In this document: positions 1 to 56,378 of the stretch, piece after piece
Numbering within the stretch: position 1 is the stretch's first letter
Layout of the letters: each line of letters opens with the position of its first letter
Source of the DNA: Chiloscyllium plagiosum
Taxonomy: Eukaryota
Assembly (NCBI RefSeq): GCF_004010195.1
Contig: NC_057718.1
Span: 2,310,458 to 2,366,835 of the forward strand
DNA: 56,378 nucleotides
Reading direction: 5' to 3'
Notes under the pieces: generated by a model
What the model was told of the DNA's origin: nothing
The model's input: the letters and a program-made list of their open reading frames with translations, nothing else
Databases searched by the model: none
Position numbers and translations under genes: made by a program

Positions 1-49
1 AAATAACAGAACAAGCTCGAGGGACTGAATGGCCCACTGCTGCCCCTAT

Positions 50-2990
50 ATCTACATGGATTGAGCAGGGACAGGAATGGTTGATTCAAGTCCTGGGGCT
101 TAGGTGTTTCAGTAAGAATAGGGAAGATGGTTAAAAAAAAGGGGAAGATGTGGCTTTGTTAGTCAAGGACAGTATTACGGTGACAGAAAAGACATTTGAT
201 GAGGACTTGTCGGCTGAGGTTAAAAAGGAGTTGTCATCCTGTTGGAAGTCTTCTGAAAAGTTCCAGAGATGTAGAGGAAAGGATTGCAAAAATGATTCTG
301 GATAGGAGCGAAAGTAATATTGACTGAAATGCTATACTTTGAGTATCTTATGTGGGTCAGTTTTTGTCCAATGTGTGCAGAATGGTTTCCTGACACAGTA
401 TGTAGACAGGCCAACAAGGGGCGAAGCCACATTGGATTTGATACTGAGTAACAAACCAGGCCAGGGGTAGAATTGGAGGTAGGTGAGCACTTTGGTGATA
501 GTGACCACAATTCGGTTATGTTTACTTTAACAATGGAAAGGGATAAGTATATACCACAAGCACAAGAGTTATTGCGGGGCGAAAGGCAATTATGATGTGA
601 TTAGGTAAGATTTAGGATGAGGAAGGAAACTGCAAGGGCTGGGCACAACTGAAATGTGGCGATTATTCAAGGAGCAGCTACTGCATGTCCTCGATAAGTA
701 AGTACCTGTCAGACAGGGGGAGGAAGTGGCTGAGCGAGAGAGCCATGGTTTACTAAAGAAGCTGAATCTCTTGTCAAGAGGAAGAAGGAGGCCTGTGTTA
801 GGATGAGACGTGAAGGCTCAGTTCGGGCGCTTGAGAGTTACAAGATAGCCAGGAAGGACCTAAAGAAAGAGCTAAGAAGAGCCAGGAGGGGACATGAGAA
901 GTCGTTGGCAGGTAGGTCCAAGGAAAACCTATAGGTTTTCTATAAGCTTTCTATAGGTATGTCAGGAACAAAAGAATGCCTAGAGTAAGATTGGGGTGGC
1001 ATGGTGGCTCAGTGGTTAGGACTGCCTCTGTCAGTGTGGAGTTTGCATGTTTTCCCCGTGTCTGTGTGGGTTTCCTCCGGGTGCTCTGGTTTCCTCCCAC
1101 AATCCAAAGATGTGCAGGTTGGGTGAATTGACCATGCTAAATTGCCCATAGTGTTAGGTACATTAGTCAGGGGTAAATATAGGGTAAGGGAATGGGTCTG
1201 CGTGGGTTACCCTTCAGAGGGTCAGTGTGGACCTGTTGGGCCAAAAGGCCTGTTTCCATGGTGTAGGGAGTCTAATCTAAAAAAACATTAGGGCCACTTA
1301 AGGACATTAGTAGGAAGTTGTACGTGGAGTCCAAAGAGATAGGAGAGACGCTAAATGAATATTTTTCATCAGTACTCACACAGGAAAAAGACAGTGTTAT
1401 CGAGAAGAATACTGAGATGCAGGCTATTGACTAGATGGGATTGAGGTTAATAAGAAGGATGCGTTAGCAATTCTGGAGAGTGTGAAAAGTCCGCTGGGCT
1501 GGATGGGATTTATCCTCGGATTCTCTGGGAAGCTAGGGAGGAGATTGCCGAGCCTTTGGCTTTGATCTTTATGTCATCATTTTCCACAGGAATAGTGCCA
1601 GAAGACTGGAGGATAGCAAATGTTGTCCCCGTGTTCAAGAAGGGGAGTAGAGACAACCCTGGGAATTATGGACCAGTGAGGCTTACTTTGGTTGTGGGTA
1701 AAGTGTTGGAAAAGGTTATAAGCATTAGGATTTATACTAATCTAGAAAGTTATAATTTGATTAGAGATAATCAACATAGTTTTGTGAAGGGTAGGTCATG
1801 CCTCACAAACCTTATTGAGGTCTTTGAGAAGGTGACCAAACAGAGGGTAAAGCAGTTGGTGTGGTGTATATGGATTTCACTAAGGCATTTGATAAGGTTC
1901 CGCACGTTAGGCTATTGTACAAAATACAGAGGCATGGGATTGAGGGTGATTTAGTGTTTGGATCAGAAATTGGCTAGCTGAAAGAAGACAGAGGGTGGTG
2001 GTTGATGGGAAATGTTCATGGAGTTTAGTTACTAGTGGTATACCGCAAGGATCTGTTTTGGGTCCACTGCTGCTTGTCATTTTTATAAATGACCTGGATA
2101 AGGGTGTAGCAGGATGGGTTAGTTAATTTGCGGATGACACTCAGGTCGGTGGAGTTGTGGACAGTGCGGAAGGATGTTGCAGGTTACAGAGGGACATAGA
2201 TAAGCTGCAGAGCTGGGCTGAGAGGTGGCAAATGGAGTTTAATATGAAAAGGTGAGGTGATTCACTTTGGAAGGAGTAACAGGAATACAGAGATATCTCT
2301 GTGTTAATGTGCAAAGATTCCTGAAATTTGCCACCCAGCTTGATAGGGTTGTTAAGAGACGTACAGTGTGTTAGCATTTATTGGTAGAGGGATTGCGTTT
2401 CGGAGCCATGAGGTCATGGTTCAGCTGAACAAAATGCTGGATGGCCGCATTTGGAGTATACTGTACAGGTCTGGTCACTGCATTATAGGAAGGACGTGGA
2501 AGCTTTGGAAAGGGTTCAGAGGAGATTTACCTGGATGTTGCTTGGTATGAAAGGAAAGTCTTATGGCGAAAGGCTGAGGGACTTGAGGCAGTTTTTGTCA
2601 GAGAGAAGAAGTTTAAGAAGTCTCTTAATAGAGACATATAAGATAATCAGAAGGTTAGATAGGGTGGACAGATATGGTAGATATGGTGAGAGCTTTTTTC
2701 CACAGATGGTGATGGCTAGCGTGAGGGGACATAGCTTTAAATTGAGGGGTGATAGATATAGGACAGATGTCGGGGTAGATTCTTTACTCAGACAGTCGTA
2801 AGGGTGTGGAACGACTGCATGTAACAGTAGTAGACTCACCAATTTTAAGTGCACTTAAATGGTCATTGGATAAACATATGGATTAGAATGGAATAGTGTG
2901 GGTTAGATGGGCTTCAGATTGGTTTCACAGGTCGGCACAACATTAAGGGCTGAAGGGCCTGTACTGCGCTGTAATGTTCTGTGTTCTTTG
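50..2990 (+). mobile_element. CR1-clade LINE, 5-prime truncated, frameshifted ORF2 (endonuclease, RT, 3-prime tail)
   Basis: [40 protein letters not shown] and LERVQRRFT motifs; tail gggcctgtactgcgctgtaatgttct. Confidence 0.92.
994..1287 (+). mobile_element. tRNA-derived V-type (HE1-like) SINE nested in the CR1, with an internal deletion
   Basis: tggctcagtggttag A-box, V-domain tgtggagtttgca..tttcctccgggtgctc, tctaatcta tail. Confidence 0.85.
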
Positions 2991-3214
2991 TGCTATTTTC
3001 TTATAAAACCACCATCCTGCTCAACGTTTTTGTTCTGAAGTGATTCACATTTGTTCCTTTCTGTGAAAGAATAACCTTGCTAATACTGTCAGTGGAACAG
3101 TGCCCCTTTAATTAAAAACAGGAACAGAAACAGAATCGGTTACGTTGCAATGACTTTCTGCTGGCTGCACTATCAACAGGAAGCCAGCTGGTTTGAATAA
3201 CATCTTTTTGAGAA

Positions 3215-3628
3215 ATGGAAGCAGGAGGGAAGATATCCTGGCTGGAGGATGAGCTCTCATGCCCAATTTGTCAGGATATCTTCAAGGACCCTGTCGCTCC
3301 CCCGTGCCAACACAATTTCTGCTGGGCTTGTCTGACAAGCTACTGGAAGAAGAAAGGGAACTCTGAGTGTCCTGTTTGCAGGGAAATGTATTCCATCAAA
3401 GATTTAAAATGGAACCGCACACTGGCCAACATTGTGGAATCTTTTCTCAAGGAGTTTACAAAAGAGCAGGAGGTCAGTCAGCCAGACCCAGTGTGTAGTC
3501 TGCACAAGGAGCTTGTGAAGCTGTACTGTCAGGAGGACCAGGAGGTGATGTGTGTCGTTTGCCTGCATTCAAAAAAGCACGAAAACCATAGATGTCGTCC
3601 CTTGGAGGAAGCAACTAAAGAGTCAAAG
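3215..3628 (+). CDS. TRIM35: TRIM35-like coding exon 1: C3HC4 RING and B-box
   Basis: MEAGG..CPIC..PPCQHNFCWAC..CPVC (RING) and CSLH..CQED..CVVC..HENH (B-box); donor AAG|GTATGG, phase 0. Confidence 0.95.
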
Positions 3629-6600
3629 GTATGGTGAGAGTAAGGATCAGTAAAGGAGAGGGTAGTCTGCTGCCCAAATACTTGGGAGCAATAATTATAA
3701 ACACAGCACTTGAGGCACACTGACATATTTATACCGTATACTGCCTGAGTGGGAGAGTAGGAGAGGGTCAGCATTAACTGCACAGAATTGAATGTTCAAG
3801 AAGCTCTTGGCAGAGCACTGCCCTGTAAGGTCTGCTCAAAATCTATTTTTCCTCTTTTGTTTTTGTCTTGAGATTGAAAATCTGCCAACTGCCAACTGAA
3901 CCAGAATCCATTGTATCATTGTGTAACAATGCATGATTTTCCAGAGGAGTATTACATGGCTATTCCAGACAGCAGAAAAACAGACAGGCCGTGCAGCACA
4001 CTGCTCAAACTCCAGCTGAGCTACTTCATCCTTCTCCCTACTGTGTATGGCCCTGACTGTACATGATCTGAATATAGTGCCCCTGGAACCCATCAGCAGC
4101 TTTATGTTTTTAAAGTTTGGATCTGGCCCTTTAACTTTGCATGTGGGCTTTTAGCCAAGGGTTTCAATAGGAACACAAGTTCATCCCTTTCAGGAGCAGG
4201 AATAGACCATTCAACCCCTTAAACCCACTCTGCCATTCTGTACTATTGTGGCTGATCAGGCTTTGGTCAAAGTTACATTTTCCTGTCAGTTCTGTCTCTT
4301 TGTCTAGTTCAACCCTGAATATTTTTAATGACCCAATCTCCAAGAGCAAGAGCATTCCACAAACCTGCGAACTACTGAAAGTAGAAATTCCTCCTCGTGA
4401 GTAAACGAGACGCTCCTGATTTTGAAACAGTGCCCTCTTGATGTAAATCCAGTGTGAGGTCAATGGTTTCAGTTAGCTGCTGACCAGCCTGTCATAGCAT
4501 GAGGGCTTGATGTTCAGAATGACCCTTCACCATCCCCAAGTGTCACTGGCTACTGACCAGTGTTCAGCAATGTGTAGGAATTCCTCAGTAATGTGGACAG
4601 AACACCTCTGGGACACCAGCACCAACCAACTCAACCGCCCTGTGGCTGAACACTTTAACTCCCCCTCCCACTCTGCCAAGGACATGCAGGTCCTTGGCCT
4701 CCTCCATTGCCAGACCATGGCGACACGACGCCTGGAGGAAGAGCGCCTCATCTTCCGCCTAGGAACCCTTCAACCACAAGGGATGAATGCAGATTTCTCC
4801 AGCTTCCTCATTTCCCCTCCCCCCACCTTGTCTCAGTCCCAACCCTCAGACTCAGCACCACCTTCTTGACCTGCAATCTTCTTCCCGACCTCTCCGCCCC
4901 CAACCCCTCTCCACCTATCACCCTCACCTTAACCTCCTTCCACCTATCACATTCCCAACGCCCCTCCCACAAGTCCCTCCTCCCTACCTTTTATCTTAGC
5001 CTGCTTGGCACACATTCCTCATTCCTGAAGAAGGGCTTATGCCTGAAATGTCAAGGGTGGTCTAAACTCCTCTTCTTCCTTGTATTGTGAGAGTAAGGTA
5101 AAACATTTCAGCTTCCCTTGATCTTCATTAATCACTCCCTTACCCTGTCCTGCCATCCTCCATGATTTCAGCGCACACATACCCAGGTCTCTCTGCTCCT
5201 GCAGCCCCTTTCCGATTGGATCCTGTAATTTAAATTGTCTCTCCATGTTCTATCTCAGTGAATCACAGCACATTTCTCTGCATTAAACATAATTTGCCAT
5301 CCCAGCCTGTCTCTGTCCTCTTGAACTTCTACACAATCCTCCTAATCACAAAAAAGCTTCCAGGTTTTGTATCACCTGCAAATTTTGAAACTGTGTTAGA
5401 AGTTGTCAAGTTTTACCCTGTTCCTTATCCCTCTTTGTTGTCTGTACTACATTAAATTCTCCCATCCTCTCTGTGGGTGGCACGGTGGCACAGTGGTTAG
5501 CACTGCTGCCTCACAGTGCCAGAGACCCGGGTTCAATTCCCGACTCAGGCGACTGACTGTGTGGAGTTTGCACGTTCTCCCCATGTCTGCGTGGGTTTCC
5601 TCCGGGTGCTCCGGTTTCCTCCCACAGTCCAAAGATGTGCAGATCAGGTGAATTGGCCCTGCTAAATTGCCCCTAGTGTTAGGTAAAGGGGTAAATGTAG
5701 GGGTATGGGTGGGTTGCGCTTCGGCGGGTCGGTGTGGACTTGTTGGGCCGAAGGGCCTGTTTCCACACTGTAAGTAATCTAGTCTCTCCCACTGACAGAT
5801 TTGCCCAGTTTATTGTGGACAGTGTCTTATCACAATTAGATTAGTCTCACCCAAAACTACAATCTTAGCAGCTGTTTCACATTTTTCTCTCTCTTTCTTT
5901 CAAATATTATGTTGAATTTGTTCATATAATGATCACTCTTTGATAAATGTTTATGCAGCATTAGGCTGTAACTAACTCATTATTGTTGTTCATTACACTA
6001 ACTCTCACATTTTCTGTTCACTTATTCTTGTAGAAATTTATTCCAGACACACTCAGGACATCCCAGACATACACCAATCTACCTGAAAGTTACAGTTCCC
6101 CATTAAAACGTCTTACTACCCATATACCTAATCCCAGCATCCGTGTAAAGGAGCACTTCAGCACTGACACCAAGTGACTCTGTAGCCAACTCTTACAGCA
6201 GCCCTTATCCCTTCCTTGTTCTGAATGCTTCCTGTAAAGCCACAATTTTCCTCTCATTGTGTTATTGCAACTGAGCTAGCAGGGAGTGAGTCAACTGATT
6301 CCTTATCCCTTGACTGGTCATTGCATATTACCAATGATCTATGTATCAGGTTTATTCCGTATAGTTTCAAAAATGATGCAACCACATTTCATTTGTTAAC
6401 AGACTAACTTGTTACAAAGAAAACTTACTCAAGCAATGACATAAAGATTAATAACAAAATGTTCAAACCGTGCAATTACATATCTGCCCTTTTCTCTCTC
6501 TTTCTCTCACTTACACTCACACGCACACACACGCACATACTCATACACACACACATATATACACAGACACATACACATACACTCTCTCTCTCACACACAC

Positions 6601-9600
6601 ACTCTCTCTCACACACACATACTACACACAGAGACACAAGTGTGAAAAAGTAAAGGGTCTCGTCTTCAAAGAACTTTCACCAGGTGACAGTTGAAGTCAG
6701 GTGAAAGGGGTCATTAATGGATCGTCCCAAATGTTGACCTGTAGCTGAAGTTACTTGTACATCTAAGCTGTTGGAACAAGGGTGTCTTCCTGGATCAGTT
6801 GTGGCTGGTCAAAGTCTACTTTTGGGAGACAGTTAGGTAAATGCATGTTTTCTTTAGGAGCCCTGCATGAGTGGTGAAGCACTGTTGTCAGTTCACACAC
6901 TTTGATGATAAGAGTTTCAACAATTGAGAGAGAGGGCAAAAGGCCTCTCAGCCACATTATCTCCGACTTTGTCTATCTGCGTTCAAAATTCAGTGGCTTT
7001 ATTCCCCCCCCCAGAATGGGTCACTGTGATATCTCTGTGAAAGTCTTGTGGATGGGTTGTCTCTATTCAATCCCTGTTCCTTGCTGCTGCAGCCTCATTG
7101 CTGTTGAAGCGAGCTTTCTTGGCGTTGAAGAGTATTCTTTTTAAAAAGTTCAAGATTTAAGCATGTGTTTTGTCAATTATAGTTCAAAAAGCACAATATC
7201 CTCTCTTTTCATTGCAGTGATTTCATCCTGCTTCACAAACTTTACTTGTGCCCCTGTATCAATAGACTTGCTCTGTTAGTCCATGTCCTGGTTGCCTTGA
7301 GCCCTGTCTCAGCAATAGCAACTCCGCTATCCCCCCAACTCTGAGTTTGTGGCTGCAAAGCATTCGATTTTTACATCATTCATTCATGGGATGTGGGTGT
7401 CACTGGCTGGATCAATATTTACTGCCTGTCCCTAGTTGCCCCTTGAGAAGGTGGAGGTGAGCTGCCTTCTTGAACCGCTGCAGTCTGTGTTCTGTAGGTT
7501 GACCCACAATATCATTAGGGAGGGAATTCCAGGATTTGGACCCAGTAACATTGCAGGAACAGGGATATATTTTCAAGTCAGGATGGTGAGGGTTTTGAAG
7601 GGGAACTTGCAGGGCCTGGTGTTCCCATTATCTGTTGCCTTTGTCCTTCTAGATGCAAATAGTTGTGCATTTGGAAGGTGTCATGTAAGGAATTGACCCT
7701 CATTTGTTCCTCATGCTCTGATGATGTTATCAAAAATATTTTACAACATGAATTAGCACTTCAACAGGTTTGGGTTCAGCTGCCTGACCTAAAACATCTG
7801 TTAATATCAGAAAAGGTTGGATATGGCTCTCCAGAGTGTGTAATTAATCTCAGGTTAAATTGGCCATCTGTCCACTTCCATCTGACTTGTAGGATCGAAA
7901 TCATTCCCACATATTTATCTGCCTGTTTAAATTGAATCGATGTTAAATATATCTTCAATGTATCTTTCAAGTGATTGAGAACATAAATTTTCATGTCACT
8001 CACTTAGAATACAATCCTGAATTACTAGCCCATTGAACAGAAGCCTAAAGTTAGCCAGACTTTCTGAAACTTCTGTCTTTGGAGTTGAGGAGAAACTACT
8101 TGTCCCAAAGGGTTATGAATTTGTGAAAGCTGTTACCCCAAAGTGCGGTGGATGCTGAGACGGGGAGTAAATTTAAGGAGGAGTTAGACAGAAGTTTAAT
8201 TGGTAATAGGTTGAAGGGATATGGAGAGAGGGCAGGAGAATGGGGGTGTGGAGCATATCAGCCATGATCGAATGGTGGAGCAGACTAAATGGTCTAATTC
8301 TGCTCCTATATCTTATAAAGGTATGGTGTGTCCATCGGGCTTGGGAAGTCTGTAGTGAGGTGGTTGTACAGACTTGATGGACCATCGGGTCTTGTATGCT
8401 TTCGCGCTCTATGGCACTAACCCTGTTGTTCTGTTCACTCTGTTACTCAAAATATACCTTTCCACTTGCAGAGAAATGGTCAGTAGTAATGTGTGAGCCT
8501 TCTTGCTAGCGTCACAATGCTATAACCATTTATTTATTTAAAGCATCAATGTGAGAAACTCACAAAGTGTCAGACCTCGGTATAATTTGCAGCTGTTTCC
8601 TGTGGCCATGAAAAAATAGAATCTCCGTGTGTCGACTTCAGTAATCTCTGTTGAACACACTGGTCCCTGATGTTTTGCCTATAGTCCCCAAGCCCAAGCT
8701 GTTGTTATCACACTCATACTCTCTTCCTCTTGCTTTAGGCAATGAGCCATTATAAAACTGAATCTTTCAACAATTATTCTTTCAGGAAGAGTTGAAGATC
8801 CTGATGAAGTCTCTACAATCCAAGATGGTGAAATTCAGTGCAATCAGAAATGAGTATGAGCTCACCTTAAAGCACATCAAAGTAAGTTCCCAGCGATTAC
8901 GCTCAATGCAGAACTAACCTTGAAGATTAGGTTCATCAAGCCTTGTTCTGAAATAAAGTAAAACTTTTTGTCCCTCTTCAGAATTAGAATTCTAAATCCG
9001 TGGCCTGTAAGTGAATAAGGATAAGATTGTCATGAATGTTTGTGAATATGCAGTTTTGTTGTTTTAGATGACCCAGTCTTCACTCACTCACTCACTCACA
9101 TAGTGCTCCCCACATGGACTGATAGTTCAAAAGTTACATGTAAACCCCAAAATCTGCAAAGCAGATCTGGATACGTTAAATACTAATTCCACGGAAATTT
9201 GAGTAAGGTTAACATGTCCAAATTGTCACGGATGCACATAAATATTCAGTGAAGGCAATAACAAAAATAAAATGATCACCTTAACTACTGAAGCCAACCA
9301 TAGAGTAAGTAATGCCAGATCTGGTATTGTGCAATGAGTCAGGTTTAATTAATGATCTCATAGTGAAGGTCCGGAGTTTAGATTAGAATGGTGCTGGAAA
9401 AACACATCAGGCAGCTCCTATGAAGGGCTTTTGCCCGAAACATCGATTTTCCTGCTCCTCGGATGCTGCCTGACCTGCTGTGCTTTTCCAGCACCACTCT
9501 AATCTAAACTCTGGTTTCCAGCATCTGCAGTCCTCACTTTTGCCTCATAGTGAAGGTCCCACTAGGCAGCAACAAACACAATTTGATTGAATTTTACATT

Positions 9601-12600
9601 CATTTCAAGGGAGAGAAAAGTGGGCCCAAGACTTTTTTTGAAATTAAATAAGGGCATGAAAGCAAGGCTGACTAATTGAGATTTCAGGATAGGTCGATAG
9701 GGATACAAAGGCCAAGATGTAAGGAAATATTTTGAATGCATGGAATAGTTACATTCCAATGTGTAACAAATATTTCTCGGGACAGATCTAATATCTGTGG
9801 TTAACCAGAAATGTTAAAGTTAGTATGAGAGTTAGTCACAGGTCAGAAGTGGACAAAGTATAAAAAGTAACAACTATCTTCCAAACCCACGACCACTTCC
9901 ATCGAGAAGGACAAAGGCAGCGGATACATGGGAACACGACCCCCTGCAAGTTCCCCCCCAAGCCACTCACCACCCTGTCTTGGAAATGTGTCACTGTTCA
10001 TTCCCTGTCACTGGGTCAAAATCCTGGAATTCCCCTCCCTAAGGGCATTGTGGGTCAACCCACAGCACATGGACTGCAGCGGTTTGAGAAGGCAGCTCCC
10101 CCCCCCAACTTCACAAGGGACAATTAGGGACGGGCAATAAATACTGTCCCAGACAGCAATGCCCATATCTTGTGATTAAATAACACTATAAAGCATGCCC
10201 ATGTTTCAATTAAATAAAACAAGAACTAAAGATGCTGGAATTCTGAACCTTAAACAGAAACTTCTGGAGAAACTCAGCAGATTTGGCAGCAACTGTGGAG
10301 AGAGAAAACAGAGTTAATGTTTCAGGTCCAGTGACCCTTCTTCAGAGCTGATAGTAGTTGGGAAAGATGGTATTTATGCTGAAGATGGGGGTGTGAGAGC
10401 ATTGAGGAAGGAGTGAGTTGAATAGATGGTTCCTGTGCTGAAAAATGTGTTATTGGAAAAGCACAGCAGGTCAGGCTTCAGGTCAGATTCCTGAAGAAGG
10501 GCTTATGCCTAAAACATCGATTCTCCTGCTCCTTGGATGCTGCCTGACCTGCTGTGCTTTTCCAGCAACACATTTTTCAGCTCTGATCTCCAGCAACTGC
10601 AGTCCTCACTTTCTCCTAGATGGTTCCTGTGCCCAGATAGACAGGGAAAAAAATACAGGGAAGCAGGATTTGTCTTCACTCCTCAGAAGCTGAGTAATTA
10701 CCCCGTGAGTGGAGTTGGCATTTTCAGCTCGTTTCGAAAAAGCTTTATCAATGAACTACAAGTGCAGATAGTGAAGTGAGATAGTCTCTCTCATCTCAAA
10801 GCCAGAATCCATAGCCAATCTGATGCAGAAACACTACAATTCAAACAGAAACTCAGCAGGTTGTAGAGTCCTACAGCACGGAGACAGGCCCTTGGCCCAA
10901 ACCGATCCATGCTGACCGAAATGTCTATCCACACTAACCCCATTTCCCTGCACTTGGCCCATTTCCTTCTAATCCTTTCCTATCCATGTATTTGTCCAAA
11001 TGCCTTTTAAATGTTGTTGACGTACCCACCTAACCACTTCTGCTGGCAGCTCATTCCATATGCGTACCACCCTCTGTGTAAAAAAAGTTGCCCCTCAGGT
11101 TCCCTTTTATTCTTTCCCCTCTAACCTTAAACTGATGTCCTCTAGTCCTGATTCCCCAACCCTGGGGAAAAAAGACTGAGTGCATTCGCCCTGTCCATGC
11201 CTCTCATGATCTTATATAACTCTATAATGTCCCCCCTCAGTCTCCTATGATCTGAAGAGAAAGATCCTAGTTTGTCCAACCTCTCCCATTGACTCCAGGT
11301 GACATCCTTGTAAATTTCTTCTGCACTCTTTCCAGTTTAATAACATCCTTTAATAGTATCAAATAGGTCTGGCAGCATCTGTGGAGAGAGAAACAGAGTT
11401 GACAATTCGATTCTGGCCTGACTGTTTGCCAGAACTGCTTGTTTATATTTTCAGTCTCTAGCGTTGTCAGAATTTTACTTTCATTTTCATGTTGATAGAC
11501 TATGGATCAGGACCTTGACTCCAAACACGCAATGTAACATTTCTCATTCCACTGAACTGCAGTTCGATTTCTCCTCAGTCAATGTGCATAGCTTCCCAGA
11601 TCTGGATGACAACGTTAAGGAGAGTGGGCTAATGCCAGCACAATATATCCCACTATCCTTTCTCAGCAACAATATAGTGTTTGTGTTCACCCCTTGTTCC
11701 CCCTCATAGCATTTCCTCATCACCCATTGATCTCAGGCTGAGTTTGTTTGGATCTGAGAAATGTGAAACTAGTTATTGTTCAGTGTTTTCCTTGGCTGTG
11801 TGTTGCTGCCTGACTCACACACCCAGCTGTGACTGATCCAGACCATGGCAAAAACAGCCTGTAATTTACCAGGGATAACTCTCCCACAAATATAACCCTC
11901 CAGCAAATGGAACATATCCTCTTTGCAATAATCCACCAAAGCTAAAGCCCCCAGCTCCTAAAAACATCTCACACTGCAGTTTCCACCCAGTCAACAAGGA
12001 TCCGCCAAGTGCAAATCCTTTAGACTCAAAAAAAAGAGAAAGTGTTGGAGAAACTCAGCAGGTCTGGTAGTGTCTGTGGAGAGAGAAACAGAGTTAACAT
12101 TACAAGTCTGATATGACTCTGCTTCAGATGAGTTCTGATGAAGAGTTGTACCAGACCTGAAGGAAGGGTCACTCAAACCGAAATGTTAACTCTGACTTCT
12201 TTCTACGGATTTTGCCAGACCCGCTGAGTTTCTTCAGCACTTTCTGTTATATTTCAGATCCCTAGCATCTGCAGTATTTTGCATTTGTTTGTCAGACTCA
12301 AACTGTTTTGGTTTCTAACAGAGCCAGGCTTCGGGAACTGAGAAACAGATCAAACAGGAATTTCAGAAGCTTCACTGTTTCCTTCACCGGGAAGAGAGGA
12401 TTCTCATGAGCAATCTCCAAAAAGAGGAAGAACATCATGTTCAGTTAATGAAACAAAAAATCAAGGAGGTCTCTGAGGATATTTCCTCATTAGAAGCTAC
12501 CATTCAGTCAATCGAGAGTGAGCTCAGTCAAAGGGACTCAGCCCTTTTCTTACTGGTAAGTAACAGTAGCTCAGGGAGCATGAGGTTACAGGCAGAGGGT

Positions 12601-15600
12601 TGGGTTAGTGGGAAACTAACCAGCAGAGAGATGGAAGGAAGGATTGATTTAATGTCCTTTTATTTAACATCCTCTGTGTTCGGTTCCAACTGTAACACAC
12701 CATATTTGATTTATTTATTTTTACACCAGTGAAAAGTGTTGCCACACTCCGGGACCATCTTAAAACACAGAAAAATAAACCAAAACATAGAATATAAAGG
12801 CAGAAAAATAAAGAAATAAAGAAAAAGTGTTAAACTTTACACTCCTTCTCAAGTGCTCCACCATGGCCAGACATGAGTCCCCTCCACCGCACCACTGCTG
12901 CAGAAACTAAAGACACCAGCCTTCAGCGCCATCTCACTTCCACCAGTGCCCTCACCACTGAGTCCTCACTGCACGTCGTCAATACAGACCCTACCAATGT
13001 CACCGGGTACCACACCAGCTCAAACCCGGCTCCACCGCCATAGCCATATCAATGCCTGCCGGTGATATTTATGTCAGTGTGATTTGCTATCACAGCGAGA
13101 TCCCAAACACTTTGAGCTGAGGAGCTGTCTGGTCAGATTCGGGTGGGGGTGGTTTAGGGAGAACTGTTAACACAGACACTAAAGAACCTGCTGCTCTACA
13201 CCACCATGTGATGTTCTCGGTGAGGCATCAACCTCAGATTGTCAGCTGCATTTCATTTACCCCATGTCAACCCTGGATATTCAAGCACACATTTTATTAC
13301 ACAATATATACACATACATCGTATATTATATGTATATACATTGTATATACAGTGGATTGTTTTGCTTTCCTTTGTTTGGTAAATTTTATTTTCGTTTGTT
13401 CAAAACCACCATATCTTTATTCTCTTACTACCTGCCTTAGTCAAACATTGTCTATTTTACGTGCAGTGTAATGTTTGGGAGACATTAGCCTAATGGTATT
13501 ATCACTGGACTGTAATGTAATGATCTGAGGATCCAAGTTTGAATCCTGCCATGGCAGATGGTGGGAATTGAATTAAATAGAAATCTGGAATTAAGGATCT
13601 AATGGGGAATCATTATAATAATTCATAAGCCATGAATCCATTGTTGATTGTCAGGAAAAACCCATCTGGGCCACTAATGTCCTTTAGGGAAGGAAACTGC
13701 CATCCTTACCTGGTCTGGCCTACATGTGACTCCAGACCCACAGCAACGTGGGTGACTCTTAAGTGCCCTCTGGGCAATTAGGGATGGGCAATAAATGCTG
13801 GACTGGCCAGAGACACCCCCACATCCCATGAATGAAAGCATAGATAAATAAATTTTGTCCCTTGTCAGTCCGTTACATAGATTTGTCAGTCAGTTCTCAT
13901 TAAGGATCATCAGAAGAATTTTTGGGAATGGATGAACAAGTTTGTCCGTGTTACTCAGCATTTCACCCTTTCTGTTTTCTCTTTCAGAGTCTTCCAGCAA
14001 CAAGGAAAAGGTATGAACAGCTCCTGGCTGCCCCTCGCTTTCTGAATTTTTCCAGACTCCATACTTAGAAGTGGTATGGTGGCTCAGTGGTCAGCACTGT
14101 TGCCTCACAGTACCAGGGTCCCAGGTTCGGTTCCAGCCTCCGGCGACTGTCTGTGTGGAGTTTGCACATTCTCCCTGTGTCTGCGTGGGTTTCCTCCGGG
14201 TGCTCCGGTTTCCTCCCACAGTCCAAAGATGTGCAGGTCAAGTGAATTGGCCATGCTAAATTGTCCGTAGTGTTAGGTGCATTAATCAGAGGGAAATGGG
14301 TGTGGGTGGGTTACTCTTTGGAGGGTGTGGACTTGTTGGGCTGAAGGGCTTGTGTCCACACTGTGGGGAATCTAATCTAATCTTAGCTCCTTCCCTGAGT
14401 GAGTTCATGGAGGTGAACCATCAGACTCGTGACCCTGTGATGATGGGCAGAGGTTTGATGAGGCCAGCTAACCTCTTTCTCGGGAGTGCTGAGTAACCCC
14501 GATACTGAAATTACCGGAGCTGAGCCTGGTCTGAGCTGCTCGGCAGCAGGAGCCGGAACATTTGAGCTAAAAGGTTGTGGGAGGAAATCTCAGACACAAA
14601 CACGACTGAGTGTCTCCTGCAGCACTGAGGAATGTAGCATGGCATGGCCTGATCAGGCCATTCAGCCCTGCTATCACTCCCAGCTGTGATGATAAACCGA
14701 GGCCACATCTGCCCTGTTAGATAGAGAAGGAATATCTCCCAGCCACTGGAAGCAGAGGGTGCCTCCCAATGCCCTGACTAATATTTAACCTTCACTAACT
14801 ATCATTCAGCAAGGTGATCTGGCCATTGTTGTTTGCAGATGCTTGAATTTATATTGCGTCTGTTATCACCACAGAGCACCTCCAAGTGCTTTAAGCTAAT
14901 GAGCTGCGTTAGCTATGCACTCAGTGTCGTGATGTGGAATCTGTAAAAACTGATCGCTTCACTCCCTGCATTACAACCTGTGGCTGTGTTACAGAAATAC
15001 CTCATTGGCTGTGAGAGTTCAGAGACTTCGGGTTGAGTCTTGTCAGGACATCAGCAGAATTTAAACCACGTGGGCGGCACAGTGGCACAGTGGTTATCAC
15101 TGCTGCCTCACAGCGCCAGAGACCCGGGTTCAATTCCCGCCTCAGCCGACTGACTGTGTGGAGTTTGCACGTTCTCCCCGTGTCTGCATGGGTTTCCTCC
15201 GGGTGCTCCGGTTTCCTCCCACAGTCCAAAGATGTGCAGGTCAGGTGAATTGGCCATGCTAAATTGCCCGGAGTGTTAGGTAAGGGGTAAATGTAGGGGT
15301 ATGGGTGGGTTGCGCTTTGGCGGGTCGGTGTGGACTTGTTGGGCTGAAGGGCCTGTTTCCACACTGTAATGTAATCTAATCGAATGATTGTGTTGATTTG
15401 AGCCTGGTCTTCATGTGCACTGATCACGAAAAGAGCTGGGGAAAGTTAGGGTGAGGATAAAGAGGTACTTGAGTTTATTATTGGAAGGACAGAAAATGAA
15501 AGCAAAGCAGTGATGGTGAGCTTCAGTCTCGCTGCTCAGCAGGATCACAGAGGACATCCACATCAGTGAAAGCCAACTCTCAGCTACAGGCTCCAGGTGG

Positions 15601-18600
15601 AATCAAAGATGCTGCATTTGTGCTGTGTTTCAAAATGTACATAAACTCCTTAAGAAGAGTTCAAGTGATAGTCAGCTGAACCTTTTTCCTTTGTTTTGGT
15701 TCTTAAATTACTTCCTCCCATCTCAGGGAGAGGCAGAGTTTAAATCAGCAGTTCCTCATTTTTAATGTACAAGAGTGACCTCAGAATGCGTGTGAAGGAG
15801 AACAGCATTAACGCCTCCAACACGTTGTCTGCTTACAGAGCAAACTGCACGCCCCAGTGTCCAGAGACAGTCTCTGCCATGATTAATGTCGGTCGTTATG
15901 TTGGATCATTGCAATACAAAGTCTGGAAGAAGATGCTGAACATGATCAATCCAGGTGTGTAACATATTGGCAATGCATCATTATCCAGCTGTAACATTAT
16001 TCCACTCTGTTATAATAGAATAAAAGGATAAACTCTATTAAGTCTTGCTGAAGCTGTACAAGTTGCTGGCGAGACCACATTTGGATTATTTATTTTAGGG
16101 AAGGTATCATTTCATTGGAGGCAGCTCAGAGAAAATTCACTGGGATGATCCCTGGGATGGAGGGATTGTCTTATGAGCAAAGGTTAAATAGGTTGGGACT
16201 CTTACTGGGGTTTAGAAGTGTGAGAGGCGATCTCATTGAAACCTACAGGATTCTTAAGGGGCTTGACAGGGTCAGTGCTGAGAGAGTGTTCCCCCTCATG
16301 GGAGAGTCTAGGGCCAGAGGGAACAGTGTCAGAATAAAGGGGCACCAATTTCAGACTGAGATGAGGAGGAATTCCTTCTCTCACAGGGCTGTGAGTCTAT
16401 GAAACTCCTTACCACAGAGAACTGTGGGGGCCTGTGTGTATTTAAGACTGAGATAGAGAGATTCTCGATCAGTTAGGGAAACATGGGTTACGGGGCAGCA
16501 GAATAGACCGGGAGCAATGTCGGATCAGCTGTGAACTTGTTGAATGGTGGAGAAGGTTTGAGGGGTTGAATGGCCTCCTCCTGTATCTTTTGTTGTAATC
16601 TTAATGAACTTTTCTATGGAAGATATGCATGTACGTTTTACTATTAAGTACTAACTTCAATTTCAGCATTTCAATTTTCTAACAAATAATGTATACGTTG
16701 AGCTGAGAATGGATTATTGGATATATGGAAATCTGTGACAGTAACTCTCATTTTTAATCAAACCAGGAGAATCAAATCTCTCGCCAGCTAAGAAATGTGT
16801 CTACTATTTGCCTGACTGTAGTATTAAGCTGACCCAGGCTGCTCGCAATCATCCTTGAGGCTTTAGTTGATGCTCTGCAAACCTCCGTTGCCATGACCAC
16901 CAACTTCCATCTTTGTAACATTGTCCCAGTCCTGCCCAAATTCCATCTGTGTGCTGCTGAAACTCTCATCAGCATGTGTGTTACCTCCAAACGTGACCAT
17001 TCTAACTCTCCCTCTGTTTGGCTGTCTTTATCCCACCTTCCAAAATCCCACTGCCTGAAATTCTGCTGCCTCTATATGAGCTCCCACCAAATCCCACTCA
17101 CTATTCCCTCTGTGCTCACTCACCCACGCTGACTCTGGTCAAGTAATGCAGCAATTGTAACAGTTCACACAGAGTGAATCTCCATCAAACTGAAATATCA
17201 ACCGACTCTCTGCAGATAGAGCCAGTGACAGGAACTGGCTTCCATGCTCATGTTGACTTGCTGCTTCACCAGATGGTTGCCACTTCCAAATCCTTCCATT
17301 CCTCAGCTCCCCCTACCTCCCTCCAGCCCCCATCACCCTCCAGCCCCCATCAACCCCAGCCCCAGACCCCTCCAAGGTGTCTACACACCGGGAATTCTGG
17401 CCTCTTGAGCATTCCCCCTCCAATTCCCATTGCTCTGTCTTTGTCAGGTGTACATTGAGCTGATGAGGACCTAACTTGGGAATTCCCTGCCAGAAACTCC
17501 TTGTCCTCCTTCAATCTTATCTCTTTGAACAAGTTTTGGGCCAAATATGCTCTTTGTTCAGCTCAATGTCAAGTGTAAACTTATTACACTCCTGTGATGG
17601 TACCAAGCTTAGATAAACTCAATTGTTATTGGAATAAATAGGAATAGAAATGAGAAAAGTTATATGTTCACAATTGATTGGCTCCTCTGGATTATTGTCC
17701 AGACAGGAGGAACACTTTCTATTATTCTGAGTGTCGCTGCTTGGGCCAGCACTTATTGATCAAACCTAATTACCCAGAGGGAAGGTAAGTCAACCACGTT
17801 CCTCTGGTCTGGAGTCCCATATAGGTCAGACAAGGTAAGGAAGGTGGATTGCCTTTCCTGAAGGACATTTGTGTTATTTTTTTGGGACAGTTAACAATGA
17901 TTACTTGGTTACTGTATGGCCACCTCTTATTCCAGATTTATTTATCAATTGAATTCAAATGTCACTGTCTGCCATGATGGGATTCAAACCTATGTCCTTC
18001 AGAACATGACCTGGAATTCTGGATTCTAGCCCAGTGACTGCCCCAGTACCTCCTCATGAACTCCTCCAGGACATGATCTGCTTTCCACATCCCTACAGCC
18101 TGTTATTAGACATATACATGTATGTGTGTGACCAGCAGTACTCTCGTTTGACATTTAACACTTTGTGAAGAGCTCAGCCTTAACTTCTCGTTCTCTGTCC
18201 CTTCAGCCTCTGTGACCCTGGACCCAAACACAGCAGCTCCTTGGCTCTCTCTGTCGCAGGATTTGACCATGATGGGATACAGCCCCAACAAACAACTGCT
18301 GCCAGACAATCCAGAGCGGTTTGACTCCTGTGTTTCGGTGCTGGGATTGGAGGGGTACAGTTCAGGTCAGCACCACTGGGACGTGGACGTGAGGGGGCAG
18401 AGCAGTTGGTGTTTAGGAGTGGCCCAAGAATCCATCCAGAGGAAAGGAATCATCAAGGTGGATCCAGAGAATGGTTTCTGGGCCATTGGGCTGATGGATG
18501 GGAATGAATACTATGCGTGCACCTCACCTTGGCGCACAGAGCTCAGCATTAATCCCAAGATCATCCGTGTTTGTCTGGATTACAAAGCTGGACAGGTGTC

Positions 18601-18754
18601 TTTTTATAACCTTGAAGACATGACCCTACTCTACACCTTCACAGACACCTTTACAGAGAAGCTGTATCCTTATTTCTGTCCGTACCTCCTCCAAGACACT
18701 AATAACATTTCACTCATGAAGATCTATCCTCGGAAGGTGATTTTACAGGATTAA
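3215..18754 (+). CDS. TRIM35: TRIM-family E3 ubiquitin ligase (RING, B-box, coiled-coil, PRY/SPRY), TRIM35-like; 6 coding exons, 476 aa
   Basis: Exons of 414+96+234+23+116+548 nt = 1431 nt splice in frame with GT-AG introns. The 96/~231/23/~116 internal exon sizes are typical of PRY-SPRY TRIM genes. The symbol rests mainly on adjacency to STMN4, as in human. Confidence 0.85.
4165..4440 (-). mobile_element. Decayed CR1-type 3-prime tail
   Basis: Reverse complement of the ..gggttgaatggtctattcctgctcct tail shared with other copies. Confidence 0.55.
4595..5055 (+). mobile_element. Penelope-like element 3-prime fragment (GIY-YIG endonuclease C-terminus plus terminal repeat with hammerhead motif)
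   Basis: EHL..PVAEHFNSPSHS..RRLEEERLIFRLGTLQPQGMN, pyrimidine-rich UTR, then CTGAAGA-A-GGGC-TTAT-GCCT-GAAA at 5025-5048. Confidence 0.85.
5476..5782 (+). mobile_element. HE1-like V-SINE, full length
   Basis: A-box tggcacagtgg, B-box gggttcaattcc, V-domain, CR1-like tail; nearly identical to 15073-15382. Confidence 0.92.
6490..6640. repeat. Imperfect (CA)n/(CT)n microsatellite
   Basis: Direct inspection. Confidence 0.85.
7380..7690 (-). mobile_element. 3-prime end of a second LINE family (CR1/L2 group); related copies at 9885-10180(+), 21425-21925(-), 25960-26210(+), 35215-35645(-), 42015-42115(-)
   Basis: Shared tail gcagcggttcaagaaggcagctcacc..gggcaataaatgctgg..catcccatgaatga. Confidence 0.75.
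8786..8881 (+). CDS. TRIM35: TRIM35-like exon 2 (coiled-coil, 96 nt)
   Basis: ttctttcag|GAA..ATCAAA|gtaagt; EELKILMKSLQSKMVKFSAIRNEYELTLKHIK; absent from the ORF track. Confidence 0.92.
9373..9543 (+). mobile_element. Foldback Penelope-derived mini-element with 16-bp TSD
   Basis: TSD ctcatagtgaaggtcc at 9357-9372 and 9544-9559; inverted arms; degenerate hammerhead core. Confidence 0.8.
10439..10616 (+). mobile_element. Foldback Penelope-derived mini-element with 16-bp TSD, nested in another Penelope-type end (10215-10350, minus)
   Basis: TSD tagatggttcctgtgc at 10423-10438 and 10617-10632. Confidence 0.8.
10860..11355 (-). mobile_element. CR1 LINE 3-prime fragment
   Basis: Reverse complement encodes KLERVQKKFTRM-like sequence plus the tail. 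Confidence 0.8.
12030..12290. mobile_element. Palindromic Penelope-derived element, second family; relatives at 19670-19850, 23055-23225, 26540-26610, 27450-27552, 47810-48045, 54600-54750
   Basis: Arms gagaaactcagcaggtctgg / ccagacccgctgagtttct around CTGATGA..GAAA; ends ~30 nt before the TRIM exon 3 acceptor. Confidence 0.7.
12322..12555 (+). CDS. TRIM35: TRIM35-like exon 3 (coiled-coil, 234 nt)
   Basis: ttctaacag|AGC..TTACTG|gtaagt; SQASGTEKQIKQEFQKLHCFLHREE..SALFLL. Confidence 0.93.
13485..13837 (+). mobile_element. Second tRNA-derived SINE family; decayed minus copies at ~17740-18050, 24820-25060, 36510-36830, 41500-41850, 48810-49040, 50120-50620
   Basis: A-box-like tagcctaatgg, B-box-like gtttgaatcc, core agggaaggaaactgccatccttacctggtctggcctacatgtgactccaga, tail shared with the 44180-45010 LINE. 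Confidence 0.75.
13988..14010 (+). CDS. TRIM35: TRIM35-like exon 4 (23-nt micro-exon)
   Basis: Long pyrimidine tract, ctttcag|AGTCTTCCAGCAACAAGGAAAAG|gtatga; bridges phase 0 to phase 2 as required. Confidence 0.88.
14070..14382 (+). mobile_element. HE1-like V-SINE
   Basis: tRNA head, V-domain, tctaatctaatc tail. Confidence 0.9.
15073..15382 (+). mobile_element. HE1-like V-SINE, full length
   Basis: tRNA head, V-domain, tail; near-identical to 5476-5782. Confidence 0.92.
15839..15954 (+). CDS. TRIM35: TRIM35-like exon 5 (116 nt)
   Basis: gcttacag|A GCA AAC..AAT CCA G|gtgtgt; ANCTPQCPETVSAMINVGRYVGSLQYKVWKKMLNMINP. Confidence 0.9.
16040..16600 (+). mobile_element. CR1 LINE 3-prime fragment
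   Basis: EAAQRKFTGMIPGMEGLSYEQRLNRLG..RGDLIETYRILKGLDRV. Confidence 0.85.
16880..17620 (+). mobile_element. Old L2-clade LINE 3-prime fragment
   Basis: FHLCNI..AAETLISMCVTSKRDHSN resembles L2 FHLRNI..AETLIHAFVTSRLDYSN. Confidence 0.6.
18207..18754 (+). CDS. TRIM35: TRIM35-like exon 6: PRY/SPRY (B30.2) domain
   Basis: cccttcag|CC TCT GTG ACC CTG GAC; motifs LDPNTA, ERFD, HWDVDV, LDY; stop TAA 18752-18754. Confidence 0.95.
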
Positions 18755-18889
18755 TGCCATTAGACTGGACACGGTCAAACGGTTTCTCAAGCACTTGTTC
18801 TCCGGTGAAATTCCCAGTATTATCGCACTTTGGGCGAAGAGAGAGCAGCACTTAATTTCCCTTCAAACACAGAGTGCTACCTGAGGCTA

Positions 18890-18891
<2 letters not shown>

Positions 18892-18943
<52 letters not shown>
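18892..18943. repeat. Perfect (TG)n microsatellite (~26 units) in the probable TRIM 3-prime UTR
   Basis: Direct inspection. Confidence 0.95.
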
Positions 18944-18945
<2 letters not shown>

Positions 18946-19376
18946 CACACCCATCCTGCACTCTGTCCCTCAACAGAATCCCATCAGAATGTAATGACAA
19001 TGGATCCCATAAAGAAACCTTTAGAAATAGCTTAAATAGAACTGGAAAGAGGCCATTAGACCCACTATACCTGTGCCAGCCCTGTAAATGATTGTAGACC
19101 ATTTACCCATCCTTTCCTAAAGAGCCTTTTCCTTTGTATACATTCACTCTCTTCATTTCAAAGGGATTCTAATTGCATTGCTGAGTATTCTCTGACCTGA
19201 TCTCATGCAGAATGTGTTATATTCTCTTAACCCTTCCCTTTGATCTGTACCCAATGGCATGAAATTTCTGAGTTTTAATGCCAGACGACCAAATCTTGGG
19301 CCAGTTTAAATAGTTTCTCTAAGCTTATCTGGTCAGAACCTTTCAAAATGTGAACTTCTCCATTTAGTTTTGCTTT

Positions 19377-19382
19377 AATAAA
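19377..19382 (+). terminator. Candidate polyadenylation signal of the TRIM gene
   Basis: First AATAAA I found after the stop (~620 nt), but it sits in an A-run; no transcript data. Confidence 0.35.
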
Positions 19383-20043
19383 AAAAATCTAGCTTCCCTC
19401 CGTCCTCACCATTTAAACCTTTGACCTGGAATCGTCTTTCTCCAATATGTTTTTCCTGAAGTAAGGAAGCCAGACCTAGGCGGAATATCCAATCTCTGGG
19501 CCCCTATTTATAAATCCTGTGTGAGAAAGGTCTGGAACTTGATGTTAGATGATCAAACCACTTCCACAGGTCGATTGGCACAAATTAATATTTTCCCATA
19601 TGAGACATGGTAAGAACATGGTCATATCAAAGGAGCAGGCAGAGACCATTCAGCCCCTCCTGTCAGCTCAAGACAAAAAAACTGCAGACGCTGGAATCCA
19701 AGGTAGACAAGCAGGAGGTTGGAAGAACACAGCAAGCCAGGCAGCATCAGAAGTCAACATTTTGGGTTTTGAAGATGAGTCCTGACTTCTCCACCTCCTG
19801 ATTCTACCTGGCTTACTGTGTTCTTCCAGCCTCCTGCTTGTCTGCCACCCATCCGCTCAGAAATTCAGTTACGTCATGGCTGATCTGCTCCTTAATACCA
19901 TTCGCCAGTTCTCCTGCAACTCTGGGAATCCAACAAAATTAAATGTCCATCTCAATCTCCAAACAGCTTCTAATCTGGATTCATTTACATTTGGTAATTC
20001 TTCCATCCGCATTATCTGCCCCAGCTCCGCCCCCCCCACCGGT

Positions 20044-20801
20044 GATCAGTTATTGATTACCAATGATTTGGACTTGAAATTCAACTGAGTACAGGCCCAA
20101 CAACTCAAACTCTCCTCATAACACAGCTCTCCATACCTTATATTGACCAAGCTGGCCATATCCAGACAGCCTCCTGAAGGGATACTTGCTCTGATCTGCA
20201 CCTTTCCAGGGAAGCTGTCTCCCCTAGCTCCTCACCTCTGAATCCCCACCCTCCCTATGAGGGCCTGAACTCATTGTAGTTTGGCAGAGTGAAGCACCAT
20301 GACACATATAAGACTCTTAGGGTTTTGACAGGCTTGATATGGAGAGAGTTGCTTTGAGAGAGTTTATACCAGAGGGTGTAACCTCAGAGTAAAGGGTCAC
20401 ACATTTCAGAAGAGATGAGGAGAAATCTCCCCTATCAGAGAGAAGTGAATAGGTGGGAATTCCTTACCACAGAGGGCTATTGAGACTGGGTCATTAATTA
20501 TATCTAAGGCTGAGACTGACAGATTTTTAATCAGGAAGGGAATCAAGGGTTACAAGGAAAAGGGAGGAAAGTGGAGCTGATGATCAGCCATGATCTTATT
20601 GAATGGTGGAGCAGATTTGATGGGCTGAACGGCATGGAAAAGTGCAGATTGGAGCAAGTATCCCTTCAGGAGGCCTTCTGGACATGGTCAGCTTGGTTGA
20701 TACAGGGTATGGAGAGGCTGTCTTATGAGGAGAGTTTGAGTAGGTTGGGCCTGTACTCATTTGAATTTCAAGTCCAAGTCCGTGGTTAACAATATCTCAT
20801 C
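20044..20801. repeat. ~165-bp inverted duplication (20044-20208 / 20635-20801) around a CR1 tail
   Basis: Arms are reverse complements at roughly 85-90% identity by eye. Confidence 0.85.
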
Positions 20802-21927
20802 ATCTGCTCCAATGTTTCATGGCGCCCCAGGGTCAGTGCTGAAAATATCACAATTTTGAGATGGTCATCAACATCAGGAGCAGAGGACTGTGAGGATTTG
20901 TGCACAGCCTGAGGTCAGAGCCATCCCCTGAAACACAGGCAGATCACACACAGGAACAGCACAGACCACATCAAACAATACACTCACTGACAGTCTGCTC
21001 GCAAAGTGATCAAGGGGCTTTAGTCACTTCAGGATAAAATGAATACAGCAATGTACCATATTTGTAGCCGAGTGAAATGAGGCCTCATTCTGTGGTAATC
21101 TGAGAGAAAGCTGTTTGTCCTGCTAATTGCTCTATCACTGCCAATGCCACGATGCTAAGAGTGTTCCCTGTGGGGCTGGCTGGTCAAATGGTGATGACTG
21201 TTAGTTTGATGGAAAGGGAATAGGATCTAATTGAATCACGCTGGATGCTGGCTTCACTTTGAAAAGGCTTCTGTTTCAACATTGATTCAGAGTGACTGGA
21301 AAAATGGATATTAACCACAGTGACTCCTCATCTCATGGAGCACATTCAATGTTCCAAACGTGCAAAAGAGCTTCACAGAGACAAGGAATGACCAAAAGAA
21401 AAGGAGCTTTGTATTTGTGTGTTAACAGGATGTGGGCGTGGCTGGTTGGCCCAGCATTTATTGCCCGTCCCTAGTTGTCCCTTGAGAAGGTGGGGGTGAG
21501 CTGCCTTCTTGAACCGCTGCAGTCCATGTAGTCCTAATGCCCTTAGGGAGGGAATTCCAGGATTGTGACCCAGTGACAGTGAAGGAATGGTGATATATCT
21601 CCAAGTCCGGATGGTGAGTGGAGAGGAACTTGCAGAGGGTGGTGTTCCCATGTATCTACTGCCCTTGCCCTTCTAGATGGAAGTGATTGTGGGTTTGGAA
21701 GGTGCTGCCTGAGGATCTTTGGTGAATTTCTGCAGTGCATCTTGTAGATAGTGCACAGTGCTGCTACAAGATGCACTGCAGAAATTCACCAAATTCACCA
21801 ATTCACCATCGGTGGGGGAGGGAGTGGATGCTTGAGGATGTGGTGCCAATCAAGCAGCTGCTTTGTCCTGGACGGTGTCAAACTTCTTGAGTGTTGGAGC
21901 TGCACCCATCCAGGCAAGTGGGGAGTA

Positions 21928-22087
21928 CAGGGCAATCTCAATTATCCAAACGACAGGCAGAGCATATTTTGCTTGGATAATCAAATGTTCAGATAACACA
22001 ATTTACCCAAGCATCAAGACCTTGAGATCTTATCTGGATAATCTGAAATTTGGATAAATAGATGTTCGGATAACCGAGGTTGTACTG
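21928..22087. mobile_element. Tc1/mariner (pogo/Tigger-like) MITE
   Basis: TA target duplication; TIRs cagggcaatctcaattatccaaac / gttcggataaccgaggttgtactg; splits LINE sequence ggggagta|ttccatcacactcc. Confidence 0.8.
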
Positions 22088-24254
22088 TATTCCATCACAC
22101 TCCTGACGCCTCAGAGAATGGTGAAACTTTGCAATTCATTGTCTCAGATGACTGTGGAGTCTTAGTCACTGAGGATAGAGATCAATACATTTCTGGTTTC
22201 TAATGTCACCAAGGGATATGGAGATGGTTTGGGATTATGACATTGAGGTGAATGATCAGCCTGATCCAGAATGACTCAGTAGGATCGAGGGGCTGAATGG
22301 ACAACTCCTGCTTGTATTTCCAGTGTGGCTATCCCACTGCTGATTGGGTGGTGGAATTAGGAAGCAAAGTGTGGATATGTTAGGCAGGTAACCAATCACT
22401 GGGTGCTATACTTTAAGAAGCTTTTCAGTGCAGAAGGGCTGAGAGGAGTGAAGTGATTCAGAGAGGTGGCCCCCTGATATCAGAATAGGGAATGCTCTTA
22501 TCCATCTCTGGAAACGGGGAACGCTCCAACCGGCAGGGTGAGGGAGCAGGGCCATGGATGGGGGCAGGGTGAGTACGGTCAGGTAGGGTGGGCTCAACCA
22601 TGCAGAGCTTTGAAACTGAAGGCGACAATATTGAAAGGGGTGTTATTAAATCAACACAAAGAGCCAATATCTAGGGGCTTTCCTTTTGTGGTGCCACTGT
22701 GGCTGTATCCCAATTTTTATTTACAATGATTTCATAGTTAAAAAGCACAGGAGTAGACACTTTGGCCCGTCAATCCCACCTACATTATCCATCTAATCCT
22801 GTTTCAATTCTATGGCTCCATTTCACACTCTCCCAACTTGTGAGAATTTTTATCCTGAATACCAGGTTTCAGTAGATCCCCACATACTTTCCGTTTGAAT
22901 GTCACTCTAATGACCTAAGTCTTTCCAGTTTGTTCCCATTAGGTGGAATTGCAATGCGTTTCATCTTGATCCAATGCCCTGAGGAGTGAGGCAGTGAACA
23001 CAGAGAGATGACCAGGCCACACTCTCCGTGTTCCACCTCAGTTTTGTTTTAAAACAAAAAATACTGGAGAAACTCAGCAGATCAGGCAGCAGCTGTGGAG
23101 AGAGAAACACAGTTAACGTTTCAAGTCCTGTGACCCTCCATCAGCATTTGTCAGATGCTGTGAGAGCTGTTGAGTTTCTCCAGTATTTTCTGATTTAGTT
23201 GCAGAGCTGCAGCATCTGCAGTATATTATATTTCTCTCCCTTGTTTCTGTGATGCTGGGTTTACACAGCCCTGATATTCATTGGTATACTTTATGTGTTT
23301 GAATCTTCACTTGTTCTTTGGGCTCAGGAATTTCTCCTACTTTGGGATTGGATTGAAAGTGCAGCCGTGTTTTTGGGAATTGCACTGTCTTGGTGAGTTG
23401 CTGTTGCATCTGGAAGCCAGAAGGTGGCAGGTTCAAATCATGCTCCGGGCCATCTCTGCCTGGACGTATGAGTCTAACTAACAGGGCTCGTGTGGCCTGT
23501 GGGTGGGTGTCTGGGCCCAGCAAGGGTCATGGTGGAGGTTAAGTAACAGGAAAGTTATCTGGCTGTAAAACATTACCCACATGCAAGGAGTTGATCCATG
23601 GAGCAATCAGATATGGTTGGAACATAAAACCACCAGAAGGGAATCACATTCTGTGATCTAAACACGCCCTCATTTGGATGTGGGAAGGATGTAACAGGGA
23701 GTGTTTAGGAGCAGAAAGCAAATGGATCCTGGTAAAGTCTGCAGGATGCCCCTGAAAGTAAGTTCCCGGTCAGTGCTGTGCCCTGTGGGACCTGTTCAAT
23801 CTCAGCCAGTTTCTCGAGAATTCTGAAACATATTCTTTCTGAGCATGTCCTTGGTTTAGTTAGAAAGGTTAATGTTCCCATGATTGTTGCAGGTCAGTAA
23901 TACCTCGGCAGAGCCTTCTCACTGTGATATTTGTTCTCCTTTATTGAAGCTCCATGAGACCATGACAGGGTTATAACAAAGTGGGAAAGCAACTGCTCCC
24001 ACAATGAGGCTCTGGAACAAGCAAAGTCCCCAAGTGGACAAAGTTTGTGAATTATACAAATTAAAATAAAGATTGATTTTATTTCATTGTTGTCTGGCTG
24101 TTTACAGAATCTATTCTACCTTTATCCTCACTCTTTCCACACATGCAGTCTACAGCACAGTCCATCCAGTCCACCTCTGCAATGGCAGAGATTGTGCTCC
24201 ACACCAACTTCCTCCCAGCTTCCATCATTAAACATTATCAGCACATTGGAATAC

Positions 24255-24510
24255 GTGTGTGTGTGTACTTATGACTGTGCAAATCTGTCTCTGTGTGTCT
24301 GTTTGAGTGATTATGTGATTATGTCTGTGTGTCTGTATGTGTATCTGTGTTTGTGCATCTGTCTGATTGTGTGGTTATGTATGTGTCTGTGTATGTGTGT
24401 GCTTGTGTCTGTGTGTGTAAATCTGTCTTTGTGTATGTGTGAGTGTGTGTATCTGCCTGTATGTTTGTGTGTCTGTATGTATGTATGTGTGTTTCTTGTG
24501 TATGTGTATT
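24255..24510. repeat. Degenerate TG-rich low-complexity tract
   Basis: Direct inspection; source of the spurious Cys/Val ORFs. Confidence 0.85.
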
Positions 24511-26999
24511 TCTTTGCTCCTATGTACAACAATTTATATTAGCCCTTTCTCCAATTTCAGTCTTAGCTTTCTTTACTAGCAATCTCCTCTGTAGTCCCTT
24601 CTCTTCTAGCTCTTTCTCCTTCCCCCCCCCATCTGTCCCTCTGCTAGTTTGCTACTAACTCTCTCCTTTCCCTTTGGTCTTCCTCCACTGTCACCCTCTT
24701 CTCTGGTCTCTTCATTTGCCAGCATCCCTCTGTTTCAATTTGTCTCTTTGTCCTTCGCTCTTTCTCTCTGTCCACACTCTCAGTTGCCTCCTTGTGCTTT
24801 TTACACTTCACTCTCTCAGGGGATGTGGCTGTTGCCGATTGGGCCACCATTTGTTGTTGTCTCTAATTGTTGTCTCTAGTTGTTGTCTCTAATTGCCCCT
24901 GAATGGAGTGTCTCACTCGGCCTTGTCAGAGGGCCATTAGGAGTCAGCCCCGATGCTGTGGGTCTGGAGGCACATCAAGGCCAGACTGGGTAAGGAGAGC
25001 AAGTATTCCTTCTTGAAGGAACCAGAGAATTTTTGCAGCAACTGATGGTGGTTGCCATGTCAACCATTGAGAATAATGAGAACCAAAACAAACTGGGACA
25101 TTCCAATCAATGGTTCCTCTGCCATTTCTGTCTCTTTCCCCTCCCCTGTCGAGACATAACGGTTCCCTCCTGTCCTTGTGTCAAGCTGATATCATACTCT
25201 CATTGTATTAATTATACAACTTCAAATAAATAGGGATTTTATTTCAATGTTGTCTGGGTGTTTACAGAATCTATTCTATCTTTGTCCTCACTGTGTCCAC
25301 AGACAGAATCTATACCACAGCCCATCCCATGTCAGTGAGTGTGTCCCATTAAAGACCCTAACATCGGCATCTCCTTCCCTTCCTCCTTTCAGAACCTGCT
25401 TAAAGCCTGCCTATTCGACCACGGTATGAATCATCTGTCCTAATGCCGTCATTTTAAATTCAATGTCAAGTTTTGCCTGGTTTGCGCTTCCTTCTATAGT
25501 GCTGCTTTATAAACACAAGCTTTTATTGTTAATCAGAACATAACTTGTTCAGATTTAGATGGTTTTGGCTGTAGAGTGTATAGAATTTATGATAAAATAT
25601 TCCTGGTGCCCTTACTTCCTTCATTTCCCAGGAGTGAGTCTGCAGCTGTCCAAGGCATTGGCCTGTTCTCATCAGCCACGTCTGATGCTGCAACTTGCTG
25701 CAAAGCCCTTATCTGTATTCAGCCGCTGAGCTCAGACAGATCACTCCCAGTACCAGCCGCAGTCAGGCACTCAGCAGCATCATAGTCACTCATTAACAGC
25801 AGCCAGGAGCAATGGGCAAAACAAGAATACACACACACACACACATTAACAGACAATCCTGCACACTGCTACACAGGTAAACATGTCATTTACATGCACA
25901 AACACACACACTGACACACATACACAGACATACACACTGACACATACACATGCAGCATTTACATGGGAACACCACCCCCCTGCAAGTTCCCCTCCAAGCC
26001 ATTCACCATCCTGACTTGGAAATATATCACCATTCCTTCAGTGTCGCAGGGTCCTGGAATTCCCTTCCTATGGGCATTGTGGGTCTACCTACAGCATGTG
26101 GACTGCAGCGGTTCAAGAAGGCAGCTCATCCCCATTTTCTCAAGGGGCAACTAGGGACAGGCAATAAGTGCTGGGCCCAGCCAGTGTTACTCAGATCTGT
26201 GAATGAATAAACATATAAAATAGAACCTTAAACACAGAGAAATATACAAACAATCCCACAAAGGAATACATAAACAATTTCACACACTATAATAGACAAC
26301 ACATACAATGGAATATGAAATCACACACAGAAATGTGCAGACAAGTCCCACTGCAAATATTTGAGCATCAAATTTAAATCTGACCCTCCAATCCAGTGTT
26401 GAGGGGATGCTGCATTGCCAAAGGTCTAATGTTAATGGCTTCTGATCCAAAACAATTACACTTGATGACATATCCCAATGACCAGTCACAGCTTCATGAA
26501 GAGACAGAAACATTATGGATCCTAGTTAGTCAATACATCAGACAGAAACTGCTGGAGAAACTCAGCAGGTCTGGCAGCATTTGCGGAGAGAAACAGAGTT
26601 AATGTTTTGAGTGGAAAGTGAGGACTGCAGATGCTGGAGATCAGAGCTGAAAATGTGTTGCTGGAAAAGCGCAACAGAAGGGGGGGGGGGGGGGGGGGGG
26701 GGGAGCAAGTGGAACAGATAATGAAGGTGCACAAAGTAAAAGACAAAGGCAATAATGATGCTGGTAAAGGAGGAATAGAGATCTAAAATAGGTGCAAATG
26801 ATCAGTGTGAAAATAAATCCACTCTGCTAGGGCAAAGCGAACGAGATAGAAACAAGACCCAGCCAGGGATGATGTAGGATGTAAGTAAAATAGAGGACAG
26901 ATGTCATCCATTTGTGGGTCTCAATATTGAGATCTAAATGCCATAACGTTATGAGGGGATATTGTATAAATTAGTTGCTTTCACTATAACTGAAAAGGT

Positions 27000-27357
27000 T
27001 AAGTCTTGATATTAACAAAGTTGTCAAGATATCAGCAGGAAAAGATAGGGTAGATAGAGACAAATTATTTCCACTGATCAAGGATTCCTGAACTAGAGGC
27101 ATAGTCTGAGAATTAGGGTCAGACCATTCAGGAGAGATGTCAGGAAGCATTTCCACACACAACGGGTGGGAGAGGTTTGGAATTCTCTTCCACAAAGGGC
27201 AGTGGTTGCTGGGTCAGTAGTTAATTTTAAATCTCAGCGAGACAATCTTTTGTTGAACAAAGTTATTAGGGATATAGACTTGGGCCACAGATCAGCCATG
27301 ATCTCATTGAAAAGTGGAACAGGTCTGAGGGGCTGAATGGCCTCCTCTTGTTCCTAT
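27000..27357 (+). mobile_element. CR1 LINE 3-prime fragment
   Basis: DRVDRDKLFPL..TRGHSLRI..FHTQRV and tail aggggctgaatggcctcct; related copy at 33165-33480 (minus). Confidence 0.8.
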
Positions 27358-28029
27358 TGCCCAAGTGCAAAATGAGGTATTGTGTCCCCCCAGGCACCCC
27401 CCTCCCCCAGCTTGCATTGCAGCAAAAGGATCACTATTTTCCAGCGGCTTCTGAGGAAGGGTCACTAGCTCAAAATGTTAATTCTGTTTTTCTCTCCACA
27501 GATGCTGCCAGACCTGCTGAGTCTCACCAGCATTCTCTTTTTTTCATTTCAGATTATGTATTTGGTTTTCATTATCCAATATACATGCTGGATAAAGTTT
27601 AACATTACTCTTTAACAGAAACTGTTTGTTTATCCAGTCTGTCCCATTTCCACCTCCCCTGCATTTGTATAGCCTACATAATCTTTATGATCAGGTCTTT
27701 TACTGATTTGTCTGTGAGTTGTTGTTGGCTGTTTGTCTGGTTTCTACACATTCCTGAAGTGACGAACATTCTCCCAGAAACACGATTTAGTTTGTGTCAA
27801 CACTCTGGATGCAATCATCCCGTTATCCTTGCTGCAGGAAAATAGCTCCATGTCCTCCCTCGCTGGCATCTCATTGTCTGATAAGTTCATCACTGCAGTA
27901 CACCTCAGAGGGCCATCAGTCTGTAAAATTCTTTACAGTGGAGGGCTGTCAAGACTGGGTCATTAAGTATATTCAAGGCTGAGAGAGACAGATTTTTAAT
28001 CAACAGGGGAATCAGGAGTTATGGGGAAG

Positions 28030-29150
28030 ATACATAAAATCTCCCAGAAATACTAGAGAACAAAGGATCTGATGAAAATTAGGAACCAAAATAAATTAGG
28101 ATTCATAAAATTGAGATAAAAAGTGTGGCGCTGGAAAAGCATAGCTGGTCAGGCAGTATTCGAGGAGCAGGAGAGTCGACATTTCAAGCATAAGCTCTTC
28201 ATCACATTCCTCATGAAGAGCTTATCTCCTGCTCCTCGGATGCTGCCTGACCTGCTGTGCTTTTCCAGCACCACACGTTTTGACTCTGATCTCCAGCATC
28301 TGCAGTCCTCACTTCTTCCTTCATAAAATTAATATCAATAAGTATGGAGATGGTACTCAAAACATTAACTGGATTGAAGGTTGTTAAATTCCCAAGGACT
28401 AGATGCCATGGATATCAAAGTGTTGAAGGTGGGGAATTTGGAGATGGTGGATACATTGGCAATCATATTTCAAAATTCAAAATCTTGGAGTAGTCTCTGC
28501 AGATCAGAAAGTAATGTGCAACTGCACTATTTAAAGAGTGAGGGTGAGAGAGAATGGAATAGTACAGACCTGTTAACTTGATGTCTTCAGCAGGAAAGTA
28601 GTAGAGTTTATGATAAAAGATATGATAACTGGGTATTTAACACAATTGATCAGTCAACGTGGATGTACAAAAAGAAAATTATGACTAACAAATTTGCTCG
28701 GGTGTTATTAAGGATGTTACTTGTATCATAGAGAAAGCAGAACTAGTGAATGTGGGGCATTTGGATTTTCAGATGGCTTTTGATAAGGTCTCAAGCTAAG
28801 AGGTTAGTAAATAAAATGAAAGCATGTGGGACCGGGCTTCATGTACCAGTTAGCATTGCGAATTAGTTAACAGAGACTAGGATTATTTTCAGGATGTGAG
28901 GTAGTGAGCAAGCAGGAGGTCACAGCACTTCACAATCTGAATCAATGATTTGGATGTCGATTCCTATCATAGTGTTTCTAAATTTACAGAAGACAGTAAA
29001 CTGGTAGGGGATTGAAGTTGTGAGGAGATGAAGAGGAGCTTCAGGAGAACTTGGAGTGGGTTAAGTGTATGAGCTAACTAGAATACCATGTTAAGAACTG
29101 TGAGGTTATTCACTTCAGACATAAAACACAGAAAGGCAGAATATTGAGGA
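28030..29150 (+). mobile_element. Old, heavily decayed CR1 RT fragment interrupted by a foldback mini-element (28113-28319, TSD ttcataaaatt)
   Basis: LDFQMAFDKV- and SKFTED-like remnants. Confidence 0.65.
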
Positions 29151-31905
29151 GTATGACTGTTCAAAGGGATGAGTAGGCAGAGAGCAGATGATGAACACAA
29201 AGGGACTGGTGGTCTGAGGTGCACTTGTTTTAATGTGAGAAGTGTAGAAGGTAAGGCAGCTAAATTAGGGCTTGGATTAGTACCTGGGAGTATGATGTTA
29301 TTGCTATTACTGAGACTTGGTTGAGGGAAGGGCATGACTGGCGACTAAATATCCCAGAATATCAATGCTTCAGGAGGAATAGAGAGGGAGGTAAAAGGGG
29401 TGGAGAAGTTGCATTACTGGTCAGAGAGGATATCAGAGCTGTGCTAAGAGAGGGCACTATGGCGGACATGAACAGTGAGGTATTGTAGGTAGAGCTCAGG
29501 AATAGGAAGGGTGCAGTAACAATGTTGGGGTGTACTGCAGGCCTCCCAACAGCGAGTGTGAGGTAGGGGTACAAATATGTAAACGGGTTATGGAAAGATG
29601 TAGGAGCAACAGGGCGGTGGTTATAGGAGATTTTAATTTTCCCAGCATTGATGGGGATTCACTTAGTTTTAGAGATTTAGATGGAGCAGAATTTGTAAGG
29701 AGCGTCAAGGAGGGTTTTCTAGAGCAGTATGTCAATAGTCCAACTCGAGAAGGGGCCATACTGGACCTGGTGTTGGGGAATGAGCCCGGCCAGGTGGTTG
29801 AAGTTTCAGTAGGAGATTGCTTTGGGAATAGTGATCACAATTCCTAAGTTTTAGAATACTCATGGACAAAGATGAGAGTGGTCTGAAAGGAAGTGTGCTA
29901 AATTTGGGGTAGACCAACTATCGAAAAATTGGGCAGGAGATGGGGAATTTAGATTGGGAGCAGCTGTTTGAAGGTAAATCCACATTTGATATGTGAGAGG
30001 CTTTTAATGAGAGGTTGATTAGAGTGCAGGATAGACTTGTTCCTGTGAAAATTAGGGATAGAAATGGCAAAATCAGGGAACCTTGGATGACATTGTGAGA
30101 TGAGCTAAGAGGGAAAAGGAAGTGTGCATACAGTCTAGGCGACTAAAAACAGACCTGAAAAATGTGTTGCTGGAAAAGTGCAGCAGGTCAGGCAGCATCC
30201 AAGGAGCAGGAGAATCAACGTTTCGGGCATAAGCCCTTCTTCAGGACAAAGCTTTGGAAGAATATTGGGAATGTAGGACCAATCTGAAACAAGGAATTAA
30301 GAGGGCTAAAAGGGGTCATGAAATATCTTTAGCAAGCAGGGTTAAGGAAAATCCCAAAGCCTTTTATTCATATATAAGGAGCAAGAGGGCAACCAGAGAA
30401 AGGGTTGGCCCACTCAAGGACAAAGGAAGAAAGTTATGTGTGGAATCAGAGAAAATGGGTGAGATTCTTAATGAGTACTTTGCATCGGTATTCACCGAGG
30501 AGAGGGACATGAGCTTGAGGTTAGGGATAGATGTTTGATTACTCTAGGTCAAGATGGCATAAAGGGGGAGAAGTGTAGGGTATTCCAAAAGGCAATAAGG
30601 TGGAGGTCCCCAGGTCTGGATGGGATCTATCCCAGGTTACTGAGGGAAGTGGGAGAGGAAATAGCTGTGGCTTTAAAAGGCTGGGCTAATCCAAGTGATT
30701 ACAGACAGGTGAGCCTGATGTCAATGGGAGGGAAGCTGCTGGAAAAGATACTGAGGGGTAGGATCTATTCCCATTTGGAAAACAATGGATTATCAGTGAT
30801 CGGCAGCATGGTCTTGTGCATGAAATGGATGGAGAATGGGCTGGGCAACAGGAGACAGAGAGTAGTAGTGGAAGGGAGTTTCTCAAAATGGAGACCTGTG
30901 ATCAGTGGTGTTCCACAGGGATCCGTGCTGGGACCACTGTTATTTGTAATATATATAAATGATCTGGAGAAAGGTATAGGTAGTCTGATTAGCAAATTTG
31001 CAGATGACATTAAGATTGGTGAAGTAGCAGATAGTGAAGGGGTCTGTCAGAGAATGCAGCAGAATATAGATAAATTGGAGAGTTGGGCAGAGAAATGGCA
31101 GATGGAGTTCAATCTGGGCAAATGCGAGGTGATGCATTTTTGAACATTCAATTCTAGAGCGAACTATACAGAAAAGGGAAAAGACCTGGGGCAAATTGAT
31201 ATACAGAGAAACCTGGGCGCTCAGGTCAGTTGTACCCTGAAGGTGGCAACACAGGTCGATAGAGTGGTCAAGAAGGCATACGGCGTGCTTTCCTTCATCG
31301 GACAGGGTATTGAGTACAAGAGTTGGCAGGTCATGTTACAGTTGCATTAGACTTTGGTTCGGCCACATTTGGAAGAATGTGTACAGTTCTGATCGCCACA
31401 CTACCAACAGGATGTGGATGTTTGGAGAGGGTGCAGAGGAGGTTCATCAGGCTGTTGTCTCATATGGAGGGCGCTAGCTATGAAGAGAGGTTGAGTAGAT
31501 TAGGATTATTTTCATTAGAAAGACAGAGGTTAAGGAGGGACCTGATTGAGGCCTACAAAGTCATGAGAGGTATAGACAGGATGGATAACAAGAAGCTATT
31601 TTCCAGAGTGGGGGACTCAATTACGAGGGGTCAGAAGTTCAAAATGAGAGGGGAAAGGTTTAGAGGAAATATGCATAATATGCATGGAAAGATCTTTATG
31701 CAGAGGGTGGTGGGAGCCTGGAACGCGTTGGCAGTGGAGGTGGCAGTGGCGGGCAGTATAGCATGATTTAAGATGTATCTAGACAGACACATGAATGGGC
31801 AGGGAGCAGAGGGACACAGATCCTTCGAAAATAGGTGACAGGTTTAGATAGAGGATCTGGATCAGTGTAGGCCTGGAGGGCTGAAGGGCCTGTTCTCTGT
31901 TCTTT
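29150..31905 (+). mobile_element. CR1 LINE, most of ORF2, disrupted; Penelope-type insertion at ~30154-30246 (minus)
   Basis: VVIGDFNFP, PTREGAILDLVL, SDH (AP endonuclease); [17 protein letters not shown] (RT); tail gggcctgttctctgttct. Confidence 0.93.
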
Positions 31906-32439
31906 GAAATCTATACATTTCAGGAGACTAATGGTATAGGATTTTAGATTTCTGAGCAACGTTAGGCCATTTGGCCCATCGAGTCTGCTCCACTATTCAA
32001 CTGTAGCCGACATGTTCCTCAACCCTGTTCTCTTGCCTTCCTGCTGTAACCCTTGACCCCTTTATGAATGAAGAACCTATCATCATGGGAATACAGAGAC
32101 AGCATGGGCTAGTGGAATCAGGGCAGATGATCAGCCACCCTCCCGTTCAATAGCAGGACAGGGCTCCTCCCCTTTCTGGTGATTCTCTGAAATGATGATG
32201 TCGCTGTTGTCACTGGTCCATTTCCTGGAAGACTGAGATCAAGCTGTACTCAGTCACCAGAGGGAACATCCCTGCTCAGGCCCGAAGATATAAACGTAGC
32301 AACAGGAAGCAGCCTGGACCACATCCAGTTTGCTGCATGTGTTAGAGATTAAATCAATTACTCTCGAAACAGCATGGAACGTGATCAATCTAAATGACAT
32401 CAGCCCCTTGTATTCAGGCTCAGAATTAACCTGTAAGAA

Positions 32440-32712
32440 TCATAGAACCCCCTCCAGTACAGAAAGAGGTCATTCAGCCCATCATGCCTGCACTGACCCT
32501 CTGAACCGCATCCCACCCAGCCCCCTCCCCTTTCCCAAGGCTAATTCACCTGACCTGCACATTTTGGACTGGGTATAGCAATCAGAGCAAACCCACACAG
32601 ACACGGGAAGAACGTGCAAACACCACACAGATAGCCCCCTTGAGACTGGAATCGAACCCAGGAGCCTGGTGCTGTGAGACAGCACTGCTAACCACTGAGC
32701 CACCGTGCCATC
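32440..32712 (-). mobile_element. HE1-like V-SINE
   Basis: Reverse complement of tRNA head and V-domain. Confidence 0.85.
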
Positions 32713-32847
32713 CTAAAGAGGGTGAGGTACGTTTCCCCAAACAACAGGGGCGAGATGGGAGGCATCATACTTGCAACCAAACTGATTCAGCTGTCACGGG
32801 AACATAGCAACAGGGGTAGGACATTCAGCCCCTGAATCCTGCTCTAC

Positions 32848-33165
32848 TGGCAGCACGGTGGATCTGTGTTAGCATTGCTACCTCACAGCACCAGGGACCC
32901 AGGCTCAATTCCAGCCTCAGGTGACTGTCTGTGTGGGGTTTACACATTCTCCCCGTGTCTGTGTGGATTTCCTCCGGGTGCTCCGGTTTCCTCCCACAGT
33001 CCAAAGATGTGCAGGTCAGGTGAATTGGCCATGCTAAATTGTCCATAGTGTTCAGGGATATGTAGGTTAGGTGTATTAGTCAGGGGTTAAATGGAGGGAA
33101 ATGGGTCTGAGTGGGTTACCCTTTGGAGGGTCAGTATGGACTTGTTGGGCCACACTGTAGGGATT
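32848..33165 (+). mobile_element. HE1-like V-SINE
   Basis: tRNA head, V-domain, tail; head-to-head with the previous copy. Confidence 0.85.
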
Positions 33166-33482
33166 CTGTTCAATGAGGTCATGGCTAATTTGTGGCCTAA
33201 CTCCATATCCCTGCCTTTGTTCCACATCCTTTAATACCTTTATTACCAAAAGATTATCTCTCTCAGATTTCAAAATTAGCAACTGATCCAGCATCCCTTG
33301 CCCTCTGTGGAAGGGAGTTCCAAACCTCTCCCACCCTTTGTGTGTAAAAGTACTTCCTGACATCTTTCCTGAACATTCCAGCCCTAATTCTCAGACTATG
33401 CTCTTAGGTCTAGAATCGGTAACCAGTGGAAATGGTTTATCTTTATGTACCCTGTCTTTTCCTGCTAATATCTTGACAACTT

Positions 33483-33964
33483 TTATAGGTACGCCATCGA
33501 GAGCATTCTGTCTGGATCTGTCACTACCTGGTATGGCAACTGTACCATTCAAGATCGGAGACGGTTACAGAGAGTGGTGAACTCGGCCCAGACAATCACA
33601 AAGGCCAACCTCCCATCTATAGAATCCATCTACCAGGCCCTTTGTCAAGAAAAGACCGTCAGCATTCTCAAAGATCCATCCCATCCTGACAATGTTTTTC
33701 TACAAACTCTACCATTGGGGAGAAGGTACAGAAGCCTGAACACACACACCAGCCGGTTTCAAAACAGTTTCTACCCTCCTGTTATTAGAATACTGAATGG
33801 ACTCACAAACTCTTAACACTCGCCTGTACCTGTGTTTTTGTTTTTGCCGCTGTTTACCTATTATTTACTATCTATGCGATTTAACTCTGTGATCTGCCTG
33901 TGCTGCTCACAAGACAAAGCTTTTCACTGTGTCTCGGGACACGTGACAATAAATTCAGTTCAAT
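33483..33964 (+). mobile_element. Rex1/Babar-clade LINE 3-prime end inserted in a minus-strand CR1 (33165-34545)
   Basis: IESILSGSVTTWYGNCT..LQRVVNSAQTIT..LKDPSHP..GRRYRSL..RFQNSFYP; AATAAA and ttca tail. Confidence 0.8.
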
Positions 33965-34544
33965 ATCAGCCCTTACCTTCCAAATTCTAGTGAAAATAGG
34001 TCTAACTTGTCCAATTTCTCCTCATAACCCCTGAAGTGCAGGTCTCATTCTTGTAAACCTACAGTGTACTCCCTCCAAGGCCAATCTTTCCTTCCAAAGG
34101 TGTGGTGCACATATCTGCTCATGGTGCTCCAAGTGGGGTCTACCCAGGGTTTTGCATAGTTACAGTGTAACTTCTGCATCCTTGTACTCCAGACCTTGAG
34201 ATATAAAGATCTGCATTCCATTAGCCTTCTTGATTATTTTCTGCGCCTGATTGTGACATTTTAAAGATCCACACACCTGAATCCCCAAGTCTATTTGGAA
34301 ACACACTCTATAGAATTTCATGCCATCTAGGAAGTCCCCTGATCTCTCCTTTATCACTCCAAAATGGATAACCTCACACTTACTGACATTGAACTCCATC
34401 TGTCACAGTTATGCCCATTCCCTGAGTCTATCAATATCCATTTGTCATTTTATGGTATCATTTATGCTGCTGCCTAATTTTGCGTCATCAGCGAATTTGG
34501 ATAATTGACTTTCCATGCCAGCATCCAAGTCATTAGTAAACAAC

Positions 34545-35105
34545 GTGAAGACATTGGTGAGACCACATTTGGAGTACTGCGTGCAATTCTGGCCGCCCTG
34601 TTTTATGAAAGATGTTATTAAATTGGAAAGGGTGCAAAAAAGATTTCTGAAGATGTTGCTGGGAATTCAGGGTTTGAGCTACAGGGAAGAGCTGAATAAG
34701 CTGAGACTATTTTCCCCGAAGCATCGGAGATTGAGAGATGACCTTGTAGGGGTTTTTAAAAACATAAAAGGCATAGATAGGGTGAATAGCCAAGGTCTTT
34801 TCCCCAGGGGATGGGAGTCCAGAACTAGAGGCCGTAGGTTTAGGGTGAGAGGGGAATGATATAAAAGGAACATAAGGGGCAACGTTTTCACACAGAGGGT
34901 GGTACGGGTATGGAATGAGGCTGCCAGAGGAAATGGTAGAGATGGGTACAATTACAACATTTAATAGACATTTGGACAGGTACATAAATTGGAAAGATTT
35001 AGAGGGATATGGTCAAGCACAGACAAATGGGAATGGCTTGGTTTAGGAAACCAGGTTGGCATGGACGAGATGGGCTGAAAGGCCTGTTTCCATCCTATAT
35101 GACTC
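34545..35105 (+). mobile_element. CR1 LINE 3-prime fragment
   Basis: KTLVRPHLEYCVQFW..KLERVQKRF; further CR1 pieces at 35648-35893(+) and 36075-36360(-). Confidence 0.88.
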
Positions 35106-36884
35106 TATTAGGGAGAAACATTTGGTGTCTGAGATTAATGTCGAGGGAATTACTGGGCCAAGGGGCAGTGATTGTCACGGAGACAATACTGAATCCAAGC
35201 AGAACAATATTTGTATTCATTCACAGCACTTGGGTGTCGCTGGCTGGGCCCAGCATTTATTGCCCCGTCCCTAGTTGCCCCTTGAGAAGGTGGGGGTGAG
35301 CTGCCTTCTTGAACCACTACAGTCCATGTTCTGTGAGTTGACCCACAATGCCCTTAGGGAGGGAATTCCAGGAGTTTGACCCAGCAGCATGTGAAGGAAC
35401 AGCGACATATTTCCGGGTCAGGATGGTGAGTGGCTTGGTGGGAACTTGCAGGAGATTGTGTTCCCATGTATCTGCTGCCCTTGTCCTTCCAGGTGGAAGT
35501 GGTCATGGGTTTGGAGCTGTCTAAGGATCTTTGGTGAATTTCTGCAGCGCAGCTTGTCGGTAGTACACTGCAGCTACTGAGCGTCGGTGGGGCTGGGGGG
35601 CGGGGGGGATGGAGGCAGTAGATGTTTGTGAGTGTTGTGCTAATCAATTATAGGAAGGATGTGTAAGCTTTGGAAAGGGCTCAGAGGAGATTTATCAGGA
35701 TGTTGCCTGGTATGGAGGGAAGATCTTATGAGGAAAGGCTGAGGAACATATGGCTGTTTTCATTGGAGAGAAGAAGGTTGAGAGGTGACTTAATCGAGAC
35801 GTATAAGATAATCAGAGGGTTAGGTAGGGTGGACAGTGACAGTCCTTTTCCTCAGATGGTGATGGCTAGCACAAGGGGCATAGCTTTCAATTGAAACCAT
35901 TGCTGATTGTCATAACACCCAATGGGGATGGAAACTGGGCTGGCCTACATGTGACTCCAGACCTGCAGCTCTCTGGTTTACTCTGAAGCGTCATCTGGGC
36001 AACTGGGATGAGCAATAAATGCTGGCCCAGCCAGCCACACCCTCATCCTGTGAGTGAATTTTTTAAAAAAACCCTCTGGTCCTAGACTCTCCCATGAGGG
36101 GAAACATCCTCTCAGCCTTGACACTGTCATGCTCCTTAGGAATCCTATGGGTCTCAATGAGATCACCTGTCATTCTCCTAAACACCAGTGAATGGAGTTC
36201 CAACCTGTTTAATCTTTGCTCATAAGACAATCTCTCCATCCTAGAGATCATCCCAGTGAAACTTCTCTGACCTGCCTCCAATGAAATGACATCATTCACT
36301 TAAATTTGGCACCAAAACTGCTCACAGTACTCCACATGTGGTCTCCCCAGCACCTTGTTGCATGCTTTTGAAAGTCAAGGAGCAATGATTAGATTCTGTC
36401 TTGTGATCATTGTTGGGAATGTATGTGGTACAAAGGTTATTTGTTGCTTTTCATCCCAAATCTGGACATTGAACAAATCTTACTGCACTTGGATTTGGGC
36501 TGGCTCTTTTTAAATTCATTCCCAGGATAAGGGCAACGTTGGCTTGGCCATCACTAATTGCCTGTCACACAGTTTAGAGTAAATTACATTGCTGTGGGTC
36601 TGGAGTTACATGTAAGTCAGGCCAGATAAGGATCGCAGTTTCTCCAAAGGACATCAATGAACCAGGTGAAGTTCATTCTGAAAATTGACAATGGTTTGGT
36701 GATCATCATTAGACTCCTAACTCCAAATTTTTATTGATTCCAAATTCCACCATCTGCCAGGGTGGGATTTGAATCCCAGTCCCTAGAACATTGCCTGGTT
36801 CTCCGGATAATATCACTAGGGCCACCACCTCTCCACTTCAGTATCTGAGGAATTATGGATGGTGCTGAACATCGAGAAACACAG

Positions 36885-37097
36885 GAGAAAATCACACAAC
36901 ACCAGGTTAGAGTCCAACAGGTTTATTTGGAAGAACTAGCTTTCAGAGCGCTGCTCCTTCATCAGGTGGTTGTGGAGTATATTATAGTGGAGTATATATA
37001 AGTTCTTATTATCCACAACCATCTGTTGGACTATAACCTGGTGTTGTGTGATTTTTAACTTTGTCCACCCCAGTCCAACGCCGGCTCCTCCACATCA
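36885..37097. mobile_element. Foldback Penelope-derived element, third family; relative at 46471-46595 with TSD ctgaggaactcc
   Basis: Arms aatcacacaacaccaggtta / taacctggtgttgtgtgatt; minus-strand CTGATGA-A-GGAGC-AGC-GCTCT-GAAA-GCTA. Confidence 0.75.
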
Positions 37098-37559
37098 GGA
37101 AAAAAGGAACGTGCATTGGCCATTCAGCCCCTCAGACTGGTCTACTTCAGTGTAAAGTCTACACCGTCTCAAATGGCCATGGGGGCTGCTTTCTCATTAG
37201 ACAGGTACGGTTTGGTACTGGTTTAACGCGAGGGTCACCATGCCTCCAATCAACTGCACTAACTGACCCCCGCCAGTCTGTCTACCATTTAACTAGATCA
37301 TGGTTAGTTTGATAAACCTCAATGTCATCTTTCTACATTATAAGCCCACCACTTAACTCCCCTGGACCCAAGAATCTGAAAAGGTCTGGGGCAAGGGGTT
37401 AATTTGAGTTTCTTTTTCTGAGGGGGTTGTGTTGTGCAGGGAATGGTTGATTTGTCACTCTCACATCCTTCCCACTGACCAGGTTGTGGTTCTGACTGAG
37501 TTGGCTCCGGGGGTGGTGAGTGGAGAGCAGGAAGGGGAAGGGGCAAGGCTTGGGTCTGC

Positions 37560-37737
37560 TGAGGGTTAATGCCCCAAAACCCAACCTTCCATCCAGTGGC
37601 CAATCAGTGTTCAGCTTGCTTGTGATCCAATGAGGTGGTGGAGAAGTGATGTAATGAGAGAGGCTGGAGTTGAGCAGTTGATTCCGACATGACAGAATCC
37701 TCTTCTGCTCTTTGACAGGTTCCGGGCTGTGGTAAGT
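37560..37737 (+). promoter_or_regulatory. Candidate STMN4 promoter and non-coding first exon
   Basis: Repeat-poor stretch with CCAAT boxes at ~37600 and ~37626 and a strong donor G|GTAAGT at 37732; an alternative donor GTGAGT lies at 38659. Confidence 0.3.
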
Positions 37738-38269
37738 ACAGACAGAACAAAGCAAGCATCAAGGACTTGGAACACATCACTCGATCTTCAGTCAAGTGTG
37801 ACCAGCCTCTGCCACTGCAGTAATGACAATTATCTGAAATCTGAATATGTATTTATATTTGATAATAACTGGATTATTTTCTTTTATTTAAAATTAATTT
37901 AATACGGGTTTCTCTGCTTTGGGCAGTGAAAATTGATTTTTGCATTGTTGAATATTTATGGTTGAGATTTTTTTAGTCAATAATTCGGGAGAGGCGTTGA
38001 TCAAGTAAAATGCTTTTAAAAGAAAATCAGAGACATGATCCATTGAGATTTTATGTTCAATATGCAGGATTGGAATGAATTCTGGAAGGTTAATTATATT
38101 GTGTGTTGGGAATACGCAGGGGCGGAAGACAAGATTGTGGCATATTTCAATAATTAATGTCTGCTCTCAGAGGAGATTCCGAGCTTAATATTTCTTTTAA
38201 AAAAGATGTGGTTTAATTTTTGTTGAAGGATAATGAGTCAGTGAATTAGGCAAATAAGAACAGTCTAGG

Positions 38270-38497
38270 TATCTGTGTGTCTATGTCTAGCTGTGTACGT
38301 GTCTGTCTGTATGTGTCTGTGTATCTGTGTGTGTGTCTATATGCCTGTGTAAATTGTGCATATGTATTCGCCTTTGTTTGTGTGTCTGTCTGTTGTCTAA
38401 GCTGTGTGTGTGTATGTCTAGTATGTGTGTGTGTCTAGTGTGTGTGTGTGTCTAGTGTGTGTGTGTGGCTAGTGTGTGTGTGTGGCTAGTGTGTGTA
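38270..38497. repeat. TG-rich compound microsatellite
   Basis: Direct inspection. Confidence 0.85.
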
Positions 38498-39056
38498 TTG
38501 TCTATTTGTGACCTACAATGAGGACAATTTCTACAATGTAATCTTAATCTCCTGCTCTGACTCCTGCAAATCCTCATGCTGCCTGAGCCAGCCATCCTGT
38601 GACATCTCGTTTAACTGTGCGCTGGTGCCTGAGCTCTGAGACAGTCAGGCTCCAGTGTGTGAGTATCCCGATGGGATATTGTCACACTCAGTGATTCCTC
38701 ACCGTGCTGAACTGGGCTGGTGTGCTTCACTGGGACTGAAGCACAAGGTTTGGTTCTGATATTACACCTCCTTGGTTATGGTCACAGGAACAGTGTCTGA
38801 AAGGTGACCTATGGACAGCACTGCAGACAGCGTAACATCAGAGACAGGGTGTTGTCAATTGACACAAATCGATTAACTGAAAGCTTCTTCCAAGCTCCAG
38901 CCTCTCCTTTGTGAACCAAGCTAATTATCAATTTTTAATTCCCTAAACTCATCATTTTCCAATTTTCTCTCAGATTATATCTCCTTTCGTTGTAATTGTT
39001 AACCGTCTGCTCAGGAGCGTTACTGTCATAGACTGCAGGATTATTCATGACTTAAT

Positions 39057-40750
39057 ACTGTGTCCCCCATCAAACACTCCAGGACAGGGACAGCTCAGGG
39101 TTAGGTACAGAGTAAAGCTCCCTCTACACTGTTCTCCATCAAACACTCCCAGAACAGGGACAGCACAGGGTTAGATACAGAGTAAAGCTCCCTCTACACT
39201 TTTCTCCATCAAACACTCCCAGAACAGGGACAGCACGGGGTTAGATACAGAGTAAAGCTCCCTCTACACTGTCACCCCATCAAACATTCCCAGAAGAGGG
39301 ACAGCACGGGGTCAGATACAGAGTAAATCTCCCTCTACACTGTCCTCCATCAAACACTTCCAGGACAGGGACAGCACAGGGTTAGATACAGAGTAAAGCT
39401 CCCTCTACACTGTCCCCCCATCAAACACTCCCAGGACAGGGACAGCACAGAGTCAGATACAGAGTAAAGCTCTCTCCACACTGTCCCCCATCAAACACTC
39501 CCAGGACAGGGACAGCACGGGGTTAGATAGAGAGTAAAGCTCTCTCTACACTGTCCCCCATCAAACACTCCCAGGACAGGAACAACACAGGTTTAAATAC
39601 AGAGTAAAGCTCCCTCTGCACTGTCCCCCCATCAAACATTCCCAGAACAGGGACAGCAGGGGGTCAGATACAGAGTAAAGCTCCCTCTACACTGTCCCCC
39701 ATCAAACACTCCCAGGACAGGAACAACACAGGTTTAAATACAGAGTAAAGCTCCCCCTACATTGTCCCCATCAAACACTCCCCTGGACAGGGACAGCACG
39801 GGGTTAGATACAGAGTAAAGCTCCCTCTGCACTGTCCCCCTATCAAACATTCCCAGGACAGGGACAGCACGGGGTCAGATACAGAGTAAATCTCCCTCTA
39901 CACTGTCCCCCATCAAACACTTCCAGGACAGTGACTGCACGGGGTCAGATACAGAGTAAATCTCCCTCTGCACTGTCCCCCATCAAACACTCCCAGGACA
40001 GGGACAGCATGTGGTCAGATACAGAGTAAATCTCCCTCTACACTGTCCCCCATCAAACACTTCCAGGTCAGGGACAGCACAGGGTTAGATAGAGAGTAAA
40101 GCTCCTTCTACACTGTCCCCATCGAACACTCCCAGGACAGGGACAGCATGGGGTTAGATATAGAGCAAAGCTCCCTCTACACTGTCCCCCCATCAAACAC
40201 TCCCAGGACAGGGACAGCACGGGGTCAGATACAGAGTAAATCTCCCTCTACACTGTCCCCCATCAAACACTCCCAGGACAAGGACAGCATGGGGTCAGAT
40301 ACAGAGTAAATCTCTCTCTACATTGTCCCCATCAAACACTCCCAGGGCAGGGACAGCACTGGTTTAGATACAGAGTAAAGCTGGATAGGCGGTGGAAAGG
40401 AGTGATCCACTGCCTGAGCCCAGTCGATGCGGACTCAGGGACAACTTCCTGACTGTGTTTCAGTTTGGGGATGTGGGTGTTGCTAGTTGGCCACTTACGA
40501 TACTGCCTGCCCTAATCACCCTTGATGATGATCTGCCCTCTTGAACCTCTGTCGTACATTGAAGCAGTTTATTACAACTCAGGGGCTTTCTGCACCATTT
40601 CAGAGCCAGTCACATGGCTGTAGGTGACTCCGAGGACAGGGACAGCACGGGGTCAGATACAGAGTAAAGTTCCCACTGCACTGTGACCATCAAATATGCC
40701 CAGGGCAACAAGGGGTTAGGCACAGAGAAAAGCTTCCTCTCTGCTGTCCC
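39057..40750 (+). repeat. 70-bp tandem satellite, ~19 units plus ~2 degenerate units after a 250-bp insertion
   Basis: Unit ctccctctacactgtcccccatcaaacactcccaggacagggacagcacggggttagatacagagtaaag. Confidence 0.95.
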
Positions 40751-43039
40751 TTTAAATATTACCATATCTGCTGGATTAAATATAGCATTGATTGCAATGC
40801 ACTTGCTCCATCTCTGAATTTGCCCATTCCCATCAGTCTGACAGTAACTTTAACACCATTTCACCATCTGTAAAACCTGATGGTGGACCGGTGACTTTCA
40901 GAAATTTTCTCGTACTTATTGGTCATGATATTTTGTTCAGTTTAAAACCAGGGCTGGGTTTTAGGTGTTTATCCTTCGGTTCTCTTTCCAGTGGTGAGCA
41001 GTTTAGTGATTGCAATCAGAAACATCTACACTGGAGGTGAAAGGTAGGAACTGATGTCACCCTCACTGTCATAATCCAGCTGCCTCCTTTAACGTGGCTG
41101 TGTACTCATTCCCAAACAGTGCCAGAGAGCACAGAAATGATCCAGTCAGTTTGAATATATTTGGGGCGATGGGGTTTAGATGAAATGTATCCTGTGGAGA
41201 TTGTCAGTGCAGAGGATACTGAGGAGCTGACCAACCTGTAACTGAATGGAAGTGTTATTGCAGTGGATTTGCTGTTTTGTGAAGGATTTTCAATATTTCC
41301 CAACTTTGTGTCAAGGGATTTTATTCCAAGGTTATATCGTTGCTGGATCTTTTATCACTTTATCTCTACAGTGGGAATACTGAGAGAGGACAGAACGTAA
41401 TGAGATTAGAAAGCTGGATAGGCGGTGGAAAGGAGTGATCCACTGCCTGAGCCCAGTCAATGCGGACTCAGGGACAACTTCCTGACTGTGTTTCAGTTTG
41501 GAGATGTGGGTGTTGCTAGTTGGCCACTTACGATACTGCCTGCCCTAATCACCCTTGATGATGATCTGCCCTCTTGAACCTCTGTCGTACATTGAAGCAG
41601 TTTATTACAACTCAGGGGCTTTCTGCACCATTTCAGAGCCAGTCACATGGCTGTAGGTGTGGAGTCCCGTGTAGGCTAGACCAAGTACAGATGACCCCCA
41701 TTCAGAGATGGTGGTGAACCAGATGGGTTTCTAAATGACAATCTGGTGTTGTCATGGTCACCATAACTGCGGCTAGGTTTGACAATCTGCGTTTTGAATA
41801 TAAAGTCCCAATTGCCCTGCTGTCATCTCCATACCATGGCTGGGTACCATCACCAGGGTGTTACCATTCACACATTGCTCTTGTGGTTTTATGTCACAGC
41901 TACACATCACAGTTCTCTAATCTGGGAATTTGGAGGTTCCTAGGCTGAAGGAAGCTGGTAGATCCCTCCTCCATATAGGCAACCCCCTCCCACCTTTGGT
42001 AATTTGTCAATCACGGTGAGTGACTTGGAGGCAGCTTACAGGGGCTGGTGTTCCCATGTATCTGCTGCCCTTGTCCTTCAGGATGGGAGTGGTCATGGGG
42101 TTTGGAAGGTGCTGTGTACAAATACAGTCAGTTAGTGGGGAAAGGAGGTCAAATCCTGGTGCCATCTTTCCCTGCATATTCCTGTCTTTGCCTTCATTGG
42201 ACATTTTGGCAATTTGAACACGGCTGTTTCTAGTGTGCTTGAATTGGTTGTAGCTGTTCAACTTGGTAAGACTGCACACCGAGAGCAGAGTGCACCTTGT
42301 CTTACTCGGGGGGTGGGGGGGGGGGGGTAGGTTGTAGTGGTATCTGCTGGTGTCAGGGAGCTGACATTCCCATCTGAAGCTCACTGACAGTGTGTAGATC
42401 AGGGAGCGATAGGGGGTGGGGAGCGGACACTCAACATCAGCAAGACCAATGATAAAGGTTGGGGCATCGAGACTTGAGACCTTCCACCAACATCAACAAC
42501 CTCAATCCGGAGTTCCTCAACAGCTTCAGCCCCTTAGCTCCACAATCACCAGCAGCACATTCACTGAAGCTAAGATCAGGATTTCCCATTGTCCCGGGCT
42601 AACTGCAAAACTGAAGCAAAAGTACCAAGCTCTGCCTGACCCAGGGCTGGGTCCTCACCACCTCCCTAACAGCAGTGAAGTAGCTGAACAGATTGCCCCT
42701 GCACTGCCTCAGATAAAGATCAGGCTCAGAGAGCAGGATGCTGAGGATGGAAGGACATTGGGAGCAGGGGGTTCCCCAGCACCTTCCCCCAGTGGGTCAG
42801 TGGTGGAGCCATGTGACTGAATCCCCATAGTCAGGACCCATGTTGAGCTCACTGCAACAGTTCGCCCAAGGTGTTTCATTCAACGTGGTCTTAGAAGGAG
42901 ACCTCAAGCCGACCAGCATTGGAGTCAATGTGTCCTGGCAGCTGCCTGAGTGATGGCAGAAGAGGAGTCAGCAAGGAAGCAGCAAAGAGAGCCCACACAA
43001 AATCACAGCAATCAGCCTCAGGTCGGCTGAGGAAGGGGA

Positions 43040-43500
43040 GTGGGCAAAAAAGTGGCAGGTGGAATATAATGGGCCAAAATGTGAGGATGTCCACTTTGGC
43101 AGGAAGAATAGAAAATTGGAACATTATTTAAAAGGAGAGAGACTGTAGAACACTGAGGTATAGAGGGATCTATGTGTAGTGGTACATAGATTACAAGATG
43201 TGACAATGCAGGTACGCCTGGTGATTAGGAAAACCATGGGAACATTGGCATGTGGTGTGAGAGAGCGGTAGAGAGCTCCTGCAATAACTACATAGGGCAT
43301 CATTGAGGCCACACCCAGAGCATTGTGAGTTAGTTTGGTCTCCTCCCATCAAGATGTGTAAGGTGGCACTGGGGTCAGTTCAGGGAAGATTCCCTCAGCC
43401 GACTCCTGAGCTGTAGTTCAGGTTTGTTTATGGGGAAAGGTTGAGCAGATTGGGCCTGAGTACAGAAGTTTAGAAAAATGAAAGCTAATCTTCCTGAAAC
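43040..43500 (+). mobile_element. Old CR1 fragment
   Basis: W-KKWQVEYN..C..HFGRKN and RPH-EHC remnants. Confidence 0.6.
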
Positions 43501-44179
43501 CTCCAGGCTTTAGCCCAAATGCTTCCTGCTGAATGTGGGAGCAGTGATTGAGCATATTGATCGCAGAGGGAATGACACATTAATCACTGCCAGACTCTGT
43601 TGAGCTCAGTCTCCATACTCTGTAGCAGCAATATCTCTCTGCATGGCTATCAAGAAATTCGATACACTCTTCCGTGACCCAGTGAAGCCAATTCTGACTC
43701 AACAATTCTGTCAATTGCAGATGAAATCCAAAGGATTCAGGGATAGTCAAGGCTGCCCAACCCACTCAGAAACCTATCTCCTTCAGATTAATGCTACTTT
43801 CAAAATATTACAATCACTGTTTCCTACCCTACCTCCTCGCTTCAATCAATGCCCCAACGCATCACCTGGCTGCACACAAATCCAAAGACCCCCAATCTCC
43901 TCCTCACCAATTCGTCTGCTGCAAATGAATCTGTCCAGAAAGCTATCGGTCAGAGAGCTCCAGTCCCTTCGAGATATAAACCTATCTTCACTTTGAGATA
44001 TCTTGTGTTATGTTGCACTATTACCGGACAGACTTCAAACAAACCTAACCACTGGAGACTGGACATCCATGGCACACTGTGGGCCTTCAGGAACAGCAGC
44101 AGAATCGGCAAGCTCTTTTTGTTTTGATTCACTAGTGGGTGCTGCTGGCTGGCCCTTGAGAAAGTGGTTGTAATCTATG

Positions 44180-45015
44180 TGCTACTGAGACAGCCCATGT
44201 TCCAACACAACAGGACCGGGATAGTATCCAGCCTCGGGCTGAAAAGTGGCAACGAACATTCATGCCACACAAACTCCAGGCAATGACTATTTTCAATAAC
44301 AGACAATCTAATTGCCCCTTGACATTCAATAGTGTTACCATCACTGAGTCCTCTACGATCAACATACAGAGGGTTACCATTGACCAAAAGCCCAACTGGA
44401 TTAGCCAAATTAACACAGTAGCGATAAGAGCAAGTCAGGGTGGTTAATACTGCAGTGAATTACTCCCCTCCGGACTCCCCTAAGCCTGCCCACCATCTAC
44501 AAGGCACAAGTCTGGAGTGTGATAGAATACTCCCCACTTGTCTGGAGGGGTGCAACCCACCAACATTTAAGAAGTTTGATACCATCCAGGACAAAGCAGC
44601 CACTTGATTGGCACCACATCCACAAACATCCCCTCCCTCCACCACCGATGCTCAGTGACAGCAGTGTGTACTATTTACAAGATGCACTGCAGAAATTCAC
44701 CAAAGATCATCAGACTGCACCTTCCAAACCCATGAGCATTTCCATCTAGAAGGACAAGGGCAGCTGATACATGGGAACCCCTGCAAGTTCGCTCCAAGCC
44801 ACTCCCCATCCTGACCTAGATATACATCACCATTCCTTCAGTGTCACTGGGTCAGAATCCTGGAATTCCCTCCCTAAGGGCATTGTGGGTCAACCCACAG
44901 CACATGGACTGTAGCGGTTCAAGAAGGCAGCTCACCCTCACCTTCTCAAGGGGCAACTAGGGACAAGCAATAAATGCTGGGCCCAGCCAGTGATGCCCAT
45001 GTCCTATGAATGAAC
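44180..45015 (+). mobile_element. LINE (CR1/L2 group) RT C-terminus plus tail
   Basis: TIYKAQVWSVIEYSPLVW, FDTIQDKAA-LIG, YKMHCRNSPK; tail shared with SINE family 2. Confidence 0.8.
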
Positions 45016-45270
45016 AGAAACACTCCACAATAAACCCCAAGACCCACAGCACTCTCCCCAACCTGCTACAGGTGGTCATATCAAGCATTGGCCTCTGCCC
45101 ACTAACATGGCAAAAGGAAACTGACTGGGAGCAGCCCCTATGCCATACTTGCGATAACGGATTATTAACAGACCATTGTGTGTGGAGGCAGTCACAGACC
45201 ACAGGACAGCTTTGAAAAAAAGAGAAGCCAGATCTCATGAAATATTTACGCTGGTTCTGCCTCAGGTTCA

Positions 45271-45387
45271 AGGTAAAAACAATGACTGCAGATGCTGGAA
45301 ACCAGATTCTGGATCAGTGGTGCTGGAAGAGCACAGCAATTCAGGCAGTGAAATCGACGTTTCGGGCAAAAGCCCTTCACCAGGAAC
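45271..45387 (-). mobile_element. Penelope-derived mini-element with 14-bp TSD
   Basis: TSD ctgcctcaggttca at 45257-45270 and 45388-45401. Confidence 0.8.
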
Positions 45388-45549
45388 CTGCCTCAGGTTC
45401 AGCACTTTCCTGAGAGATGAGAATGGCCACCTGGTGGCAGCACAGAGTCAAGGAACCCAGCATCACCCAACACTGAAACAATAGAGTGTGATAGCAGACT
45501 GCAGGAACAATGAATAGAACATCCTACTGCCGCAAACACTGACATTTCT

Positions 45550-47545
45550 ATTCATTCACAGGACGTGGGTGTTACTGGCTGGGCCCAGCATTTATTGCCT
45601 GTCCATAGTTGCCCCTTGAGAATGTGAGGGTGAGCCGCCTTCTTGAACCGCTACAGTCCATGTGCTGTGGGTTAATCGACAATGCCCTTAGGGATTGCAG
45701 GATTTTGACCCAGTGACACTGAAGGAACGGCGATATATGTCCAAGTCAGGATGAGGAGGGGCTTGGTGGGTAACTTGCAGGAGGTGGTGTTCCTCTGTGT
45801 CTCCTGCCCTTGTTCTTCTAGATGGAAGTGGCTGTGGGTTTGGAAGGTGCTGTCTGAGGATCTTTGGTGAATTTCTGCAGAGCATCATGTAGATAGTACA
45901 CACTGCTGCTACTGAGCATCAGTGATGAAGGGAGTGGATGTGGTGCCAATCAAGCAGTTGGATGGTGTGAAGCTTTTTGAGTGTTGTTGGAGCTGCACCC
46001 AACTAGGCAAGTGGGGAAAATTCCATCATACTCCTGACTTGTGCCTGAGAGATGGTGGACAGGATTTGAGCAGTCAGGAGGGGAGTTAGTCACCACAGTA
46101 TTCCTATGGGGGAATCCAGTTGAGTTTCTGCACACTGTATCCCCAGGACGTTGATATCAGGGGATTCAGTGATGGTAGCATCATTGAATGTCAAAGGGAA
46201 CTGATTAAATTGTCTCTTATTAGTGATGGTCATTGCCTGGCATTTGTGTATTGCAAAAAGTTACTTGTTACTTTTCAGCCCAAGCCTGGATATTGTACAG
46301 ATCTTGTTAGATTTAGACATGGACTGCTTCAGTATCTGAGGAGTTGCGAATAGTGCTGAACATTATGCAATCAACAATGACCATCCCCACTTCTGACCTT
46401 ATGGTGGAAGGAAGACTATTGATGAAGCACTGAAGATGGTTAGGCCTAGGACACTCCCCTGAGGAACTCCCTTCATCATGTGAAGGAGCAGCGCTCTGAA
46501 GGCTTGTGATTTCAAATAAACCTGTTGGGACCATAACCTGGGGTCATGTGATTTTGGGTTTTGTCCACCCCAGTCCAACACCGGCCCCTCCGCATCTGAG
46601 GAACTCCTGCAGCGATGTCCTAGAGCTGAGATGACTGACCTCTAGCAACCTCCTATGTGACAGATATGACTCCAACCAGCTGAGGGTTTACCCCCACCCC
46701 CCTCCAATTCCCATTGATTCCAGTTTTGTTAAGGCCCCTTGATGCCACACTTGGTTGAATGCAGCCTTGATGGCAAGGGCTGTTACTCTCACCTCTGGAA
46801 TTCAGCTCTTGTGCCCATAGAACCCCGACAGTGTGAATGTAGGCCATTCGGCCAATCAAGGCCACGCTGTCCCACCCACACCCGCCACCCTACACTATAA
46901 CTCTGCACATTATGGGTAATTTAGCATGTTCAATTCACCTAATCTGCACATCTTTGGACTTTGGGAGTAAACAGGAGCACCCAGAGGAAATACACACAGA
47001 CACGGGGAGAATGTGCAAACTCCGCACAATTACTCACCCAAGGCTGGAATCGAACCCGGGTCCCTGGTGCTGTGAGGCAGCAGCACTAGCCATTGAGCCA
47101 CCGTGCTGCCATGTTTGAAGCAAGGCTGTAATGAGGTCAGGAGCTGAGTGGCCCCAGTGGAATCCAAACTGGGCGTCACTGAGCAGGTTATTGCTGAGCA
47201 GGTGCTGCTTGATAGCCCTGTTACTGACACCCTCCAACACTTTACCGATGATTGAGAGTAAACTGATGGGGCGGTAACTGACTGGGTTGAATTTTAAGTA
47301 CAGGACATACCTGGTCAATTTTCCACATTGTCGGGTAGATGCCAGTGGTGTAACTGTACTGGAACAGCTTGGCTCGGGGACCTGCAAGTTCTGGAGCACA
47401 AGCCTTCAGGACTATTGCCAGAATATTGTCAGGGTCCGAGCCTTTGCATTATCCAGTGTCTCTGACTGTTTCTTGATATCACAAGGAATGAATCGACGTG
47501 GCTGGAGACTGGTATCTGTAATGCTGGGGACCACTGGAGGAGGCT
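45550..47545 (-). mobile_element. Same LINE family, longer copy, with nested Penelope-type insertion (46471-46595) and V-SINE (46820-47110, minus)
   Basis: PQGSVLG split by the insertion; NPVSYRPISLLSIIGKVLEG..QFGFHWGHSAPDLITAL. Confidence 0.82.
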
Positions 47546-48278
47546 TTTAGTGACAATGATTGTTACATCCCATAATCATAAATACTGGCTGTAATAACAG
47601 GGTCTGGACCATTGCCTTGTTCCAAACAAAAACTGCAATATCCCATAACTTGGAACATTATAAGGACAGCATCTGGAATACCCATGATTCCACATTCTAG
47701 TAACTGGCTCTGTACTATCCCATTGTGCCAAACACTGACTGCAGTAGCCCCTGTATTATACACAGCAGCTAAACTCTCTGTACATTACCACATCATCAGT
47801 CAGAGGTAACATACAGAGAATACTGGAGAAACTCAGCAAGTCTGGCAACCACTGTGCAGAGAAATCAGAATTAAGGCTCCCGGTCCACTGTGATTCATCT
47901 TTGATTCGATCCTCTCGGGACGACCGGTGAAGGGCAATATAACAGAGTGTCTTCCTCCCTCTGCACAAATGCTGCCAGACCTGCTGAGTTCTTTCAGCAC
48001 TTTCTGTTTCATTTCAGATTTCCAGCATCTGCTGTACTTTGCTTTAGAGACTGTCAATCCAATTCTGTAGGAAACTGCCAGGATTTTTCTGATTCCGTTG
48101 CTGCGTTATGTGCTCTCGCCTCCAGGTGAAATGTTGGGGTTTGCGTGTCTGCTGCTCCTGTTTCAGGATATTGAGGCTCTACTCATTTTTTGCTTTTTTT
48201 TTTGCAGGTGTTTATTCTGAACCTCGGTCTTCCATTCTGTATTTCTGGGTCAGCACGGCAGCAATTCATCCAGTTACC

Positions 48279-48291
48279 ATGTCACTGTCTG
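48279..48291 (+). CDS. STMN4: STMN4 first coding exon (13 coding nt; exon probably 48208..48291)
   Basis: Poly-T acceptor tttgcag|G at 48208; accATGTCACTGTCTG|gtatgt, phase 1. Confidence 0.85.
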
Positions 48292-51200
48292 GTATGTTTC
48301 ACCCTGTCCCCCGCAATGCCATTTCAACACACCAGCCTGCCACAGATTACCCCAGATAGTGAGAACGAGACCGAGACAGTGCAGGCGAGCTTATTAAAAT
48401 GAGAAAGCAGACACATACGCAGCCATTTCACCCTCACAGTGACACAAGCCAGTCCTGAAAAGAAAAGAATGCTCCTTAATCCTCAAAAACATAATCATGA
48501 AATGTAACGTGTGTAGAGTCCAGTCTCATCTCTCCATGTGCATGAACAGGGTTTCTGACCACAACAGATATTTACCAATCAGCCTGTCCAAAGATGTTAT
48601 TACACACTGCTGGAGCAGATCAGACAGAACCTCCATCCTCCTGTTTCAGAGATTGAGACACTACCACTACAACACCACAGCCCCCTTTCAATAACAGTAT
48701 TGGTCACAGTTATAATAATTATTTCAGTAACTGCCAAGTTCCGGTACATTGCTCTAAATCCAGATTTAAAAATAATTATTTTTCTTGAGACTCTGGTGTC
48801 CCTAACTGCCATAATCTGAGTGTCTCACTTGGCCCTTTCAGAGTCACCCCATTGTAATGGGTCTGGAGTCACGTGTAGGCCAGTGCAGGTAAGGGTGGAA
48901 GATTTCCTTTCCTAAAGGGCATTATTGAACCAGATCGTTTGTTATGATAATTGACTATGATTTATAATCGCGCAGGGCAATTAGGGATTAACAATAAAAA
49001 CAGGTCTAGCTAGCAATGTCCACATCCCACAGGTGAATTTTAAAAATATTATCCTCCGCTACTATCTCCCTATAAATGTCAACATGATTCTTTGGGGGTT
49101 TTGAGAAGATTTGTAGCTCAGGTTGAGGTTCTGGATGTAGGTTTGCTCGCTGAGCTGGAAGGTTCATTTCTAGACATTTCATCACCCTACTAGGTAACAT
49201 CTTCAGTGGGCCTCAGGCAAAGCAGTATACATGATTCCTACTTTCTATTTATATGATTGGGTTTCTTTGTGTTGGTGATGTCATTTCCTGTTCTTTTTCT
49301 CAGGGGGTGGTAGATGGAGTCTAACTCGATGTGTTTGTTGATAGAGTTCCGGTTGGAATGCCTCTAGGAATTCTCATGCGTGTCTCTGTTTGGCTTGTCC
49401 TAAGATGGATGTGTTGTCCTAGTCGAAGTGGTGTCCTTCCTTATCCATATGTAAGGATACTAGTGAGAGAGCGGCACGGTGGGCGCTCTAATCTAATCTA
49501 ATCTAATCAGAGCTTCATGTCGTTTTGTGGCGAGTTGGTGTTCATGTATCCTGGTGGCTAGTTTTCTGCCTGTTTGTCCAATGTCGTGTTTATCACAGTT
49601 CTTGCACGGTATTTTGCAAGAATAGAACAGGAAATGACATGCTTTGCCTGAGGACCACTGAAGATGTTACCTAGTAGGATGACAAAATGTCTGGAAATGA
49701 ACCATCCAGCTCAGCAAGCAAACCTACATCCATGATTCTTTGGGACAGCATCCAAAAGATTACGCTGAATTGATGTGTTTCAGTGAGTGAGGGCTGAGGA
49801 CATTGCTATCACACAATGTATTCTCATTGTTCTGTCTCTGTTCACTTCCAGCGTACAAACAGAAGATGAAAGAACTTCCTCTCTTTAACCTTCTCTGTTC
49901 CTGCTTCAACCCAGAGCCCCGAAATAAAACTCTCTATAAGTTTGAAGGTGAGTGATAGTGGAGTTGTCTCCGTGTTGTGAGGACAGGGCTTAGACAGCGA
50001 TATCTGTAGTGACAGCTGAGCCACAGTGTTTAGACAGCGCCACCACTGGTGGGAGGGTGCCATGTCAGTGTGACATGTTTACATTGGAAAAGAACTGATT
50101 ACATTTTTTATTTATTGTTTCTCGCGATGTGGGCATCACCAACTAGGTCAGCATTTGTTGCTCGTCTCTAATTCCTCTTGAACTGTGTGGCTTGCTAGGG
50201 CCATTTCAGAGGGCAGTGAAGGGTCAAACCACATTGCTGTAGGTATGGAGTCACGTGTAGGTCTGACCAAGGAAGCAAAGCAAGTTCTCTTCCCTAAGAG
50301 AGGACCAGATGTGTTTTTATGACAATTGATGATAATTGAGGAGAAAGTGAGGGCTGCAGATGCTGGAGATCAGAGCTGAAAATGTGTTGCTGGAAAAGCG
50401 CAGCAGGTCAGGCAGCATCCAAGGAACAGGAGAATCGACATGTCGGGCATAAGCCTGAAGAAGGGCTTATGCCCGAAACGTCGATTCTCCTGTTCCTTGG
50501 ATGCTGCCTGAATTGATGATAATTGCCAATGTCATAATCACAGAGACTTCAAATCCAGATTTATTGATTGAATTGGAAATTCTGGCTGTGGTGGGATTTG
50601 ATACCATGGCCCCTAATCAGGAGGCTGACCTCTGGATGTACTGTGGCCCAGTTGCCTCAATTTCCTGTTCGTCATCATGACAGAGACTTGGGCCAACACC
50701 TTCCAGCACATTGATCAAGGCCAGCTGGAGGGACAACGACCTACTAACGTACTCCTGACACTGAGTGACGGGCCACAGTAAATACAATGGGTTACAGCAA
50801 GATACTGCAGAGGGGAACAGACAGCTGAAGGCAGTGATACAACTGTAGGATGTTGGTGTGGAGTGCAGCAGCATATGGACTTAGCCTCTCTGGATCTGAG
50901 GAGGAAATCTGGGGTTACTGTTGGGATGGCGAGGGACCAGGTAACTGGGGTCTCCAGGTTACAAAAAGATTGCAGACGGGAACAACATATAATGAGGAAG
51001 ATAAATGAATGTTAGCCTTTATCCTGATTTCCGGGATTCACAAAGAAAGAATTCATCTTGAAGTTGACGTTTGTCAGATCTGAGTCCGCTTGAGTATTTC
51101 ACCTCATGAAGGAGAGATTGGTTTTTGGAGATTCTCCAGGATTACAGCAAGACAGGTACTCACATCATGGTTAAGGTCGGGGAATATAGAAAGAGAAATG

Positions 51201-54200
51201 GTTCCCTTTGCTGAGACCATCTGGAACTGAACCTATTCCTAAAATTAGAGACAGGTCATTCTGGAGCGATGTCACATTGAAGTGCCCACTTCTAGGTTGA
51301 GGTGCTAAGATTTATTTATTTATTTTTGGATAAAGAGATCAAGAGAAATGGAAGATATCCAACATGATCTCATTGAATGGTGGAACAGACTCGATGGGCT
51401 GAATAGCTTCCTCTAGTTCCGGTGTAACAGACTCAAGGAGGGGGCTGAATGGTCTCCTGCTGTTCCTGTTTAACATACCAGAGGGGCAGAATGGCACCCT
51501 GCTGCTCTATTCCTGATGAAGGGCTTTTGCCCGAAACATCGATTTTCCTGCTCCTCGGATGCTGCCTGACCTGCTGTGCTTTTCCAGCACCACTCTAATC
51601 CAGACTTTGGTTTCCAGCATTTGCAGTCCTTGTTTTTACCCTGCTGTTCTTGTTTAACATACCAGAGGGGCAGAATGGCCTCCTGCTGTTCTTGTTAAAC
51701 ATACCTGAGGGGTGGAATGGCCTCCTGCTGTTCCTGTGTAATAGACTCAAGGTGGAGATTGCATGGCCTCCTGCTGTTCCTGTGAAACAGACCTGAGGGG
51801 CTGAATGGCCTCCTGCTGTTCCTGTGTAACAGACTCAAGGAGGGGGCTGAATGGCCTTCTGCTGTTCTTGTTTAACATACCAGAGGGGCAGAATGGCCTC
51901 CTGCTGTTCTTGTTAAACATACCTGGAAGGGTGGAATGGCCTCCTGCTGTTCCTGTGTAACATACCTGAGGGGCTGAATGGCCTCCTGCTGTTCCTGTGT
52001 AATAGAGTCAAGGAGGAGATTGAATGGCCTCCTGCTGTTCCTGTGTAATAGAGTCAAGGAGGAGATTGAATGGCCTCCTGCTGTTCCTGTGTAACAGACT
52101 CAAAGAGGGGACTAAATGGCTTCCTGCTGTTCCTTCAATAGACTTGAGGGGCTAAATGGACCCCTGCTGTTCCTGTGAAACAGACCTGAGGGACTGAATG
52201 GCCTCCTGCTGTTCTTGTTTAACATACCAGAGGGGCAGAATCACCTCCTGCTGTTCTTGTTAAACATACCTGAAGGGTGGAATGGCCTCCTGCTGTTCCT
52301 GTGTAATAGACCTGAGGGGTTGAATGGCCTCCTGCTATTCCTGTGTAACATACCTGAGGGGCTGAATGGCCTCCTGCTATTCCTGTGTAACATACCTGAG
52401 GGGCTGAATAGCCTGCTGCTGTTCCAGTGAAACAGACTCAAAGAGGGGACTAAAATGGTTTCCTGCTGTTCCTTTATAATAGACTTGAGGGGCTGAATAG
52501 CCCCCTGCTGTTCCTGTGAAACAGACCTGAGGGACTGAATGGCCTCCTGCTGTTCCTGTGAAACAGACCTGAGGGGCTGAATGGCCTCCTGCGGTTCCTA
52601 TGTAACATACCTGAGGGGCTGAATGGCCTCCTGCTGTTCCTGTGAAACAGACCTGAGGGACTGAATGCCCTCCTGCTGTTCCTATGTAACAGACCTGAAG
52701 GACTGAATGGCCTTCTGCTGTTGCATGTAACAGACCTGAGGGGCTGAATGGCCTCCTGCTGTTGCATGTAACAGACCTGAGGGGCTGAATGGCCTCCTGC
52801 TGTTCCATGTAACATACCTGAGGGGCTGAATGGCCTCCTGCTGTTCCATGTAACAGACCTGAGGGGCTGAATGGCCTCCTGCTGTTCCATGTAACATACC
52901 TGAGGGGCTGAATGCCCTCCTGCTGTTCCTGTGAAACAGACCTGAGGGACTGAATGCCCTCCTGCTGTTCCTATGTAACAGACCTGAAGGACTGAATGGC
53001 CTCCTGCTGTTCCTGTGTAATAGACCTGAGGGACTGAATGGCCTCCTGCTGTTCCTGTGAAACAGACCTGAGGGGCTGAATGGCCTCCTGCTGTTCCATG
53101 TAACAGACCTGAGGGGCTGAATGGCCTCCTGCTGTTGCATGTAACAGACCTGAGGGGCTGAATGGCCTCCTGCTGTTCCATGTAACATACCTGAGGGGCT
53201 GAATGCCCTCCTGCTGTTCCATGTAACAGACCTGAGGGGCTGAATGGCCTCCTGCTGTTCCATGTAACAGACCTGAGGGGCTGAATGCCCTCCTGCTGTT
53301 CCATGTAACAGGCTGATTTGCTTTTCTTTCAGATCCCGTTGACCTGAACTGGTGCTTCATATCTGACATGGAGGTGAAGGAGCTGAACAAGAGAGCGTCG
53401 GGCCTGTCGTTCGAAGTCATCCTGAAACCACCGTCATTTGAGGGAGTCCCAGAATTCCACACTGCCTTGCCAAAGAAACGGGATCCTTCCCTTGAGGAGA
53501 TCCAGAAAAAACTTGAGGCTGCTGAAGAGAGACGGAAGGTACAGTCCATAGAAATCCCAGATCACCGAGGGGAGTTTCTCAGGGAATATCCGCACACCGA
53601 GGGGAGTCTCTCAGGGAATATCTGCACACCGAGGGGAGATTGTCATGAAATATCTGGACACCAAGGGGAATCTGTCAGGACATTGTAGGTGGTGGCATGG
53701 TGGCTCAGTGGTTAGCACTACTGCCTCACAGCACCAGGGTCCCAGGTTCGATTCCAGCCTCAGGTGACTGCCTGCGTGGAGTTTGCACATTCTCCCTGTG
53801 TCTGCGTGGGTTTCCTCCCACAGTCCAAAGATGTGCAGGTCAGCTGGATTGGCCATGCTAAATTTCCCCATAGTCAGTTAGTCAGATGGAAATGGGTCTG
53901 GGTGGGTTACTCGTCGGCGGGTCGGTGAGGACTGGTTGGGCCGAAGGGCCTGTTTCCACACTGTAGGGGAATCTAAACAAAAAAAAAATGGACTCTGGGT
54001 GAGTCTCTCAGGGAATATCTGGACAGCGAGGGGAGATTCTCAGGGAAAAGACGGACTCTGGGGGGAGTCTCTTAGGAGGATGTATGGACTCTGTTGTTCC
54101 GACGTTTTTTTTGACTGTAGTTTTTTTTGGTTTAGTGTCAGGAAGCGGAGTTACTGAAGCACCTGGCAGAAAAGAGGGAACACGAGCGAGATGTGATCCA

Positions 54201-54327
54201 GAAAGCTATCGAGGAGAACAACAACTTCATCAAGATGGCGAAGGAGAAACTGGAGCTGCGGAACGAGATCCAGAAGGAAAACCGTGAAGCCCACCTGGCG
54301 GCCATGCTGGATCGGCTGCAGGAGAAG
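48279..54327 (+). CDS. STMN4: Stathmin-4 (RB3), 3-prime partial; 4 coding exons, 169 codons in the window
   Basis: 13+96+206+192 nt in frame: [79 protein letters not shown] and KPPSF-GVPEF are STMN4-specific. Terminal exon not seen. Confidence 0.93.
49097..49730 (-). mobile_element. Penelope-like element 3-prime fragment (GIY-YIG) with inverted terminal copy and 14-bp TSD
   Basis: Minus strand [49 protein letters not shown] catgattctttggg at 49083-49096 and 49731-49744. Confidence 0.87.
49852..49947 (+). CDS. STMN4: STMN4 exon encoding the N-terminal membrane-targeting region (CSC palmitoylation motif)
   Basis: cacttccag|CG TAC AAA..TTT GAA G|gtgagt; [32 protein letters not shown]. Confidence 0.93.
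50339..50510. mobile_element. Foldback Penelope-derived mini-element with 15-bp TSD and consensus hammerhead core
   Basis: TSD aattgatgataattg at 50324-50338 and 50511-50525; CTGAAGA-A-GGGC-TTAT-GCCC-GAAA-CGTC at 50455-50482. Confidence 0.85.
51420..53311 (+). repeat. 41-bp tandem satellite (~40+ units) interrupted by a Penelope-type insertion at ~51509-51638
   Basis: Unit gaggggctgaatggcctcctgctgttccatgtaacagacct; produces the periodic minus-strand ORFs. Confidence 0.95.
53333..53538 (+). CDS. STMN4: STMN4 exon, start of the stathmin-like domain
   Basis: cttttctttcag|AT CCC..CGG AAG|gtacag; ..[17 protein letters not shown]. Confidence 0.95.
53545..54090 (+). repeat. Degenerate 32-bp minisatellite split by a V-SINE
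   Basis: Unit cagggaatatccgcacaccgaggggagtctct on both sides of the SINE. Confidence 0.7.
53689..53976 (+). mobile_element. HE1-like V-SINE
   Basis: tRNA head, V-domain with small deletion, tail. Confidence 0.88.
54136..54327 (+). CDS. STMN4: STMN4 exon, tubulin-binding helix (192 nt)
   Basis: ggtttag|TGT CAG GAA..GAG AAG|gtgaga; [43 protein letters not shown]. Confidence 0.95.
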
Positions 54328-54539
54328 GTGAGACGTTCCCGTCCCATCGACTGGACTGAGCCCAGGGGGAGGGATGGGTTCAACCGAATACATCTGAGGC
54401 CCGCCACCGACTGACTGAGCCCAGGGGGAGGGATGGGTTCAACCGAATACATCTGAGGCCCGCGGGGTTGGGAATGGCCTGGGGCCATGAGGGGAGTGTG
54501 TAGACTATTATGTAGGCTGTTACATCAGAAGGTTTCAGT

Positions 54540-55690
54540 GCAGTAGGCCATTCAGCCCCATTGATCCTGCTCTGCCATGGCTAATCTGATGACCCTCTAA
54601 CAAACAATAAACTGCAGATGTTGAAAGTCAGAAACAAAAACAGATGTTATTAGGAAAACTCAGCAGGTCTGGCAGCATCTGTGGTAAGAAAGCAGAACAT
54701 TTGGAGTCCTCAGAACTTCGCTGCATTTTTCTAGCAGTTTCTGCTAAGTCTCAATTCTACATTCCTGCTTTATCCCCAGACTTCAATTCCCTTTCTGATT
54801 AAAAATCCATCTTCCTCAGTCTTGAGTATACTTTCTCACCCAGCCATGACAGTCCTCTGTGGTAAAGAATTCCACAGACTCACAACCCTCTCTGAGAGAA
54901 GACATTCCTCCTCACCTCTGTCTTGAATATGTGAGCCCTTAGGCTGAGACTATGTTCTCTGGGCCTAGTCCCTCCCATAAGGGGTAACTATCTCTCTGCT
55001 TTGACCCTATCAAGTCCCCTCAAAATCTTGTGTGTGTCAATAAGGTCGCCTCTCATTTTTCTATATTCTAATGAGTACAGGCCTAATCAATGTAATTTGA
55101 CCTCACAAGACAGTCCCTCCATACCGAATATCAGCCCAGGGATCCTGCTCCAGACAGCATCCAATGCCATGACACCTTTCCTCAGATAAGGAACCAAAAC
55201 TCTTCCCAATATTCCAGTTGTGGTCAGACCAGTGCTATTTCTATTTCTTATTTTCTATTTCCTTTGAAATTTGCCTTCCCTATTACCCACGGAATTTTGC
55301 TTTTTGTGGTTCATGGACAAAGACTCCCAAATCTCTCTGTTCGGAAGCTTTCTGCAGTCTTTCAATAATATTCAGCTCCTCTGTCTTTCTGCCAAAGGGA
55401 ATGGCCTCACATTTCTTTAAGTTATATTCCATCTGCCAAGTTTTTGTCCACTCATTTCCTGTGTCAATATCCCGGTGCAAACTCTGCCTCATTACTTAGC
55501 TTCCCACCCTATTGTTGTGTTATTCACAAACTTGACGACAGTACATTCATCCAGGTCATTATTATATATTGTAAATAATTCTGGCCCCACAATGATTCCT
55601 GTGACACTCCAACAGCTGCAGGTTTCCATCCTGAAAATGCCCTCTTTATCCTCACTATTAGCCTTCTATTAGTTAGCCAATCCTCTGTCC
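54540..55690 (-). mobile_element. Decayed CR1 LINE 3-prime part
   Basis: Minus-strand EWTKTWQMEYNLKKCE, QRDLGVFVHE and tail. Confidence 0.8.
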
Positions 55691-55914
55691 ATACTATGTG
55701 GGACCATTACTGTGGGATGCGAGGGTTCTGCTGGGATGTGTAAACTCTGGATCATGTTGAATATTGAAGGTTATCACTGGTTAGTGAATGAGGATCTCAC
55801 ATTGGTATTGTTAAAAAGGCTACCAGAGAAAAATGGAGGAAAGTCCCGCAAAAGAAAACACCAGTTAGTGAAGAATTGAGAAAGACACTGGACAGCAGTA
55901 AAGGGCAGGTACTG

Positions 55915-56378
55915 GGTATCTAACCCTATGTGGTCCCCCTCCTGGGACTGTTTGATGGGGACAGTTTAGAGGGAGCTTTATTCTGTATCTAACGCCGTGC
56001 TGTCCCTGCCATGGGGAGTGTTTGATGGGGATAGTGTAGAGGGAGCTTTACTCTAAATCTAAGCCTGTGCTATCCCTGTCTTGGGACTGTTTAATGGGGA
56101 CAGTGTAGTGGGAGATTTACTCTGAATTGAACCTCGTGCTGTCCCTGTCCTGGGAGTGTTTGATGGGGAACACTACAGAGGGAGCTTTACTCAGTATCTA
56201 ACCCGTGCTGTCCGTTTCCTGGGAATGTTTAATGGGGAACAGAATAGAGGGAGCTTTACTCTGTATCTAACCCCATGCTGTCCCTGTCCTAGGAGTGTTT
56301 GATGGAGGGACAGTGTAGAGGAAGCTTTACTCTGTATGTAACCCCGTGCTGTCCCTGTCCTGGGAGTGTTTGATGGGG
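55915..56378 (-). repeat. 70-bp satellite, same family as 39057-40750 in opposite orientation; runs off the window
   Basis: ctttactctgtatctaaccccgtgctgtccctgtcctgggagtgtttgatgggg.. is the reverse complement of the unit. Confidence 0.93.

What the first reader, a model, noticed from the sequence alone, without database searches (positions are those of the whole stretch)
5021..51545. Four unrelated Penelope-type ends each carry a minimal hammerhead ribozyme motif with covarying helices
Seen: the layout helixI-CUGANGA-N-helixII-GAAA-NN-UH-helixI recurs with completely different helices. Family A: CUGAAGA-A-GGGC/UUAU/GCCC-GAAA-CG-UC (50455+; variants 5025+, 10490+, 30215-30245 minus, 45355-45385 minus, 51513+). 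Family B: CUGAAGA-A-GGGUC/ACUG/GACCU-GAAA-CA-UU-aacuc (10311-10349 minus; helix I gaguu/aacuc visible at 12130-12192). Family C: cac-CUGAUGA-A-GGAGC/AGC/GCUCU-GAAA-GC-UA (36934-36968 minus). Family D: cca-CUGAAGA-U-GUUACC/../GGUGAU-GAAA-UG-UC (49170-49209 minus; helix I cca/ugg in the 49657+ copy). In the best copies helix III is just a palindrome (ACGU or AGCU). Families A and D lie directly downstream of GIY-YIG coding remnants. Established: Penelope-like elements carry minimal type I hammerheads proposed to cleave as dimers. Inference: this genome has several parallel ribozyme-bearing lineages at more than 10 copies per 56 kb. The general association is known; these particular families may be uncharacterised.
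Basis: partly seen in the sequence, partly recalled or inferred. Interest (0 to 1): 0.8.

Follow-up and report, generated by a model that had tools for sequence, protein, structure and literature searches.

The report
Penelope retroelement hammerhead ribozyme relics
The recurring motifs are real minimal hammerhead ribozyme sequences at the tail ends of Penelope-like jumping genes and their short derivatives, a kind of element described since 2014, and most copies in this window are decayed.

Summary
All listed sites carry the layout helix I-CUGANGA-N-helix II-GAAA-NN-UH-helix I. I count 18 recognisable copies or arms in the window. Both catalytic boxes are intact in 7 of 18, and 3 pass a strict descriptor against 0.01 expected by chance.

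All four families are very abundant in the 3.56 Gb genome: A about 141,000 copies, C about 54,000, B about 9,800 and D about 6,200, with every reversed-pattern control at 0.

They are Penelope-like element (PLE) 3' ends. A, C and (weakly) D lie downstream of GIY-YIG coding remnants. Copies show variable 5' truncation and head-to-head inverted pairs. All four families have two alternative 3' ends about 35 nt apart, the published PLE "tail" signature.

- A and B are not unrelated, because their tails are homologous. That leaves three independent lineages.
- B showed no coding part upstream in any of 12 loci.
- Helix I is weak in A, with a U.U mismatch.

Helix II and helix I covary between families while the core is invariant. 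I found no footprint of in vivo cleavage in copy ends or RNA reads.

This is the min-HHR class of Cervera and de la Pena (2014), so these are new members of a known kind. The scan has already reported the same thing from at least eight other stretches of this genome.

The parts
4594..4800 (+). C-terminal GIY-YIG endonuclease remnant of the family A Penelope-like element
   Evidence: tblastn with P0001 residues 686-757 gives E=8.5e-13, and with P0003 residues 747-809 gives E=1.7e-8. P0003 carries RVT_1 and GIY-YIG above the Pfam cut-offs. The window ORF itself has no Pfam hit.
5017..5052 (+). Family A hammerhead in PLE 3'UTR context. Both boxes are intact, with G10.1.U11.1 and helix III AUGU. 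The sequence diverges right after H17, so there is no tail.
   Evidence: covariance model R1 scores 39.1 bits, E=3e-9
9409..9450 (+). Family A2 copy with the first box broken (CUAUGA)
   Evidence: R1 E=2.7e-9
10310..10351 (-). Family B hammerhead with both boxes intact. Helix III is ACAU (CpG decay) and the 10.1-11.1 pair is G.U.
   Evidence: R1 E=1.9e-11
10483..10524 (+). Family A copy with G12>A (AAAA instead of GAAA), abutting a partial inverted arm
   Evidence: R1 E=7.1e-14
12096..12193 (.). Head-to-head pair of old B-type copies (minus arm 12096-12131, plus arm 12152-12193). Both cores are broken.
   Evidence: the plus arm scores R1 E=0.29
23109..23150 (-). B-type variant with A9>G and ACGU kept. 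It is one arm of an inverted pair with 23134+.
   Evidence: R1 E=0.006
27444..27485 (+). Decayed B-type copy (G12>A, helix II broken)
   Evidence: R1 E=0.023
28172..28253 (.). Decayed A-type head-to-head pair (arms at 28177- and 28222+)
   Evidence: R1 E=5.8e-5; a sub-threshold miRNA-like hairpin hit lies here
30211..30252 (-). Complete family A minimal hammerhead (ACGU, H17=U), followed by the A tail
   Evidence: strict descriptor hit. It was used to train model R1. The minimum-free-energy fold shows helices I and II.
36937..36972 (-). Complete family C minimal hammerhead (AGCU, H17=A, G10.1.U11.1). It is one arm of an inverted pair with 37007+.
   Evidence: strict descriptor hit
45350..45388 (-). 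Family A2 copy with A6>G (CUGGUGA)
   Evidence: R1 E=1.4e-11
46470..46505 (+). Decayed C-type copy with both boxes broken
49173..49214 (-). Family D hammerhead with both boxes intact and a 7-bp helix II. Helix III is AUGU and helix I is mutated in this copy.
49523..49612 (-). GIY-YIG motif remnant upstream of the D hammerhead on the same strand (weak)
   Evidence: tblastn with P0003 residues 724-753 gives E=0.007, 53% identity over 30 aa. The frame reading '...[23 protein letters not shown]...' is interrupted by stops.
49650..49691 (+). Short inverted D copy, head-to-head with the previous one. It has G12>A, and helix I cca/ugg is intact.
50339..50560 (.). Family A head-to-head pair. The minus arm (cleavage-site equivalent at 50436) is cut inside helix II. 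The plus arm carries a complete hammerhead at 50450-50482.
   Evidence: R1 E=8.4e-12; the outer end at 50338-50341 is marked by loose read ends
51505..51600 (+). Family A2 hammerhead (both boxes intact, ACAU) plus a tail ending at 51593-51600
   Evidence: used to train R1; loose read ends at 51593/51596/51600

Best explanation
These are the 3'-terminal modules of endonuclease-positive Penelope-like retrotransposons (PLEs) and of short non-coding copies derived from them. Each module is a minimal type I hammerhead followed by a 40-105 nt tail. The hammerhead has helix I of 3-5 bp, CUGANGA, one unpaired nucleotide, helix II of 4-7 bp, GAAA, and a helix III reduced to the palindrome ACGU or AGCU, then H17.

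Shown here:
- The motif, its abundance, and its position relative to GIY-YIG coding remnants.
- The PLE-type insertion anatomy.
- Invariance of the catalytic core across three lineages with unalignable tails, while the helices differ but stay paired.

Inferred from the literature:
- The palindromic helix III lets two motifs pair into an active dimer.
- The PLE reverse transcriptase starts copying internally, at either of two sites downstream of the ribozyme. New insertions therefore end 40-105 nt past the hammerhead, with or without a roughly 35-nt 'tail'.
- Most new insertions are 5'-truncated or folded back, and so dead on arrival.

The copies in this window are such relics. They sit in introns of a TRIM-like gene and in intergenic DNA, and they decay mainly at CpG sites.
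For: Motif and chance: see the observation check.

Abundance.

Coding association:
- The window ORF 4498-4866 has more than 100,000 first-look candidates in the genome; 150 were scored and all reached E<=6.5e-46.
- A fuller relative, L050:868-1908, aligns at E=5e-49 (37% identity over 252 aa) to the C-terminus of P0003. P0003 has RVT_1 at residues 300-473 (34.5 bits, cut-off 29.6) and GIY-YIG at 719-798 (29.7 bits, cut-off 22.6).
- The C hammerhead is collinear with a GIY-YIG remnant in L027. The same 940-nt stretch recurs with variable 5' starts, and 3 further copies span about query 5-940 and a fourth 5-866.

PLE anatomy:
- D copies start at 12 different upstream points.
- The 3' ends are bimodal in all four families: A 58-71 and 92-106 nt, B 59-72 and 93-108, C 49-59 and 84-91, D 39-50 and 71-84 nt after the cut site. 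This matches the two adjacent RT start sites and the 30-40 bp tail of Frangieh et al. 2024 (main text read) and Craig et al. 2021 (passages).
- 28 of the first 100 exact A copies form 14 head-to-head pairs.

Covariation:
- On the homologous A/B alignment, helix II is 96.7% paired.
- Pair 20-27 is C-G in 10 rows and U-A in 10. Helix I pair 8-39 is C-G in 7 and U-A in 7.
- Overall pairing is 79.9%, against 12-52% when partners are slid.
- Across families, the fourth helix II pair is C-G (A), U-A (B), G-C (C) and A-U (D).

Extra features: the unpaired nucleotide after A9, G10.1-C11.1 and the palindrome are all present, as in the published consensus (the supplement alignment shows the same '...C G U C' layout).
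Against: - No Rfam hammerhead model matches, at gathering score, at E<=10 over the whole window, or on 71 bases around a complete copy.
- Helix I in family A has only two contiguous pairs before a U.U mismatch (2 + 1 pairs).
- Single-strand folds are no more stable than shuffles (z from +0.21 to -1.45). The family C minimum-free-energy fold is not the hammerhead.
- A covariance model trained on A/B did not detect C or D at E<=10.
- Covariation within homologous sequence rests on essentially one A/B split, giving two compensatory pairs.
- Family B had no coding sequence upstream in 12 of 12 loci.
- The D coding link is weak (E=0.007).
- No sign of cleavage in vivo:
  - Tails whose four upstream bases all differ from the motif number 110, against 26,311 with the motif.
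  - In a sample enriched for atypical tails, 3' break points spread over +0 to +10 with no peak at the cut site (classified by eye).
  - RNA reads showed no place where molecules begin or end (a single-cell polyA library, poorly suited to this).
- More intact elements read N in the genome copy, so a full pLTR-ORF-pLTR unit was not seen.
Confidence: 0.9

Rival explanations
1. The motif is kept by PLEs for a reason other than self-cleavage. It could be part of the RNA platform that the element's RT binds near its internal initiation site, or a selfish passenger of PLEs. On this view the 'ribozyme' is rarely or never used for processing.
For: - Frangieh et al. [quoted passage not shown]
- Craig et al. 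2021 note that PLE clades without hammerheads proliferate well and that hammerheads may parasitize PLEs.
- Here, only 110 tails begin at the cut site against 26,311 with the motif.
- No read ends pile up at the cut site.
- The motif sits 40-105 nt upstream of the copy's 3' end in every family.
Against: - The fifteen catalytic-core positions are the only bases shared by three lineages with unalignable tails. This is hard to explain by protein binding alone.
- Published PLE hammerheads do cleave, as dimers or with protein.
- A genomic footprint is not expected if cleaved RNA is simply not the template.
Confidence: 0.3
2. The short units of families A and B are an independent class of non-autonomous, retrozyme-like or SINE-like retroposon. 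They would have their own transcription start at the ribozyme, rather than being truncated PLE copies.
For: - B copies share no sequence beyond about 5 nt upstream of CUGA in 12 of 12 loci.
- Of 100 listed exact A 5' halves, 18 have a unique flank within 0-5 nt of CUGA, and 10 of those 18 end in G/A-ATTC where the PLE context has CATTC. By comparison, 46 continue into PLE 3'UTR (counted by eye; the sample is biased towards the PLE context by the R required at position -15).
- A 2026 preprint argues that animal retrozymes are non-autonomous PLE derivatives (abstract and passages).
Against: - No tandem array of these units occurs in the window.
- Retrozymes are defined by tandem repeats and circular RNA, which were not seen here.
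- The same head position is also the commonest fold-back junction (29 of 100). That fits an RT stop or template switch as well as a transcription start.
- No promoter or transcription start was tested.
Confidence: 0.3
3. The head-to-head pairs are miniature inverted-repeat DNA transposons (MITEs), and the hammerhead-like strings are incidental.
For: - Many copies are near-perfect inverted pairs with spacers of 0-30 nt.
- These give sub-threshold miRNA-like hairpin hits.
Against: - The same sequence occurs as solo copies, and downstream of GIY-YIG coding sequence with graded 5' truncation.
- The two arms are of unequal length.
- The outer ends are bimodal, as in PLEs.
- Published PLE insertions typically carry an adjacent inverted 5'-truncated copy.
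Confidence: 0.03
4. The motifs are chance matches to a loose pattern.
For: The boxes are short. 5.7 loose matches per window are expected by chance, and several of the 17 loose hits are indeed unrelated sequence.
Against: - The strict motif gives 3 hits against 0.01 expected.
- Each family has thousands to 141,000 genomic copies with reversed-pattern controls of 0.
- The motif holds a fixed position relative to the element's 3' ends.
Confidence: 0.01

Closest known systems
Minimal hammerheads (min-HHR) in the pseudo-LTRs of metazoan Penelope-like elements (Cervera and de la Pena 2014, PMC4209133; parts 1-2 of the whole-text view read in full, plus term searches of the main text and of supplement file 2)
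   Same: Type I topology and the CUGANGA/GAAA/UH boxes. One unpaired nucleotide after A9, and G10.1-C11.1. No helix III, only palindromic 15.2-16.2 (ACGU/AGCU). Short helix I and a longer helix II. Several consensus families per genome with compensatory changes. Mostly solo or opposite-strand pairs derived from truncated PLEs.
   Different: Neither the main text nor supplement file 2 mentions cartilaginous fish (file 1 could not be searched). Copy numbers here (about 141,000 for one family) are far above the 4,000-9,000 quoted for coelacanth and Xenopus, though the counting methods differ.
Poseidon PLE of Anolis carolinensis (PAc), studied in vitro (Frangieh et al. 2024, PMC11167929; main text read)
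   Same: The hammerhead lies a fixed distance upstream of the point where reverse transcription starts. There are two adjacent start sites, giving insertions with or without a 30-40 bp tail. The ORF carries RT and GIY-YIG. No RNA-seq ends fall at the cut site.
   Different: In PAc the ORF start overlaps helix II. I could not establish that here, because intact copies are withheld as N. The distances differ: 40-105 nt here against about 85-92 nt. No biochemistry exists for the shark families.
Non-LTR retrozymes, and the proposal that they are non-autonomous PLE derivatives (Cervera and de la Pena 2020, PMC7229834, search listing only; Li et al. 2026 preprint, abstract and passages)
   Same: Short non-coding units carrying type I hammerheads and sharing sequence with PLE pLTRs. 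One cartilaginous fish was positive in the preprint.
   Different: Retrozymes are tandem arrays that yield circular RNA. The window has no tandem array of these units. The units here are dispersed solo copies or head-to-head pairs.
Sm-alpha / Sj-alpha SINE-like hammerhead retroposons of Schistosoma (as summarised in PMC6765202; passages read)
   Same: Short, very abundant non-autonomous retroposons that carry a hammerhead near their head.
   Different: Those carry canonical hammerheads with loop-loop contacts and a Pol III-type promoter (the promoter type is from recall). Families A and B here have the minimal form and a PLE-type tail.
Rfam hammerhead families (type I, II, III, HH9, HH10; the family list is recalled)
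   Same: The same catalytic core.
   Different: No match at any threshold tried. Presumably this is because the models expect a helix III hairpin.

Membership tests
min-HHR of metazoan PLEs (Cervera and de la Pena 2014) | Catalytic boxes CUGANGA ... GAAA ... U16.1 H17 in type I order | tested here: met
   All four family forms have them. In the window both boxes are intact in 7 of 18 copies.
min-HHR of metazoan PLEs (Cervera and de la Pena 2014) | One unpaired nucleotide between A9 and 10.1 | tested here: met
   It is A in families A, B and C, and U in family D.
min-HHR of metazoan PLEs (Cervera and de la Pena 2014) | G10.1-C11.1 pair | tested here: met
   G-C occurs in A copies and in genomic variants of C and D. 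Window copies of B, C, D and 5025 show G.U, consistent with CpG to TpG decay. For B no C11.1 copy was seen, so G-C is inferred.
min-HHR of metazoan PLEs (Cervera and de la Pena 2014) | No helix III hairpin; positions 15.1-16.1 form a 4-nt palindrome | tested here: met
   ACGU in A and D and in a B-type variant (23115-), and AGCU in C. The palindrome is kept in 3 of the 7 box-intact window copies; the rest read AUGU or ACAU.
min-HHR of metazoan PLEs (Cervera and de la Pena 2014) | Helix II of 4-8 bp with compensatory variation between families | tested here: met
   Lengths are 4, 5, 5 and 7 bp. Helix II is 96.7% paired on the A/B alignment, with one fully compensatory pair. Four different Watson-Crick pairs occupy the fourth position across families.
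min-HHR of metazoan PLEs (Cervera and de la Pena 2014) | Short helix I (4-5 bp; 2 bp in D. virilis) | tested here: inconclusive
   B has 4-5 bp. C and D have 3 bp. A has 2 bp, then a U.U mismatch, then 1-2 bp. Helix I cells are 64.6% paired on the A/B alignment.
min-HHR of metazoan PLEs (Cervera and de la Pena 2014) | Lies in the terminal repeat or 3' region of an element encoding RT plus GIY-YIG | tested here: met
   Met for A and C. Weak for D (E=0.007). Not met for B (0 of 12 loci), although its tail is homologous to that of A.
min-HHR of metazoan PLEs (Cervera and de la Pena 2014) | Self-cleavage after H17, as a dimer or with protein | not testable with these tools
Indirect looks found no footprint.
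PLE insertion unit (Craig et al. 2021; Frangieh et al. 2024) | High and variable 5' truncation | tested here: met
   D copies have 12 different upstream starts. C copies start at many query positions. In A, 46 of 100 listed copies extend into the 3'UTR.
PLE insertion unit (Craig et al. 2021; Frangieh et al. 2024) | Adjacent inverted 5'-truncated copy | tested here: met
   There are 14 head-to-head pairs among the first 100 exact A copies. Pairs also occur in B, C and D. In the window, pairs lie at 12096/12188, 23114/23134, 28177/28222, 36936/37007, 49172/49692 and 50436/50483.
PLE insertion unit (Craig et al. 2021; Frangieh et al. 2024) | Optional 30-40 bp tail, meaning two alternative ends | tested here: met
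   The 3' ends are bimodal and 33-40 nt apart in all four families.
PLE insertion unit (Craig et al. 2021; Frangieh et al. 2024) | Partial tandem pLTR-ORF-pLTR | not testable with these tools
   No such unit is in the window. The longer copies fetched read N over the coding part.
Rfam hammerhead families | Score at or above the gathering threshold of a hammerhead covariance model | tested here: not met
   0 matches.
Non-LTR retrozymes | Tandem head-to-tail arrays of hammerhead units | tested here: not met
   None of the 24 tandem-repeat rows in the window contains a hammerhead unit. A few tandem junctions appeared in a genome sample.

The most novel reading that the evidence does not exclude
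The very abundant short units may not be random truncations. Each is a hammerhead plus a 60-100 nt tail, its 5' end sits 0-5 nt before CUGA (often with an extra purine), and the units are often joined head-to-head. They could be run-off products made when the PLE reverse transcriptase starts internally just 3' of the ribozyme, on transcripts whose 5' end lies at the ribozyme. On this reading the hammerhead marks the start of the PLE transcription unit in this lineage. That would explain why single (non-tandem) PLE copies yield only dead 100-nt progeny. It would also have loaded this genome with more than 200,000 hammerhead motifs, more than ten times the largest count in the 2014 survey.
Probability: 0.25. 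Interest if true: 0.45.

Novelty: new member of a known kind. Interest (0 to 1): 0.2.

Why it matters
This adds cartilaginous-fish families to a ribozyme-retroelement association that is already well documented. My literature searches and term look-ups found no description of these families.

The four families also show, within one genome, the PLE "tail" signature that was explained biochemically only in 2024. The copy numbers are unusually high.

The finding does not change what is known about how hammerheads or PLEs work. The copies in this window are inert relics.

Tried and rejected
- **Rfam.** No hammerhead hit at gathering score, at E<=10, or on a 71-base slice.
- **Pfam on window ORFs.** None of the 145 window ORFs of at least 78 aa hit GIY-YIG at E<=0.01. 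Even at E<=1 the window remnant had no hit. The link to PLEs came through genomic relatives instead.
- **Fetching long open frames.** I tried to see a full element. The long "ORFs" were runs of withheld N, and I did not pursue this.
- **Insertions ending or starting at the cut site.**
  - The copy at 5025 does end exactly after H17.
  - In a genome sample enriched for atypical tails, break points spread over +0 to +10 with a mode near +5 to +7. This was classified by eye from 100 rows.
  - Tails whose four upstream bases all differ from the motif number 110 against 26,311 with it. Many of the 110 are recurrent fold-back junctions.
  - I rejected this as a cleavage footprint.
- **RNA evidence.** No RNA holder was listed for the stretch. 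Raw single-cell polyA reads of the same species label lie on the repeats in both orientations, and 98% of them come from other copies. No place was reported where molecules begin or end. The library type is unsuited to the question, so this is uninformative on cleavage.
- **Thermodynamic folding.** z-scores ran from +0.21 to -1.45, which is not informative.
- **Cross-family alignment.** MAFFT misaligned C and D, so pair counting with the tool was limited to A/B.
- **Covariance model.** A model trained on A/B found 11 A/B-type copies at E<0.05, but it found neither C nor D.
- **ORF start inside helix II, as in PAc.** The N-termini of the six homologues gave no support.
- **Lunse et al. 2017.** The paper is not held and was seen only in reference lists.

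Full report
**What is there**

A loose pattern, CTGANGA-N5-30-GAAA, gives 17 matches in the window against 5.73 +/- 2.34 in shuffles; 0 of 100 shuffles reach 17.

My own strict descriptor requires both boxes, helix II of at least 4 bp with G.U allowed, a palindromic A-NN-U, and H17. It finds 3 complete motifs (30217-30252 minus, 36937-36972 minus, 50450-50482 plus). The mean in 200 dinucleotide shuffles is 0.01.

Anchoring on the conserved tails instead of on the ribozyme raises the inventory to 18 recognisable copies or arms. Both boxes are intact in 7 of 18. The commonest lesions are those expected from CpG decay:
- ACGU becomes AUGU or ACAU.
- The C11.1-G12 step becomes UG.

Rfam has no match at any threshold.

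**Abundance**

All counts are forward plus reverse in the 3.56 Gb genome, and every reversed-pattern control is 0.

| Family | Copies | Pattern |
|---|---|---|
| A | 140,868 | 28-mer, up to 2 mismatches |
| B | 9,754 | 30-mer, up to 3 mismatches |
| C | 53,711 | 29-mer, up to 3 mismatches |
| D | 6,211 | 34-mer, up to 3 mismatches |

I also looked at about 205 kb of fetched flanks plus the window, counting only copies not selected by their ribozyme. The boxes were in place in 16 of 51 A/B copies, 3 of 13 C copies and 6 of 11 D copies. Most copies are therefore decayed or truncated.

**Family forms**

| Family | Form |
|---|---|
| A | auuc-CUGAAGA-a-GGGC/uuau/GCCC-GAA-ACGU-C followed by GAUUC |
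| B | aguu-CUGAAGA-a-GGGUC/acug/GACCY-GAA-ACRU-U followed by AACUC |
| C | cac-CUGAUGA-a-GGAGC/agc/GCUCC-GAA-AGCU-A followed by GUG |
| D | cca-CUGAAGA-u-GUUACCU/agua/GGGUGAC-GAA-ACGU-C followed by UGG |

For B, the G-C form of 10.1-11.1 is inferred; every B copy I saw has U there.

The core is identical across families apart from N7 and H17. The fourth helix II pair is C-G, U-A, G-C and A-U in A, B, C and D respectively. The first helix I pair is C-G, U-A, C-G and A-U.

**Relatedness**

A and B are not unrelated.
- Their tails align at E=4.7e-13, with 80% identity over 69 nt.
- They are collinear in a 20-row alignment.
- 51 of 65 A-tail hits overlap B-tail hits.
- The C and D tails match nothing else (E>=1.4).

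So there are three independent lineages, one of which is split in two.

On the A/B alignment the named structure is 79.9% paired, against 12-52% when partners are slid. Helix II is 96.7% paired. Two pairs are fully compensatory between A and B: C-G in 10 rows and U-A in 10, and C-G in 7 and U-A in 7. That is real covariation, but it amounts to one evolutionary split. Helix I is only 64.6% paired, and in A it has a central U.U.

A covariance model trained on A/B finds 11 A/B-type copies in the window at E<0.05. It does not find C or D. This confirms that little sequence beyond the core is shared between the lineages.

**Are they Penelope-type ends?**

- **Family A.**
  - The window ORF 4498-4866 sits directly upstream of the 5025 copy. 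It has no Pfam hit, but it is the worn C-terminus of a hugely repeated protein.
  - A fuller relative (L050) aligns at E=5e-49 to the last 250 residues of an 812-aa protein that carries RVT_1 and GIY-YIG above the Pfam cut-offs.
  - tblastn places residues 686-757 of such proteins at window 4594-4800.
- **Family C.** The ribozyme is collinear with a GIY-YIG remnant 549 nt upstream in L027. That 940-nt stretch recurs genome-wide with graded 5' starts.
- **Family D.** The link is weak: a 30-residue GIY-YIG match at E=0.007, plus the frame read by eye.
- **Family B.** No coding sequence was seen upstream in 12 of 12 loci.

Structural signatures described for PLE insertions (Craig et al. 2021, passages; Frangieh et al. 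2024, main text) are all present:
- **Variable 5' truncation**.
- **An adjacent inverted, truncated copy.** There are 14 head-to-head pairs among the first 100 exact A copies.
- **Two alternative 3' ends 33-40 nt apart**, in each of the four families. This matches the optional 30-40 bp "tail", now explained by two adjacent internal RT start sites.

**How it most likely works**

*Shown:* the anatomy above.

*Inferred from the cited papers:*
- The ribozyme lacks helix III. It can become active only when two motifs pair through the ACGU or AGCU palindrome, or with help from the element's protein.
- The PLE RT binds and starts copying a short distance 3' of the ribozyme. Every insertion therefore carries the ribozyme plus a tail at its 3' end.
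- Most insertions stop early or fold back.

I looked for a genomic or RNA footprint of cleavage and found none. This agrees with the 2024 finding that unprocessed RNA is the template. It leaves open the rival view that the motif is rarely used catalytically.

**An unexplained regularity**

Many A and B copies begin 0-5 nt before CUGA.
- Of 100 listed exact A 5' halves, 46 continue into PLE 3'UTR, 29 are fold-back junctions, 18 have a unique flank, and 7 are other.
- Of the 18 with a unique flank, 10 end in G/A-ATTC (counted by eye; the sample is biased towards the PLE context).

This could mark a transcription start, an RT stop at the folded ribozyme, or microhomology with the ATT target preferred by the PLE endonuclease. 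I could not distinguish these.

**Comparison and novelty**

This is the min-HHR class of Cervera and de la Pena (2014).
- The "extra" base after CUGANGA and the C-G-U-C style 3' half appear in their own alignment.
- Their main text and supplement file 2 do not mention cartilaginous fish (file 1 could not be searched).
- A three-term search for Penelope, shark and ribozyme returned nothing relevant.
- A 2026 preprint found tandem retrozymes in one cartilaginous fish.
- I cannot check Repbase or Dfam.

The families are therefore at most new members of a known kind. Earlier notes of this scan reached the same verdict on eight other stretches of this genome.

Noticed in passing
window 3212-3634, 12319-12729, 18152-18751 (+): Exons of a TRIM-like gene: RING plus B-box, coiled coil, and PRY/SPRY. 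The hammerhead copies between 5,000 and 12,200 lie in its first long intron. Four are in the sense orientation, and none of those four can form a complete ribozyme.
   Followed up: partly
window 53317-53685 and 54136-54411 (+): Two ORF pieces matching the Stathmin family, at profile positions 2-62 and 61-125. They look like two exons of a stathmin-like gene.
   Followed up: no
window 51640-53311: A 42-nt minisatellite with 39.5 copies at 86% match, starting about 40 nt after the end of the A2 copy. The long minus-strand ORFs at 52380-53561 are an artefact of this array.
   Followed up: no
window 39061-40382 and 55916-56378: A 70-nt satellite with 18.9 copies. The same unit appears in reverse complement at the window's end, running off it.
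   Followed up: no
window 29506-29844 and 30475-31140 (+); 1454-1951 (+); 47037-47405 (-): LINE-type fragments, namely an AP endonuclease and RVT_1, plus two further RT fragments. PLE proteins did not match these fragments.
   Followed up: partly
window 19701-19847 and 21718-21793: Long near-perfect hairpins give sub-threshold plant-miRNA-like Rfam hits (55.3 bits against a gathering score of 135). By eye, the arms of the first resemble an old A-type tail, so it is probably another decayed head-to-head pair.
   Followed up: partly
L031:1491-1537 (-) and other family C copies: In family C the first bases of the tail (GUGCUUCC) are complementary to the 5' strand of helix II. The minimum-free-energy fold is therefore an alternative hairpin, not the hammerhead. 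This could be a conformational switch or a coincidence.
   Followed up: no
genome sample of family A 5' ends: Short copies with a unique upstream flank mostly begin G/A-ATTC-CUGA, whereas the PLE context reads C-ATTC-CUGA. With G at -5, helix I becomes GAUUC/GAUUC, which is 4 pairs around a U.U mismatch.
   Followed up: partly
L005:1480-1620: A solo short A copy is flanked by the direct repeat ATACCAGATT on both sides. This is a 10-bp target duplication ending in the ATT motif that the Anolis PLE endonuclease prefers.
   Followed up: no
L051, L052 (G000:C12 and C5): The longest 'open frames' next to family A ends (1561 and 764 codons) are runs of withheld N. The more intact elements could therefore not be read.
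   Followed up: no
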